Source: a virus | Taxonomy: Duplodnaviria; Caudoviricetes | Reading direction: 5' to 3' (one strand) | Virus record (IMG/VR): IMGVR_UViG_3300033153_005402 | Location: 1-49,356 of that record | DNA length: 49,356 nucleotides | Shown here: positions 1-49,356 of the stretch, one piece after another | Layout: the number at the start of each line of letters is the position of its first letter | How positions within the stretch are numbered: position 1 is the first letter of the stretch | The notes under the pieces: model-generated | The model's database searches: none | Told to the model about the DNA's origin: nothing | The model's input: the letters and a program-made list of their open reading frames with translations, nothing else | Position numbers and translations under genes: made by a program

Positions 1-114
1 AGCTGTTCCCCCCGCTATTGTTTCCTCGGAATCTACCAAAAATCTTTCATTGTCGGATCTAGTTAATACTGCCCCGGCGGGAATAATCGATCCGTTGTTG
101 CCGGTCGCCTCTAC
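1..114. repeat. Terminal direct repeat, left copy (circular assembly overlap)
   Basis: Bases 1-114 are identical to 49243-49356, and the baseplate J reading frame continues across the join. Confidence 0.95.
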
Positions 115-384
115 CGTTCCCGTTGCCTTGGTAGCTGGTTTTCTTTCAACCCCTCTTTGGGATGCATGTTTTTCTAGTTCCTCGGTTTGGGCCGTCTGAA
201 TAAATACCTGTTTCTCAATAGTCTTTAATGCTCCATAGTTTCCATGAATTGCCCCGGCATGATCCTTGTTTAAAATAGATAACGTTCCATCTATCAATCT
301 GGTATCCGCACCCTCTAATTTACTATCGTAATTAGTTTTTCCCCTGCTAATTAATTCGTCTAATGTTGGTCTTTCAAATGGCAT
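1..384 (-). CDS. Baseplate J-like protein (Mu gp47), N-terminal part, continuing at 49242..48199
   Basis: ATG at 384 gives MPFERPTLDELISRG...HAGAIHGNYG...RGVERKPATKATG, a typical gp47 N-terminus. It is open to base 1 and in frame with the 48199 ORF. Missed by the ORF track. Confidence 0.9.
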   Translation of the reverse strand, partial: MPFERPTLDELISRGKTNYDSKLEGADTRLIDGTLSILNKDHAGAIHGNYGALKTIEKQVFIQTAQTEELEKHASQRGVERKPATKATGTVEATGNNGSIIPAGAVLTRSDNERFLVDSEETIAGGTA

Positions 385-385
385 A

Positions 386-883
386 TTACTTTTCTCCCCA
401 TGGTATTTTAAACTGTATGGGTATTTTTTTCCCGCTATTTAACACAACATCAATAGTTACTTCCAGAGTTTGATAATCTACTTTCTCTGCCTCTATCAGA
501 ATTTCCTTTGCAAGTTTAATCTGAACCATCCACCGGAGACATTCCTTGATATCATCTTTGATAAGGTTAATATGTTCCTGGATAAGTTTTAGCCTTTTTC
601 TTAACCAGAGTTTGGAACCTATTTGGTGGCCCACTAATTCTGTAAAGTTGTCTCCCCACCACCCCCGGGGGTTGTCGGTTCCATCTGGGATCTCATCGTC
701 TGGATCCGCCCGTCTGTCGGTCATAACGGAAATATAAACATAAGTTTTAATAGTATCCTCGGTAACCAAATCCCCATTTTCTAAATCAATATCAACCTTT
801 CCCGTATTGGGATCTAGCACAAGGGCGATCTCCCGGGAGATTCTTGACCTCTCGGCAAAAGTTTTATCAATTGATTTAGCCAT
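386..883 (-). CDS. Baseplate protein, Mu gp46-like
   Basis: SVMTDRRA...RGWWGD...IGSKLWL motif, located between gp45 and gp47. Confidence 0.9.
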   Translation of the reverse strand: MAKSIDKTFAERSRISREIALVLDPNTGKVDIDLENGDLVTEDTIKTYVYISVMTDRRADPDDEIPDGTDNPRGWWGDNFTELVGHQIGSKLWLRKRLKLIQEHINLIKDDIKECLRWMVQIKLAKEILIEAEKVDYQTLEVTIDVVLNSGKKIPIQFKIPWGEK

Positions 884-1674
884 TACGTTGACCTCACAAA
901 AGGAGAACCACCGGCAATAACGCCACCGGCAACCGGATCGCCCACCCGGGCCACCGCTGGCCCTCCAATGCCGCCCAAGTCAACGGAGGGGGAGATAACG
1001 CTAACCTGGGGAGCAACAACGGAAACGCTGGCCCCCCCGTTTATATTTACTGCCCCTAAAACCGGGGCTAATAAGTTTATAGTTCCTAATGGTTGCATGG
1101 TTGTTAGTGTTATATTACCTAGTGCTGTATTTACTGCAACATTTAATTGGGAGTTGACGGTTACCCCACCGGCCGGAGTATTGACCACAACGTCACCACC
1201 GGCGGTAACAGTAGCATCTCCCGCCATTGTCGTATCAAGATCCCCGTCACCATCGATCTTAATATCGTTACCTTTTACCTCAATAGAACGATCCGCCTTG
1301 AATATAACCCTATGCCCAACCCCCTCCCCGTTCTTATGGGTATAAATACAGACCTCCCCGGGCTCTAGGCCTTTATGCCTGTGCCTCTTGTCATTGGTCG
1401 CTATTATGATAGCGTGATCCCTTTCTCCGGCCGGGAAAATGGCTATACATTCGGTATCCGGAAGGGGAACGGAATTGAACCCATATTCCTGGGGGCGTTC
1501 ACAATCCTCGGTTGTCTCGCCTGCCAGAAATCCCGCCTGGATTTTCTGCATACCCTCTGAATCCTTAACCAGATTGATTACACCCCTGCCAACCATTAGG
1601 ATAATCTTTTTAATCCAGGGGTCCATTATGGTCTGTACGTTCTTACCTAGTTCTCGCCAAGTGGTTTTTATCAT
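883..1674 (-). CDS. Baseplate spike, Mu gp45/gpV-like
   Basis: QEYGFNSVP, GERDHAIIIA and LEPGEVCIY motifs, a beta-repeat C-terminus, and the AVARVGD tip motif. Confidence 0.9.
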   Translation of the reverse strand: MIKTTWRELGKNVQTIMDPWIKKIILMVGRGVINLVKDSEGMQKIQAGFLAGETTEDCERPQEYGFNSVPLPDTECIAIFPAGERDHAIIIATNDKRHRHKGLEPGEVCIYTHKNGEGVGHRVIFKADRSIEVKGNDIKIDGDGDLDTTMAGDATVTAGGDVVVNTPAGGVTVNSQLNVAVNTALGNITLTTMQPLGTINLLAPVLGAVNINGGASVSVVAPQVSVISPSVDLGGIGGPAVARVGDPVAGGVIAGGSPFVRST

Positions 1675-2789
1675 GGGTTTTTATCCGGATCATATTCGGT
1701 TAAGGATTTTAGTTTCTGCCTCTGGCCGGTCGCCTTGTCGCTGGCCGTCTTTACCTCTTCTGGTGCCGGGGGGAATTGATAGGTTATCGGATGAACCAAG
1801 GTTATATGAGTCTCAAACCCTAAACCCTCTGATATTGTAAAGTTCACAGAGTTGATTAGATAAACTCCGTCAATACCAACAAACCTATCTTTTACCCGCA
1901 CCAATCTATTTATTTCCCAGGGGGTTTTGTCCTGGCGGAACCACCCGGAGGTTTTATAAGTTAACGTTCTTGACTGACCGGCCCTTTGGTTGGCCTCAAA
2001 GTTTGCCCGGTTCTGCATCCCCTGAATGTCTGTTTTAGAGTCTGCTATTATCACTAGCGGCCGCCAGCGGTCAACGTCTGAGTCAACGGCGATAGCGGAA
2101 CCGGAAATATAATCATTAAACGTTCTAAAGTCAGATGATTTATTCTGGCCCTTCACAATATAGGTTGAATGCCTTTCTGAGTTGTTTTGTGATATGCCAC
2201 CCCTCTTGACATTCCTTCCTAATTCAAGAACATCAAGAATGGATGTCGTTCCCGCCCGGTCTAAAATCAGATTGCCTATGCCGTCCGATAGCATGAGGCA
2301 ATTGTTTTGTTTGCACAACCGGGTAATAACATTGAATATCGTTTCCCCCTCATTAACCCGGAAGGATTCCAGATCCTTTAACCCTGGATTGGAAACCCTG
2401 TTATCTACCAGGATTCCAAACTTGCCTACCATGTCCTGTATTATCTGGAAAGTGTTTTGATTACGCCATTGCCCAAAACCCCGAATATCATAATGAGGAC
2501 ATTTAACCAAGTCCCCCGTCTTATCCATGCCGCTAACCGCTAGATTGTGGGATACCGTATCATAATCAATTGGCATATCTATGATATAGCCTTCAATTAT
2601 TTTATTACTTTGTAAATAAATAGAGGCGAGATCACCTACTTTGAAATTGTATAACCCCGGAGAAGGCGGTTTGTCTGCCGCTACCGTCAAGTCAAAGGTA
2701 GAGGATAATTGTTCCATTGATTTAACAATACTAGCCGTTGTCCAACCGTAGGTGTTAACCCCATTAACTTTTAATACCAATTCGGTCAT
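1671..2789 (-). CDS. Baseplate hub, Mu gpP/gp44-like
   Basis: GW..ASIVKSMEQL, GMDKTGDLVKC and RWRPLVIIAD motifs, plus synteny. Confidence 0.9.
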   Translation of the reverse strand: MTELVLKVNGVNTYGWTTASIVKSMEQLSSTFDLTVAADKPPSPGLYNFKVGDLASIYLQSNKIIEGYIIDMPIDYDTVSHNLAVSGMDKTGDLVKCPHYDIRGFGQWRNQNTFQIIQDMVGKFGILVDNRVSNPGLKDLESFRVNEGETIFNVITRLCKQNNCLMLSDGIGNLILDRAGTTSILDVLELGRNVKRGGISQNNSERHSTYIVKGQNKSSDFRTFNDYISGSAIAVDSDVDRWRPLVIIADSKTDIQGMQNRANFEANQRAGQSRTLTYKTSGWFRQDKTPWEINRLVRVKDRFVGIDGVYLINSVNFTISEGLGFETHITLVHPITYQFPPAPEEVKTASDKATGQRQKLKSLTEYDPDKNP

Positions 2790-4024
2790 GACGATAAAAC
2801 CTCTAGGGTTTCCCCGGCCGGAAGATACCCGGGATGAGTTATTGTTTTATTTCTATCAATAATCTCCTGTTCCCTGGTAACGTCATTGTATAACCGATAG
2901 GCTAAACCCAAGGCGTTCTCTGCCGTTCCCTGGCCCAATTCATAGGGCACAACCCTTGCCAGATTCGCCCCCTTGTCATTCAGAGATCGGAACGTCTGAG
3001 ATCTTAGGGTTTCCAGAGATTGGATCTTATCGTCCATGTCATCAAGGCTACCCATTTCTAAAATTAATTCCTCGAAAATATCCGCCAACTCTTCCCGAAC
3101 ATTCGCCAACTCTTCATAAGAATCATAATCAATAGAAACAGCATTTTTGCAGGCCTCGGTTAGTGCCAACTCCCGGAACATAAGAGAGATAGCCGCCTGA
3201 TTGTCGGCCTGCCTCTGGCGGTTGGCGGTTGTTACGTTAACGGGTATCAATGCCCCACCATAAATACTGACATCCTCTGATCCATTTGGTTTGCCAAAAT
3301 CATTTAGCGCAACAATGGATCGGTATGGTGCCAGTTTGTCAACTCCGGTTAATCCGGACATCTGGGAAAGAGTACCGGAAACAGAGTCAAACAAAGTATC
3401 ACCCTGTATTACATTGTCTGACAAATCGGCAATCTGTAAATCAATGGCCTCTTGGAAATCTGGATTCTGGCCGGTAAACTTGGTTGCCTCTTTTATCATA
3501 TTAAAACCTGATAGGGTATCTTGTTCCGCCCCGCCTCTAAGGTATTCAAAACCGGAGGCGTTGTATGCCAGCAAAAATACCGATTGCGCCTGACTAACAT
3601 AATCTAGGGCGGCATCCAATGTGAGACTATCTTGATCCTCGGTTGCGGCCGGGAATTCCGCCTCCCCCGTTTCCACAAAGGTTATATTGAAATCGGCAAT
3701 GTTCCCCCGGTCGGTTGATTCCGATTGGGTAAACTCCATTACGTTAACATTCAGGTTACCCCGATAGGGATGAACAAGGATTCCCGATTCCCCTTGTTCC
3801 AGGGCATCAAGTAACGAATCCCTCTGATCCATGTAATCCGGGCCCTGAACATAGCAGGCAACGGTAAACTGCCTGGGCCGCCTTCCCAGATCTTCTGATT
3901 GGACCTCTTCCCTCAAGGGGAATTCATGAACAACAGTTTTCCGGCCGCCTGAGTTTTCAATGCTGGTCCAACGGAAAGGGATACCCCTAAAGGAAGGCGT
4001 GAAAAGATTTCTTTTCCATGGCAT
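2786..4024 (-). CDS. DNA circulation/tail protein, Mu gpN/gp43-like
   Basis: SFRGIPF...GGRKTVVHEFP..EDLGR and LVHPYRG motifs, with C-terminal LAYRLY...HPG. Confidence 0.92.
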   Translation of the reverse strand: MPWKRNLFTPSFRGIPFRWTSIENSGGRKTVVHEFPLREEVQSEDLGRRPRQFTVACYVQGPDYMDQRDSLLDALEQGESGILVHPYRGNLNVNVMEFTQSESTDRGNIADFNITFVETGEAEFPAATEDQDSLTLDAALDYVSQAQSVFLLAYNASGFEYLRGGAEQDTLSGFNMIKEATKFTGQNPDFQEAIDLQIADLSDNVIQGDTLFDSVSGTLSQMSGLTGVDKLAPYRSIVALNDFGKPNGSEDVSIYGGALIPVNVTTANRQRQADNQAAISLMFRELALTEACKNAVSIDYDSYEELANVREELADIFEELILEMGSLDDMDDKIQSLETLRSQTFRSLNDKGANLARVVPYELGQGTAENALGLAYRLYNDVTREQEIIDRNKTITHPGYLPAGETLEVLSS

Positions 4025-4037
4025 GAGCTACCCCCTA

Positions 4038-5630
4038 TTAGCCAAAGGCATGGGCCCCGGCCGATATATTAACATCGGTATTACCCGTATTGGTTATCTT
4101 TTTGATTCTCGCACCCTTGGCCCCCTCCCCCTGGAGGATAACCCGGACCTCACCGCCTACCCGGTTATTGATATTCATACTTGGTTGGGAAATATTTAAT
4201 GGTTGTGCCGACTGAAATGCTCTAGCTCTAGCGGGGTCGGCTGGCAATCCCTCATTAGAACCACCACCAACGAAAACATCTTTGAATGCCCCGGCAATGC
4301 TACTACTAAAGGATTTTATTTTCTCTCCAACAAATGCGGTTACTTCTTTTAATCCCACGAGAAACCCATTCTTGAAATCTTGCCACCACTGTTTTCCAAA
4401 GTCCCATGCCGCACTTGTCACCGTACCTAGTATTTTGTTTAATGCTAAGGATATTTCTATTGCCCATTGCGCTAGGCCAACATCCCCAATCCTAATTAAT
4501 TGATCTGATACAACACCTAATATTGCTCCCAATGCCTTAAATGTTGCGACCACGGCGATAATTGCGCCAGCCGCAACGGCTGAAAACACCTTGGTTAAAT
4601 GGGCTAGAAATATAATTAGAAATTCAATCTTAGAACCTAGATCATCTGTCGGTCCTATTATTCTTTTAATGACAATAAACATATCTGAGAAGTTCTGTAC
4701 TACCGGGCCCATTACCCTTTTCAATGTGTCAACAAACTTAATCAATCCTGCCTTAATCAATCCCTTATTTGCGCCAATCCATTTAGAGATATTCATGGTT
4801 ATCTTTTCTATCTTGGGCAAGAGTCCACTTATTAGATTTCCAAAGTTAGCAAAGACAACCTTTTTTAATATGTTAAGGCTATCGTTTAATTTCTCGGATG
4901 AGGCTATCGTATCCTTATCAATAATCAATCCCATTTCGTGTGCCTGTTTAGCAAATTCTTTTATCTGTTTAGAACCGCCTTTCATGGTATTTGCCAGGGC
5001 GACACCTTCACTATCAAAGAATTTAAAGGACAATCTTACCTTTTCGGATTCATTTTCTACCGCCGCAATGCCATCTGCCACTTCAAGAAAAAGGGCCTCT
5101 GATGTTTTCAATCGGCCCTCATTGTCCTTCAAAGATATTCCCAACTGTTGAAAGGCTGGCAATGCCTCCCCCATGCCCTGGGCGGCCTCTGCCGATCTCC
5201 GGGTAAACCTCTGAAATGCCATGTCCAGAGTTTCGGTTTTAACTCCGGTCTGTTCCGCCGCAAACCTTAATTCCTGTAAAACGTCTGTTGTAATTCCTAG
5301 TTTGCTGGCTGTCTTGCCGATTCTATCGGCGGTCCCTGCAAATTTAAAAACCGCCGCCGATGCCGCCGCAAAGGCAACCGCTGTTATCTTCCCCAATTTG
5401 ATTATAGATCTACCGATGCCGATAGCCGCCCTGCCTATTAATCTTCCGGCGCTCTTGAAAGACGTTACAAACTTATTATTGATAGCCGCGATTGTCAACC
5501 GTTTAAAGGCGGTTGTTACTCTCTTGAGAGGTGCGGTTAATTTGGCTATGCCCTTGCCAACCTTCTTTATCGGTTGGGTTGCCTTGTCGATCATGTCAAA
5601 AACAACTGATAAAGTAAATTTCTTAGCCAT
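4038..5630 (-). CDS. Tail tape measure protein (short, 530 aa)
   Basis: Ala/Lys-rich helical sequence with hydrophobic stretches, directly after the tail chaperone. Confidence 0.85.
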   Translation of the reverse strand: MAKKFTLSVVFDMIDKATQPIKKVGKGIAKLTAPLKRVTTAFKRLTIAAINNKFVTSFKSAGRLIGRAAIGIGRSIIKLGKITAVAFAAASAAVFKFAGTADRIGKTASKLGITTDVLQELRFAAEQTGVKTETLDMAFQRFTRRSAEAAQGMGEALPAFQQLGISLKDNEGRLKTSEALFLEVADGIAAVENESEKVRLSFKFFDSEGVALANTMKGGSKQIKEFAKQAHEMGLIIDKDTIASSEKLNDSLNILKKVVFANFGNLISGLLPKIEKITMNISKWIGANKGLIKAGLIKFVDTLKRVMGPVVQNFSDMFIVIKRIIGPTDDLGSKIEFLIIFLAHLTKVFSAVAAGAIIAVVATFKALGAILGVVSDQLIRIGDVGLAQWAIEISLALNKILGTVTSAAWDFGKQWWQDFKNGFLVGLKEVTAFVGEKIKSFSSSIAGAFKDVFVGGGSNEGLPADPARARAFQSAQPLNISQPSMNINNRVGGEVRVILQGEGAKGARIKKITNTGNTDVNISAGAHAFG

Positions 5631-5793
5631 GTTCCGCCGCCTTTTCTTCTTTCTTGGTTATATAATTATGTCCCTCAACCCAGAAAGATAAGTCGTCTAT
5701 TATGTCCCAGGAATCCATATTGTCAGAAATACCAAACCGCTGGCCTACCGTCCACACCCCTACTTTCCAGTTAGGGGGGATACTTCTAAAAAA
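5623..5793 (-). CDS. -1 frameshift extension of the tail assembly chaperone (gpGT/E' type)
   Basis: Slippery T TTT TTA at 5793-5787. The -1 frame is open (FRSIPPNWKVGVWTVGQRFG...WVEGHNYITKKEEKAAEHG*) to a TAA at 5623, overlapping the tape-measure start. Confidence 0.75.
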   Translation of the reverse strand, partial: FFRSIPPNWKVGVWTVGQRFGISDNMDSWDIIDDLSFWVEGHNYITKKEEKAAEHG

Positions 5794-6095
5794 CTTGACA
5801 GAGCCTCAAACTTTATCAGATCTTCATAGTCGATCTGATTGATAGTTGATTCCGGCAATTTGTTTTGAACGGCTAGGATTATGGCTATCTTATCTTCTCC
5901 CGTATTATAACTAGCGGCCGCCCTTATTTGCCCCAGATTGGGCCGATAAAACTTCAATTCATATAACGGATTATTTTCATGGTATATCGGCCTTGATAAC
6001 TTGATAGTCAAATACCCTGGTTTCTTGGGCAAGGGTATCTCTTCCGTATGTTCTGGTATTGGGGCATGTTTAGGTTCTGGCATTTCTGGATTCAT
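5760..6095 (-). CDS. Tail assembly chaperone (Mu gp41-like)
   Basis: IKLSRPI...LKFYRPNLGQIR...LPESTINQID motif, between the tube and tape measure genes. Confidence 0.85.
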   Translation of the reverse strand: MNPEMPEPKHAPIPEHTEEIPLPKKPGYLTIKLSRPIYHENNPLYELKFYRPNLGQIRAAASYNTGEDKIAIILAVQNKLPESTINQIDYEDLIKFEALSSFLEVSPLTGK

Positions 6096-6110
6096 GTTTA
6101 TTCCCTTTTC

Positions 6111-6497
6111 TTAACTTTCAGGATTGATTAGTTCTTCCGCCTCATCGCCAAAGAACACAAAGGGAGTATCACCTTCCCCGGCGGTTACTTCGGCCTCACC
6201 ACTACAAGAGGCATTGCGGATAATATAAACTTTTCCCAACTGTCCCTTGTGGGAAACAGATTCAAAGGTAATAACCCCATTGGTTACATCCTTGATATCG
6301 GAAAGTTTTATATTAGATTTGTCGGTAACGCTAAAGGTTACCCTGGAGGCCCTGGGAGTTTCGGAAAACCCGTCAAGGCCGGTTGATCCCATAATGGGTT
6401 CTCTGGTAACCCCACCAAGATCACAAGTTGCCCCTGGTTTAGACCGTACTATTTTACCATTTACTCTTATATTCGCCATTCCTGTGACAATAGCCAT
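6111..6497 (-). CDS. Tail tube protein, Mu gpM-like
   Basis: TGMANIRVNG...LGGVTREPIMG..GFSETP motif, follows the sheath gene. Confidence 0.88.
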   Translation of the reverse strand: MAIVTGMANIRVNGKIVRSKPGATCDLGGVTREPIMGSTGLDGFSETPRASRVTFSVTDKSNIKLSDIKDVTNGVITFESVSHKGQLGKVYIIRNASCSGEAEVTAGEGDTPFVFFGDEAEELINPES

Positions 6498-6517
6498 TTA
6501 TAACCCCCTTTCAGGTA

Positions 6518-7990
6518 TTACAGTTTATACTTTAGTTTCATTGCCAACACCCTTAACTGATTAACCAGATCAGGGGGGCCCATCATGTCAACTCGGTTTC
6601 TATCTTCCGCATTGCGGATCGCCACAACCTCATCAACAAACTGACCGGCTACGTTTTCCACCCACCCCTTGTCCTCAAATTCTCCCATGATAGCGATCAA
6701 CTCGGTCTTAAGATCGATAGGCCGGACAATGGGAACGTTTGCGATAACCCGGGCGGTATCATCGGCCAGTTTATGGCGGGGATATTTAGACTTAACCCTG
6801 AATAACCACTGTTCAGAGATAGCCGCCAGAGTTGCGCCAGTGTTAATATCCAGATAAGAAACATCCGGGGCCCCGCCAGCATTCTTTTGATAGGTGGTAA
6901 TGTCTCTCTCAATAAATGCCCTGTCGCTCTCAACAACAAAGGTAGCGATCCCGTCATGTAACAGGGTTTCTCTTTCAGTTTCGATAAACCGATCAGCATG
7001 AACGGGCGGCACAACTCCCTCAAGTTCAACCGTCTGGTTGGGCCTGGAGGGATCAAGGTTTAATTCCCGGGCCTCGGTCGCCATATAAATGGCGGCGAAT
7101 TCCTCTGCCGGAGTAGGTACTTTGTAAAGGCCCATAACAGAGGACCATGGATTATTTCTGAGGTTCCCGTAGGTTGTGAGATTGGCTAAGGTATCAGAAT
7201 GGGCGGAAAAGGCTAAGGTATAATTCATAACCATTCCATCCCACCGATCATCTAACCAATCCTCAAGTATAACCATGTTAGCGGCATCGCTGTAAGGGTG
7301 TCCCAGGTAGCGGAAAGATTCTTCCCCGATAGTATCAAGGGCATCCTGGATATCGGGATCGTTTAATCCGCTGGCCATGGGGGTTATTGCAATTGAGATA
7401 CCGGCGGCGGTTTCGTCACCAATATTCATATTCTCCCGCATGTCAACACCATTCCCCAGAGTCCCGTCATTCCTGGCGGTTATGGTAACGTCACCGGCGG
7501 CATTACTGGCGGTTACTGGCAAGGTGACATCCTCATTGATAGCCGCCTCTATGGCATCGCCAACCTCGGAATTAGTATCATTCTTGAATACTGGAACGAT
7601 AAAACGGCGGCCTGCAATGTAGAGATAAACTGCCCCCTTTTTTGATACCGATCCGGTTACCGCAATTTCTCCGGTTGCCAACACCCCGGAGGCGTGATCG
7701 TCCAGAGAGACACAATACAACTCTGTTTTGTTATTCGCCTTTAGGGCCTTCTCAACCATCCGGGCCAGCATTGATCCGGTTCCAAAAAATACCTCCCCCT
7801 CTTCTTTAGACCTAACGGGAGTAAGAACCTTTTCCGCTACTGTTCCGGTTGATAGCCTTTGCCCAATCAAAATCATTCTCTGGCGCAATGCCAGAAGGCC
7901 GGGGATAGCATCGGTATTGTCGATTTCTACCCGGGTTCCCGGAACCCTGATATCTGGGTTGATCTGTAAAAAGGTAATATTCTCGGCCAT
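6518..7990 (-). CDS. Tail sheath protein, Mu gpL-like
   Basis: DIRVPG..VEIDN, FGTGSMLARM, DPSRPNQT, ITTYQKN, YPRHKLADD and PDLVNQLRV motifs. Confidence 0.95.
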   Translation of the reverse strand: MAENITFLQINPDIRVPGTRVEIDNTDAIPGLLALRQRMILIGQRLSTGTVAEKVLTPVRSKEEGEVFFGTGSMLARMVEKALKANNKTELYCVSLDDHASGVLATGEIAVTGSVSKKGAVYLYIAGRRFIVPVFKNDTNSEVGDAIEAAINEDVTLPVTASNAAGDVTITARNDGTLGNGVDMRENMNIGDETAAGISIAITPMASGLNDPDIQDALDTIGEESFRYLGHPYSDAANMVILEDWLDDRWDGMVMNYTLAFSAHSDTLANLTTYGNLRNNPWSSVMGLYKVPTPAEEFAAIYMATEARELNLDPSRPNQTVELEGVVPPVHADRFIETERETLLHDGIATFVVESDRAFIERDITTYQKNAGGAPDVSYLDINTGATLAAISEQWLFRVKSKYPRHKLADDTARVIANVPIVRPIDLKTELIAIMGEFEDKGWVENVAGQFVDEVVAIRNAEDRNRVDMMGPPDLVNQLRVLAMKLKYKL

Positions 7991-8196
7991 TATTCGCCCC
8001 CTTCCGTTTCGGGTATTGGTTTTTTAATTTCAGATACTAAGACAACATCCCCAACCTTGATCCGTTTCCGCCAGTAAAGGGAGTTGTTTACCTCTTCCCC
8101 CTCTTCTTTTAAGTACCGCCTTAATACGGTCCTATCCTTGACCATTCGGACAAGTAAACCTTTCCGGGCCGGTTTAACCTTGATTCTCTCTGGCAT
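7990..8196 (-). CDS. Mu gp38-like (DUF2635) small tail protein
   Basis: VKPARKGLLVR...EGEEV..SLYWRKRIKVGDV motif, just upstream of the sheath gene. Confidence 0.85.
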   Translation of the reverse strand: MPERIKVKPARKGLLVRMVKDRTVLRRYLKEEGEEVNNSLYWRKRIKVGDVVLVSEIKKPIPETEGGE

Positions 8197-8204
8197 GATA
8201 CCCC

Positions 8205-8810
8205 CTATTCCCTAACGTCTATTTTTATATCGAGATTAGCGTCAACTGGATCAACTGGTTTTATCATTGGTTCGTCACCTACCCCATATACTCTTAGGAA
8301 TTCGTCTGAATGTGTTATATCAGATCCGTCTGTTTCGTCAATATTAGTTTCAGCAAAGAAATCAAACTGAATCCACATAAAGGCGGGGTTCTGGTCGATC
8401 ACCCTCGCCCCGTCATACTCCATAGGTTTAATTGCGCCCGTTGGTTTGTAATTCAATAATGCCTTCAACAATTCACTTCTAACTTTATCTACTAATTCAA
8501 CGGCTGTCTGCCCCCGTTTATCTGACCGATTATCAAGGCAGGCGATAACAGCATATTCATTTCTGAGGATAATATTAATACTGGCATCCTCGTTATTCTC
8601 GGCTATGGTCAATTCGTCCAACCACAACAGATAGGCGGTATTTGGAAAGAAGGTGTTTTCCTTGGCCGATTCAAACTCGGCGGCACCGGCGACCATTACT
8701 TTTCCAGTACTAACTAGATTATCATTTTCATCTTTTTTCCTCTGGACAAACTGCCCATCTAATTCCAGTTGGGTTACCTTTATTTTCTGGATTAGCTCCG
8801 GTATGTTCAT
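8205..8810 (-). CDS. Putative tail terminator/completion protein
   Basis: VAGAAEF...DKRGQTA...LLKALLNYKP motif, plus position. Confidence 0.7.
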   Translation of the reverse strand: MNIPELIQKIKVTQLELDGQFVQRKKDENDNLVSTGKVMVAGAAEFESAKENTFFPNTAYLLWLDELTIAENNEDASINIILRNEYAVIACLDNRSDKRGQTAVELVDKVRSELLKALLNYKPTGAIKPMEYDGARVIDQNPAFMWIQFDFFAETNIDETDGSDITHSDEFLRVYGVGDEPMIKPVDPVDANLDIKIDVRE

Positions 8811-9268
8811 TACTCCCCTACAATCTTCTCTAGTTTCTTAATGATTTTAGGAGTTGCCCGTTTTAATGCTGGTCCTAAAAATGGCCGTTCTTCCATGTGC
8901 CTCGTTCCCTTTTCTAACCAGGGGGCATACTTTACATTGGTTCCGACAACGATTGTCAGAGGCCTTTCGTCTGTCTGCAACGAATTGGCTAGGTTGCCCG
9001 TGTCAATTGAAGGGGGGAAACCCTTTAGTGAGGGGTAATGTTTTATTCCCCTCTTAACTATCTTACCTTTTAAATTACGTTTTGCCTGGGTTACCCTTCT
9101 TCCTGTTTTATTTTTCTTGGTCTTAGCCATCGACCGTTGGGCATCCCCGATCAAAACAACTGCCTCGGTTTTCAACACCTTCCTTACCCTTTGTAGTTGT
9201 CCTATAGATAGGTTTCTTAACTTGTCTACAAAGGAATCAAGATCAGTATTGGTAACCCTTAGAATCAT
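8810..9268 (-). CDS. HK97 gp10-like neck/tail completion protein
   Basis: PPSIDTGNLANS...VGTNVKYAPWLEKGTRHMEERPFLGPA motif. Confidence 0.85.
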   Translation of the reverse strand: MILRVTNTDLDSFVDKLRNLSIGQLQRVRKVLKTEAVVLIGDAQRSMAKTKKNKTGRRVTQAKRNLKGKIVKRGIKHYPSLKGFPPSIDTGNLANSLQTDERPLTIVVGTNVKYAPWLEKGTRHMEERPFLGPALKRATPKIIKKLEKIVGE

Positions 9269-9269
9269 G

Positions 9270-9584
9270 TCACTGTTCCAGTTTTACTTTCAGAGATCCG
9301 GAGGTCCAGTTACCGGCCTTGATGCCAACCCGGTACCTTACTTTCCGGGATTGCACAACTTCTAGGCCATTGTAAAGGCCAACGGCGGTAAAGTCCTGGG
9401 TGTCCTCCCAACGTTCATCAACACTGTTCCACCTTTGAACGGTTACTGTTGCACTCCATAGATCTTCCGGATCCGGATTGCCCCAAATGGTAAGAGTAAA
9501 CTTACCAAATATTCCCACCTCATCGGACCACTGATTAGGACCACCTAATATTTTTTCAGTTATCATGATATGCTCCCTTGTCAA
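9270..9584 (-). CDS. Small beta-rich virion-module protein of unknown function
   Basis: Co-oriented ORF inserted between neck genes, overlapping its upstream neighbour. Confidence 0.6.
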   Translation of the reverse strand: MTREHIMITEKILGGPNQWSDEVGIFGKFTLTIWGNPDPEDLWSATVTVQRWNSVDERWEDTQDFTAVGLYNGLEVVQSRKVRYRVGIKAGNWTSGSLKVKLEQ

Positions 9585-9969
9585 AGTTTCTTTCTATTTC
9601 TTCGACCATTATCTCTAAATACTCGTTTCTTTCACCAACATTTTTTATCTTGTGAATCCTAAACCGCCTCATAAGGGGCCCATTGAAATCATAATTAAAT
9701 TCCTCTGTAAACTCCCGTTGCTCTCTTACCATAGAAATAAATAAATCTTTATGTAGGCCCCTCATGAAACGGATCGTTATCTTGTGAGATGCCACCTCTT
9801 CGGTATCCTTACCACCAACGTACATATTACCCCTGCCAGTGTTGGCAACGGCGGCCCACACCCTGGCGATGAAATTATATTGGCGATCAAAATTCCCATC
9901 CATGCGGGGAACCTGCTCAACTGATTCAATCCTTACCCGGTTCCTAAGTTTGTTAACCAATACGGTCAT
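9556..9969 (-). CDS. Head closure/head-tail adaptor (SPP1 gp16-like)
   Basis: LRNRVRI...VWAAV...SHKITIRF...ERNEYLEI pattern. Confidence 0.82.
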   Translation of the reverse strand: MTVLVNKLRNRVRIESVEQVPRMDGNFDRQYNFIARVWAAVANTGRGNMYVGGKDTEEVASHKITIRFMRGLHKDLFISMVREQREFTEEFNYDFNGPLMRRFRIHKIKNVGERNEYLEIMVEEIERNFDKGAYHDN

Positions 9970-10580
9970 AATTTCATAACCCGGAATTGTGACAACAGAC
10001 GTTTAACGTTAGACGGTATTACCTCTAGGGCAAGGGTAACCGATGCGCCCTGGGCTGGTATTCTGTTCTCGTAAATATCAGTTGACCATAATAGAATTGC
10101 CTGCCTCAAGGGGGAGGGGACATCCTCGGGCTCCGGTCCATACCCGGCCTTATAGATAACCTCTATTCCCATGTGAGCCCTGCCACCGGTCGGGGCGGAT
10201 CCTGGAGTATAGATAAAACCTGGATCTTTATTCTCTGAAAGATAATATTCTGAGGGATCGATCAGGGTTCCTGCCCCGTAATCATCTAGCGTTTTAATAC
10301 TGGTTATAGATATAGCGGGGGCCTTTGGTAATGCCATGGGTTGTTCCCATAGAGACATGGTTAACCGGAGGGTCTTTTCTATCAATGTTCTACCTAGCCA
10401 TTTTTCACAGGTTAACCTTGTGGCCTTTATGACTGATTCTAAATATTCGTTTTCTTCAACGGTATCTATCCTGGCCGCTATCTTTAATTCTTCTAGGGTA
10501 ATGGGTTCAACTCCCGAATCCTCAACAACGGTTACCTGTTTCCTTTTGAATTCCAGGGGAATAGATCTACCTGTTAGCAT
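9966..10580 (-). CDS. Head-tail connector (gp6/gp15-like)
   Basis: EPITLEELK..ARID and YKAGYG...VPSPLRQAILL motifs. Confidence 0.88.
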   Translation of the reverse strand: MLTGRSIPLEFKRKQVTVVEDSGVEPITLEELKIAARIDTVEENEYLESVIKATRLTCEKWLGRTLIEKTLRLTMSLWEQPMALPKAPAISITSIKTLDDYGAGTLIDPSEYYLSENKDPGFIYTPGSAPTGGRAHMGIEVIYKAGYGPEPEDVPSPLRQAILLWSTDIYENRIPAQGASVTLALEVIPSNVKRLLSQFRVMKL

Positions 10581-10924
10581 TATTTATTATCCTGCCCACC
10601 AAGGGCCTTGTTCTCCAGGGTTTCGGATAGCATTTTAGCCTCTGATTTCTTCGGCCATTTCTTATCCTTTTTCTTTGGTTGTTCCTCGGTTTCCTGAATC
10701 TCTGGGGTTTCCTCTTTTTCTGTTAACATTTCGGCATGTTCCTTTTTAATAAAAGATTTTGCTACGGTTTCTGTAATGTCTGTCCCTACGGTATATTCTC
10801 TATTCTTCTTGTAGACTGCCGCATTAATACCATTGATAGAACCGAGTCGAGTTTTATTCATTTTAATTTTCATTATCATCCCTTCAAGAATATAGGCGGG
10901 GAGCCAAGGATACCCCCCGCCCAT
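10580..10924 (-). CDS. Small capsid-adjacent hypothetical protein
   Basis: Co-oriented, with a charged tail ending ENKA. The true start is probably a downstream Met. Confidence 0.6.
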   Translation of the reverse strand: MGGGYPWLPAYILEGMIMKIKMNKTRLGSINGINAAVYKKNREYTVGTDITETVAKSFIKKEHAEMLTEKEETPEIQETEEQPKKKDKKWPKKSEAKMLSETLENKALGGQDNK

Positions 10925-10940
10925 TAATCAGACTAAGTGT

Positions 10941-11390
10941 TTAGTCGTTAGAGACAGGTAACCGGAAGTTTCCACCCAATGCCATATCACCGGCAAATGC
11001 GGTCCCAGTAGAATGGGTTCCAACACCTTCAACAGAAAGGCGCAACCATGCGTTACTGCCACGATATTGGACCAAATAAACTTTGGAGCCCTGGGCGTTA
11101 TCTATGAGACTTGCCCATACCCCGCTGTTAACTTCGGATTCCTGACCGAACAAATATTCATCAGGTACGAATTCCCAGACACCGGGAACGCCATCACTGT
11201 CTGGGGCATGTTCCAGAATCAGATCAAACCGATTCACGGCGGAAAGGGTAATCCCTGGAACGCCAACATTAACATTAACGGCCGGAGATCCATACTGAGA
11301 AATATCAACAGGGGTTCCCACTACAAGGGAACCAGCCACCACCTGGGCGGGGAAAAAGTTTATAAATTTAATGTCGTTAACAATATCCAT
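10941..11390 (-). CDS. Putative head decoration protein
   Basis: Immediately after the capsid gene, beta-rich, with a YRGSNAWLRL motif. Confidence 0.6.
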   Translation of the reverse strand: MDIVNDIKFINFFPAQVVAGSLVVGTPVDISQYGSPAVNVNVGVPGITLSAVNRFDLILEHAPDSDGVPGVWEFVPDEYLFGQESEVNSGVWASLIDNAQGSKVYLVQYRGSNAWLRLSVEGVGTHSTGTAFAGDMALGGNFRLPVSND

Positions 11391-11489
11391 TTCATTTACT
11401 CCGTTTCTTTTTTGGTTTCTTTTTAATTGTCAAAGGTCGGGATTGGGAGGGGCAAGGGCCCCCTCCATCACCCGCTACAGGATAATCAA

Positions 11490-12884
11490 TTAACTTCCGC
11501 ATTTGCCGATTTTGTAGGCATTGGTTCTCTGGGGAGCGGCACCATGACGCATGGTGGCCTGAAAGAGAATATAAGGGAATGCCTTGTAGGGATTCTGGAG
11601 AACGGTAATTCCCCTGCGATCCACAATCTTATAGGCCTGTTGCCAATCGCCAAAGGCAAATGCCAACTGGTCAACGGCGGGGGCTGGCATGGCGGCGGCA
11701 AGATTCATGGGATACCCTAAAACGGTAGCAATGGCAATGCCACGGGCCTTCAACTCGGGCTGAAAAATGTAATTGCCTGCCTCATCTTTGATTTTAAAAA
11801 CGGCCCTTAGTCCCATTCTCTGCATCAACCAACTGGCGTTACTGTGAAAGAAATCTTCAAGGCCGGTCTGAATATCCACAAGGCCCTCATAGGTTGCGCC
11901 GTCATCATCGCCGGTGAGAATTTGTTCAACCTGTTTCCCATATTCGGTTCCTGCCGGAAGGCCAAGAATCCCGATTGGTTTGGTATTTCCATCGCCAGTA
12001 ATAAAAGAAACTGCCTCTTTACGGGCGAAACGTTCTCCAAGTTTCCGGCCAACATAGGCAGAAACATTGATGCTGGCATCTTCCAGAAATTGGCTGGTTA
12101 CCTTGGGGAAGGCATAGCATTCATGAACGGGAATAGTCAGTTTGCCAAATTTGCCTGCCTCGGTTTCTGTCCGGGCGGAAATTTCATTAGCATACAATGC
12201 CTCAAATTCTGCATCCTCGGTCGGTTCCTCAAACTGTTTACTACCAATGGTAATAACTTCTGACAACCTTCTGAGAGGGGACGATTCATAGCGCCGTTCC
12301 ATAATCTGATCGGACATTTCCACGGGGCAAACATACCCACCATCGGGGCCAACACCAACGGACAAGAATTTCTTATCTTCTGGTTCCACGTTCTCTTTGC
12401 CTTTGCGGAGAAACAGATCGTAAGACTTGCAATATTGGGCGTAATCTTCGCCTTTAAATCCGGCAACGTCCGAATCTAACTGAAGGCGATCCATGACGGA
12501 TTTAGAAGTCGTGAAAAACTCGGCGGCCTTTGCACCAAGTTCTCCCGCCTCTTTACTCACTTCCCCGGGCACCCGGTTCATGGCAGTTTCAATACTATCT
12601 ACCCTTTTGGCGGCATCGTCCTGTAACTGCTGGACCTTGGCGAGAACGGCGGTTTCCTGTTTCGCCATCTTCTCTTTCATCATGGAATCCATACCCGTTT
12701 TCTGGGCCTCATCGTTGGTAGTCTTGTATGCCTCCCATTCGCCCTTGAAAGATTCAAACTTTTTATTAACGTCTTTGCCATACTCTTTCATCTCATCGGT
12801 TACTTCATTTTCAACATCGTCCTGCTGTTCCCCTGCATCTTTCACTTCATAGCGGGGGGGTAAATTGGTAATGCGTTTTTTCAT
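11490..12884 (-). CDS. Major capsid protein, HK97 fold
   Basis: DGGYVCP, SPLRRL, FITGDGNTKPIGIL and FAFGDW motifs with an N-terminal coiled-coil delta domain. A GGAGG RBS supports the start at 12884. Confidence 0.95.
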   Translation of the reverse strand: MKKRITNLPPRYEVKDAGEQQDDVENEVTDEMKEYGKDVNKKFESFKGEWEAYKTTNDEAQKTGMDSMMKEKMAKQETAVLAKVQQLQDDAAKRVDSIETAMNRVPGEVSKEAGELGAKAAEFFTTSKSVMDRLQLDSDVAGFKGEDYAQYCKSYDLFLRKGKENVEPEDKKFLSVGVGPDGGYVCPVEMSDQIMERRYESSPLRRLSEVITIGSKQFEEPTEDAEFEALYANEISARTETEAGKFGKLTIPVHECYAFPKVTSQFLEDASINVSAYVGRKLGERFARKEAVSFITGDGNTKPIGILGLPAGTEYGKQVEQILTGDDDGATYEGLVDIQTGLEDFFHSNASWLMQRMGLRAVFKIKDEAGNYIFQPELKARGIAIATVLGYPMNLAAAMPAPAVDQLAFAFGDWQQAYKIVDRRGITVLQNPYKAFPYILFQATMRHGAAPQRTNAYKIGKCGS

Positions 12885-12885
12885 C

Positions 12886-13620
12886 TTAAATTTCCTCCAA
12901 TCGTTTTCTTGCGTTTCTAATTGATAACAATATTTCCTTTGCTCCCCGGACATCCCGTCCGTTGAAGTCATGCCGGTTAGACAACCAAGTCGCCATTCTC
13001 TTGGCTATGCCTGCCTCCCGCAAGGCAAATTCCAATTCTCTGGGGGTCTTGGCCTCAAATATACCAGCATCTTTAACCCTGGTTATCTTTGCCCGGGTAT
13101 TAGCCGGAAAAGTAACCGGGGATATTTCCCACAAATCAAGTTTGTTGAGATACCGTATTCCCTTATCCGAATCCCATTCAACATCCTTTTCATAATTCTT
13201 TATGAAATAACCAATGGACAATCCCCCTATAGCCTTTCTTTTCATTAGGGCATGAACCCTAAAGGCATCCGGCACGTTTGGAACTCCGGTGTCAACGGAT
13301 TCATCTTCATCAGTTTTGATAGTCTTGATAGTATCAAGAATCAATTGGCCCTCAACATAGAGGCCCTTTTTATCTTCATGTACATCGGTATAGTATCCAA
13401 TTGGATTTGAAACGTTATGTTGCCACAACATCCTAATGCCTCTGGGCCCTTTTCTTTTTATGGATTCTTTAAATGCTCCCTTGTTTACAACATCACCGAC
13501 AAGATCTCTATTGCCGAATATAGAACCGTACCCCTTAAACGATCCATCCTCGCTGATATCAGATTCCTTTAATTCAAAAGTACATTCGATGATATCTGGC
13601 GAATAATCTTTTTTTAGCAT
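12886..13620 (-). CDS. Prohead protease, HK97 family
   Basis: FKGYGSIFG..D, MLWQH, GLSIGY and LWEISPVTFPAN motifs. The RBS favours a start at 13620. Confidence 0.95.
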   Translation of the reverse strand: MLKKDYSPDIIECTFELKESDISEDGSFKGYGSIFGNRDLVGDVVNKGAFKESIKRKGPRGIRMLWQHNVSNPIGYYTDVHEDKKGLYVEGQLILDTIKTIKTDEDESVDTGVPNVPDAFRVHALMKRKAIGGLSIGYFIKNYEKDVEWDSDKGIRYLNKLDLWEISPVTFPANTRAKITRVKDAGIFEAKTPRELEFALREAGIAKRMATWLSNRHDFNGRDVRGAKEILLSIRNARKRLEEI

Positions 13621-13663
13621 TTGCGCCCCCTTTATGGTCTTAATGATATATACGGTTTTTTTT

Positions 13664-14518
13664 TTAGTCAACTAAAGTTTTAATACTAAAACATCTACAG
13701 TTGATAATTTCACTAGCCACATTCTCCCCCGTTGCATTTGGATCACCGGGATAGAGTAATTTTACCCTCCCCACTTGGTAAAGATCTGCTAGGGGAATGC
13801 CGCTATCAGAGTAGCGTGATTCCGCCGCAAGGTGGCTATCTCTTACCCTGTCGTCACTGGCAGTCACCCATTCCTTTAGAAAGTTCCCACCCGTTGCTAT
13901 GGCCGCCTGTTCGTTGCCGTAGTTCTGGGCATTGTGAACCTCTGTTCGGGCTATCATCTGAGCCCTGTTCCTCGCGGTTATCACCCGGGAGATCCGGCGG
14001 TCGCCAACTCTGACAGATACAGGGAGATCCCCTATGGTATCCTTGATCTTTTCCGCGATCTGTCTAGGATTCAAACCCTCTTGTAATCCCCTCATGACCA
14101 CCCTGCGGATCTTTAACTTGGTTGTATTGACGATTTCAACAACCTCATTAGCCGCCCATAGTGCTACAAACTCCTCTAGGTTTTCTTCAAAGATTGTTTC
14201 CGCACCCTTCCGGAATATGCCCGTCAATACCCCTTTCCTAGCATCGTTGTATTCTTCAAATAGCCATTGGGCATTGAACATGGCGGTTTTCTTAAATAGG
14301 GCAATGGCGGTTTCCTCCCACTGTTCATTTACAGTATCAATGATATCTAGTGCCTCGTTTAGATCTCCTGTTTCCTCGTAGGCACTAGCGGCTAGATTAG
14401 ACTGTTTGCTAATCAATCTGGCATAGGGTTTGATCGCCGCCTTCTCAAACTTGGCATTAGCCCGGTTAATCCGGGTTACCATCTTCCGTTTCTCAAACAG
14501 GCTAGTTAGATTTAACAT
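13664..14518 (-). CDS. Minor head protein, Mu gpF/SPP1 gp7-like
   Basis: RAQMIARTE...KEWVTASDDRVRDSH...YPGDP...INCRC motif. Confidence 0.92.
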   Translation of the reverse strand: MLNLTSLFEKRKMVTRINRANAKFEKAAIKPYARLISKQSNLAASAYEETGDLNEALDIIDTVNEQWEETAIALFKKTAMFNAQWLFEEYNDARKGVLTGIFRKGAETIFEENLEEFVALWAANEVVEIVNTTKLKIRRVVMRGLQEGLNPRQIAEKIKDTIGDLPVSVRVGDRRISRVITARNRAQMIARTEVHNAQNYGNEQAAIATGGNFLKEWVTASDDRVRDSHLAAESRYSDSGIPLADLYQVGRVKLLYPGDPNATGENVASEIINCRCFSIKTLVD

Positions 14519-15866
14519 TGGTTTCTAATGGCAGTCTTAACATTTTCTCGAATTCAATTAATCCTTTTTCCCCGCCTGCCCGGGCGTTCTTGGCCGCTGT
14601 CTCTGCCTCTATGTCAACCTCCCCCGCCAACTCAAGAGGGATAACCCCGGCTGGAATGAGTATCAGATCGCCACCAACAACGGAATCATAACCCGCCAGC
14701 TCCCGTTTCTCATTAATGCTAAGAAAACTTGAGGTCTGGGCCCTTATCCAAGAGGTATCACGGCGACCGGCCAGGGCGGGAACCCCGGATAGATCATAAT
14801 CCATAACCAGATTACCCCGGCGGAATTTAGGTAACAACCAATGGTTATATTCTGATCTGATTATATTCAAATAAAATATTACTGGATTCTCCCATAATGC
14901 CTGCCATGCTAATTCCATATTAGAATAAGTATTTTCCCCCTTGATTCCTACCACCTGGGCAGGCACCCGGTAGGCAGTTGCAATAAACCGGGATTGGGCA
15001 TCAAGTCCATTCAACCAATCCAGATCTTTGGGGCTGATTGATTGAGCAAAGAATTTCAGGCCGCCCTCAAGGACAAGGGGCCGCCCTGCATTCATGGCCC
15101 CCTGATATCGTTCTTCTAATTCTTTTTGTAGGGTTTCCCGTTGTTCCTCTTCTAGCTCCCCTTCCGTTGTCAGATAACCCGCTGGCCTAGCGTCATTGTC
15201 CAGGAGTTTCTTTGACCATGTATTGATTGAGTTGTAGATGTCAATGTTTCTAGCGGCCGCCTGCATTGGTGATAACCCATAATAGGAATTCGTTGGATGC
15301 CACAACTTGAGATGTTTCATCATGGATTCCCCAGAGGGTTGGGTAACCTCCCATTTAATTTTATCGCTACTCCCCCCCGCGCTGTATTCATAGCGTGATA
15401 TCCCAAAGGGACCGGGCACGATATTCATATAATCTGGTCGCTGGTTATATAGTTCAACTGGTATGCCCTGGTTAGTCCCGGTATCTGCCCCCTGGGCATT
15501 GGTATAATTATTGCCCGATATCAAAAGATAACTGATTGTCTCTGCGATGAATGCTGGCCATCCCTGATTAGGATTGGGGCGATCTAAAAGTTTCTTTATC
15601 GGATCGTCTGGATTCAATACCTCTTTCCTTGTCCCGTCCCTTGCTACCTCATACAAATACCAGGGAACAGTTGATACCGCTGATGCGATCTCGTTAATGC
15701 AACGGAAGGCAACAATACATTTTTCGTATCCCTCTTCTGATAACTTGGTGTAATTTGTGGGAGTCCACAATGCCCGGCCTAAATTACTCCCGGCGTTTAA
15801 TATGGCTGTTACATTTGATTTGGTCCCACCAACAAGTCTATTTACAAGTCGCCCCCATATACCCAT
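14502..15866 (-). CDS. Portal protein, HK97 family
   Basis: LLDRPNP, YYGLSP, NAGRPLVLEGG, TYSNME and LSINEKRE motifs. Confidence 0.95.
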   Translation of the reverse strand: MGIWGRLVNRLVGGTKSNVTAILNAGSNLGRALWTPTNYTKLSEEGYEKCIVAFRCINEIASAVSTVPWYLYEVARDGTRKEVLNPDDPIKKLLDRPNPNQGWPAFIAETISYLLISGNNYTNAQGADTGTNQGIPVELYNQRPDYMNIVPGPFGISRYEYSAGGSSDKIKWEVTQPSGESMMKHLKLWHPTNSYYGLSPMQAAARNIDIYNSINTWSKKLLDNDARPAGYLTTEGELEEEQRETLQKELEERYQGAMNAGRPLVLEGGLKFFAQSISPKDLDWLNGLDAQSRFIATAYRVPAQVVGIKGENTYSNMELAWQALWENPVIFYLNIIRSEYNHWLLPKFRRGNLVMDYDLSGVPALAGRRDTSWIRAQTSSFLSINEKRELAGYDSVVGGDLILIPAGVIPLELAGEVDIEAETAAKNARAGGEKGLIEFEKMLRLPLETNVKSN

Positions 15867-15881
15867 GGATGCCCCCTTTGG

Positions 15882-17117
15882 TTACCATGCCCTAACCCTT
15901 TTCTGCCCGGGTTTCTTAGCTGGCCTGAAAATTTCTGTTCCATATCTAATAGCCGCCATAGAGTGATCGTCATAATCAATCGGTTCCTCTAACACGTTTC
16001 CGGCCCTATCTGTTTTATTGCGATATTTTTTAATTTCTTTTATCACGTTAACGCATTCTGGGTGTATATACCATTTAATTCCCCTCAACCAATTGTTTCC
16101 GTAGTTAACAGAGTCGGCCCCTTTTATGGCCCCACGGATATTAAACCTTTGATCTTTGATTTCTTCAATACTTTTTGGTTCCGCTGAGTCAGCTATTGTC
16201 AATCCGTTGGGTTCCATGAAACCTCCTTCATAGGCCATCTTGGATAACTGATCGTTGGTCTTTCTCTCAGTATAGATTTCATCGAGTATATATAACTCCC
16301 CGTCTTTCCAACCCATCTTGATCCAGGCGGCCGGTTCAACAAACCCAAAGTCTAGTCCATAGAAGATCTTTTTATAATCCTCTGGATCGCGGGATACCTC
16401 TTTGATTACCCACTTATCATATATCTTGTGTTTGAGTTCTCCCCATTCGCCCTTGGCGTAAATCTTCCAGGTCATTTCGTCTTTGTATCTGAGGTTCTCC
16501 AATACCTCTTTGTATTTCTCATCCAAGAAAGGGTTATCCTCATAGGTTGTTTTCAATACTGAGGCATCGGGGTTTACCTTCTTAATGAATTCATCCTTGG
16601 CCCAAAAATCTTCCGAGGGGTTGAAGGTCATCATGATCTGATAATAAGAATCAAAGGGGCCCCTCAACCTCATGTCGCATTGCAAGTAATCCTCAAAGGT
16701 AAATTCCGTTGCCTCTTCCAACCATATCCCGGTTACACCCTCAATTGATTTAATCTTCTCCGGATCGTCAAGGCCGGAAAACATAATCTGAGAACCATTG
16801 TCAAAGTCAATTAGCAACTCTTGTTTCTTAACCTTGGAAATAGATTGTAAACCCCATTCTCTCCGGTAGTTTTTGGCCAGGGCAAAGGTTGATTTCCTAA
16901 CTGCCGGTTGGGTTTTACGCAAGACTAGAAACTTGTGTTTAATCTCTGTCTCATATCCGGCGAGTATCCGGGTTAGCATCTTCTGGCAGGCCGCATGGGA
17001 TTTACCGGAACCGGCCCCGCCGTACAAGGTAGCATACCTGTTTCTATCAAACATAAAGGGCCAATAAACGGGGGCTACGGCATCCCGGAGGCCGTCCATT
17101 TCAATTGGATCAGCCAT
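15882..17117 (-). CDS. terL: Terminase large subunit, PBSX family
   Basis: Walker A GGAGSGKS, Walker B IWLEEA, TFNP, GLDFG, ADSAEP and DDHSM motifs. Confidence 0.96.
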   Translation of the reverse strand: MADPIEMDGLRDAVAPVYWPFMFDRNRYATLYGGAGSGKSHAACQKMLTRILAGYETEIKHKFLVLRKTQPAVRKSTFALAKNYRREWGLQSISKVKKQELLIDFDNGSQIMFSGLDDPEKIKSIEGVTGIWLEEATEFTFEDYLQCDMRLRGPFDSYYQIMMTFNPSEDFWAKDEFIKKVNPDASVLKTTYEDNPFLDEKYKEVLENLRYKDEMTWKIYAKGEWGELKHKIYDKWVIKEVSRDPEDYKKIFYGLDFGFVEPAAWIKMGWKDGELYILDEIYTERKTNDQLSKMAYEGGFMEPNGLTIADSAEPKSIEEIKDQRFNIRGAIKGADSVNYGNNWLRGIKWYIHPECVNVIKEIKKYRNKTDRAGNVLEEPIDYDDHSMAAIRYGTEIFRPAKKPGQKRVRAW

Positions 17118-17119
17118 GG

Positions 17120-17605
17120 TTAATTAAAATCTTCGGCCTTCACACCCTCGGGGAGATTAACCTTTCTCTTGATACCAATAACCTCACCAGAAATATTAAG
17201 TTTCTGGGGAGCATCCAACCCTAGTATCTTACATTTTCTTTCAATGATACGATCAATCTGACTAGCAAAGGCGGGGTTACCGTCTGATTCAACGGTCTTA
17301 GTATAATCCCCACTCTTACCACCGGAGATAACGATATCTTTATCTTGTTTTGATTTCTCCCAGGCCTCCCACATTTCCTGTTTCAATACGTCCAACTCTT
17401 TCAACTGTTTTAGCATTGATTCCTTGATATCCGTTAGGTACTCTTCCCGCCATTCCGCCTTGGCCCTTCTCAAGTCAGCAAATACCATGGAAACTTTATT
17501 GCCTAATTCCTTGCCGATTTCTTTTAATTGATAACCCTTTAGATGCATGGCGGCGGATATCTTTGTATCCATGGCCTTTTTATATTGCGTCCGATGTTTT
17601 CCCAT
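17120..17605 (-). CDS. terS: Terminase small subunit
   Basis: N-terminal HTH-like segment and GNPAF...RKCKILGLDAP motif, directly upstream of TerL. Confidence 0.75.
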   Translation of the reverse strand: MGKHRTQYKKAMDTKISAAMHLKGYQLKEIGKELGNKVSMVFADLRRAKAEWREEYLTDIKESMLKQLKELDVLKQEMWEAWEKSKQDKDIVISGGKSGDYTKTVESDGNPAFASQIDRIIERKCKILGLDAPQKLNISGEVIGIKRKVNLPEGVKAEDFN

Positions 17606-17689
17606 TTCCCTTACCCCTTTGTTTTCTGGAGATTGTTTTTTTATTCCCTTCTTTTGAATATAAGATAGCAGAGGTTAAGGAATTATAAA

Positions 17690-17740
17690 ATAAAAATAAA
17701 GGCCCCCGTTTTATTCTCTGAGGGAAAATAATGGGGGCCC
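17690..17740 (-). terminator. Probable second terminator upstream of terS
   Basis: GGCCCCC...GGGGGCC inverted repeat followed on the minus strand by TTTATTTTT. Confidence 0.5.
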
Positions 17741-17778
17741 CGTATCAGGAAAACTTCTCAAAGGTCTATTATAACAAT

Positions 17779-17812
17779 AAAAAGGGCCCCGAAACAGACG
17801 ATTTCCGGGGCC
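17779..17812 (-). terminator. Intrinsic terminator at the end of the left accessory operon
   Basis: Minus strand reads GGCCCCGGAA-ATCGTCTG-TTTCGGGGCC-CTTTTT. Confidence 0.7.
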
Positions 17813-17839
17813 GGAGGTATTACAACGGACAAGTCGTAT

Positions 17840-18343
17840 CTATTTTACTGGTGCGGTTTCTGCCTTGGGCTCTGTTTTCTTTCTGGGTTGCGGTTGTGGA
17901 ACCGGAGTCTCTGGCCTGGGTTCTTCTTTTTTATCCTGTATGGGAGCATGTCCGGGACCGGGGATAGGGGCGGCGGCCTTCTGGTCTTTCACCTTGGGCA
18001 AGGGGCCTGTGGTTACCTTGGGGCCTTTAGCTCTGGCGGCCTGCTGTTGGGCCATCATAGCCATTTGCATAGCCTTTTGTTTCTGGGCATCGTTGTGGTT
18101 GATAAACGCAACCTGGAGATGCCTTAATTGAATCTGGGCGGCGGTAACGTCAACCTTTGCCCGGATAATCTTGGTAACCATTTCCGGATCGGTTACCTTC
18201 TGAACACAAAGAGTATTATAATCCATGTCCAGATCTTCGATCCTCTTAGTCAGATCAAAGTTTTTTTCCTCTGGGCTGGCCTCTTCTCTTACCTCTTCTT
18301 TTTTGGTTTCGGTTCCTGGTTTAGTTTCTTCCATTTCGACCAT
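17840..18343 (-). CDS. Hypothetical protein with a Gln/Pro-rich C-terminus
   Basis: Co-oriented ORF tightly packed with its neighbours. Confidence 0.7.
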   Translation of the reverse strand: MVEMEETKPGTETKKEEVREEASPEEKNFDLTKRIEDLDMDYNTLCVQKVTDPEMVTKIIRAKVDVTAAQIQLRHLQVAFINHNDAQKQKAMQMAMMAQQQAARAKGPKVTTGPLPKVKDQKAAAPIPGPGHAPIQDKKEEPRPETPVPQPQPRKKTEPKAETAPVK

Positions 18344-18344
18344 G

Positions 18345-18644
18345 TTACGTTCCTTCCGTTTGAGTTTTGGATTTTACATAATCCTCTATAAGTTTAATAC
18401 TATTTTTTAGGGCGTTAAGATATCCATGGGTTGAGCTACTAAGGGCGTTTATAATTGGTAGGTTCCAGCGGCCTATGGCTATTTCCCCATGGCTATTATA
18501 TTTATTATCTATTTCCACAATGGGTATATCAACGATCATTTCTATATCAGAGAAAGGGCCCTCCAGTTTCGTTAACAAAACTCTATCACCACCGATGGTT
18601 TTATATACTAATATACTCTTAATCGGATCGGTTGTTTCTTCCAT
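18345..18644 (-). CDS. Hypothetical protein
   Basis: GAAAGGGAG RBS, operon packing. Confidence 0.7.
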   Translation of the reverse strand: MEETTDPIKSILVYKTIGGDRVLLTKLEGPFSDIEMIVDIPIVEIDNKYNSHGEIAIGRWNLPIINALSSSTHGYLNALKNSIKLIEDYVKSKTQTEGT

Positions 18645-18655
18645 GATCTCCCTTT

Positions 18656-19021
18656 CTAAGACGTTACTATTTTTACCTTAAAACTAACATCCTCGTTAAT
18701 CCTTTTGATTAGCTCTTTCCTCTTGTCCTCATTCCATAGGAGATGAGATATGAACCGCTGAATAACCCAATCCTCTTTCATGAGTTGTTCTAAATACATT
18801 TCGGCATGATGTACCTCTAACTCCCCGGCTGGTATGTCATTTTTCTTTAGCATCTCTGGCATATCCAGAATCATTTTATGGGCGGCCAAATGCCCGATCT
18901 TGTCATTGTATTTTTCTATGAATGCCTCAATAAAACTCCCATACTCCCACCTGATCTCCTGTTCGATCTTGTCGTATACCTTGGCCTCGGTCCTGTCTTT
19001 TTCAATCGTTTCATTGTCCAT
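18656..19021 (-). CDS. Hypothetical protein
   Basis: AAAGGGA RBS, operon packing. Confidence 0.7.
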   Translation of the reverse strand: MDNETIEKDRTEAKVYDKIEQEIRWEYGSFIEAFIEKYNDKIGHLAAHKMILDMPEMLKKNDIPAGELEVHHAEMYLEQLMKEDWVIQRFISHLLWNEDKRKELIKRINEDVSFKVKIVTS

Positions 19022-19032
19022 GTTATCCCTTT

Positions 19033-19614
19033 CTATTGAAATAATGCGCCTTGTTTATCGTCCCTGTCTACCTGATTACCCCATACCTCCCAACCGGGAA
19101 CCCTCTTCCGGGAAAACAACTCTATCTTACGGGTCTGGGTTCCGAATAGTTTATCAATCAATTCCCGGAACAAATGCGGTTTGGCTGAATGGTCTAGGAC
19201 CGGGTGTAAATGAACCTGATGAATCCCGGCATTCTGCCGGGGAAGTCCCTTCCCCCGGGTTGCCAGCAAACACAATTCAGCATTGGCCCGGGTATATCTG
19301 CCCATGCCCATGAAGAGGCGGAACCCGCCCCCGGGATAAGTCTTAATCCAGGTAAAGGCGTTTGTCTTGTAGGTATACCCCCAGGCCTTGATAACGGCCA
19401 ATCCTTCCGCTAATAGGGGCATTGTAACCCAACATAGTAAAACCGAATTCTCGGCCGCCAGGGAGGCAACAGGAAGGTTACAGATATCCTCAACCCCCAT
19501 GCAAGGGTAATGGGATTCCGCCCCGCCCCCATGTGATTTTGATTTATCGTTGTAGCTCCAGGGCGGATCGGCCAAAACAATATCAAACTTCCCTTCTATC
19601 CCTTCTAAATTCAT
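19033..19614 (-). CDS. MT-A70 family adenine methyltransferase
   Basis: VLADPPW, AWGYTYKT, GRYTRANAELCLL, HSAKP and IELFSR...GWEVWGNQ motifs. Confidence 0.93.
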   Translation of the reverse strand: MNLEGIEGKFDIVLADPPWSYNDKSKSHGGGAESHYPCMGVEDICNLPVASLAAENSVLLCWVTMPLLAEGLAVIKAWGYTYKTNAFTWIKTYPGGGFRLFMGMGRYTRANAELCLLATRGKGLPRQNAGIHQVHLHPVLDHSAKPHLFRELIDKLFGTQTRKIELFSRKRVPGWEVWGNQVDRDDKQGALFQ

Positions 19615-19653
19615 TCTATTTCCCCTCAGTTTTTAAAAACTAATTGTAGCAAA

Positions 19654-19845
19654 TCAACGAAACTTAATCAAATCCTGGGCGCATTTTCCGCAATAATCTT
19701 TTATCCATTTGCCCTCACCATAGACCTTCACACATTGGGCGCAACCCTCAACCCCGCACTTGTAGCAGATAGCCAACTCCTGATCAAAACTTCCGCATAC
19801 CGGACACATGGGAACAATTTCTTTATTTCCCTTCTTTCCCTTCAT
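19654..19845 (-). CDS. Small Zn-finger protein
   Basis: Four CxxC pairs. Confidence 0.65.
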   Translation of the reverse strand: MKGKKGNKEIVPMCPVCGSFDQELAICYKCGVEGCAQCVKVYGEGKWIKDYCGKCAQDLIKFR

Positions 19846-20057
19846 TTTCTATCCCTTCTTTTGATAGGTGGCCATCCTCACATGATACGGCCTTTGCCCT
19901 GGTTTCATAAATGTAATTGCATGTGTCACACCGCCACCGGATATAATAACTCCCATTAATCTGAATCTTTAATCTCTTGGGCATGATCGCCTATTCTATC
20001 GCCCAAACAATACAGACTGCAACCAAATAAATTATGATAACGGCCGCCGTTAGCCAA

Positions 20058-20279
20058 TCAATTATCCCCTCTTGGGGTACTTGCTCCCCGTCTTTCATGT
20101 TCTCTAATATCCTGGTTTGATTGACGAATGGCAAGGACAAATAGCAGGGGCCACAAAACAATAATAGGAATTGTGGCTATCCAGTATCTATCATTTCCGC
20201 CGTGATGGATAATTATTACATTTGCAATTGTCCAGAACAATACACCGATCCCAATGTAAATATTAATTGCTATTGTCAT
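20058..20279 (-). CDS. Small two-TM membrane protein
   Basis: Two hydrophobic segments, and an ATGA overlap with the upstream ORF. Confidence 0.6.
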   Translation of the reverse strand: MTIAINIYIGIGVLFWTIANVIIIHHGGNDRYWIATIPIIVLWPLLFVLAIRQSNQDIREHERRGASTPRGDN

Positions 20280-20419
20280 ATTGCGGTCTGCCTTGCCCAC
20301 TTCAGGGCGTTTTCTTTTCTTCTTTTTATACTGGCCGCCTTTTTTTTATTTCTTTTTGCCGCCTTGGCTACCCGATTCTGATTAATACTTTGTATGATTT
20401 TTTCCTTGTCTTTTTTCAT
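20276..20419 (-). CDS. Small basic protein (47 aa), not in the ORF track
   Basis: AGAAGGGATTG RBS, then MKKDKEKIIQSINQNRVAKAAKRNKKK...WARQTAI*, filling the gap between ORFs. Confidence 0.55.
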   Translation of the reverse strand: MKKDKEKIIQSINQNRVAKAAKRNKKKAASIKRRKENALKWARQTAI

Positions 20420-20431
20420 TTTCAATCCCTT

Positions 20432-20926
20432 CTATTTATCGTAATAGTCCCAAACATATTTCATTAACGGATACCAGATTACAAAGTTAATACCGGCCAC
20501 AACTACCACAAGTAATCCGAATCCGGCATACCAACCAAAGGTTATCTTTTCCTCTTCCATGTTAACTCCCTTCCAGTTTCCCAAAACACAATGTTCATAT
20601 CTCCATTTCTCTATTCTTTCCAACTCCCTATATTCTTTCATGAATTCATCGGACAACCACGTTTCCCCATAGGAATATTTTGGGCATGGCCTAATATCGT
20701 TTGGTATATCCTGAAAACTCGGGCCGCCTTTTAGAGTTTCCATTTTGTCTGCCCATTCTGATTTACCGCCAAATTCCCGATCCGCCTCTTCCTGAGTTTT
20801 AATAAATATAGATTTAGGGCAAGGCGGGGGGCAACTCGCCCCCCTGGGACCGTTCATCCTGGAGGGGATGATCGTGTTATTAGACCTTGCCGTTTTATTT
20901 ATCTGTTCTTCCATGGTTTCCGCCAA
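20432..20926 (-). CDS. Mosaic accessory protein with sheath-like and terminase-like segments and a C-terminal TM
   Basis: See findings. An internal RBS and ATG at 20560 precede the TM part. Confidence 0.7.
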   Translation of the reverse strand: MAETMEEQINKTARSNNTIIPSRMNGPRGASCPPPCPKSIFIKTQEEADREFGGKSEWADKMETLKGGPSFQDIPNDIRPCPKYSYGETWLSDEFMKEYRELERIEKWRYEHCVLGNWKGVNMEEEKITFGWYAGFGLLVVVVAGINFVIWYPLMKYVWDYYDK

Positions 20927-21252
20927 GATTGTAATGGTTTGTTCTCCATGCCCTTTAGTTTCTCCATGGTCTGATCCAGGGATTCCAGGATAACCGAATC
21001 AATTACCTCCCCGGTCTTGGTATCTATCGCCGCCCTCAGATACTCTATGACGTTTGATTGCATGTGGGCCCTTAACCTTTCCTTCTGGATAATCGCTAAC
21101 CGGATATATTCCATGGTCTTTAGAATGGCCGTGTAATCCAGACAACAGGGGATATTCCCGGGCATTAGGGGCCCCTCCATTTTCAGATCTTCCAGTAATT
21201 TTATTACCGTCTTTAACTTCTTTTCATAGGGCATCTGACTAAAAAGGGACAT
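20899..21252 (-). CDS. Hypothetical protein
   Basis: Overlapping operon packing. Confidence 0.65.
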   Translation of the reverse strand: MSLFSQMPYEKKLKTVIKLLEDLKMEGPLMPGNIPCCLDYTAILKTMEYIRLAIIQKERLRAHMQSNVIEYLRAAIDTKTGEVIDSVILESLDQTMEKLKGMENKPLQSWRKPWKNR

Positions 21253-21502
21253 TGTGGGCCATCCTGTTCCGGGTTACGGGTTTTTTTCTCTGGGGGGCTG
21301 GGCGTTTCCAGTTTCTAAACTTGGGATTCCTGAGTTTCTTTTCCCGGGAAACGATATTGGAATGGGCCTTGCATAAATAGATCCTCTTCCCCGGTCGCCG
21401 GGTTCCCACAATCCACACCTGATTAGCGGGGCGGTTCTTGCATTGGTTACCAGTTTTCTTTTTAACCCAGGTACAACCGGGTTTAGATTTATCTGTTGTC
21501 AT
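21239..21502 (-). CDS. Basic hypothetical protein, possible Zn site
   Basis: C...C...CxxH pattern, overlapping starts and stops. Confidence 0.6.
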   Translation of the reverse strand: MTTDKSKPGCTWVKKKTGNQCKNRPANQVWIVGTRRPGKRIYLCKAHSNIVSREKKLRNPKFRNWKRPAPQRKKPVTRNRMAHNVPF

Positions 21503-21750
21503 TGTTTCCCCTTCTTAACTTCGTCAATTTCATCCCATGAAAAATAACAATAATCACTATTTCCAATACTACATTTTTTAACATCATTTTTAAATCCAAT
21601 ACGCAATGGCCTTTCAGATTCATCGGCATATTCTATTGTTCCGATCCTGCCTTTACATGCCCGGTTACATTCGGGATCAATACTTTCTGGCCTTGCTATC
21701 TTAACCTTTCTGCCAACTGCTGTTCTTTTTAATGCTCTCAATTTACCCAC
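21499..21750 (-). CDS. Hypothetical protein, possibly SH3-like
   Basis: VGRKVKI...GRIGTIE pattern, operon packing. Confidence 0.6.
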   Translation of the reverse strand: MGKLRALKRTAVGRKVKIARPESIDPECNRACKGRIGTIEYADESERPLRIGFKNDVKKCSIGNSDYCYFSWDEIDEVKKGKQ

Positions 21751-22064
21751 CCCTGGGGATTATTTAGTATTTTCAACAGTCTGTCTATTTCGTCTATTTC
21801 CATTTCTACCTCATAACAAATACCCCTTATCACCGGATCTTTTTTATCCAACCATATTACAGACTTTCTCAGCATACTTTTAGAATTGTTTAAAACTCTA
21901 ATTATTATTTCTTTGGTTCTGTTCACTTCCTTGGGTTTCTCTTCTGGTACTAGAGGGGGGGCAACGGGCCTTTCCCCATTAGGCCCCCAGGGGGGAGGAT
22001 TGCAATTCCAACATATACCATGTGGCAACAATGGAGCGTTACATTTTGGGCAATCGTCACTCAC
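21738..22064 (-). CDS. Zn-ribbon hypothetical protein
   Basis: CPKC...CWNC motif. Confidence 0.65.
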   Translation of the reverse strand: MSDDCPKCNAPLLPHGICWNCNPPPWGPNGERPVAPPLVPEEKPKEVNRTKEIIIRVLNNSKSMLRKSVIWLDKKDPVIRGICYEVEMEIDEIDRLLKILNNPQGWVN

Positions 22065-23338
22065 TTGCCCACCCCCTCGGGTTCCTCAATACTGGCGATC
22101 TCCCCCTCTGAGATCTCAACTTTCATAGCGGGAGGACCGCCTTTATCTGTCGCATCGTTAATAACCTCTACCCATACCTGATAATCGTTTTCGTCTGCAA
22201 TTTCTTTTATTGCCCGGAAGTTATTTTCATCGAGAAAGGCGGCGTTCTTTATCCTGATAACTTTAATCTTGGGATTAAGTTTAATGGCTATGGCCATTGA
22301 GATCTTAATCTTTTCCGCATCTGAACACTGGCCGAACGGCGTTCCCTGGTAGGTTACCCCGTTCTCATCAACCGATAGGCCCTCCAGGGGAAAGGCGGCA
22401 CTGGTCATTAACTCGTTCTTGCATGTCTCATGGAGATCTATTTCTTTATCTTCTTTTTTTAGTAACAACCTGAGATCGTTTAATTCGTCTTTTAGTTCTT
22501 TCCTGCCCTGCCATTTAACGGCCTGTTCATTGTGGCCCTCTATTCCCGTTATTTTGTTCTGTATGGGGGCGGTATCAACTGGTTTTATTTTCTTTAATTT
22601 AACCTTGGCGGTCGCTATTTCCTCTTCAACCTGTTCTAGTTGTTGTTTTTTCTTTTCTATGTCGTCATACAAAATAACTATATCGTCTGATATTTCCTTT
22701 GCCTTAGTTTCTTTTTCGCCAAGATCTGATTTGTATTTCGATAGCTCCCGGTTAATCGCCTCCCCGGCCTGCAACTCTTTAAACAATTCCCCGGCCTCTA
22801 ATTTCTTTATCTCTTTTCCCAGGGGCTCCCGGCCCAACTTGGTTTCAACCGCCTTGTAATCCCGGTTGATATCCCGCCGGGCCTGTTTGGATTCGTCTAT
22901 TCGGGCATCATGAACCCCTAACTCATCTTTGATATCAGCTAGGGTTAATATCGTCTCCCTCTGTTCCTTTGCGGGGGCGGCAACAAACGTTGACGGATCA
23001 TAGGTAACCGCATTGAAAAGAGAATTCAATAACTCCTGTGGGGATTTCTGGACCTCCCCCTTTTTATTCTCAATCCGGAGGTAGGAACCCTTGCCGGACC
23101 ATGTACGGGTAACCAGGATCTCCCCCAAGTCTAATTCAACCCTGGCCTTTTTCTGGCCCCGGCGGATCGGTTCCTTGGGCTGGACACGGGTTCCACCCAG
23201 GGCACAAAACAGGGCCTCAAGGATAGAGGTTTTCCCCTGGGCGTTCTTGCCCTTGATAATCACCGTGTTAGTTGTGGGCTCAATCTCAACAACGTTTAAC
23301 CTAAGAAAATTCTCAATCGTCAACCTAACTATTTTCAT
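22061..23338 (-). CDS. SMC/RecF/Rad50-like ATPase
   Basis: IENF, Walker A GKNAQGKTS, central coiled coil, SDAEK signature-like motif and degenerate Walker B (IRIKNAAFLD). Confidence 0.88.
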   Translation of the reverse strand: MKIVRLTIENFLRLNVVEIEPTTNTVIIKGKNAQGKTSILEALFCALGGTRVQPKEPIRRGQKKARVELDLGEILVTRTWSGKGSYLRIENKKGEVQKSPQELLNSLFNAVTYDPSTFVAAPAKEQRETILTLADIKDELGVHDARIDESKQARRDINRDYKAVETKLGREPLGKEIKKLEAGELFKELQAGEAINRELSKYKSDLGEKETKAKEISDDIVILYDDIEKKKQQLEQVEEEIATAKVKLKKIKPVDTAPIQNKITGIEGHNEQAVKWQGRKELKDELNDLRLLLKKEDKEIDLHETCKNELMTSAAFPLEGLSVDENGVTYQGTPFGQCSDAEKIKISMAIAIKLNPKIKVIRIKNAAFLDENNFRAIKEIADENDYQVWVEVINDATDKGGPPAMKVEISEGEIASIEEPEGVGK

Positions 23339-23573
23339 TGTTAATCCCTTTCTTTAGATATATTTTTTCTCTGAAACTTATTACAAATCTATCTCCTATT
23401 TGTTTGCATTCATCTACTGTGAAATCATGCTGTATGTTTTCTGCCAAGTGATTCACTACATCATTTCTCATGTGTCGTATGGTTTCATTGGTCATTCTTT
23501 TGTTCACATACTTTTTTAATACGTTGTCCATCAGGATCTTTGTCGCGGCATTAATAAAATCCTCATTTTTCAT
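23325..23573 (-). CDS. Hypothetical protein (possible sheath C-terminal-like mini-domain)
   Basis: Operon packing, see findings. Confidence 0.6.
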   Translation of the reverse strand: MKNEDFINAATKILMDNVLKKYVNKRMTNETIRHMRNDVVNHLAENIQHDFTVDECKQIGDRFVISFREKIYLKKGINNENS

Positions 23574-23811
23574 AACCAGAACCCAAATCCTTTTCGTAAT
23601 AATGCCTTGGTTTGATCCTGTTCTTAATCCTGGGTTTAATGGGCTCGGGGGGTTTGGTGTCTCTGGCGATGTCTGCCGGATCTTTGAACGGGGCCGGATC
23701 TTTGATTGGGGCCAACCCCATGATTGCCCTTTTCTGGTTTACCGTCAACCACGGGGGAACCGGCGGAAGGGGAAGAGGGGGCGGCGGGGCTGGCGGTCCT
23801 ACTAAATGCAT
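23563..23811 (-). CDS. Pro-rich protein with a portal-like segment
   Basis: WLTVNQKRAIMGLAPIKD flanked by Pro-rich linkers. Confidence 0.6.
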   Translation of the reverse strand: MHLVGPPAPPPPLPLPPVPPWLTVNQKRAIMGLAPIKDPAPFKDPADIARDTKPPEPIKPRIKNRIKPRHYYEKDLGSGYEK

Positions 23812-24120
23812 TTACCTTGGCCCCATTTCATTTACCGCAATATCGGCCATGGTGAAAGAGCATTTTACCAAAATCCTATAGCCCTCTTTTGTGTCCGGAT
23901 GATTTTTTGCTATTGTTTCCATAACTGTAGGATTAGCACAAAACCCGGTCAATGCCGCCATGGCAAACCGATCTCTAAGGGTTTCCCTATTGGCCATGTC
24001 TGCCACGGAACCCGGCAATGGTTTAATCCCTAATTCTTTTAATCTTTGCATTAGTTCCGGGCCTTCTAATTCATAATCTTTTTTTCTATCCTGCCCCGAC
24101 AAGTTCCCTTGATCTTTCAT
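23812..24120 (-). CDS. Phage hypothetical protein
   Basis: TLRDRFAMAALTG...MAD motif, common in small phage proteins. Confidence 0.7.
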   Translation of the reverse strand: MKDQGNLSGQDRKKDYELEGPELMQRLKELGIKPLPGSVADMANRETLRDRFAMAALTGFCANPTVMETIAKNHPDTKEGYRILVKCSFTMADIAVNEMGPR

Positions 24121-24298
24121 TCTTAAAATTCCCTTCTATTCGTTTATAGTGTTTACATTCTGGGCAAGAATAAAATCTCATTCTCTTTTTACTGCCCAAC
24201 CGTTGCCGGTTCTTACTCGGTTCGTATGTCCCAAGTAGATCCATACTAACATTTTTGCCCAACGTTCTGCAACTTTCACACAAAATTTTTCTGGGCAT
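24086..24298 (-). CDS. Small Zn-ribbon protein
   Basis: CESC...CPEC motif. Confidence 0.62.
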   Translation of the reverse strand: MPRKILCESCRTLGKNVSMDLLGTYEPSKNRQRLGSKKRMRFYSCPECKHYKRIEGNFKNERSRELVGAG

Positions 24299-24300
24299 AG

Positions 24301-24717
24301 CTAGATTCCTTCCAACTTGGCCATAACATCAATGATGCCCTTTTCGTTATCCTTCTTTTTTGATTCCTCCCTAGTCTTTTCCTCTTTTACCTTTCTCTCC
24401 TGGGCCGCCATTTCCGCCATTAATCTTAGGGCTGTTCTCTGGCATGGCATGGGATTGGTTTCTTTAACCGCCTCCCCCTCACAGATACCATCTGTTTTAA
24501 TAACATACTCGGAATTCTTGAATGATATCTTCCGTTTAATATCGCTCAAGGTTTCCGGATGATAAACCCTTAACTGCATTGGAAACCCTGTTATTGCATC
24601 CGGTATTTCCACAAACTTTCCGGTATAAACCCTATCCATAATTCCCTTAAAGGCCTTTTCGTCAACCTCTTTTAGCCCTATTCCTGGTACTCTCTTTGAT
24701 TCCTTTAGCTCAACCAT
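24301..24717 (-). CDS. Hypothetical protein
   Basis: Operon packing with ruvC. Confidence 0.65.
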   Translation of the reverse strand: MVELKESKRVPGIGLKEVDEKAFKGIMDRVYTGKFVEIPDAITGFPMQLRVYHPETLSDIKRKISFKNSEYVIKTDGICEGEAVKETNPMPCQRTALRLMAEMAAQERKVKEEKTREESKKKDNEKGIIDVMAKLEGI

Positions 24718-25387
24718 GGATCAATCCCGCCTTTCTTGGCCTTCCCCGGCCCCGTTTATGTTTGGTATTTGTTAGGGTCATGGCCTCTTTCAAGGTCATA
24801 CCGTCTTTTGGTACTTTTCCGCCCTTCTTTCCCTGGGTATTACCCTTTATTTTCAACAGGGTAACGGCCCCGAGAATGAACCGGCACTTATCAGCTAAAT
24901 TTAATCCCCGCAATTTATCATAGTGCAACTCTGGGATCTTGGCCAGGGCGACCGCCGCCGCATCCGCAACGTCAATATCTTTTAGGGTGATATTAAATAC
25001 TCGGGAAACCGCCTTTCTAACCTGGGTTTTCGTTAACCTGCCAGAGCCCATGAAGGCCTTAACCGTCATGGGGTTGATCTCATGGGAGGCAATCCCAGAA
25101 TGGGCGGCCGCTAAATGACAGATGGCCCGGTATTGAATTGATTCATGAGTAGTTATCATCGCCTGGGTTGTCATGGATTCTTGAATCATAAAATCCGGCC
25201 CACACGTTTTTATTATCTGAATCATGCGGTTATAGAAATCATTGATTCGGTCGCCATGGTTTTCATATTCCGTAACCACGGGAACGATCCCATAATCTAA
25301 AATCTTCTCTGGCGAGAATTCTATCAATGCCCACCCGGTTGTATTGCCGGGATCAATACCCAAATACCTTTTGGTCTGGAAGTTCAT
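24710..25387 (-). CDS. ruvC: RuvC-like Holliday junction resolvase with a C-terminal AT-hook extension
   Basis: LGIDPG..TGWA, conserved E, NPMTVKAFMGSGRLTKTQV and DVADAAAVAL motifs. The tail contains RGRGRPRK. Confidence 0.88.
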   Translation of the reverse strand: MNFQTKRYLGIDPGNTTGWALIEFSPEKILDYGIVPVVTEYENHGDRINDFYNRMIQIIKTCGPDFMIQESMTTQAMITTHESIQYRAICHLAAAHSGIASHEINPMTVKAFMGSGRLTKTQVRKAVSRVFNITLKDIDVADAAAVALAKIPELHYDKLRGLNLADKCRFILGAVTLLKIKGNTQGKKGGKVPKDGMTLKEAMTLTNTKHKRGRGRPRKAGLIHG

Positions 25388-25656
25388 TTTGGTTTATCCC
25401 CCTGTAAATAGTATTTACACTCCTGGCACATGTGGTGGCCATCTCCTTCACAGTCCGGAGGCGGCCCCCACTTGTAGTCGGCAACGTTGCCATTTAATAC
25501 AAACTGATCACAACCTTTTCGAGATACTATTTTTCCGTAATAGAACCTGATAACCAAACAGGGTAAAAGGCAAATATATAAATACTTTTTATCTGTATTT
25601 ATGAACATTCCCACCCATAGATCCCGCCATTCAAATAATAATTTAAATCTCCCCAT
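25384..25656 (-). CDS. Hypothetical protein
   Basis: FEWRDLWVG...YICLLPC motif followed by a Cys/His cluster. Confidence 0.65.
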   Translation of the reverse strand: MGRFKLLFEWRDLWVGMFINTDKKYLYICLLPCLVIRFYYGKIVSRKGCDQFVLNGNVADYKWGPPPDCEGDGHHMCQECKYYLQGDKPK

Positions 25657-26195
25657 TACCCCGCCCTCTCTAGTTCTTTCCCGATCAACCTGTTTACCTT
25701 GATATGGTCAAAGATCCGGGTTTCCTCATCCACCTGTTTGTATTTTTCAACTAGGGCACCAAACCATGATTCCCCTGCAATACCGGAGAACCCCAGATCC
25801 CGTTTCTTTGCCTCGGCCAAACACCAATTGCAATACTCATCAAATGTTATCCGGGGTTTAACCTTTCTCTCCCTGTTGCCCTCAAGTAATCCCCGGGCTA
25901 ATCGGAATATCTTTGAAACCTTAGTTGGATCTCCCCTGTTGTTCTTGTCTCCTGCCTTTCCTGGGGGGGATTCTTTCTTTTTAAACTTCTCCTGATATGC
26001 CCCGCGAATCTCTGGCAGAGAGATCTTGGCCATCTTCTTATCAAGTTTTTCTGCCAAATCTCCTAAAGTCAACATGAGTAGATCATAATCAGATTCGGCA
26101 TGATCTTTCCTGAATGCTATTTTCTCACCATTGGACATCTGGCGGCCGGTATTCTCCAGAAATTTAATGCCCTGTTCTATTTGGTAATCCTGCAT
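25656..26195 (-). CDS. Hypothetical protein in the replication operon (possible helicase loader)
   Basis: Position downstream of the initiator, and an AGAAGGGATTAAC RBS. Confidence 0.5.
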   Translation of the reverse strand: MQDYQIEQGIKFLENTGRQMSNGEKIAFRKDHAESDYDLLMLTLGDLAEKLDKKMAKISLPEIRGAYQEKFKKKESPPGKAGDKNNRGDPTKVSKIFRLARGLLEGNRERKVKPRITFDEYCNWCLAEAKKRDLGFSGIAGESWFGALVEKYKQVDEETRIFDHIKVNRLIGKELERAG

Positions 26196-26212
26196 GTTAA
26201 TCCCTTCTTAGA

Positions 26213-26563
26213 TTATAACCTTGGGTTGTGGGTTTTCTGGCTGGCCGCCTCATCGCCATGGCTCCATGCCTCTCCCCTTTGGTATGCCTCTGAGGTTGTG
26301 TCGTGATCCCGGATAAGGGGCGGTCGCATTGCGCTCCAGTTATTTAGTAGATTATCGGGGGATTTATTAGAAAACTTTTCATTCCCAAACAACCTCAATG
26401 CCCGGTCCTTAATTTCCTCATCGGTCGCCTCCTGAATCATTTTAATTATTGATTGCTCATCCCATCTCGAAAACAATATTTTCCCCTCTTCTTTCTCTCT
26501 CTGTTTTTTCCACCAAAAAAACAACCCCTTCTTGCGTTCCAAAATATTATTAAATTCAACCAT
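26213..26563 (-). CDS. Replication-operon helical protein
   Basis: CAGGAGG RBS, directly after the initiator. Confidence 0.55.
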   Translation of the reverse strand: MVEFNNILERKKGLFFWWKKQREKEEGKILFSRWDEQSIIKMIQEATDEEIKDRALRLFGNEKFSNKSPDNLLNNWSAMRPPLIRDHDTTSEAYQRGEAWSHGDEAASQKTHNPRL

Positions 26564-26603
26564 GTTTATCCTCCTGAAATTGTCTTATATATACTGAATG
26601 CCT

Positions 26604-27218
26604 TTATTGAATAAGGGCCTTTTTTTTTAACTTTCTCAAATCGGAGAAATCAGAGAAACTCGGATGTGCAACAGGAACGGCGGAGTCCTGTTTTATTTCT
26701 TTACCTTCTTTATCTTCTTTTCCTTCTTTTACTTCTTTATCTTCTTTAGATCTATAGTGTGTGTGACCCTCTGTGTGACCCTCTGTGTGACCCTCTGTGT
26801 GACCCTCTGTGTGACCCTCTGTGTTATCTTTCCATATTGAATTTTGATAACTATGCCAATTTATTATTGTTACAATAGTATAGTGTGCGTGACCCTCTGT
26901 GTTAATCACCCCTAATTTTTTAAGTGTTTTTAGGCTAGTCACTGTGTTACTGTCTGTGTGACCTAGATATTTTGAAAATTTCCTTGTGTAAATCAATGCC
27001 TGTCCAGGGGTTAAATCAACAGTATATCCTCTACCCTCAACATCCTTTGTCTCGTTTTTGTAAGATGCCTCGAGTAATAACTCTAAGAAAAAGTATCTAA
27101 TTTTTTTATTGGGATGGTTCCAGATCTTTGATTCTCTTATTGCTCTATGGAGCAAGAGAAAACCTAAACCACGGCCAACTTTTAATTTTCTCTTTTTTGC
27201 CCTACCCTTCAAAACCAT
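26604..27218 (-). CDS. Phage replication initiator (lambda O/DnaD-like winged helix)
   Basis: GFLLLHRAI...IW...LLLEA...PGQ...YTIVTIINWHSYQ motif, with internal iterons. Confidence 0.8.
   Translation of the reverse strand: MVLKGRAKKRKLKVGRGLGFLLLHRAIRESKIWNHPNKKIRYFFLELLLEASYKNETKDVEGRGYTVDLTPGQALIYTRKFSKYLGHTDSNTVTSLKTLKKLGVINTEGHAHYTIVTIINWHSYQNSIWKDNTEGHTEGHTEGHTEGHTEGHTHYRSKEDKEVKEGKEDKEGKEIKQDSAVPVAHPSFSDFSDLRKLKKKALIQ
26761..26824. repeat. Iteron-like tandem repeat (GTGTGACCCTCT x5), probable replication origin
   Basis: Five perfect 12-bp units inside the initiator gene, a variant copy near 26887-26902, and an adjacent pyrimidine/AT-rich tract. Confidence 0.8.
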
Positions 27219-27370
27219 TAAAACCCTTGCCCCTTCTGCTAAATTTTGTTATTTAAAAACCCCACCTGGAGGATGGTACTTTGGCGAACCAGGGCCCCCA
27301 GACAGGGTTTTTTTATTATCATTCACGGCCAAAGTTTCATGATTACATTTTGAAATAACAAAGTAGGACC

Positions 27371-27399
27371 ATTCTAAAGAATCGCATAGCCAAATTCAA
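27371..27399 (-). promoter_or_regulatory. Sigma70-type promoter for the leftward operon
   Basis: Minus strand TTGAAT-N17-TAGAAT. Confidence 0.65.
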
Positions 27400-27449
27400 G
27401 AAAGAAATACTTAGCCTATTGTGGCTTTCCGTTGCCGGAAAACCGCCCC

Positions 27450-27479
27450 TTGAAATCGCCTGCCACCCTTTGGTAAAAT
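27450..27479 (+). promoter_or_regulatory. Sigma70-type promoter for the rightward operon
   Basis: TTGAAA-N18-TAAAAT with an extended TGn. Confidence 0.6.
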
Positions 27480-27527
27480 GGATCTTTATCTGAGGGATTA
27501 TTTTAACACTGACAGAAGGGATTGAAC

Positions 27528-27953
27528 ATGAACGATCCAAAAGTTTCTAATGCCTTATTGAATTACCTTAATTGGGAAGGGATTATGAGCGCCCCAAGAT
27601 ATGCGGGGGGCCATGAGGATGTAATGAACATTTTGTTCCAGGGCGCTAAAGTTGTTTTGGCATTTATTCAAGATGAATATCAAGGATACATTGGCTATAT
27701 CTACAAAATGCCTTATGGGAAATATGTAATTATTAATGATTCTTTTGGTTCCTGTGGCGGTTGTGATTCTTGGGAAGAGGCAACCGATGAAGAGGTCAGA
27801 CAATTAGTCAAAGAATTAGCCATAAGTTATTCTCAGGAGTTTGGCAGTCTGGAAGAGGTGAAAGATTACCTGAGAGAAGAATCAGAAAAGGAATTCAGTA
27901 GTGATTGGGCAAAGGGGTTACTTGGCAACTGGCATGAATTAAAAGACGTATAA
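27528..27953 (+). CDS. Phage hypothetical protein
   Basis: DEYQG...DSFGSCGGCDSWE motif, first gene after the promoter. Confidence 0.75.
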   Translation: MNDPKVSNALLNYLNWEGIMSAPRYAGGHEDVMNILFQGAKVVLAFIQDEYQGYIGYIYKMPYGKYVIINDSFGSCGGCDSWEEATDEEVRQLVKELAISYSQEFGSLEEVKDYLREESEKEFSSDWAKGLLGNWHELKDV

Positions 27954-27954
27954 C

Positions 27955-28173
27955 ATGGCAACTAAACTCAAATGCCCTAAATGCGGCGGCCGGGCCCATG
28001 TAACAGAACGATTTCCCAAACCCCCATTCTCTTTTTCTGGTAGGCCCCTACCCTCAAAGAAGGGGGCGGAATGCTCTAACTGTTTCCTGAGCATTGGCGG
28101 TTTGAAAACATTTAAAGAGGTAAAACAAATCTGGAGAGATTTAATAGTTGTAATAGAAAGGATCGAATCATGA
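27955..28173 (+). CDS. Zn-ribbon protein (Lar-like pattern)
   Basis: LKCPKCGGRA...CSNC...W pattern. Confidence 0.6.
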   Translation: MATKLKCPKCGGRAHVTERFPKPPFSFSGRPLPSKKGAECSNCFLSIGGLKTFKEVKQIWRDLIVVIERIES

Positions 28174-28589
28174 CACCCGCCAAGAGAAAAGAAATCCAAG
28201 AGGCACTATTCCTGACCATTGATGCCTATCAGGAAACTATAGGGAATGTAAATTGTCACTTCAAGAACCGCTATTTTAAATACGGTTCAACCGAATGCTG
28301 CTACCTATGCCATGCTGTTGGGATAGATGAGATTAACAATATAGCGCAAGGGATTTATTGTCATTTATGCCCATTAAAATTAACAACAAGAAATACGGCG
28401 CATGAAGTGGGAGCAAACGTTAGTAATGATTGTTGTGAGGGAACGTTTAAAGAGTTGAGATTGTGCCGGGATATTGTTATTAACGGCGATGATTTCCCAG
28501 AGGTTAAAATCCAGACCGCCTTAAAAACCCGCCTAGCCTGGATAAAACGCCGGGCACTGGCCAACGGCTGGAAAACGGAAAGGGATTAA
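28170..28589 (+). CDS. Cys-rich hypothetical protein
   Basis: CYLC and CHLCPL motifs, operon packing. Confidence 0.7.
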   Translation: MTPAKRKEIQEALFLTIDAYQETIGNVNCHFKNRYFKYGSTECCYLCHAVGIDEINNIAQGIYCHLCPLKLTTRNTAHEVGANVSNDCCEGTFKELRLCRDIVINGDDFPEVKIQTALKTRLAWIKRRALANGWKTERD

Positions 28590-28591
28590 TT

Positions 28592-28831
28592 ATGAATATT
28601 AAATTTGGAATCGATGTTATATTGGTTCTTATTTTCATGGTCTTAAAATTAACTAATTATATTGAATGGTCCTGGTTCTGGGTTTTTTCCCCTGTTATTC
28701 TAATGCTCTCTTTCCGTATTGTTCTTGGGATTTATCACGGGTATAAACTGGAAACTGATCCAATATATAAACTGCATCATTTGGTTTCTGATATAAACAG
28801 ACAGGCATCGAACAGAAAAGAAAGGGATTAA
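28592..28831 (+). CDS. Small membrane protein
   Basis: LKLTNYIEWSWFWVFSP motif with two TMs. Confidence 0.72.
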   Translation: MNIKFGIDVILVLIFMVLKLTNYIEWSWFWVFSPVILMLSFRIVLGIYHGYKLETDPIYKLHHLVSDINRQASNRKERD

Positions 28832-28833
28832 CC

Positions 28834-29064
28834 ATGAACCTTAAATGTTTCTTAGGTTTCCACGATTGGGAATATTCTAAGGGAATGGGGGAAGTACATT
28901 TGTTTTCATCAATACATTTTAGAGACTGTGCCAGATGTGGAAAACGACAATCATGGGGTTTTATTGAGCGCCTTGATGGCATTCCATGGATTACTGAGGA
29001 TAAAAGAGAAGAGGAAAGAACGCCGCCGGAAGTTAGACGTAAAAATGTTAAATGGAAGAGTTGA
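28834..29064 (+). CDS. Small phage protein (DUF1660-like)
   Basis: CFLGFHDW...CARCGK motif. Confidence 0.65.
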   Translation: MNLKCFLGFHDWEYSKGMGEVHLFSSIHFRDCARCGKRQSWGFIERLDGIPWITEDKREEERTPPEVRRKNVKWKS

Positions 29065-29300
29065 CCATGGAGTCATTCAGAGAAACCCTGTTGGATTTTT
29101 TGGAAAAAGAAAAGGATATAAAACGCCAGTTAAAAAAGGGCGGTCCCATGCTGATTAAGGCACTAGTGAAAAGATATGGTAGCTATCGCCGGGTTGGAAA
29201 AATCACGGGCCATTCATTCGGCCACTTATCCAAAGTGGTTAAGGGAAAAGAGAATATAAGTCCGGTATCATTTTTAAAACTGAGAAGGTATCTGGATTAG
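29052..29300 (+). CDS. HTH (Cro/XRE-like) DNA-binding protein
   Basis: SYRRVGKITGHSFGHLSKVVKGKENIS segment. Confidence 0.7.
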   Translation: MEELTMESFRETLLDFLEKEKDIKRQLKKGGPMLIKALVKRYGSYRRVGKITGHSFGHLSKVVKGKENISPVSFLKLRRYLD

Positions 29301-29303
29301 ATC

Positions 29304-29540
29304 ATGAACATATACGGCCTATTAACATTGATTGTTGGGACCTATCCGGGCATGTCATGGAGGGAAACTAGGATTGGGAGTCAAGATAACCCGACAGAAT
29401 GCATTGAAATATACAACAAAAATAGACCGGGGAGGCAACTTATTACAATGACATATCTTGAAAACTCTTTAAGTCAAAAAGAATTGATAGATTTATATTG
29501 CAGAAAGGTTTGGAAAACAAACATGAAAGAAAGGGATTAA
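29304..29540 (+). CDS. Hypothetical protein
   Basis: Operon packing. Confidence 0.6.
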   Translation: MNIYGLLTLIVGTYPGMSWRETRIGSQDNPTECIEIYNKNRPGRQLITMTYLENSLSQKELIDLYCRKVWKTNMKERD

Positions 29541-29542
29541 CT

Positions 29543-29887
29543 ATGGCTAACACTAAACACGAATGGGAAGAAATGTGGTTGGGGGTTAATGGCGAAAAGA
29601 CAATGGTTAATCAAGGGGCCATTGTAAACAACGTTGATAAAATTATTATTCTCCTGGATAAGATTACCACCGTCTTAGAAAATCATAACACTATAGGGGA
29701 ACAGTACCGCGATCTCCAGGATGCCTTTTTGAAGGTTGGTCGGAGGTCTGATAAATACAGGTTATTGTTATTGGAGATTAAAAAATATTACATCGATCAA
29801 ACGGTCTGTTATTGCAATGAAGATCCATCATTGCCCCCCTGTTACCCATGCAAATTTTTAAAAAAGATAGAAGAGGTTTTATCATGA
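29543..29887 (+). CDS. Hypothetical protein
   Basis: Start follows GAAAGGGATTAA, with a C-terminal Cys cluster. Confidence 0.65.
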   Translation: MANTKHEWEEMWLGVNGEKTMVNQGAIVNNVDKIIILLDKITTVLENHNTIGEQYRDLQDAFLKVGRRSDKYRLLLLEIKKYYIDQTVCYCNEDPSLPPCYPCKFLKKIEEVLS

Positions 29888-30090
29888 CCGACCAAGAACC
29901 CGCAACCGAAAAACAAATGGAATTGATTGATAAGTTCTGGGATAAACTCCCGGATCATCTGACCAATGAGGAATACGAGAAACATAAGATGGGCCGCCCT
30001 GTCAAATTCACAAAGGCTAGGGCCTGTAAACTGATTGGCGATCTCCTGGGAAAGAATGAAAAATATAGCAGGCCGGTGATGTCATGGTAA
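29884..30090 (+). CDS. Hypothetical protein
   Basis: PATEKQ...TKARACKLI motif. Confidence 0.62.
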   Translation: MTDQEPATEKQMELIDKFWDKLPDHLTNEEYEKHKMGRPVKFTKARACKLIGDLLGKNEKYSRPVMSW

Positions 30091-30542
30091 ATGAAAAAAA
30101 AGAAATAGATTATGAATATACCCATTTCCCCACCTGTCCCTTTTGCGGCTATGAAGATATAGATTGGTGGGACGGCACCACCTTGAATTCCGATGGCGAT
30201 CATGAAGTCTATGAATGCGGAAACTGTTGTGAGAAATTTACGGTCCGGATTTCGATATCAACTGATTTTACTTCTGAGTTTATTAAATATCATGAGTCCA
30301 AAGAAAAATGCTGTTCCAGATGTGAAGAGTATGTGGCTAAACATGATATGTGTCAGAATAGATTGTTTACCAGGGATGAGGAAACGGATGCTGGCGGAAG
30401 GCCTGAACCCGGTTGGGATTGGCCCAAAGACAAGGATAGTCAGGGTTGTTCTGAATGGTCGCTATCGCATGTTATTAGATTTAAACAACAGATAGAAAGA
30501 ATGGAGAAAATGGAAAAAGAAGAGGGGGTTAAAAATGTCTAG
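30084..30542 (+). CDS. Zn-finger protein
   Basis: CPFCG, CGNC and CSRC motifs. Confidence 0.7.
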   Translation: MVNEKKEIDYEYTHFPTCPFCGYEDIDWWDGTTLNSDGDHEVYECGNCCEKFTVRISISTDFTSEFIKYHESKEKCCSRCEEYVAKHDMCQNRLFTRDEETDAGGRPEPGWDWPKDKDSQGCSEWSLSHVIRFKQQIERMEKMEKEEGVKNV

Positions 30543-30927
30543 TTGTAGCTGTCTAGTTTCTGGCGGGGTTGATGAATGCGTAACACTGTTACGGGTTACA
30601 AATCCGATTGCCAGGAAATCCCATACTTGTATGGAATGTAACCGGGATATTCCAAAAGGTGAAAAATACTATTCGGAAAACTTTGTTTATGAAGGCGATT
30701 TCTCCTGGCATAAAACCTGTGATGATTGCATGAGCATACGGGAATTGTTCGGCGGTTGTGGTTTCATGTATACAAGAGTAATAAGAGATTTAGAGGATAT
30801 GATTGATAATTGCGGCGGTCAAATATTCTGTAATGATTTCCGGGAGTTAACACCGGCCGCCCGGGAGAAGGTTATAAACATGGTTGAGGCCCAATGGGTA
30901 AGAGAAGAGGAAAGGGAGATAGCGTGA
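30535..30927 (+). CDS. Phage Zn-binding protein
   Basis: ARKSHTCMEC..I.KGEKY...KTCDDC motif. Confidence 0.75.
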   Translation: MSSCSCLVSGGVDECVTLLRVTNPIARKSHTCMECNRDIPKGEKYYSENFVYEGDFSWHKTCDDCMSIRELFGGCGFMYTRVIRDLEDMIDNCGGQIFCNDFRELTPAAREKVINMVEAQWVREEEREIA

Positions 30928-31286
30928 TGCCTAGATGGAAAATCAAATTTAAAGATGGTATGGAAACAACTCTTGTTCTGGAGAAAGGGAAGGGGTTTTC
31001 CTTTGTGAATTCTGAGGTAAAAGGAATAGAGTCTGTAACGGTTGTTGAAGATCCCCCCGGCCCTGGGCTGGTTGAAATAATAATAAATAAACGTTATTTT
31101 TTAGAATTACATAAATGCCCAAAAGATCAGCTATCCCCAGATAGTTGTAAAATATGCCGCGATAACTTTGAAGGTTTCAAACATAAGGGAATGGAATTAC
31201 CCCAATTAACCCCCATTTATCTTTGGACAAAACGGAATTCCAAATCAATCGCCACCCATACTTTCTGCAACGGGGTTAAACCGTGA
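30927..31286 (+). CDS. Accessory protein with a baseplate-J-like segment
   Basis: Operon packing, see findings. Confidence 0.65.
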   Translation: MPRWKIKFKDGMETTLVLEKGKGFSFVNSEVKGIESVTVVEDPPGPGLVEIIINKRYFLELHKCPKDQLSPDSCKICRDNFEGFKHKGMELPQLTPIYLWTKRNSKSIATHTFCNGVKP

Positions 31287-31546
31287 CCAAGAAAGAGGCC
31301 CTGGATATCATATTAAATATTCTGGATAGCCTGGATAAAGACGCATTGAGGGATGGCCAATGGTTTAATGTATCCTTTGCAATGGGGGTTCTGACCGCCC
31401 CGGAACCAATTCACCCGGCGTTAAAAGGTTTGGGATTACTTTATAGGCAATTAATGATTCCTAAAAAAAGAGGGATGATGTTATCTTCTGTATTTTTGGC
31501 AGACCATACAAAATCGGTAATCAAACGGGCAACCGGAAGGGGTTAG
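31283..31546 (+). CDS. Hypothetical protein
   Basis: GTGA overlap with the upstream gene. Confidence 0.6.
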   Translation: MTKKEALDIILNILDSLDKDALRDGQWFNVSFAMGVLTAPEPIHPALKGLGLLYRQLMIPKKRGMMLSSVFLADHTKSVIKRATGRG

Positions 31547-31547
31547 C

Positions 31548-32060
31548 ATGGCAATTACCCATAGGCAATTATTCTTTATTAGCACAAACCAAAAGTTTTA
31601 TATTCAATGTAACCAATGCGATCACATTGAAATTATTCGTTTAAGTAATGAAATGTATAATCCGGATTACCGCAATAGCCATTGTTCCCATTCTTATTGG
31701 GAATGCCCAAGATGCGGGGCCAAATATGCTACCGAATGGGATCCGGAATATAAGAAATCCGCAAGGTTTATAAATAAATTTAAATTAGATTCCGTTGCCC
31801 TGACCAATAATCCGGTCAACCCAAACTGTAAAATAAAGTCTGTTGATGGTGTCCCCGTTCCGGATACCCCGGAGATCCTAACCGATCTCTGGAATTTCAA
31901 GGGGGATGTTGTGGCAACAGAGGCAACCTGTCCCTGTGAATGTCATCCGGAAATTGCGAATCACAAAATGGGAAGATGTCCAATAGAAGTATTAGAGGAT
32001 AAACTAGGGGAATTCCTGACCAAGTGGGAAGAGGCGATTAAAGAAAAGTTTGGGGGTTAA
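31548..32060 (+). CDS. Zn-ribbon protein with a prohead-protease-like segment
   Basis: CNQC and CPRC motifs, then KLDSVALTNNPVNPNCKI. Confidence 0.7.
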   Translation: MAITHRQLFFISTNQKFYIQCNQCDHIEIIRLSNEMYNPDYRNSHCSHSYWECPRCGAKYATEWDPEYKKSARFINKFKLDSVALTNNPVNPNCKIKSVDGVPVPDTPEILTDLWNFKGDVVATEATCPCECHPEIANHKMGRCPIEVLEDKLGEFLTKWEEAIKEKFGG

Positions 32061-32061
32061 C

Positions 32062-32361
32062 ATGATAATAGCAAAGAAGGTTGAGAATACAGACCTAGAG
32101 GTCGTCTGCCCCAAATGCAACAGTGAACAATTAGTTATTGCTGGCCAAGACAAAGAGGCTGATAAAACTTTGGATTATTATGGGGGGGAGTTCTATTGCC
32201 GCAAATGCAAAGACCTTTATGACTACATATATTTCCCCAATCCTACCTTGTTTAAATTAATGAGATTGGTAATGGCTAGGGATGAAAAGATAAATCAAAT
32301 GGAGGATGCGTTTTCAGAAATTAGCTACATAGCAGACAATAAGATGCTACATGACAATTAA
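32062..32361 (+). CDS. Zn-ribbon protein
   Basis: CPKC...CRKC motif. Confidence 0.65.
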   Translation: MIIAKKVENTDLEVVCPKCNSEQLVIAGQDKEADKTLDYYGGEFYCRKCKDLYDYIYFPNPTLFKLMRLVMARDEKINQMEDAFSEISYIADNKMLHDN

Positions 32362-32572
32362 ACAAGATGAATTAAATTTCGGGGATTTCCTTTTAACCAA
32401 CAATAGTTTATTAGATCGGACAAAGGAAATGGACCAGAACCCCCGCCTCTATTATGTCCTAGATAAATGGTCCGATAAGGGCTATTGGGAATACGGCGTT
32501 TCTCTCCGGTCCGGTTGGTTAACAGAAGATGGTAGGAAAGAAATGGAAAGGCGGCGTGATGGCGGAAATTAA
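32351..32572 (+). CDS. Phage hypothetical protein
   Basis: GYWEYGVSLRSGWLTEDG motif. Confidence 0.65.
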   Translation: MTIKQDELNFGDFLLTNNSLLDRTKEMDQNPRLYYVLDKWSDKGYWEYGVSLRSGWLTEDGRKEMERRRDGGN

Positions 32573-32861
32573 ATGTCTTAATTGTGGAATAATTGATCCC
32601 GTTGGGGCTATCTCCAAGAAAATAGAAACATGGGGTGGGGAGGGAGGCAGAGAGGTTTATTTTTGTGATATTTGCGAGAATACCCATTTGGGGTATGCGA
32701 CCAAAAATGATATCACGGGAAGAGGGATAGAGGGAGGGGAAGAAAAAAAGGCTCAGGCATACATTGCCAACACTATAAGAAAAGATATTAATTCCGCCCT
32801 CAATGAAATATTAATGGCCGTTAGCCATGCCGCATACATGAGGGAAACTAATGCCCATTAA
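32559..32861 (+). CDS. Zn-ribbon protein with a helical C-terminus
   Basis: CLNC...CDIC motif. Confidence 0.62.
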   Translation: MAEIKCLNCGIIDPVGAISKKIETWGGEGGREVYFCDICENTHLGYATKNDITGRGIEGGEEKKAQAYIANTIRKDINSALNEILMAVSHAAYMRETNAH

Positions 32862-33243
32862 ACCGGAGAATAGAAAACTCTATCCTCCCAACTGGAAGGC
32901 CCTTTCCCTGGAGGTCCGGGAAGAGGCGGGAAATAAATGTGAATGGTGTAAAATTCCCAATCATAGATGGGGTTGGAGAGATCCCAAAACAAAGGAATTT
33001 TATATGGGAGTACCGCCAAAGGGGGTTAAGGGTTTTATGGTTGTCTTAACGGTCGCCCACCTGGATCAGAATCCCAGGAACAATAAACGTTCTAATCTCC
33101 GGGCCCTCTGTCAAAAACACCACTTGGCCCACGATGCCAAATACAGGAAAGAGGCCAGAGAAAAGAAGATAAGGGGTAGCGGTATTCATGAATTGTGGGT
33201 TGACAAAAGGGGCCACCGGGTTGATCCCGGTTCGATAGTTTAG
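32851..33243 (+). CDS. HNH-family nuclease-like protein
   Basis: YPPNW...CEWC...VLTVAHLD..P.NN...NLRALCQKHHL.HD motif. Confidence 0.82.
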   Translation: MPIKPENRKLYPPNWKALSLEVREEAGNKCEWCKIPNHRWGWRDPKTKEFYMGVPPKGVKGFMVVLTVAHLDQNPRNNKRSNLRALCQKHHLAHDAKYRKEAREKKIRGSGIHELWVDKRGHRVDPGSIV

Positions 33244-33249
33244 TAGAAT
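33221..33249 (+). promoter_or_regulatory. Promoter upstream of the recombination genes, with an overlapping inverted repeat
   Basis: TTGATC-N17-TAGAAT, with ACCGGG-TTGAT-CCCGGT (33215-33231) overlapping the -35. Confidence 0.5.
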
Positions 33250-33282
33250 AGATTCTTTAACACTTTGGAAAGGGATTTAAAC

Positions 33283-33555
33283 ATGGGATCAGAAGGGATA
33301 TTAAATAGCAACGAAACAATATCAGCATTTGATTTTATTAAAGGCATTTCCGTTAAACCCTGTTGCGGTTGCGAATCGGTTAATTACATTTGGTTTGACG
33401 ACAAACATTCCACACTAGGAAAATCTTTTTATATTCGCACTTGCCGGGATTGTGGGCATTCAGTTTTATTTGACAGGCATTTTTTAGACTTGGCCGCCAG
33501 AAAACAAGAGAAAGAGAAAGGGATCAAACATGACGACAAACCTAGTAAAGATTAA
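33283..33555 (+). CDS. Zn-ribbon protein
   Basis: CCGC...CRDC motif, AAAGGGA RBS. Confidence 0.65.
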   Translation: MGSEGILNSNETISAFDFIKGISVKPCCGCESVNYIWFDDKHSTLGKSFYIRTCRDCGHSVLFDRHFLDLAARKQEKEKGIKHDDKPSKD

Positions 33556-34726
33556 ATTAAGATCTTCCGCCCTCCCCAGGATCGGGGTTTGTGGGGGCTC
33601 TGCTGTTGTTCCGGGTATCGTTTTAGATATATCCGACATCCCGGCGGAATTGGGTTCCGCTGTTCATGACGTTTGCATGGTCATGGCCCGGGAGGGATTA
33701 ACTACCATACCGGAGCTATCGCCTTTCCTGGAGAAATACCCGGGGATTATGAAAGAAGGTCTTTTTGAAGATTTTAAAATCCTCTGTTATTGTGCGGCTA
33801 AACTCCTGAATAAGATCCGGGAGAGAGTCAATATTACTTTTATCGAGATGAAAGTAAAGGCCACCCTGGGCCCCTGGTCGTTGACGGGAACCCCAGACAT
33901 TGGCGGGGAGACTATGAATAAAGAGGGGGAGGTAGAGGGTCTTGACGTACTAGATTATAAGTCCGGAAGAAACCAGCACTGTTACAGGGATCAGTTAATG
34001 GGTTATCTTTACTCTCTCATGGTCTTGAGGCCCACCGCTAAATGGGGCCGGGCCGCTGTCGCATGGATAAGAGATCAAGTTATTGTCCCCATTCGCTCAA
34101 CCGTTACGGGTAAAACAAAGATCTCCCGTGAAGAGATTATGGCCTGGGCGGAAGATATGATCGAACATGTCAAGAGGGGAGCCTATACCCCCGGGGAGGC
34201 CTGCTATTTCTGCCCATCTGCCCCTGACTGTAAGGCCCGGGAAACCTTTTTGGTCGGCATTAAACGGGATTTAATGAGTAAAGATATGCAAGATTTCACC
34301 CCTGAGAAGTTGGGATCAATGTGGGAGGGAGTTTCCCTGTTAAAGAAATCCTGGGGGGCCTATGACAAACTGATTAAAAAGACTGTCGATGATAAGGGCT
34401 CAATAGTTATTAATAAAAACTATTGCCTCCAATATAGAATTGAACCCCAGAAAGAAATCCTGCCCACCGAAAAGGGCATTTCTGTTATAATGGAATACTT
34501 CGATATCAAGGAATTACAAGGAATACTGGATTTTCTAAATGGCTGGAAGGCCGTCAAGATCGGCAAGGGCAAACTCGAAGATGCCATCGGTGACTATGCC
34601 CCCAAGGGAAAGAAGGGAAAAGACATTACCGCAATGATAGAAAACCTGGATGCCGCCGGGGCAATCCGGATTAAAGAAATTAAAAAGTTATCGAAAAAAA
34701 TCATTCAGAAGGGAATTAAAACATGA
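33530..34726 (+). CDS. PD-(D/E)XK exonuclease, Cas4/DUF2800-like
   Basis: CGGS, GSAVH, GTPD, DYKSG, QLMGY and CYFCPSAPDC motifs (Fe-S staple pattern). Confidence 0.85.
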   Translation: MTTNLVKIKLRSSALPRIGVCGGSAVVPGIVLDISDIPAELGSAVHDVCMVMAREGLTTIPELSPFLEKYPGIMKEGLFEDFKILCYCAAKLLNKIRERVNITFIEMKVKATLGPWSLTGTPDIGGETMNKEGEVEGLDVLDYKSGRNQHCYRDQLMGYLYSLMVLRPTAKWGRAAVAWIRDQVIVPIRSTVTGKTKISREEIMAWAEDMIEHVKRGAYTPGEACYFCPSAPDCKARETFLVGIKRDLMSKDMQDFTPEKLGSMWEGVSLLKKSWGAYDKLIKKTVDDKGSIVINKNYCLQYRIEPQKEILPTEKGISVIMEYFDIKELQGILDFLNGWKAVKIGKGKLEDAIGDYAPKGKKGKDITAMIENLDAAGAIRIKEIKKLSKKIIQKGIKT

Positions 34727-35907
34727 CCAAAACAGAATCAATCAAGAATGAAATCGCAATGTTTGACGAATCCACAAAGGATCTAGAGTTGGTAAAGATT
34801 GCGGCCGCCCATAAGGGCCTTCAAAGATCAATGGCCATAGCAACGGCGGTCAAACAGATCCGGAATTTCTTTCTGAAACCAGAAATTAACGCCATGCTGA
34901 AATCATTACAGAATAACCGCCTGGGTTTTCTGACTGATAAAGAGAACGGATATGATGGCAACGTTCTGGCAACGGTCGCAACTGAGGCCCGGTTACAGGG
35001 GCTCTCCCTGACCGGCAACGAATTAAATATTATCTCCGGTAACTGCTATGTTACTAAAGAAGGGTTTAAACGGAAGGTCCGGGATTACCCGGGTTTAACC
35101 AAACTAAAGAAAACCATTGCTATCAAATCATTTTCTAAAACCGTTTCGGTTATTTCTTTTAAATTTGAATATGAGTTGAACGGTAAACCTCAACCCGTTT
35201 ACGTTGGTGAAATAGAAATGGATTGCAATAACTATACCTCCAGGGATGCGGTTTATGGCAAGGGGGAAAGAAAGGCACTGGCCCGGTTATATGAATTGAT
35301 TGATGATAGCGGGATCACCCTGACAGACGGGGAAGTTAAAGACGTTCAGGCAACGGTAAGAGATACCAAACCTGATCCGGTCGATAACAAAGGTTTTGAA
35401 GAAAGAACATCTGTTAAAACTCCTGCCCCTGAAAAAGAATTAAACCCGGAACCGGAGGGAGAGGCCATTGATGCTAGTTTTGAGGTTGTCCCAGATCCGG
35501 AACCAGAACCCATGCCGGAGGGGGAGGCCGCCCCACCCCAGGATCAGGGGGAAATGATTGAAGAGGAAATGATTGATACCCCCCCGGAGGTTGTCGGGCC
35601 AACAACAGAACCACCCCCGGAACCGGCAAAGGAAAAAGTACCACCCGGGGGATTACCGGAAGATCCCCAGGCCCGGGAGGATGCCATAAAAAAGATAATG
35701 AAAGAAACTGGTTTGCCCAAATCCGTATTTTTACCAAGAGGTAAAGGCAAGTTCCCCAAACAATCTCTTTATGAATTAGGTTGGACCGAAACCGGAACAG
35801 AATACCTAGAGATATGTTTGGAAATGCCGGATAAGAACGTTAATAAAACTGAGAAATCAGCAATTAGAATTATCATGAAATATATTGATCATGCCGTCAA
35901 TGGGTAG
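34723..35907 (+). CDS. Putative single-strand annealing protein (RecT/Bet-like) with an acidic Pro-rich linker
   Basis: EARLQGL...NELNIISGNCYVTKEGF motif, directly downstream of the exonuclease. Confidence 0.55.
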   Translation: MTKTESIKNEIAMFDESTKDLELVKIAAAHKGLQRSMAIATAVKQIRNFFLKPEINAMLKSLQNNRLGFLTDKENGYDGNVLATVATEARLQGLSLTGNELNIISGNCYVTKEGFKRKVRDYPGLTKLKKTIAIKSFSKTVSVISFKFEYELNGKPQPVYVGEIEMDCNNYTSRDAVYGKGERKALARLYELIDDSGITLTDGEVKDVQATVRDTKPDPVDNKGFEERTSVKTPAPEKELNPEPEGEAIDASFEVVPDPEPEPMPEGEAAPPQDQGEMIEEEMIDTPPEVVGPTTEPPPEPAKEKVPPGGLPEDPQAREDAIKKIMKETGLPKSVFLPRGKGKFPKQSLYELGWTETGTEYLEICLEMPDKNVNKTEKSAIRIIMKYIDHAVNG

Positions 35908-36046
35908 AGGGGCCGGGATAATATAGTATAATTGGTCGGGCCGGGTTACCCCACGATCTCCTGTTGCTACCGGCCCCCCAATTATATTTTGCCACTAAAA
36001 GGGTTTACTGTAAGATAGGTATTATAAACATAACAAAGGGGTAAAC

Positions 36047-36568
36047 ATGATAGGGGATATTATAGTTTTAAATGTTGCGGAAAGAAAACTATGTGAGTAC
36101 ATAGCAAAGGTACGGGATTTAGAAAACAAACAGGCGGGAGTTGAAAACCAGAAACGATCCTCCCGTTCTGATTTTGAGGTTAACCGCCAGGGCTATGGGG
36201 CGGAATTATCCTTTGCCAGTATGTTTAATGTTTATCCGGATTTCTCAACTACTCTTAAATCAAAACGTTTTAAAACAGATGGCCATGATGCGGTTTTACC
36301 TAATGGAACAAGGATTGATGTTAAGTCCCAGAGATCCGCCTATAAAGGTTTGTTCCTGCATCCCGTTCATGATATGAGGGGCAATGAAATCGTTTACCAT
36401 AATTGTGATCTGTTCTGCTACTTCTCCGGGGATTTTCCCCGTTATACTTTTGCCGGTTTCGTTGCGGTATCAGTAATGATGAGAGAGAAAAACAAGGGTA
36501 GGTATTTCTCAAGGGATCAGTATGGTTTTCCGTCCGGAGATTTGCTAGAATTGGATCAGTTACTTTGA
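36047..36568 (+). CDS. Orphan PD-(D/E)XK restriction-endonuclease-like protein
   Basis: GYGAELSF...DGHD...IDVKS pattern, standalone between a hairpin and a terminator. Confidence 0.6.
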   Translation: MIGDIIVLNVAERKLCEYIAKVRDLENKQAGVENQKRSSRSDFEVNRQGYGAELSFASMFNVYPDFSTTLKSKRFKTDGHDAVLPNGTRIDVKSQRSAYKGLFLHPVHDMRGNEIVYHNCDLFCYFSGDFPRYTFAGFVAVSVMMREKNKGRYFSRDQYGFPSGDLLELDQLL

Positions 36569-36704
36569 TAATAAAAAGGCAATCGCCTATGGAATACCGG
36601 CCCTTGTGGCCGGAGTTAATCCCTTCTATTTTGGCCCCTGGTTTCGGGCAGGCGGCTACATTTTAAAATTCCATTAAATCCTTTTTACATACATGTTTTG
36701 TGCT

Positions 36705-36734
36705 ACCCCCGGATCGTCTGCCGGGGGTTTTTTT
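36705..36734 (+). terminator. Intrinsic terminator
   Basis: ACCCCCGG-ATCGTCTG-CCGGGGGT followed by a T-run. Confidence 0.8.
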
Positions 36735-37346
36735 ATTGGGCTGATTTTGTTATGATCGTTTTGTGGCGGAGTTATAAATGGTACCGTTTCTATCTCCAGT
36801 AGTGGGTCAGGCCGCCCATGCGTTAGGGAATCAACCCTTTGCCACGATTTTTTTATTTCCACAAAACCCTGTTGATAACCTGGGCCGAAACTGTTACCCA
36901 GGGAAACGCCGCCTGTATTGGATTCTAAGGGCCTTTGACTAGCCCGTGAATGTTATCTTGCCTGTTGGCCTGCTACCCCCCCTGTTTTTCCCCGGACATA
37001 AAGGCAGACCATAAGGAATTGGTTTCACCTGGGCGGAAATTTCCGCATTTCTCCGGAGAATTTCGGAAAAACGCCGGGAACCCAGATTGCCCCAACATGA
37101 CCGCCCGGTCATGTTTTTGGCCCCCCAGGTTGGCACCAGAGAAACCCCCGGGGTATCCCATGACTGAAAACCCATTGCCGGTATTGGCGACCGCCAGGGG
37201 CCATTTAAACGATTACATAACCTGTTGGTATTAAAGGAATAGAAAATTATCTCCTAAATACCTGGGAAATATACAGGTTATATGCTGTCAAATAATATCT
37301 TTTTGGAATGATAACCATTTGGTTTATATGGTCTTATAGTTGGTGA

Positions 37347-37379
37347 TATGTATATATATACATAATAATATGGTATACT
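37347..37379 (+). promoter_or_regulatory. Extended -10 promoter with a palindromic operator
   Basis: TGGTATACT at 37371-37379, and the perfect palindrome TATGTATATATATACATA at 37347-37364. Confidence 0.55.
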
Positions 37380-37404
37380 ATTAATAGAAAGAAAGGGGTT
37401 AACT

Positions 37405-37752
37405 ATGAAACAAAGAAACTGCCAGCATTGCAAAAAAGAGTTGGTGAGCAAACCCTACAAGGGAACCTGGGATTACTGTTCGGCATGTTGCGACCGCCTT
37501 GAGGCCCTGGAGGATCTAATCCAGGAACAGCTAAATGATAATCTCCATAAGGAAAATGAAGAGGATGCCAACGGCGAAAAATGGATTTCAGTTTCCGGAG
37601 ATTTCGAGATGACGATAACCGATCACACCAAAGAAGAGGTAAGGGAGGTTTTTGATAACTGGATATCAAAAGAGATTGAGGATTCCGGTTACTACTGGTC
37701 CTATGTTGAAATGAAAGACAACGTTTATAACTGGTACGTTGACCAAAGATAA
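37405..37752 (+). CDS. Zn-finger hypothetical protein
   Basis: CQHC...CSAC motif, GAAAGGGG RBS. Confidence 0.7.
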   Translation: MKQRNCQHCKKELVSKPYKGTWDYCSACCDRLEALEDLIQEQLNDNLHKENEEDANGEKWISVSGDFEMTITDHTKEEVREVFDNWISKEIEDSGYYWSYVEMKDNVYNWYVDQR

Positions 37753-37765
37753 AGGGGGATTAACT

Positions 37766-37972
37766 ATGGCATATCAAGAAAGGTCTGGGTTTTGTGACAC
37801 CTGCAAAAAACAGGTAATGGTTAGAAGGGCGGGGACAAGTCATTTGTTGCATTTGATTTTAACCTGTTTAACCATGGGCCTGTGGTTAATAGTCTGGTTA
37901 CTATCTTCCGTCAAAGTAGGCGGCTGGCGTTGTACTAATTGCGGTAGCGTTGTTAAAAAGAACATAGGCTAA
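37766..37972 (+). CDS. Zn-ribbon membrane protein (LITAF-like architecture)
   Basis: CDTC - hydrophobic HLLHLILTCLTMGLWLIVW - CTNCG. Confidence 0.72.
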   Translation: MAYQERSGFCDTCKKQVMVRRAGTSHLLHLILTCLTMGLWLIVWLLSSVKVGGWRCTNCGSVVKKNIG

Positions 37973-37985
37973 AGGGGGGTTAATA

Positions 37986-38264
37986 ATGATTACTCAAGAG
38001 GATTTAAAACGGTATGCAAAACTAGAAAAGGCGGCGGCGGAATACAAGGAATTGAGAGAAAAGATTATTGAGGAATTGGAATTGGGATGGATGCCAAAGA
38101 AAGGCAAGTTAGGTATTGAATGGGGCCGCCATATAGTGAGGTCTGTGAAATGGCGTAATATTGTTAAGAGGTTAAAGGGGGAGGAATACTGTAAAAAACA
38201 AATGAAAAAGGCCTCTGAGTCTTACCGCTATACAATTAAGGTATTCAGAAAGGCCAAGGTTTAA
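37986..38264 (+). CDS. Basic hypothetical protein
   Basis: RBS and operon packing. Confidence 0.68.
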   Translation: MITQEDLKRYAKLEKAAAEYKELREKIIEELELGWMPKKGKLGIEWGRHIVRSVKWRNIVKRLKGEEYCKKQMKKASESYRYTIKVFRKAKV

Positions 38265-38359
38265 TCATGGTTGCCCCCCGGCCAACGGGTTTATACTACC
38301 ACCTTTTCACGTTGCAACCGGGGGCGGCCGCCTTACATAAACATATCAAGGGGGATATC

Positions 38360-38518
38360 ATGAACATAAAAACATTAAGACTGTTACAACTAAAGGCCCT
38401 GTCACTGGCCAACGATTGGCCGCCAGAGGTAAGGGAATACCACAAAGAGGAATTAACGGATCTCTCCATTGGGGATGCCGCAACCATAGAAACAATATTG
38501 GGGGTTTCAAATGACTAA
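38360..38518 (+). CDS. Hypothetical protein
   Basis: AAGGGGG RBS before the ATG at 38360. Confidence 0.5.
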   Translation: MNIKTLRLLQLKALSLANDWPPEVREYHKEELTDLSIGDAATIETILGVSND

Positions 38519-38735
38519 ACCAGTTAACAACAGATGCGATCACATTCCGCAAAGGACAATAGAGAATATCTATTTCCCAGACGGCCGCCTAATTCAAGAG
38601 GTCCGGGAATGGTGCCGCCTAAAGGAAATGTCTCTCTCTGGGTTTATCCGTGAGGCACTAAAGAAAGAGTTGGCCCGGGTAGGGAAAAAGGAACCGGCGG
38701 CCGCCAAGGAAATCAAGGCCCGGATATACAAATAA
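38511..38735 (+). CDS. Ribbon-helix-helix (Arc/CopG-like) regulator
   Basis: IENIYFP beta strand followed by LIQEVREWCRLKEMSLSGFIREAL. Confidence 0.7.
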   Translation: MTKPVNNRCDHIPQRTIENIYFPDGRLIQEVREWCRLKEMSLSGFIREALKKELARVGKKEPAAAKEIKARIYK

Positions 38736-38759
38736 AAAAGACGGGGCCGAAACCCCGCC
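38734..38759 (-). terminator. Terminator at the convergence of the two arms
   Basis: Minus strand GGCGGGG-TTTCGG-CCCCGTC-TTTTTT. Confidence 0.7.
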
Positions 38760-38784
38760 TAGCACAACTCATGAAAGACATTCT

Positions 38785-39063
38785 TTATTTACTTTTTTTA
38801 ACGTGTTTTTTGTATGCCTTATGAATTGTTTTTCCTACTCCCTTTTTCTTGTCAACACTGGATTCAATCGCTCCCGCCATTTTATCCCCGTAGGAATGGC
38901 CTCCATTCTTTCTTGATTGAATAACCTCCATTACATGGATTAAACCTTTCTTCCAACCCCGGGCCCGTACCCATTGATAGATTGTGGTAATGGCTAGGAT
39001 TACACCCCCCAGGATTTCAGCATTGCCTCTGGTCATATATTTATCAATACCCCCGATTTCCAT
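38785..39063 (-). CDS. Holin-like single-TM protein
   Basis: N-terminal TM and basic C-terminus, at the end of the late cassette. Confidence 0.5.
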   Translation of the reverse strand: MEIGGIDKYMTRGNAEILGGVILAITTIYQWVRARGWKKGLIHVMEVIQSRKNGGHSYGDKMAGAIESSVDKKKGVGKTIHKAYKKHVKKSK

Positions 39064-39064
39064 A

Positions 39065-39541
39065 TTACACCCTTTTCTTTTTCTTGGGCGGGACCAGAAC
39101 AGCTATCAGGGCATCGAGTTTACCGCCTGCCATTTTTCCGCCCTTGTTATAAACAAACATTGCCGCAAAGATCATTAGAATGAATTCATACCAGACCATG
39201 GGTTTTTCTCCCCGGGCCTCCCGCTGTTCGTTCTCCTGGGCAAAGGCAGAATGAAATCGGCTAGTACCGGCCGCCACTTCGATATAATCAACCACCCCGT
39301 CACCATTGATATCTAAATCCGCCATGGTGATCCCCATGGCCTCTAGTTCCTCTTTCTTTCCCTGGGCCTGCATTTCAACAGCGGCAAGGGCCGCCTCTTT
39401 GCCTTTATCAAGAATAAACTTTCCATTCTCATCCCAATAGGCCTTTAGTTCTCCCTTAACGATATCAACCATTTTATCCCTGGTTATACCGCAACCGGAA
39501 ACCAACAAACAAACAACACCGATCAACAATAATTTTCTCAT
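39065..39541 (-). CDS. Lipoprotein with an EF-hand-like loop and C-terminal TM (u-spanin-like topology)
   Basis: Lipobox LVSGC, loop DINGDGVVDYIE and TM WYEFILMIFAAMFVY. Confidence 0.6.
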   Translation of the reverse strand: MRKLLLIGVVCLLVSGCGITRDKMVDIVKGELKAYWDENGKFILDKGKEAALAAVEMQAQGKKEELEAMGITMADLDINGDGVVDYIEVAAGTSRFHSAFAQENEQREARGEKPMVWYEFILMIFAAMFVYNKGGKMAGGKLDALIAVLVPPKKKKRV

Positions 39542-39542
39542 G

Positions 39543-39827
39543 TCAAATACCTTTCATTGCCCCACCGGCAATAGTTACGACAACTCGCCCAACCATATCT
39601 AAGGTTGCCCGGGCTGTCTCAGTTTTTTCTATTTCCTTATTGATTAAAAGATCTGCCTTTTCTAGTTCTTCCCATTCGGCATACTTGGCCTGGATTTCAT
39701 TTATCTTAGCCTCCCGGCCGTCAACCAGGGCGGTAAAGAATGTGGCCAATGCCCGGGCCATTGGTAATATTAATTCCCTGTTCTCCCTGGCGTGTTTAAT
39801 GAAGTCGTTGATCTCTTTGTAGTTCAT
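39543..39827 (-). CDS. Helical hypothetical protein in the lysis-position cassette
   Basis: Operon packing, amphipathic C-terminus. Confidence 0.6.
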   Translation of the reverse strand: MNYKEINDFIKHARENRELILPMARALATFFTALVDGREAKINEIQAKYAEWEELEKADLLINKEIEKTETARATLDMVGRVVVTIAGGAMKGI

Positions 39828-40096
39828 TCTGGTTTATCCTTTTTGCCTTCTGCCCAAACCCTAAGAGATTTTATATTATTTTTCAATAGCAATGCTGTTC
39901 CCAATCGGCGTTCCGTTCCCTGGTCCGGGTAAAGTTTCTCCCTGGCCATTTGCTGATCAAAGTACTTGCTGGCTATTGGTTCCATTTTAATCATGGCCTT
40001 TTTAATATTGCCCGGCGGAAGGTAGCAACCTCCCAGGTAGAGGCAAACAACCCCGAACAAGATCCATCTAAAGTATCTCTTTTTCGATATTCTCAT
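39824..40096 (-). CDS. Small lipoprotein
   Basis: Basic n-region, hydrophobic h-region and lipobox LGGC. Confidence 0.65.
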   Translation of the reverse strand: MRISKKRYFRWILFGVVCLYLGGCYLPPGNIKKAMIKMEPIASKYFDQQMAREKLYPDQGTERRLGTALLLKNNIKSLRVWAEGKKDKPE

Positions 40097-40502
40097 TTAA
40101 CAGAACGTCCAATCTCTGGGATTGAGTTTCAAGTTTTTTTTCCGTATATTGCAGAACCACCCGGGAAAGATCCTCCCTGGTAATCGGTTTGGTTATTATC
40201 GCTAGGGGTTCTTTTAATCCTCTAAATTTCATTTCCTCTTTTACTCTCCTGGTTTCCAAGGCGGTTAAAACTATTATCTGGTATCTATGCCCGTTCAGTT
40301 TGTCCATGAATTCGTAACCGTTCATTAGGGGCATCATGATATCTAATATAATTAAATCTACCTCCCCGCCATGGTCCTTTAGGTACTCAATACTCGGCAC
40401 TGGATTGGAGAATTCAACGGCATTAAATCCCATTGATTCGATATGTTTATTTAGAATCGTTCTTAATGCGGAATCATCTTCTATTATGACTATGTTTTTC
40501 AT
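40068..40502 (-). CDS. Single-domain response regulator (CheY-like receiver)
   Basis: IIEDD, DLIILDIMMPLMNGYEF, IVLTA and ITKP: all phosphoacceptor-site residues present. Confidence 0.92.
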   Translation of the reverse strand: MKNIVIIEDDSALRTILNKHIESMGFNAVEFSNPVPSIEYLKDHGGEVDLIILDIMMPLMNGYEFMDKLNGHRYQIIVLTALETRRVKEEMKFRGLKEPLAIITKPITREDLSRVVLQYTEKKLETQSQRLDVLLNENIEKEIL

Positions 40503-40503
40503 G

Positions 40504-40815
40504 TTATCCCTTATTCATGTAGCTGGCCATTGCGCCCACCAATGCCGATAAAATTAACATCAGGATACCGCTAATCAGTTTCCAGGTTTTATCGTTTCTC
40601 TCTTTTAGTCTCTCCCTTATGTCCTTTATGGCCTTTTCGCTCTGGCAAACCCTGGCCTTTAGCAATTCATTTTCAGTATAGAGTTCTGTTTGATAGTCTT
40701 TGATTTCCTTGATATCTTCTTTTAGCTCCCGGCTGTTTTCTTTCCCGTCATCAAGTCGCCTGAATAGGGTGTCTATCTTTCCAATTATCTCTATTAGTTT
40801 TTCATTGCTAGGCAT
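40504..40815 (-). CDS. Coiled-coil protein with a C-terminal TM (holin/XhlA-like)
   Basis: Coiled coil followed by WKLISGILMLILSALVGAMA. Confidence 0.6.
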   Translation of the reverse strand: MPSNEKLIEIIGKIDTLFRRLDDGKENSRELKEDIKEIKDYQTELYTENELLKARVCQSEKAIKDIRERLKERNDKTWKLISGILMLILSALVGAMASYMNKG

Positions 40816-40834
40816 TGCTATATAATACCCCAAT

Positions 40835-40865
40835 AAAAAAGAGGGGGGAACAGAATTCCCCCCCC
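40835..40865 (-). terminator. Intrinsic terminator after the tail-fibre region
   Basis: Minus strand GGGGGGAA-TTCTG-TTCCCCCC-TCTTTTTT. Confidence 0.72.
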
Positions 40866-40889
40866 GTTGGGTTTAATTACAAACTAAGA

Positions 40890-42806
40890 TTAAACAACCT
40901 TAGAAAGAACAAACATTTCTCCATTGACTGCAACACCAATACCGGCGGCCTCATCGTTAGTAATAATGGCCTTTACTCTTGGCCCGGTTCCGGATACCGC
41001 ATCATAACCCGAGAGATCATGTAATGCGCCAACGTCAAAGGCATCGCCAAAGGTTGTACCGTCTGGAGAGTACTTTAACTGAACGCCAGATCCGGCGGCC
41101 TTTGCGGCACCCGTGGTTTTCATGGCCTCAATATTGAGAACCTGTAACCTGTTGGCACTGGCAATAAGACTAAATGCGCCATCTTCGCTAATATATTCAC
41201 CAGCGGCGGCGTATGTCTTGGTTGCCTTTGTCCACAATTTCACATTGTCAATAAACAGATTGCCAACAAATTTATTTCCAAAATTAACATCTGTGTATCT
41301 TATGCCTTCACTGACCAATAATGATTTATCCATAACCCCCGCTGATGCGGTATAAAACCGGCCCTGGTATACCACTTTGTCATTGATGTACATTTTTACC
41401 ATGGTGTAATATTCGCCCGGTCTTTCGGGGGCGGCAACCCATGTATCAAATGATCCCAATTCAATGCGTATTTTCATGGCGGCACCAATGAAGGCAGTAA
41501 TGTCAATACTCGGGGCCTGATTCCAGGTAGAGCCGATAAGAGTATCAGCTGCATCAAAACAACCGATAAATCCCATGGTTCGGGCGGCCCCCTGAAATGG
41601 CCTCATGAAATAATCACTTCCAGATTTTACTATCGTATACCAGAATTCCAAACCAAAAGGCCAGTTTGCCTGAGTTGCATCAGCACACCAGAATTGCTGG
41701 CCACCAAACATAGTACCCGGAACGGTCCCAAGAGTTGCCGCTGAATAATCAGCCTCATGTTCAAAACCAATAACTCCGATATCTGTTGGAGTCCATAAAA
41801 TTTCAAATGGATTGGTTAGAAAGTTGTCAAGATACATTAGGCTAGTACCACCCGATCCGCCTGCGGAAACTGCCTTTAATCTTCCAGCATCTATGGAAAG
41901 AGTTGTTCCAGAGGCAACGGTATCATAATCAACCCCACCCCCCGTTTCTGTAAAATCAATATCAAGATCAGCTGTGCTAAGAGTAGAAAGAACGGCTGGC
42001 AATGATCCTCTATTTCCAACTACCTCAACCATGAAATCTGATCCCAATCCAGCCAAATCAATTTCATCTAATCCGATAATATATGATTCAACTGAACAAC
42101 AGGCATCAACAAGTTTTAGAATGCCAACCCTAGCATCAAGGGCCCCGGAAGACATATCTATAAGGGATGAAATATCAACCTTGTTTTTCTTTATGTCGCT
42201 AACGGCATCATCTAAATCTTTTGCCAATTCTTTATCAACTAGATTATTAAATCCCAACTTGCCAACATAACCGGGCGTTTGATCAATCTTTGTCACCAAA
42301 CCAGATTCAACGGTTAATCTCATAACTAAAACAGAACCATTAACGATCCGGGATTCATCCGTATTAGCGTTAATAGTCATGGTGGAACGGTTGGCCAAAT
42401 CTGCTACCACTTCTATTGACATTCCCTCTTGTTTTCGTTGATATTCAACAACCAATCCAGTAACTAAAACATAGGCGGGGCCAGTATAATCAACAGGAAA
42501 ACCACCCTTGGCCAGCACATCAATTTTCCTCATGGTTGCGGTCATGAAAACTGCATCGTCAGGATCGGGAAGAGTAAAAGAACCATTACCAATAATAGAT
42601 CCGCCTGCATCGATAGCAAGGCCACGGGTCAACCAAACATATTTACTGTTTGGGCTGTCCAAATAACCCTTATATCCATTCACAATACCAGTTGAAAACA
42701 ACTGATAGAGAAGGCCAGTTGATCTAACTACCCGGTTATGATCCGGAACCTTTTTCTTTAATCCATCTACTCCAAATACTTCCACCTCGGTTGTCGGTTG
42801 TACCAT
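40890..42806 (-). CDS. Large putative tail/receptor-binding protein with a lectin-like beta-sandwich region
   Basis: 638 aa, beta-rich, with ConA/LamG-like VKMYINDKVV...LFIDNVKLW pattern, in the tail-fibre locus. Confidence 0.55.
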   Translation of the reverse strand: MVQPTTEVEVFGVDGLKKKVPDHNRVVRSTGLLYQLFSTGIVNGYKGYLDSPNSKYVWLTRGLAIDAGGSIIGNGSFTLPDPDDAVFMTATMRKIDVLAKGGFPVDYTGPAYVLVTGLVVEYQRKQEGMSIEVVADLANRSTMTINANTDESRIVNGSVLVMRLTVESGLVTKIDQTPGYVGKLGFNNLVDKELAKDLDDAVSDIKKNKVDISSLIDMSSGALDARVGILKLVDACCSVESYIIGLDEIDLAGLGSDFMVEVVGNRGSLPAVLSTLSTADLDIDFTETGGGVDYDTVASGTTLSIDAGRLKAVSAGGSGGTSLMYLDNFLTNPFEILWTPTDIGVIGFEHEADYSAATLGTVPGTMFGGQQFWCADATQANWPFGLEFWYTIVKSGSDYFMRPFQGAARTMGFIGCFDAADTLIGSTWNQAPSIDITAFIGAAMKIRIELGSFDTWVAAPERPGEYYTMVKMYINDKVVYQGRFYTASAGVMDKSLLVSEGIRYTDVNFGNKFVGNLFIDNVKLWTKATKTYAAAGEYISEDGAFSLIASANRLQVLNIEAMKTTGAAKAAGSGVQLKYSPDGTTFGDAFDVGALHDLSGYDAVSGTGPRVKAIITNDEAAGIGVAVNGEMFVLSKVV

Positions 42807-42898
42807 TTCAATGCCCCTTTCTTTAGCCGTTAGGCTGATTAAAAAGAATTAATTATCAATAGCCTGTAACATAACAGACTGTCGCTAACCGTCAATAA

Positions 42899-43090
42899 TT
42901 ATTCCGTCATTTCCGCTATCACAAAATCTCTAACAGTATGGGAAGAATTGTGGCCGCCGGGATTAGGGCAACAAGTATGGGGGGTAGCTGGCGCCACCCC
43001 CGTACACTTGCTGGTATTGTCAATATCAGTTTGAGATTCCCTGCAATAATCTTGGCATGTCTCACACCATACCCTAACCGTATACGCCAT
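42899..43090 (-). CDS. Small Cys/His-rich protein related to the N-terminus of the upstream fibre
   Basis: YTVRVWCET...HTCCPN...HTV versus IYRMWCTD...PTECPNNAGHSI, AAAGGA RBS. Confidence 0.6.
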   Translation of the reverse strand: MAYTVRVWCETCQDYCRESQTDIDNTSKCTGVAPATPHTCCPNPGGHNSSHTVRDFVIAEMTE

Positions 43091-43100
43091 GATTTATCCT

Positions 43101-44657
43101 TTACTCACTTAGTAGGATTGCCGAAACGTTACAGGCGGAAGGACCATCAAAATATTTGATCTGAGTCTCAAACATGGCCGCCCCCGCTGGTTTGTCGGCT
43201 AAGGTTCCCAGGTCCATTAACGTGGGTTCATTAACCGTAATATCGGATTTCTCTACAATAACCTTAGCATTAGTTAGATCATAAATTCTAAGGCCAACTG
43301 TCTTACCAGAAGTACCGGCCCAAACAATCGCCTTGATTGTTGCCAAATTAAAATCAGTAGTTCCCGGAAAAATGAACCGATGAACAACAGCATAATTAGC
43401 AACGTTCTTGCCAAGGTAAGGATTACTGCCGTCTGAACAATCAATATGCAACCTAGCGGTAATTCCACCGGGTTTATTGGTAAGGTTGTCCCAATGTACT
43501 TGGGCCTGCCCGGAGGTCTGCATATTTGTTTTAGTATAATGATCGTCGGTATGGCCATGATCGCCCTGGGCAACTTGGCTAGATCCTGTACCTACCGGCA
43601 TCTGAGCAAAGGCCAGCAATCCCGATCCATTAAGTTGAGGGAATTTATCGGCGGTCGCTGTCAAAACATGATCGGTTAAAAGAGGATAACGGGCATCGCC
43701 CCGGGCATCGGTATGGTAAATCGAATGGTCATCATCCGATAATCCCGCAAGATTTCCATGATCCACTGTTTCACCAAATGATTGCCATGCTGAATCGCCA
43801 TAGCGGATCTGTAAATTTTCGTCTAAAACAGAAGTAACCATTCCCTCTGATGGAACCGTGAAATCCCAACCCGGATCGGTGAATTGCGCTATCTGGCCAT
43901 CCTTGCCGGACCAATCGCCACTACCACCGGCCGCCACAAGGTAACGGTCACCCAATGTTTCGCCACCTGGAGGGGCGGTCAAGTCTCTATCTATTACTGG
44001 CAATTTCCAGATAACACCCTGGACCGCTGAGTCAACATATCCCATAGTTGCAAGGTGGGCATCTGCTGTTGGAGTCACACCGGAGACAACGCCACTAAAG
44101 GCCCTGGTCCCGTCTGCCAGAGAGTATAAAGTATGATCGTCATCATCTTTGCCGGTCAATGCCCCGTGATCGTGATTGTGATCGCCTTGTGCAACCTGGG
44201 AGGAACCAGATCCAACGGGCATTTGTGCAAACGCTAGAAGGCCGGAACCGTCTAACTTCGGTAATTTGCCAGCCGTTGCGGTTAAAACAAAATCAGTTTT
44301 AACGTGATAATCTGAATTGTGGTCATGGGCTAATGCCGAATAGGTGGCATCGTGATTATGGGCAAGGGCTGAATAAGTCGCATCGTGATTATGGGCCAAT
44401 GCGGAATAGGTAGCGTCATGGTCATGACCGCTGGCCGAATATGCCGCATCATGATTGTGATCGCCTTCCGATATTTGCCCGGCCCCTGTGCCAAAATCTA
44501 AACTCGTATCCTCTTGAACAGCACTAATAGAGGCCTCTACTATTGAATGCCCCGCATTGTTTGGGCATTCCGTTGGTACGGATGAAACAAAATCCGTATA
44601 AACAAAATCCGCCTCATCTGTACACCACATTCGATAAATTATTTGTCCTGCCGCCAT
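43101..44657 (-). CDS. Tail fibre-like protein with HxH repeats and a DUF2793-like domain
   Basis: HNHDATYSALA repeats, and GDRYLVAAGGSGDWSGKDGQIA...PSEGM motif. Confidence 0.72.
   Translation of the reverse strand: MAAGQIIYRMWCTDEADFVYTDFVSSVPTECPNNAGHSIVEASISAVQEDTSLDFGTGAGQISEGDHNHDAAYSASGHDHDATYSALAHNHDATYSALAHNHDATYSALAHDHNSDYHVKTDFVLTATAGKLPKLDGSGLLAFAQMPVGSGSSQVAQGDHNHDHGALTGKDDDDHTLYSLADGTRAFSGVVSGVTPTADAHLATMGYVDSAVQGVIWKLPVIDRDLTAPPGGETLGDRYLVAAGGSGDWSGKDGQIAQFTDPGWDFTVPSEGMVTSVLDENLQIRYGDSAWQSFGETVDHGNLAGLSDDDHSIYHTDARGDARYPLLTDHVLTATADKFPQLNGSGLLAFAQMPVGTGSSQVAQGDHGHTDDHYTKTNMQTSGQAQVHWDNLTNKPGGITARLHIDCSDGSNPYLGKNVANYAVVHRFIFPGTTDFNLATIKAIVWAGTSGKTVGLRIYDLTNAKVIVEKSDITVNEPTLMDLGTLADKPAGAAMFETQIKYFDGPSACNVSAILLSE
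44318..44462 (-). repeat. Coding 33-bp tandem repeat (H[ND]HDA[TA]YSA[LS][AG] x4)
   Basis: Four 11-aa units with synonymous codon variation. Confidence 0.8.
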
Positions 44658-44680
44658 GTGTTACCCCCTTTGGTATTTGG

Positions 44681-45793
44681 CTAACTGGTTATCAAAACAC
44701 TTGATACACGTGCCGCCGCCGACTGAGAATTATATCTAACTTGAACCTCCCACATTGCCTTTCCTGCCGGGATTACTCCCGTTATCGGTAAGGTATGCAT
44801 CGTTGGTAATACGTCTGTAATGTTTAATTTCTGGGCTATGACTACCGCATTTGTAAAATCATAGATCATAATATCCTGGCCTCTAGATCCATTGCTGGTC
44901 CAGATGATAGCGGTAATATCAGAGGGAGTCATAAATGTTGAACCAGGAAAAACAAATCTATTAAGAGTTGTATAATTTACCGCTGATTTTGAAACGAATG
45001 GATTATTACCGTCATTCAGATCGATATTAAGAGCTAATCCCATACTTGAATGTGTATGATCCCCCTGGGCTACCTGATCCGATCCCGTTCCGATATCGCC
45101 ATTGGTTCCCAAGTTATCCTTTGTAACCTGTAGGGCGGCCTCCCCGTCTGTATATTTCGCATGGTGCGCCGATGCGTTACCCGCATGGGCGGTAATGTCT
45201 GAATCAATTTCTCCGGAAATATCAGAATAGGTTTTACTCCCCGCACCGTCCACAATGGCGATAGCAAGATCAACCCGATCCCCTGCCTCCCCTGAATCGT
45301 AATCAAGAACGGCCATATATTGAGGGTGATCGTTAGCGTCTAAATCATCGAGATTACTATGGGATACCAGGGTTGCCATTAACACCCAGGTTGATCCGTT
45401 GTGGATATAAATCTTGTTCTCATCTTCAACGGTCAGGGCGAATCCCTCATCTGGAATAACCTCTACCCAGGAAACGGTATCAAGATCATAGGTGTAAATA
45501 TAATCTGTTGTCCAACCGTTGGCCGTTGCCGATGCGATATAGCGATCCCCGTCTGAGGGACCAACCGGAAGATTAGGAGTAGGATCATAAATAGATAAAA
45601 CCGAATTCTGCCAATCAACACCGGAACCAGATCCGCCCCCGCCTGCCTCTATGGCCTCTTGAATATCTTCCCAGGTGACACTACCCCCGGCCCCGTCATC
45701 TAGGGATTCTGCTATATCAACCTTGCCGGAATTATTGGTATCGTATGTCTTTTTATCTAAATTTCCATCGTCAAATATTCCAGTATAACCCAT
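44681..45793 (-). CDS. Tail fibre-like protein, paralog of 43101..44657
   Basis: GDRYIA...PDEGF...DENKIY, VAQGDHTH, and the shared C-terminal RFVFPG...IYDFTN...WEVQ domain. Confidence 0.72.
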   Translation of the reverse strand: MGYTGIFDDGNLDKKTYDTNNSGKVDIAESLDDGAGGSVTWEDIQEAIEAGGGGSGSGVDWQNSVLSIYDPTPNLPVGPSDGDRYIASATANGWTTDYIYTYDLDTVSWVEVIPDEGFALTVEDENKIYIHNGSTWVLMATLVSHSNLDDLDANDHPQYMAVLDYDSGEAGDRVDLAIAIVDGAGSKTYSDISGEIDSDITAHAGNASAHHAKYTDGEAALQVTKDNLGTNGDIGTGSDQVAQGDHTHSSMGLALNIDLNDGNNPFVSKSAVNYTTLNRFVFPGSTFMTPSDITAIIWTSNGSRGQDIMIYDFTNAVVIAQKLNITDVLPTMHTLPITGVIPAGKAMWEVQVRYNSQSAAARVSSVLITS

Positions 45794-45810
45794 AGCAAAC
45801 CCCTTTCAGG

Positions 45811-46371
45811 TTAATATAACTGCAAACTCGTATTACTAAACGCTAGGGGCCCCTCTATGCCAAAATTAACTATTCCCTTCTGGTCCAATGAAGAGGAAAA
45901 GGTTATTTCCAAAAGGCCGTTTACCATGTCGCCACCAAAGATATCTAGTTTGCATAACTTGTCTGGAGTAATAATCAATGTGTCATCGTCACCGGCGGCG
46001 GTCTGATCAACATCGTCTTTTTTCTTTTGGATTTTAAGTTTAGCGGTTGAGGTTCCATTGGCCTCTAAATCCGGCACCCCATTAAAGGGGGTCTGGGTAT
46101 CACCAAGGGGAGTTGTTCCGTCTGATTCAAACCAAGAGGGAACATAGGTAATAACGCCACGGGCAACCCAATCAAAACTTGATCCATTCCAACTTGAAAG
46201 GGCGGGGTCACATTCTTTAGCGTCTGCCTCTTCCTCTGCCGGAACATCTCTCAGGGTAAAATCACCCTCTACGCCACCCTCTAGCGTCACACCATCCGCC
46301 AGGGTTGGCGGGGCTGGCCACTGTATAACATTTACAACCCCGTCATCAGAATTTCTGGTAATAACTTTCAT
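45811..46371 (-). CDS. Tail-fibre-locus protein (possible chaperone or Ig-like)
   Basis: Acidic, beta-rich, directly downstream of the gp49-like fibre. Confidence 0.5.
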   Translation of the reverse strand: MKVITRNSDDGVVNVIQWPAPPTLADGVTLEGGVEGDFTLRDVPAEEEADAKECDPALSSWNGSSFDWVARGVITYVPSWFESDGTTPLGDTQTPFNGVPDLEANGTSTAKLKIQKKKDDVDQTAAGDDDTLIITPDKLCKLDIFGGDMVNGLLEITFSSSLDQKGIVNFGIEGPLAFSNTSLQLY

Positions 46372-46384
46372 TTCTATTTCCCCT

Positions 46385-47158
46385 TTAACCTATTGCAGTC
46401 CATGCGTAAGTTCTAGTATTAACATTTCCGCGATTAGCGGCAACAGTAAAACTACCTGCCGCTTGAGCGGTAACATAATCATTAAGTCCATTACCGGCAC
46501 CATCCGAAGAATATACACCCATGGTATCAACGTGAAGACAAAAAACCTGTCCAGCCGGTGGATTGCCAACACCAAGTAAAACCGTTCTGGGCGTCCATGA
46601 TCCTCCAGTTGTAATGACACGGGAGGCGGCACCGTTACCAGTGTATGCGCCTGTGCGAATTCTAGCGTTATCAGCAGGAGCGGGAGATGAAACATCGGCC
46701 ATGGTCGCCAGAGGATTTGCCCCGGTCGGGGCATTAGCATTTTTCAGGGAGGCCTGTTCGTTTGCGGAAATATTCGCCAGATCATCCCAATCAATAGTTG
46801 ATGCCTCTATACTAGAATGATCCTCGTTTTCGTGATCGTTCTTGGTAAAGAAATAGTTGGCGGCGGTTGCGGGATAGGTAGCATCTTTTAAGGCGGCCGC
46901 AATATTAGCATCCATATCATTCAGATCTTCAAGATTCGCCGCCTCTACCTGAGTATCAGCTAATAAGGCAATAGCCGTTTTTAACTGGTCATAGTCGCCT
47001 TTAACCAATGATAGCCCGGCCTCTAATATCGCCTGGATAACGTTCTCCTGCGTATCGTTTGACCATGCGGCGGTTACCCTCGTTCCAAACAAACCAATAG
47101 AGGGATCGCCATCCTGAAAGAATCCCCCAACATTGTATAACCCGTCTATTCGATGCAT
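46385..47158 (-). CDS. Tail fibre, Mu gp49-like N-terminus
   Basis: MHRID...FQDGDP...TRVTAAWSNDTQE...QLKTAI motif, with C-terminal GAYTGNG...YAWTAIG. Confidence 0.85.
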   Translation of the reverse strand: MHRIDGLYNVGGFFQDGDPSIGLFGTRVTAAWSNDTQENVIQAILEAGLSLVKGDYDQLKTAIALLADTQVEAANLEDLNDMDANIAAALKDATYPATAANYFFTKNDHENEDHSSIEASTIDWDDLANISANEQASLKNANAPTGANPLATMADVSSPAPADNARIRTGAYTGNGAASRVITTGGSWTPRTVLLGVGNPPAGQVFCLHVDTMGVYSSDGAGNGLNDYVTAQAAGSFTVAANRGNVNTRTYAWTAIG

Positions 47159-47176
47159 ATCAGGCCCCCTTTATGG

Positions 47177-47557
47177 CTATGATTGTAAGTACCAAACCGA
47201 TCCGGCACAAAGGAATTTTTTGAATTCCCCTGGTGCAACCGTTCCGATAAGGGCGGGGGAATCATCTTTAACCAAGAGATTATTTGATCCGCCCTTGTTA
47301 ACAATAAAAAACTCTATGCCCGGGGCTGTTGCCTCATCCGGTAACTCTACATCCTGATCGCCGCCGGAGGCCTCCAATACCTGGATTCTTTCACTTGCCA
47401 GAACCAAGGTTTTCTTTGCCGTCAATACCTCTTCATTCTCTCCCGGGTAAACTGATACGGCAAGATTCCGCATCTTCTGGCCTGAGAGATCCCCCGCCTG
47501 CTGGCTGGTTAAGTCTGCTAGGATTTCTGAAAGTAATCTTTTGGTTTCCGGCATCAT
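47177..47557 (-). CDS. Small structural protein inserted between gp48 and the tail fibre
   Basis: AAAGGGG RBS, beta-rich VELPDEAT..GIEFFIVN pattern. Confidence 0.6.
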   Translation of the reverse strand: MMPETKRLLSEILADLTSQQAGDLSGQKMRNLAVSVYPGENEEVLTAKKTLVLASERIQVLEASGGDQDVELPDEATAPGIEFFIVNKGGSNNLLVKDDSPALIGTVAPGEFKKFLCAGSVWYLQS

Positions 47558-47566
47558 TCGCCCCCT

Positions 47567-48199
47567 TTAAAAGAATTCCGCAAAATCAAATTCCTCTGAA
47601 AATTCACTATATTGAAAGTCTAATGTAGTATGAGCTGGTTTTTGCCGCAAGAGATAACATTCCAAAACGGCGTTATCCCATTCGGCCAAGAAATCCCCAC
47701 AACCGCTAGTACCCACATGAAAATATAATATTGTTTTGGCCGGGGCCTGTACTGTCCAGTGATATCTAAAATCATTACTCAATAGGAAATCCCCGCTGGC
47801 GGCGAGTCCGACAATAAAGGCATCCCATTCTATTATTCGTATATCATACCCCAGGCGTTCCGCAAGAAAGACAAAGTATTCTCTTGAACCCCCACCCTCT
47901 GAAAACAACTTGGCGAAAACATCATTTCGCCTTTGCTGAAAATTATCGGACAAACCCAAACAACCATCGGGCAACCCCGCCATGGCCTCCCATTCTGGAA
48001 GTAATTCAAGAGTTGACCGGGGATCGGTTTCTGTTAAAAAATCCATCATTCGTGAATCAAAGGTTGCCAATTCAATAGCGGTCGCCTCTAATAATTTGGT
48101 TAATTTAGCATCCGGATCCCTGGTCCATGCCTGCCCGGAAGGCAATAACTCTTGGAGCAATCTTAGAAAGTCCTGTTCTGTTTTGCTAGTTATCGGCAT
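47567..48199 (-). CDS. Baseplate protein, Mu gp48/YmfQ (DUF2313)
   Basis: LLPSGQAW, ETDPRST.ELLPEWE...GLPD and LEC...KPAHT motifs. Confidence 0.92.
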   Translation of the reverse strand: MPITSKTEQDFLRLLQELLPSGQAWTRDPDAKLTKLLEATAIELATFDSRMMDFLTETDPRSTLELLPEWEAMAGLPDGCLGLSDNFQQRRNDVFAKLFSEGGGSREYFVFLAERLGYDIRIIEWDAFIVGLAASGDFLLSNDFRYHWTVQAPAKTILYFHVGTSGCGDFLAEWDNAVLECYLLRQKPAHTTLDFQYSEFSEEFDFAEFF

Positions 48200-49356
48200 T
48201 AGAAAGTAACCGTTCCCAGAGTTAGGATTTCATCGTTAGCAACGTTAATAAGGGAGGTTGGAGAATTGAGGATATGGGAGATTTCCCCTGGGGCCGCTGA
48301 TATCGCCTCTGATATCTGGGATAAATGAAGAGTACCGGCGGGAACCCCTTCCCTATCCAAAAGATCTTGGAGTTCTAATTCCACCTGGGCCTGGACCTCT
48401 GGGTTGTTAGGAGACAAGGAAATATCAAAGGCCTGGGAAATCGGTTTCAGAGGATAAACCAAAACAATAGCGGTTACTGGCCGTTTGAGATCAAGGTAAT
48501 CCTGGACCTCTTGAACCTCTGAGGTATTGGGAATAATAGCGGGGTTGATTATCTTTGCTGAAACATCGTCAATATCTCCAACAAAAGTTGAGTTTGCCTG
48601 CAAGTTAAAATCAACATTACCGGAACCCCCGGCCTTGATAGTTTCAGTATGAACCCCGTTAGCACTCGCCGCCGCACCATTCGTTGATCCCAGATAGGGG
48701 GTAACAGAACCAGCGGAATAATTACTTAGAGTAAATGTAACTTCATATTCTGCCCCCGCCCTTACCCTATCCTCTTGGGATAAATCACTGTTGCCTGTTT
48801 GGATACCGTCACAACTCGCCACCCCGGCCCCGATGCTCCAACCTGTTCCCAATATCCAAGGATCTGCAACCCCAAAGTCACCATTAAGAATTGTGTTTAA
48901 TCCCAAGTGGTTCCCGCCGGTCTTGTTATCCTTCATGAAGGAAACGCCAACAGTACCGGCCCCCCAATATTGCGGAACCACCCAAACCCGGGTTACTCCC
49001 TCGATCTCCAATGCCCATCTTTCATAATCATTTACTGCCCCCGCCATGGGAATATTTTGAACCAGAGCCAACAACCGGGCCCTTAATTCATCGTCTGTTT
49101 CTTCCGGGTTGCCGTCTGCTATTCCCCCGGCATTAACCGTTACCTCTGAATTCACACCACCAATGGGGGAAACAAATCCAAGGGCTGATCCCTCTTCTGT
49201 ATTCCCGGAAGAACCGGCGGTTTCTGCTGTCAATGCTAGGGTAGCTGTTCCCCCCGCTATTGTTTCCTCGGAATCTACCAAAAATCTTTCATTGTCGGAT
49301 CTAGTTAATACTGCCCCGGCGGGAATAATCGATCCGTTGTTGCCGGTCGCCTCTAC
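48199..49356 (-). CDS. Baseplate J-like protein (Mu gp47), C-terminal part, with a CBM-like insertion
   Basis: ETDDELRAR, DYERWALEIEGVTRVWV, GAGTV, RPVTA and LSQISEAIS motifs. Joins 1..384 to give about 475 aa. Confidence 0.92.
   Translation of the reverse strand, partial: VEATGNNGSIIPAGAVLTRSDNERFLVDSEETIAGGTATLALTAETAGSSGNTEEGSALGFVSPIGGVNSEVTVNAGGIADGNPEETDDELRARLLALVQNIPMAGAVNDYERWALEIEGVTRVWVVPQYWGAGTVGVSFMKDNKTGGNHLGLNTILNGDFGVADPWILGTGWSIGAGVASCDGIQTGNSDLSQEDRVRAGAEYEVTFTLSNYSAGSVTPYLGSTNGAAASANGVHTETIKAGGSGNVDFNLQANSTFVGDIDDVSAKIINPAIIPNTSEVQEVQDYLDLKRPVTAIVLVYPLKPISQAFDISLSPNNPEVQAQVELELQDLLDREGVPAGTLHLSQISEAISAAPGEISHILNSPTSLINVANDEILTLGTVTF
49243..49356. repeat. Terminal direct repeat, right copy
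   Basis: Identical to 1-114. Confidence 0.95.

Follow-up and report, generated by a model that had tools for sequence, protein, structure and literature searches.

Why should a phage lose one asymmetric four-base word almost entirely, and from both strands of its DNA? The question is raised by a stretch of 49,356 nucleotides (the window; Table 1), in which an initial annotation, reading by eye, noticed a near-total absence of AAGC and its complement GCTT and proposed either a host defense that targets a 4-bp asymmetric site or a phage nuclease that cuts host DNA there. The window holds the genome of an uncultured bacterial myophage with a Mu-like contractile tail and an HK97-type head. The two ends of the genome are independently bridged by the locus L167; no integrase, tRNA or Rfam RNA was found in it.

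Table 1. Coordinates of the features discussed, in window positions
Feature	Position	Strand	Description
Phage genome	1..49356		complete circular; 49,242 unique bases, 114-base terminal overlap
MT-A70 family DNA methyltransferase	19033..19614	-	DPPW motif; upstream of terminase genes
Surviving GCTT no. 1	27424..27427	+	divergent control region; a sigma70-like promoter match on either side
Perfect inverted repeat	27426..27441		6-bp arms, 4-bp spacer; sole perfect copy in window
HNH endonuclease	32851..33243	+	phrog_1571; second phage nuclease
DUF5843 protein	36047..36568	+	small PD-(D/E)XK nuclease fold; E53, D81, D91, K93 conserved
Short tail-fiber gene	46385..47158	-	phrog_2617
Surviving GCTT no. 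2	46461..46464	+	near C-terminal tip of short tail-fiber gene

Loss of AAGC and GCTT from both strands

Exact counting of 4-mers across positions 1..49356 returned the same two sites that had been seen by eye, with AAGC occurring 0 times and GCTT twice (at 27424 and 46461). Base composition predicts ~370 sites, in agreement with the few hundred first estimated, and a maximal-order Markov model predicts 162.6 against the 2 observed (z = -16), which leaves no sign of a manual scan error. The resulting ratio of 0.012 is the lowest among all 4-mers, and AAGC is the sole 4-mer of this phage with a ratio <0.1. Counted per strand, AAGC is found 0 times on the plus strand (~160 expected) and twice on the minus strand (~210 expected). 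The neighboring words are indeed present (TAGC 151, GCTA 137, CAGC 46, GCTG 106, GAGC 32, GCTC 43), but GAGC and CAGC are themselves low, at 0.43 and 0.61 of expectation.

When synonymous codons were shuffled in 86 genes (100 shuffles, with proteins and codon usage preserved), 187 AAGC and 101 GCTT were expected on the coding strand, against 1 and 0 observed, and the minimum among the 100 shuffles was at least 8 in each frame. The word is thus far below expectation after correction both for its sub-words (2/163, Markov) and for codon use (1/288, codon shuffle). Both orientations are purged in the leftward gene blocks (1-27218 and 38736-49242) and in the rightward block (27522-38735). The escape routes can be read from the codons: Lys, Glu and Gln codons that precede a codon starting with GC end in AG in 176 of 177 cases, compared with 39% elsewhere, while AAG is followed by C in 0/472 cases and GCT by T in 0/131. 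The first of these routes is A-to-G, and selection rather than a single mutational process is therefore indicated. A single deamination route is ruled out, as AAGT, the C-deamination product of AAGC, is not enriched (ratio 0.74) and the escapes include T-to-C as well as A-to-G. A union of longer known sites was also rejected as the cause; all 16 of the 16 flanking contexts are empty, bar the two survivors.

The loss does not depend on reading frame, on strand or on codon usage, and selection at the DNA level is supported, as the initial annotation had proposed. We give next to no credence to the alternative that the word was lost without such selection, whether to codon-pair bias, to mutational decay or to a toxin that cuts mRNA: no 3-mer is more under-represented than AGC/GCT (ratio 0.55), which would suit it, but AAGC and its complement are both gone from the coding strands in all three frames, which an RNA-level agent would not achieve, and the escape routes speak against decay. 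Codon-pair bias alone is contradicted by the codon shuffle, the frames and the escape routes together.

The wider purge and the two surviving sites

The claim that the phage shows no general avoidance of palindromes held for CCGG, GGCC and GATC, which are common, but not for many other palindromes, which are purged. The words avoided include CGCG (10 observed/78 expected), GCWGC (2/62) and CGWCG (1/29), and 22 of the 63 six-base palindromes have zero sites in coding DNA, several of them with low expectation. In a codon shuffle that already forbade AAGC, 52 of 515 REBASE-derived patterns fell to <0.15 of expectation, a count over overlapping patterns and without a random-word baseline. The asymmetric sites among these 52 include GAGACC (0/21), GAAGAC (2/24), CTGAAG (1/20), CTCCTC (1/20), ACTGGG (1/19), CCCAGC (1/16) and AAGGAG (3/37), and three words are purged on the plus strand only, in both gene blocks: GAACT (1 vs 28), GACTC (0 vs 24) and GGACT (0 vs 23). 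These one-strand purges fit the Type III signature. Gapped, Type I-like motifs show no purge apart from GCGNGC (0/31) and GCGNAC (1/32). AAGC is the strongest member of a broad restriction-site purge, not an isolated anomaly, and since so many restriction sites and one-strand words are purged, losing sites is how this phage responds to restriction by its host.

The breadth of this purge is ordinary: per 20 kb, a fraction of ~0.2 of the testable 6-bp palindromes is missing, against a control median of 0.225, and one-strand purges are found in 9 of 44 controls also; the background therefore singles out no cause for AAGC. An asymmetric 4-mer at <0.05 of expectation is found in 1 of 185 controls, and a palindromic one in 34.

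The first surviving site is overlapped by the inverted repeat, which lies directly upstream of the rightward -35 box (promoter match 27450-27479). The repeat, a predicted operator, may constrain the site or shield it. The second is AAGC on the coding strand, spanning Gln-Ala codons. Across 22 purged motifs 45 sites are left over, and 6 of these lie in the tail-fiber gene that contains it, against 0.7 expected (p = 7e-5, for a motif list picked after the depletion was seen); the gene is likely a recent import in which the purge is incomplete. Because leftover sites cluster in the tail fiber, the imported site was evidently tolerated.

A search with the terminase found no relative between 51% and 100% identity, and capsid and fiber scans recovered only fragments 99.9-100% identical to this phage, which are the phage itself (L002 and L167). 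Matches to isolate phages for capsid and sheath reach at most 44%, and a search with the response regulator gave nothing homologous at E 1e-15. None of the 23 metagenomic loci from the sheath scan (35-40%) and none of 80 terminase loci was poor in AAGC. Neither a close relative of the phage nor a second AAGC-purged lineage was found in the loci examined.

A proposed host defense enzyme and its rivals

The purge on both strands, regardless of frame, supports the first of the two causes originally proposed, and we consider it probable that AAGC/GCTT has been lost in avoidance of a predicted host defense enzyme with a 4-bp asymmetric target. Such an enzyme, long-lived in the host, would attack unmarked AAGC/GCTT in either orientation, and would most likely be a Type II restriction-modification enzyme of the asymmetric-site kind; the phage has shed the word from both strands through synonymous changes. 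The agent would be host-encoded, would act on double-stranded DNA and would not require inverted pairs of sites, because under a Type III enzyme one orientation would persist, as is the case for other words here. A Type III enzyme was rejected as the cause for AAGC since the word is lost in both orientations, not on one strand. Host modification would presumably let a phage with two sites survive, the first perhaps held by the overlapping regulatory repeat and the second brought in with the tail-fiber segment.

Against this reading stand the rarity of such purges in the controls and in published surveys (below), and the comparison with REBASE motifs, which gave no match: Biopython's REBASE list covers 1088 enzymes with 618 distinct sites, and in none of them is AAGC the whole site. 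Listed enzymes whose sites contain the word (HindIII, AAGCTT; Bco11035III, GAAGCY; Cje265V, GCTTMC; Rgo13296IV) cover only some of its contexts. What the genome predicts is an activity that targets DNA at AAGC/GCTT, a specificity absent from the enzymes of that list. Cutters or modifiers with a 4-bp asymmetric target are rare, and one would make a useful reagent.

We regard the second proposed cause as unlikely. Here a phage nuclease (DUF5843 or HNH) would cleave AAGC/GCTT in the DNA of the host or of competitors, the phage being immune for lack of the word; in a variant the nuclease would cleave methylated DNA only, and the phage would have purged the word that a host methylase recognizes. 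The DUF5843 gene is intact, as E53, D81, D91 and K93 are invariant across 60 homologues, and its product is modeled with confidence (pLDDT 94), with NhoI, Eco15I and PvuII as top Foldseek matches; the nearest solved folds are those of the BisI family (NhoI, Eco15I), PvuII, I-Ssp6803I and Hjc. The family is almost entirely viral (1 locus in GTDB genomes), the absence of any relative >44% identity would allow a private specificity, and constant self-selection would account for AAGC being the sole 4-mer nearly fully lost. Against this, avoidance did not co-occur with either gene that the initial annotation had named for such a check: AAGC was avoided at 0/75 viral loci with DUF5843 homologues (distant, <=44% identity to the window protein) and at 0/7 MT-A70 loci, which lowers the odds of such a link. 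Any 4-mer at <0.15 was found at 26/54 DUF5843 loci and 20/46 terminase loci, no excess among these distant homologues, and Hardycor1, a halovirus that lacks a DUF5843 gene, has lost CAGC from both of its strands. That DUF5843 itself is a four-base AAGC/GCTT cutter of host or competitor DNA that tells self by word deletion, in effect restriction without modification, is likewise improbable; our literature search (main texts, few subscription papers) found no report of a self-avoided phage nuclease. We rate it more likely than this DUF5843 reading that the CAGC, CATC, CCAG and AAGC purges of unrelated viruses reflect one undescribed class of host defense with asymmetric 4-base targets.

It is also unlikely that AAGC is the consensus word of a host system linked to phosphorothioate or another modification (Dnd, Ssp, BREX type 4 or Dpd), through which unmarked sites would be restricted or phage DNA marked for cutting in the next host. 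Asymmetric 4-base consensus words are best documented for phosphorothioate systems (GAAC/GTTC, GAGC/GCTC, NCTC, GAAG and GACG; PMC12914056 and PMC11931770), and GAGC, one base off AAGC, stands at 0.43 in the window. AAGC, however, is absent from both main texts, and according to PMC12914056 such systems modify no more than a small part of their consensus sites. GAAC, GAGC, CCTC, CTTC and CGTC are purged in 0/185 controls (lowest ratios 0.43-0.66; hosts not known), the dip in GAGC is partly due to CGAGC (1/27) and other longer words, and the published Dpd motif is CxGCxG, not AAGC.

Very unlikely, finally, is a toxin or nickase of the host, such as a DarT-like ADP-ribosyltransferase, that recognizes four bases in single-stranded DNA, although such a reader would need no symmetry and would select against the word on both strands, as seen. 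The DarT motif is the 4-base TNTC. Phages are known to escape DarT through anti-DarT proteins or an altered polymerase, and are not known to do so by losing the motif; TCTC-type words are kept in the window (CCTC 397/362).

Comparison with known systems

Site avoidance is a known phenomenon, but the word AAGC looks new: our search of the literature on avoidance, methylation motifs, REBASE and methylomes found no report of it (main texts, few subscription papers). The purge would serve as a handle for finding the host, since long-read methylomes could be screened for a mark on AAGC or GCTT, and it is a strong footprint of a familiar process, pending host or enzyme. In surveys, both-strand asymmetric purges are seldom seen, with no systematic avoidance of Type I, IIG and III sites in prokaryotic viruses (PMC6286503) nor of asymmetric IIG/S sites (bioRxiv 10.64898/2026.09.23.753747), yet they are shown by the window phage, by Hardycor1 and by a short contig found in this analysis (L095, CATC); the agent behind them is therefore a testable question.

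According to Rusinov et al. 2018 (PMC6286503), elimination of sites (ratio <0.1) concerns mainly orthodox Type II sites (7.1%; other types <0.5%). Like the non-temperate dsDNA phages of that survey, whose main text does not mention AAGC, the window phage purges many known Type II sites. AciI/SsiI (CCGC), MnlI (CCTC) and Sth132I (CCCG) demonstrate that a Type II enzyme can have a 4-bp non-palindromic target, but their words are not purged here (CCGC 402/301, CCTC 397/362, CCCG 434/343). The one-strand avoidance of Type III/MANTIS (T7 and EcoP15I; bioRxiv 10.64898/2026.09.23.753747) is shared by several other words of the window, whereas AAGC is purged in both orientations.

The closest likeness is to Hardycor1 (Dyall-Smith et al. 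2021, PMC7911831; MT152698), in which the loss of tetramers was attributed to host defense without an enzyme being named. As recomputed here, it has likewise shed asymmetric tetramers almost completely from both strands (CAGC 1/101, CATC 7/214), and it shares with the window phage a wide palindrome purge, a lytic layout, the lack of an integrase and an adenine methylase gene beside the terminase. Hardycor1 differs in being an archaeal virus of 68% GC in which AAGC is normal (88/72), its methylase belongs to PF05869 rather than MT-A70, and it has lost three asymmetric and three palindromic tetramers, whereas in the window phage only AAGC lies <0.1.

Selective loss of AAGC/GCTT at the DNA level

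Exact counting of the word AAGC/GCTT agrees with what the initial annotation had read by eye: AAGC is absent from the window and GCTT occurs twice, at 27424 and 46461. A maximal-order Markov model predicts 162.6 occurrences with the orientations pooled (z = -16), and the observed/expected ratio of 0.012 is the lowest among all 4-mers; base composition alone would give approximately 370. When synonymous codons were shuffled in 86 genes (3 of the 89 ORFs were excluded as doubtful overlaps), 187 AAGC and 101 GCTT were expected on the coding strand, against one and none observed, and the loss is found in every reading frame. Lys, Glu and Gln codons end in AG in 176 of 177 cases ahead of a GC-starting codon, compared with 1018 of 2645 elsewhere, and C never follows an AAG codon (0/472), nor T a GCT codon (0/131), nor TT an xGC codon of Cys, Gly, Ser or Arg (0/509). 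The chance that codon or mutation bias explains this loss is negligible; A-to-G and T-to-C changes are among the escape routes and AAGT shows no enrichment (ratio 0.74), which rules out mutational decay. Both orientations are purged in the leftward and in the rightward gene blocks. Since an mRNA-level agent would affect one orientation only, the pressure acts on DNA, and the DNA-level selection initially proposed holds across orientations, frames and gene blocks. We regard a single-strand toxin as a very improbable cause.

The first surviving site is overlapped by a perfect inverted repeat, the sole perfect copy in the window, lying between two promoter-like matches, and regulatory constraint may have kept the site. 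The second lies in a short tail-fibre gene. Of the 45 sites that remain for 22 purged motifs, this gene holds 6 against 0.7 expected (p = 7e-5, the motifs having been picked after their depletion was seen), which points to recent import of this segment. Import would mean that gaining the site was survivable, and this would better fit a host system that is leaky and confers a protective mark than an enzyme made by the phage in every infection. It is unlikely that the phage's own nuclease is behind the purge, and the putative small nuclease DUF5843, suggested earlier as the reader of AAGC, is a doubtful candidate for a four-base AAGC/GCTT cutter from which the phage is spared by loss of the word. 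We infer instead a host origin and a restriction enzyme: the agent is probably a restriction system of the host whose target is asymmetric and 4 bp long; it would attack AAGC in either orientation and would stay stable long enough for near-complete purging.

The phage genome

The window represents one entire circular phage genome, because its ends have 114 bases in common and a second contig of the same phage (L167) spans their join. It encodes a Mu-like contractile tail, an HK97-type head, a PBSX terminase, a DnaD-like initiator, RuvC and recombination genes; no integrase was matched among its genes in PHROGs or Pfam. The phage is a singleton, its nearest terminases being 46-51% identical. 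Neither PHROGs nor Pfam matched an endolysin in the lysis-position cluster. Tandem 12-base repeats within the initiator gene, which encode TEGH repeats, are likely replication-origin iterons. The DUF5843 protein weakly matches the giant virus Mollyvirus Mo1-1 (BTJB01000001.1:463986-464258, E 6e-4), and in the ~835 bases downstream of its gene all ORFs are weak, several inverted repeats of short length occur and Rfam gives no match.

Coordinates of features in the phage genome
Feature	Position	Remark
MT-A70 methylase	19033-19614	annotated gene
12-base tandem repeats	26748-26836	within DnaD-like initiator gene
Perfect inverted repeat	27426-27441	overlaps first surviving GCTT
HNH nuclease	32851-33243	annotated gene
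DUF5843 protein	36047-36568 (+)	annotated gene
Region downstream of DUF5843 gene	36569-37404	
Holin-like gene and two lipoprotein-like genes	38785-40833	lysis-position cluster
Lone response-regulator receiver domain	40068-40502	inside lysis-position cluster
Short tail-fibre gene	46385-47158 (-)	contains second surviving GCTT

Purging of other words

Of 515 patterns derived from REBASE (those of the Biopython list with an expectation of at least 6, many of them overlapping), 52 fall below 0.15 of expectation under a null already forbidding AAGC. These include GCWGC (2/62, observed/expected), CGWCG (1/29), GRCGYC (1/28) and GCCGGC (0/15), and the asymmetric GAGACC (0/21), GAAGAC (2/24), CTGAAG (1/20), CTCCTC (1/20), ACTGGG (1/19), CCCAGC (1/16) and AAGGAG (3/37); coding DNA lacks 22 of the 63 six-base palindromes altogether. 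The loss of other words is confined to one strand of the genome: both gene blocks show this for GAACT (1 vs 28), GACTC (0 vs 24) and GGACT (0 vs 23), and the stretch 1-49242 for CGAGG (1 vs 31), CCTCCG (0 vs 16) and GGTGG (12 vs 81). These purges predict several Type III-like host specificities. With known restriction sites and one-strand words both purged, the phage therefore answers host restriction by site deletion.

Several both-strand purges have no matching enzyme noted in this list: CGAGC (1/27), CACTC (5/44), CGTGC (3/21), CGCAG (5/49) and the gapped GCGNGC (0/31) and GCGNAC (1/32). All four GGCC-centred palindromes escape avoidance while most other six-base palindromes are avoided; CCCGGG, TCCGGA, GAATTC, AGATCT, GATATC, CCATGG and TCATGA are likewise unavoided. 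A host or phage methylase may shield them. Within 20 bases upstream of the 86 genes, ribosome-binding sites read AAGG (41), AGGG (40), AAGGG (30) and AGGAG (1). Purging of AAGGAG and GAGGAG may have imposed a wobble-pairing form here, or the 16S tail of the host may be a variant one.

Comparison with control loci and known systems

The breadth of the purge is ordinary: the fraction of testable palindromes that is absent amounts to about 0.2 for each 20 kb, the median over 43 control loci being 0.225, and one-strand purges occur in 9 of 44 controls. The asymmetric 4-mer is the unusual part. Among 185 control loci of at least 4 kb (fragments chosen as carriers of homologues, partly redundant, which do not form a random sample), a palindromic 4-mer falls below 0.05 of expectation in 34 and an asymmetric one in a single locus, a viral contig with a related terminase (L095, 1-4687) that has no CATC/GATG in 4.7 kb against 19 expected. 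The AAGC ratio across these 185 loci has a minimum of 0.48 and a median of 0.95.

Enzymes with 4-bp asymmetric sites are known (AciI, MnlI, Sth132I), and AAGC is absent from the 618 enzyme sites of the Biopython REBASE list; the purge thus predicts a specificity not listed for any enzyme there. Phosphorothioate systems also read asymmetric 4-base words, GAGC/GCTC included, and AAGC is absent as such a word from the main texts of PMC12914056 and PMC11931770; it is improbable that such a system, or a similar one, lies behind the purge. Where AAGC/GCTT was looked for in PMC11347163, PMC10164549, PMC12707154, PMC6211672 and PMC8919816, it occurs only inside AAGCTT. Within the main texts searched and the Biopython list, AAGC is an unreported specificity.

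According to Rusinov et al. (PMC6286503), 7.1% of orthodox Type II sites are eliminated, against <0.5% for other types. The one-strand loss of GAACT, GACTC and GGACT follows the pattern described for T7 and EcoP15I (bioRxiv 10.64898/2026.09.23.753747). Both-strand loss of asymmetric tetramers, as here, is found in halovirus Hardycor1, although the word differs from AAGC: Table 2 of the paper on it (PMC7911831) lists CAGC 0.01, CATC 0.03 and CCAG 0.11, attributed to host defence, and we recomputed CAGC as 1/101 on both strands. CATC is also the word lost from the control contig, and no DUF5843 gene was found in Hardycor1. Such loss is therefore already in print. The AAGC purge is real, strong and uncommon in form, but it varies a known theme, restriction-site avoidance, for which a precedent has been published.

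Follow-up and report, generated by a model that had tools for sequence, protein, structure and literature searches.

The window analysed here is a whole myophage contig of 49 kb (49,356 nucleotides). Besides the operon that encodes the phage's own head and its Mu-like tail, it carries two divergent arms of small genes (Table 1). A first-pass annotation had picked out five small ORFs, said to lie far from the structural operon and to contain segments of virion and packaging proteins. All five are present and fall within the two arms, apart from that operon. The segments had been judged not to be recent self-duplications; across the rest of the phage's own genome the pieces have no DNA match longer than 16 nt. 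The codon usage of the pieces is typical for the phage. No integrase was found among 91 proteins scanned with PHROGs, many ORFs being without annotation, and this fits a lytic phage needing counter-defence.

Table 1. Gene arms, carrier ORFs and virion-protein pieces in the window
Feature	Coordinates	Strand	Basis or remark
Head and Mu-like tail operon of the phage	386..17605	-	continues at 47567-49281; served as comparison set
Small-gene arm 1	17840-27218	-	
Small-gene arm 2	27522-38735	+	
Orphan patchwork ORF	20432..20926	-	ATG at 20914; weak sheath-like pieces, terminase piece, then in-frame 42-aa membrane gene
Terminase large-subunit piece, end of ATPase domain, PBSX-type	20567..20665	-	profile, pattern, matrix
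Possible Mu-type sheath N-terminal piece	20675..20731	-	12/3,000 shuffles and 4/2,566 controls as good
Claimed second sheath piece	20729..20821	-	160/2,566 control genes score as well (chance level)
Pro-rich 82-aa orphan ORF	23563..23811	-	
HK97-type portal C-terminal motif, T-x-N-x-x-R-x-x-x-G-L-x-P	23695..23754	-	PHROG, profile
119-aa orphan ORF	30927..31286	+	
Probable baseplate J (wedge) piece	31011..31088	+	motif matrix
170-aa ORF	31548..32060	+	Zn ribbon (phrog_1315, E 2e-4), protease piece, Cys-containing tail
Prohead protease (S78-like) piece, 38 aa	31731..31844	+	PHROG, tblastn, ESM features
Ordinary HNH endonuclease, outside the feature	32851..33243	+	phrog_1571, E 4e-23

Sequence comparison supports three pieces as real, in-frame and foreign-looking: terminase in ORF 20432, the portal C-terminal motif in ORF 23563 and prohead protease in ORF 31548. 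Values labelled P refer to a single comparison (HMMER, Z=1); E values are labelled as such. As controls we used 2,566 called genes from 574 loci, 317,572 aa in total and drawn mainly from structural regions; the gene calling behind this set missed the L385 prophage gene discussed below.

A 9-residue pattern from ORF 20432 matched at least 120 viral stretches, and all 80 that were fetched were terminase large subunits. The profile of those terminases matched the ORF at P 1.3e-6 (next best of 51 ORFs, 0.01), a score reached by none of 5,100 shuffles (best 5e-6); the set is partly circular. A matrix from 45 terminases chosen without that pattern ranked ORF 20432 first of 51, with no control gene reaching its score. 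Blind tblastn returned three records, the sole annotated one being an in-frame terminase (E 5). The match is confined to residues 88-120, which correspond to the conserved stretch closing the ATPase domain of PBSX-type terminases, a subfamily different from that of the phage's own terminase. The full ATPase and nuclease domains are absent, and when 65 such terminases were profiled over their whole length the match was weak (P 0.006). Nine of 16 conserved columns are kept, against at least 13 in family members, whose counts are inflated by pattern selection. The ORF had no terminase match in Pfam, PHROG or NCBIfam and no match of note among PDB sequences, residues 30-125 had no usable match by Atlas features, and the phage's own terminase as sole query found no loci.

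ORF 20432 resembles a raw fusion: the membrane gene inside it has an ATG of its own at 20560, preceded by a separate ribosome site, and the Atlas model has a pLDDT of 0.50. Homologues carrying the same fragments, which the first-pass annotation had proposed to look for, did not appear; there were none for ORF 20432 in 5.8 billion nor in 1.84 billion proteins, and ORF 23563 found only itself among 788 candidates. Orphan carriers, eroded conserved positions and a patchwork with a fused downstream gene are what one would see if non-homologous recombination had put bits of the structural genes of other phages into early ORFs that turn over fast, the in-frame ones persisting for a while without any function linked to their origin. 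Such recombination debris is a serious possibility, though short of an even chance.

The portal piece was matched by phrog_12 at E 0.039 with the whole ORF and 0.012 with the segment, values not decisive by themselves since five other real genes among 60 match structural families at E 0.03-0.07. A profile of 66 portals matched ORF 23563 at P 8.4e-7, while the best of 5,100 shuffles gave 4e-5, and four separate portal clusters match the piece. In the motif T-x-N-E-x-R-x-x-x-G-L-x-P, six invariant columns are kept and E is replaced by Q; six of eight family-conserved positions are retained (the count for members is inflated by pattern selection). Twenty residues match, and the full portal fold of about 400 aa is absent. 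The same portal motif recurs in L385, from an unrelated prophage, where it lies in an early gene of 81 aa behind an antirepressor-like ORF. This mini-gene family, the best conserved of the examples, forms three clusters at 90%, and all motif-defining residues are intact in the six sequences compared; the L385 gene was not found in genome_contigs. A conserved family with this motif elsewhere argues against debris.

The protease piece matched phrog_1028 at E 0.0095 with the whole ORF 31548 and 4.9e-4 with the segment. In one tblastn search, 52 of 56 records were Streptomyces phages, and the annotated ones among the matches listed were maturation proteases (E 2-10); in another, 34 of the 40 listed of 67 records were annotated as prohead protease (E 2-10). 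Its best three matches by ESM features were prohead-protease clusters (0.77-0.78; a lead only). The piece also resembles the phage's own protease, with none of 1,000 shuffles as good. The match is limited to residues 62-99, the whole S78 catalytic domain with its presumably catalytic His and Ser motifs is absent, and the E-I-S strand of the family reads S-V-A; at 38 aa the piece is too short for an enzyme. The exact protease pattern occurred in no viral stretch, and a search of longer proteins with the piece scored none of four candidates. The Zn ribbon of this ORF was rejected as a lambda-type terminase piece, other Zn ribbons scoring alike.

For ORF 30927 there was no library match, and the full baseplate J profile gave P 0.005. 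In a motif matrix, one of 3,000 shuffles and none of the 2,566 controls reached the piece, with a window chosen after the fact. A pattern search for the V-x-G-V...G-x-G-T-V segment had four baseplate J proteins among 18 matches. The baseplate J identity is probable. Mu-type sheath N-terminal segments reached at best P 0.004 in ORF 20432, and three of 3,000 shuffles did as well as the two claimed pieces jointly; the first piece is weakly identified as sheath, and the second, which stands at chance level, matches PF25605/phrog_2222 equally weakly.

ORF 32851 matches phrog_1571 over its full length, including the invariant Cys/His columns. Its tail, claimed as a Walker B stretch of terminase, aligns with the tails of all four homologues aligned; no terminase was among its best profiles and 596 of 1,000 shuffles score as well. 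Among other candidates, 23325 failed as a sheath C-terminus (in the record checked, its tblastn 'capsid' match lay on the other strand), and 24301, 29304 and 23812 were rejected as sheath or portal pieces. Of seven borrowed segments first proposed, terminase, portal and protease are real, baseplate J is probable, one sheath piece is weak, the second sheath piece is at chance level and the Walker B is unsupported; the five-ORF panel shrinks to three or four, ORF 32851 being a nuclease with an ordinary family tail. By-eye matching misleads, as the Walker B, one sheath piece and 23325 all failed. These failures, with a portal motif that reads like a capped helix, would suit the reuse of plain structural modules or convergence, in which the pieces would be common helix-cap or beta-hairpin elements and play no part in recognition. 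We consider this unlikely, because none of the natural control genes reaches the terminase or baseplate scores and independent libraries give the same family for portal and for protease.

We also examined the reading frame of the pieces. Scanning 17650-38780 in six frames against 65 models gave ten rows below 1e-4, all in frame with genes, and a best off-frame value of 2.2e-4; at such distance only conserved motifs are detectable, and out-of-frame inserts would be purged anyway. Of the five places with such rows, two were coiled-coil or Zn-ribbon composition matches. At P<=1e-5, comparable pieces numbered none in the control genes and two in the window's 6,526 aa. None of 39 antisense or off-frame ORFs matched PHROGs at E<=0.05. 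Shallow profiles (2-13 and 2-65 sequences) placed no piece above shuffles on whole ORFs, NCBIfam gave no structural-protein match, and tblastn searches of cultured phages with 20432, 23563 and 30927 were uninformative. Debris is disfavoured by the lack of off-frame pieces below 2e-4 in about five times more sequence and by the empty control set, and favoured by the bias of detection to conserved, in-frame motifs.

The pieces, their frame and their location in the small-gene arms are direct observations. As to function, our best reading, tentative and close to recombination debris, is that three, probably four, small early genes carry pieces of virion and packaging proteins that serve as decoys for recognisers of those proteins. 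Each gene would be a chimera with a 20-38-residue piece mounted on an unrelated scaffold. The pieces may have been acquired from other phages by non-homologous recombination and then kept; the carriers would be made early, ahead of the real virion proteins, and the pieces would bind a host or prophage sensor or assembly blocker without activating it. In support are the per-comparison P values of three pieces, roughly 1e-6 to 1e-7, the frame and control results, the L385 gene, the codon usage, the DSAD1 precedent and the lack of an integrase among the proteins scanned. Against it are carriers without homologues, lost conserved positions, the raw-fusion look of ORF 20432, the detection bias and the mostly structural control set.

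The first-pass annotation had listed Avs and CBASS among the sensors that recognise such proteins. According to published work, the whole core of the target is enclosed by the sensor in at least 12 of 14 Avs families, and CBASS responds to protease cleavage and not to binding; pieces of 20-38 residues fit both badly. The short-motif or strand-binding sensors Lit, CapRel and Upx fit better, and the targets would likely be recognisers of this kind. In Gol/Lit, with the Gol peptide of T4 gp23, and in CapRel (PMC9712102), a short virion-protein motif suffices for recognition, but there it is part of the genuine capsid protein and sets off defence instead of blocking it; the short Gol peptide is reported as a trigger of Lit, which counts against decoys. 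The precedent is DSAD1, a small phage protein that mimics the tail-tube trigger and occupies the tail-tube pocket of DSR2 without activation (PMC10973363). DSAD1 is proven by structure and assay for one target, whereas here the likeness lies in borrowed sequence, from several virion proteins and on unrelated scaffolds.

Alternatively, the pieces could be built into the portal rings, packaging motors or baseplates that rival phages or satellites assemble, and so disrupt these structures. The terminase piece does come from a subfamily other than the phage's own, and assembly-blocking phage proteins are known, Tab and Tai being small phage-borne proteins aimed at virion assembly (PMC10884400, PMC11364771). 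Tab is prophage-expressed and directed at tail assembly, whereas no integrase was found among the 91 proteins here. Because of its likeness to the phage's own protease, the protease piece would carry a risk of self-poisoning, and a 20-residue piece would have to outcompete the same segment within a native chain. We regard assembly poisons as the least probable explanation.

Compared with PBSX-type terminase (PF04466), HK97 portal (PF04860), prohead protease S78 (PF04586) and baseplate J (PF04865), one hallmark segment of each, for baseplate J probably, is in frame here; the share of the protein that a piece covers runs from below a tenth up to a fifth, with no full domain, and none reaches a Pfam match. 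A literature search, with subscription papers and bioRxiv supplements outside it, found no published description of decoys cut from virion-protein sequence. The broader idea, which we consider doubtful, is that phages cut the most conserved, hardest-to-change surfaces from terminase, portal, head protease and baseplate genes and place them as decoys against immunity onto disposable early scaffolds, so that one genome would carry a panel against several sensors and the mini-genes would map the virion surfaces that immunity reads.

Bacterial sensors read virion and packaging proteins as patterns since these are hard for a phage to alter. If phages display cut-out copies of them, this would be a general counter-defence missed by domain-level annotation, as no piece passes a library threshold, and each piece would point to a surface that a bacterial sensor binds. 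If the pieces are debris, they would show the birth of orphan phage genes from parts of core genes.

The 49,356-bp window is an entire contig. Its structural genes encode a PBSX-type terminase, an HK97-type portal, an S78 protease, a capsid and a Mu-like contractile tail. The window's own portal is RcGTA-like (E 5e-63 with PDB 6TBA). Two divergent arms between the structural parts carry 51 mostly small genes totalling 6,526 aa; a methylase, RuvC, an SbcC-like ATPase, a DnaD-like initiator and an exonuclease could be named. Their position suggests that the arm genes are early. No integrase was found among 91 window proteins scanned. Two or more CxxC pairs occur in 13 of the 51 small genes. The 12-nt repeats in the DnaD-like gene are likely replication-origin iterons. 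Three ORFs upstream of a common ribosome-site-plus-start stretch share an E-R-D tail encoded by it, and this stretch could act as a seed for gene shuffling.

Features of the window and of the prophage locus L385
Position	Strand	Feature
17605 to 386, resuming at 49281	-	Structural genes
14502-15866; 6518-7990		Mosaic virion module: RcGTA-like portal and PBSX terminase linked with Mu-like contractile tail
17840-27218	-	Small-gene arm
27522-38735	+	Small-gene arm
20432-20926	-	ORF 20432, terminase and sheath claims
20432-20560	-	42-aa membrane gene
23325-23573	-	82-aa ORF
23563-23811	-	ORF 23563, portal claim
26604-27218		DnaD-like initiator gene
26748-26836; 26885; 26942		Six 12-nt tandem repeat copies; further copies
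23334-23355; 28804-28836; 29513-29545; 33500-33532; 37375-37407		Common ribosome-site-plus-start stretch before several early genes
30927-31286	+	ORF 30927, baseplate J claim
31548-32060	+	ORF 31548, protease claim
32851-33243	+	ORF 32851, TerL Walker B claim
40068-40502	-	Lone response-regulator-like protein (by eye) amid lysis-type genes; unnamed PHROG matches to E 4e-17
L385:2339-2584	+	81-aa prophage gene

Seven segments in the arms had been read in the first-pass annotation as pieces of virion proteins. Three are real (terminase, portal and protease), one is probable (baseplate J), two are weak (sheath) and one is wrong (Walker B). Whole-library scans backed, weakly, only portal in ORF 23563 (PHROG E 0.039 for the whole ORF, 0.012 for the segment alone) and head protease in ORF 31548 (0.0095 and 4.9e-4). 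Structural PHROGs were also matched at E 0.03-0.07 by 5 other genes of 60, and none of 39 antisense ORFs matched PHROG at 0.05. With the initial shallow profiles no piece scored above shuffled sequences, and the cut segments, tested against 13 profiles, had the claimed family on top in 5 of 7 cases with P (per comparison) of 0.006-0.03. Better-matched family sets were therefore assembled. The 82-aa ORF gave a weak full-length match to an 88-aa PHROG annotated as virion structural protein (E 0.058); readings of it as sheath or capsid both failed.

A nine-residue pattern taken from ORF 20432 matched at least 120 viral stretches. Each of the 80 that were retrieved proved to be a terminase, from a subfamily distinct from the phage's own. 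A 50-sequence terminase profile, partly circular because its members were found via this pattern, gave P 1.3e-6 (runner-up among the 51 ORFs, 0.01; best of 5,100 shuffles, 5e-6). Two non-circular tests bear out the piece: it ranked first with a matrix from 45 terminases gathered without the pattern, equalled by 0 of 2,566 control genes, and blind tblastn returned three records, the annotated one being a terminase that aligned in frame at the corresponding site (11/29 identical by eye). At its 3' end the ORF runs in frame from the piece into the membrane gene, which has a strong start signal of its own.

The portal piece was likewise supported by a 66-sequence profile (P 8.4e-7 vs. 4e-5 for the best shuffle) and, together with the terminase piece, filled the top two places in a 105-family library scan. 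In the solved RcGTA portal its counterpart is the final stretch of the chain, a region that we take to be the "crown". A portal consensus pattern, which requires E where ORF 23563 has Q, gave 76 protein-level matches over 80 loci, 70 of them in long proteins. One of the 80 loci, L385, has in its early region an 81-aa gene whose last part is the HK97 portal C-terminal motif seen also in ORF 23563; the protein scored P 8e-9, yet was chosen through the pattern. The gene directly adjoins, on the 3' side, a presumably antirepressor-like ORF, and its kin (P0003-P0005, P0022, P0023, P0025) form three 90% clusters. In six family sequences 19 of 81 columns vary, three inside the 15-column motif and none at motif-defining residues.

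The protease identity of the piece in ORF 31548 held up: Streptomyces phage proteases, Herelleviridae proteases, PHROG and ESM features all concur, as does a profile of 37 sequences, three of which had been found via ORF 31548 (P 7.7e-5). With 12 independent proteases as reference, 13 of 2,566 controls scored equally high, and the 12 of these 13 that were listed were all true proteases. There is likeness to the phage's own protease too, at a score that none of 1,000 shuffles reached. At 38 residues the piece is too short and cannot be an enzyme.

For baseplate J, the piece ranked first of 51 ORFs; one shuffle in 3,000 equalled it and none of the 2,566 controls did, in a segment chosen after the fact, and the full profile gave P 0.005. 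It is probably genuine. The sheath N-terminal piece was equalled by 4 and the second by 160 of 2,566 controls, and jointly by 3 of 3,000 shuffles. All 10 matches to a sheath-consensus pattern were sheaths, one sharing 9 identities with the second piece. Both remain weak candidates for virion-protein segments. The Walker B claim was rejected: ORF 32851 encodes a common HNH nuclease (409 records), and the stretch is its tail, aligning with those of other family members.

A six-frame scan of 17650-38780 gave 10 rows below 1e-4, every one of them in frame. They fall at five places, of which three are the real pieces and two are hits due to composition; off frame, no row was better than 2.2e-4. The control set comprised 2,566 genes called in 574 loci, and in it no short virion-protein piece on an unrelated scaffold was found at 1e-5; the set was rich in structural regions and left out L385, so the background is understated. 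The pieces have no match over 16 nt with the phage's own DNA and show typical codon use; some conserved positions are lost, and the carrier ORFs are orphans. Because the pieces are borrowed, in frame, motif-centred and recurring elsewhere, we lean towards a binding role. Leftovers of recombination are almost as likely as the decoy role discussed next, since orphan carriers cannot reveal selection and detection is biased towards conserved in-frame motifs.

If the pieces do bind, decoys of host sensors would be the best-fitting role for a phage without integrase; DSAD1, a phage protein filling the tail-tube pocket of DSR2, is a precedent (PMC10973363). Avs and CBASS, the targets first proposed, fit poorly. 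Avs sensors wrap entire target cores whereas Lit and CapRel recognise short motifs (10.64898/2026.01.04.697583), Avs2 buries some 2,800 square angstroms and modelling has Upx binding to unfolded strands (PMC13601566), CBASS requires protease activity (10.64898/2026.03.04.709575), and Lit is activated by the Gol peptide (PMC9712102). Targeted literature searches gave no description of decoys cut from virion proteins, and the accessible text of the EVADES survey (10.1101/2025.06.06.658234, whose supplementary tables may bear on the point), of a 2026 review (PMC13728456), of 10.64898/2026.06.04.730250 and of PMC9958956 does not mention them. The L385 gene is a better test object than the orphan carriers of the window. 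If the decoy reading is true, these pieces would represent a new form of trigger mimicry.

Follow-up and report, generated by a model that had tools for sequence, protein, structure and literature searches.

A minus-strand open reading frame (ORF) at 20432..20926 carries stretches resembling parts of a large terminase and of a tail sheath, and it raises two questions: whether these resemblances are real, and what a small early gene might do with them. The window analysed is the whole virus record, which is 49,356 bases long and has 114-nt direct terminal repeats. It encodes a PBSX-type large terminase (TerL; 15882..17117) and a Mu-type tail sheath (6518..7990), both recognised with Pfam, PHROGs and NCBIfam, and the ORF belongs to a run of short minus-strand genes that overlap one another and lie between an MT-A70 methylase and an SbcC-like ATPase. 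The initial annotation had described the ORF as an array of two sheath-like segments (A and B) and one terminase-like segment (C), derived from two source proteins and ending in a membrane tail; every sequence string that it quoted is present at the position given for it.

The genome as a whole combines HK97-type head genes (11490..15866) with a Mu-type contractile tail (386..7990) and the PBSX-type terminase. Its nearest terminase relative is 48–51% identical and its nearest non-identical sheath 43%, and the phage is therefore far from known ones; a viral contig of 9219 bases (L004) encodes a sheath 100% identical to its own. Six 12-nt tandem repeats (26748..26836) inside a DnaD-like replication gene (26604..27218), with an extra copy at 26879, are likely origin-like iterons. 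A stand-alone response-regulator-like gene, 40068..40502(-), is found together with small membrane genes where the tail module ends, which is unusual in a 49-kb phage, and two tail-region genes within 43101..45793(-) have in common a long, similar domain and His-rich 11-residue repeats (33 nt; 44316..44414).

The ORF has 164 open codons, of which the public gene call takes the 160 that begin at ATG 20914. This ATG has a weak ribosome-binding site (RBS), and the upstream gene does not stop until 20899, an overlap of a kind seen elsewhere in the run. Codon use is gene-like: residues 5–122 score 0.064 in frame and the remaining five frames are negative (−0.33 to −0.73), the range for 16 small neighbour genes being −0.11 to 0.35. 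The ORF contains no DNA-level copy of any of the phage's own genes (the longest matches are 13 nt), and the terminase-like segment is therefore not a fresh duplication. A 7-bp hairpin (20854..20871) lies in the leader; on the plus strand it carries GGAGG, followed by the start codons of an antisense ORF of 39–41 aa (20868..20993). The features discussed below are listed in Table 1.

Table 1. Coordinates of the ORF, its segments, and candidate motifs in two sister genes. Residues of the ORF are numbered from TTG 20926.
Feature	Position	Strand	Residues	Details
Orphan ORF	20432..20914	-		160 aa from ATG 20914; 164 aa from TTG 20926
First PCPK	20813..20824	-		Second PCPK at 20678-20689
Segment A, weak likeness to Mu-type sheath residues ~56-76	20750..20803	-	42-59	13.0 bits
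Segment B, marginal likeness to Mu-type sheath N-terminal residues 4-13	20690..20719	-	70-79	Ungapped, 16.9 bits
Segment C, probable copy of the lid subdomain of PF04466/PBSX-type large terminase	20564..20677	-	84-121	Gapless core aa 90-121 (20564-20659)
Strong RBS of internal start	20566..20574	-	118-121	Also codes these final residues of the lid match
In-frame 42-aa tail	20432..20560	-		Own start ATG 20560; one predicted TM helix, aa 136-154
Candidate portal C-terminal motif in 82-aa Pro-rich early ORF	23563..23811	-	20-43	phrog_12, E=0.039
Candidate prohead-protease catalytic-serine region in 170-aa Cys-rich early ORF	31548..32060	+	61-105	phrog_1028, E=0.0095

Segment C is, on profile evidence, very probably a true homologue of the lid subdomain of PBSX-type terminases. 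A profile of 10 GTDB terminases, selected by PF04466 alone, matches it with P=7e-6, a score that none of 5000 shuffles and none of 431 bacterial windows of 164 aa attained. A second profile of 15 diverse terminases, with that of Bacteroides phage BS-TP2 left out, gives P=1e-4, and a 119-sequence profile of terminases of the phage's own type gives a weak match (P=0.02); the three differently built profiles agree on a single gapless register. When every stop-to-stop frame in the genome is ranked (834 in total), the ORF is second after the real TerL (E=0.004–0.007), and among 48 small genes compared with the TerL profile it is the best and the only one with P below 1e-4, a level attained by 0 of 1920 shuffled genes. 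The match weakens under harsher controls: P is 1.8e-4 without the RBS-coded residues 118–121 and 1e-4 without the nearest profile member (0 of 5000 shuffles in each case), and it is 0.003 with both removed (19 of 5000). In direct comparison, tblastn of a 42-aa piece against 50,697 phage records returned six weak records, one of them an annotated terminase (from BS-TP2) in which the lid is the part matched, with 12/31 residues identical (E=4). A pattern scan of viral contigs, run with a partly query-derived pattern and covering 33 of 64 parts, gave 92 confirmed loci; the best 80 are all terminase lids (80/80), the top one 14/31 identical and gapless, and none of these 80 is a lid-only protein.

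These figures also bear on a further explanation, chance or convergence. An amphipathic helix with Gly-x-Trp at its end would then match the lid profile fortuitously, and the likenesses to sheath would be noise. The segment was picked out by eye from small genes totalling about 4900 residues, the harshest lid control leaves only P=0.003, the best tblastn E-value is just 3–4, the own-type TerL profile score is reached by 111 of 5000 shuffles, and the sheath scores are matched by 5% of bacterial windows. Set against this are the common register of the three profiles, the genome-wide E-values, and the 14/31 identities to a real lid, though the latter were found with the partly query-derived pattern; we consider this explanation quite unlikely.

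The extent of the match can be set against a solved structure. The phage's own TerL aligns to Sf6 gp2 (PDB 4IDH), its nearest solved relative, whose lid is delimited as N173–A210 with a glutamate at E187 (Table 1 of PMC6379665, available in part). With a 20-residue numbering offset deduced from residue names in the accessible portion of PMC5389665, E98 of the ORF would fall on E187, and the match covers about one entire subdomain. The lid glutamate, a Tyr, the invariant Gly and the next Trp are retained, and the invariant Asn that precedes the helix of the lid has been lost. The Walker A/Walker B ATPase core is absent from the ORF, with no Pfam, PHROG or NCBIfam match, and a Walker-A-like reading of residues 53–67 was rejected as chance-level (78–159 of 600 shuffles). 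No RNase H-like C-terminal nuclease domain was found in it, a TM helix following the lid instead, and none of the subtilisin-like, beta-sandwich and C-terminal domains of the ~490-aa sheath protein is present. The ORF is neither a terminase nor a sheath, and with a lid but no ATPase core or nuclease it cannot package DNA.

Segment C had been paralleled with the phage's own TerL, and here the family likeness stands but the specific one does not. BLASTP reports nothing between the two, only 4/34 residues are identical in register as against 14/31 with a foreign terminase, and the own TerL ranks 74th of 144 by best ungapped placement; by these comparisons segment C is closer to the terminases of other phages. 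A free lid of foreign type might bind the terminase ATPase ring of a co-infecting phage and poison its assembly while sparing the divergent enzyme of the phage itself. Lid subdomains do touch neighbouring subunits (PMC6379665 and PMC5389665, as far as their accessible text goes), and the low rank of the own TerL is in keeping with such selectivity. A membrane tether and a position in an early operon are not obviously required for packaging interference, however, we found no paper on a mini-protein of this kind, and a lysogeny or satellite context is not established; we regard this role as rather improbable.

Sheath-derived origins for segments A and B are less secure. A 24-sequence Mu-type sheath profile, with placement of the segments permitted in any order, has its top two ungapped matches where the initial annotation had located the likeness, residues 70–79 at profile positions 4–13 and residues 42–53 at 56–67, so that the reversed order relative to a sheath holds as described. 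The scores themselves are marginal. That of segment B is reached by 37 of 3000 shuffles of the core, and the summed score of A and B by 18 of 3000 shuffles of residues 24–122 and 89 of 3000 when the whole ORF is shuffled. Among real sequences, 1 of 47 other small genes and 5% of bacterial windows (42 of 862) reach this sum. With Mu-type sheath profiles the whole ORF gives P=0.12–0.15 and ranks only 122nd of the 834 genome frames; the pre-cut sheath-like pieces give P=0.016–0.056 (0.056 for A). Segment B is identical to single sheaths at up to 7 of 10 positions and has a likeness to the beginning of Mu gpL. In segment A the invariant residues of the sheath motif (second Gly, Leu and Met) are not preserved in register. 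The claimed likeness to the phage's own sheath was not recovered (p=0.28 and 0.50 for A and B). Profiles of T4-like/eCIS-like and P2-like sheaths (cl0 and cl1) were tried without a match, 145 and 436 of 600 shuffles doing as well, and DUF3383 was not found by a first-look family search of the genome, a search that passes over weak sites. Ten residues carry little weight, and we put the chances that segment B is a real sheath-derived motif at even; for segment A such an origin is somewhat doubtful.

The picture of an array drawn from two proteins therefore survives in one half: the lid withstands shuffles, real-protein nulls and six-frame ranking, but the sheath contribution is borderline (P ~0.006–0.05 depending on the null). 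The PCPK tetrapeptides proposed to precede segments are indeed present twice, but a repeated 4-mer of any kind occurs in 897 of 10,000 shuffles and in 2 of 47 other genes, and the repeat is chance-level. The scrambled segment order had further been held to argue against a pseudogene, and this argument depends on the borderline sheath matches, the least secure part of the array.

For the membrane tail, its RBS and its start codon, the initial annotation holds. Residues 136–154 form a hydrophobic stretch (mean hydropathy 2.14), and the RBS before ATG 20560 is purine-rich, like the sequences upstream of many genes in this genome. A single-sequence AlphaFold (AF2) model of the ORF has a mean pLDDT of 55 and a pTM of 0.28; it is confident on the tail only, where it forms a helix, and of low confidence for residues 5–120. 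Two products are possible, a presumed tail-anchored protein of 160 aa and a membrane protein of 42 aa.

Relatives of the ORF were sought widely, and its protein appears to be an orphan. A homologue search recovered the protein itself alone (1 of 21 candidates), and comparison with 1.84 billion representatives gave only the self-match; the word-indexed database search covered proteins of at least 90 aa. None of 17 candidates among longer proteins and none of 47 stretches from viral contigs proved related, and 2 of 250 metagenome stretches matched, both seemingly by chance: the match of locus L236 is limited to the Pro-rich leader of the ORF, and locus L237 was rejected on inspection. No relative of segment C was found in plasmids, nor of the 42-aa tail in phages. 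Searches of Pfam, PHROGs and NCBIfam with the whole ORF and six pieces reported no sheath or terminase family, segment A showing a weak match to Phage 80a gp11 / phrog_2222 (E 0.05–0.09). The ESM Atlas gave no usable feature match, and a single match in a sequence search of the PDB was judged to be chance. Homologues with other combinations of segments, which the initial annotation had envisaged, did not come to light, as no relative of the ORF was found at all.

Orphan status is what would be expected of a recombination relic, in which a stray piece of a foreign terminase gene inserted ahead of a small membrane gene and the two became one continuous frame. What matters would then be the 42-aa tail, or else some new, unrelated function, and the lid likeness would be a decaying trace of the past. 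The strong RBS serves the tail alone, and the lid likeness stops exactly within it; the loss of the invariant lid Asn and the low-confidence model of residues 5–120 point the same way. Some features sit less easily with decay: 122 codons remain open with a positive codon score, the retained stretch fits the limits of a subdomain (although detection, too, is easiest where conservation is high), and in sister genes it is likewise the best-conserved motifs of other morphogenesis proteins that are retained. We consider a relic somewhat unlikely, and it ranks close behind the reading that we favour.

That favoured reading, which we hold tentatively and at a probability of roughly 35%, is that the ORF product may be a membrane-tethered, non-catalytic terminase look-alike that acts as a decoy. 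It builds on the open frame, the lid homology, the missing Walker B, nuclease and remaining ATPase parts, and the internal RBS. In this reading a copy of a foreign-type lid shares one frame with a small predicted membrane protein, and the long form would be made through translational coupling to the upstream gene. The product would appear early, ahead of the real terminase; if the lid fragment folds or binds as a lid, its partner could be a host protein that recognises terminase, presumably a sensor, which the look-alike would tie up. There is precedent for the parts of this scheme. Terminase triggers Avs1-3 and Upx according to the accessible text of PMC13601566. Phage proteins are also known to counter defence by competing with a trigger: DSAD1 occupies the site of the trigger on its sensor (PMC11087589, likewise in part). 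The sheath-like motifs may, at about even odds, be further borrowed pieces; the decoy reading does not need them.

Several observations count against a decoy. Avs2 grips the whole ATPase fold over ~2800 Å2, an area much larger than 35 residues can present, and Ksap1/2 and T4 vs.8, terminase-like proteins that stand alone, switched Avs2 on, not off (both from the portion of PMC13601566 available). Since no relatives were found, there is no sign of selection on the ORF. The weak RBS of the long form counts against this reading too, as do the harsher lid controls (P=1.8e-4 and P=0.003) together with the lost Asn, and the silence of unfiltered Pfam, PHROGs and NCBIfam scans on the lid. Neither a lid-only nor a multi-fragment mimic turned up in our literature search, outside of which lie subscription journals and supplements. 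A decoy made of a trigger fragment is not described in the accessible portions of PMC5727402, 10.1101/2023.04.06.535777, 10.64898/2026.06.04.730250 or 10.1101/2025.06.06.658234, and a sheath-sensing STAND is not reported in that of PMC13581612, where the sheath is named only as a possible target.

Two sister genes would count in favour of a decoy. The portal motif in the 82-aa ORF is the best of 48 genes (P=0.0024), and with a GTDB-built portal profile its score is reached by 0 of 3000 shuffles; tblastn with this ORF had no match in phages. The protease motif in the 170-aa ORF, which is preceded by a zinc-ribbon-like part, has P=1e-3 (0 of 3000 shuffles); 52 of the 56 records found with this ORF by tblastn are Streptomyces phages, and those annotated among the matches listed are capsid maturation proteases. 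Each match is modest, and together they suggest a habit of borrowing. Two other matches near 5e-4, at 39543 (capsid profile) and 29304 (TerL), look like coiled coil or chance and were set aside, as was the first 20 aa of 24301..24717(-), which by eye resembled the sheath N-terminal strand and gave no score against three sheath profiles. Extended further, the borrowing idea would have early proteins built from the most conserved morphogenesis motifs, the lid and two sheath motifs in one anchored chain and the portal and protease motifs in two sister genes, as a multi-epitope decoy set soaking up host pattern-recognition sensors before the late proteins are made; this extension is unlikely.

The bacterial sensors that recognise terminase, portal and further core proteins of phages are now well described, much better than the ways in which phages might hide proteins that they are unable to alter. 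A gene carrying only a foreign lid offers a small, cloneable test of trigger fragments as decoys, or as poisons of a rival motor. If the sheath pieces are real they would point to a sheath-recognising partner, a mere possibility in the available text of PMC13581612; if the gene is a relic, it would show that phage accessory genes are assembled out of core-gene scraps.

Compared with known proteins, the ORF is best filed among stand-alone terminase-derived accessory proteins. With PBSX-type TerL (PF04466/TIGR01547) it has in common a lid aligning gaplessly over residues 90–121, with the glutamate, Tyr, Gly and Trp shared; it differs from the complete enzyme (PF04466 + PF17288) in having no Walker B, ATPase core, nuclease or invariant Asn, and in its TM tail and early-operon position. 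The Mu-type sheath (phrog_165; Mu gpL, PDB 9KHY) is resembled by two short motifs at its residues 4–13 and ~56–76; this likeness is borderline, the order is reversed, and the ORF lacks several invariant residues as well as the strand that follows the first motif. DSAD1, a rival of the tail tube for DSR2 in an SPbeta-type phage, provides the model for the mechanism proposed here, although in the accessible text of PMC11087589 it is not described as a copy of the trigger, and its trigger and sensor differ from those proposed for the ORF. Closest in kind are T4 vs.8 and Ksap1/Ksap2, which like the ORF are accessory phage proteins resembling part of a terminase and for which an anti-defence role has been proposed; by the available account in PMC13601566 they retain the beta-sheet ATPase core (vs.8 with both Walker motifs) and activate Avs2, whereas the ORF has only the lid.
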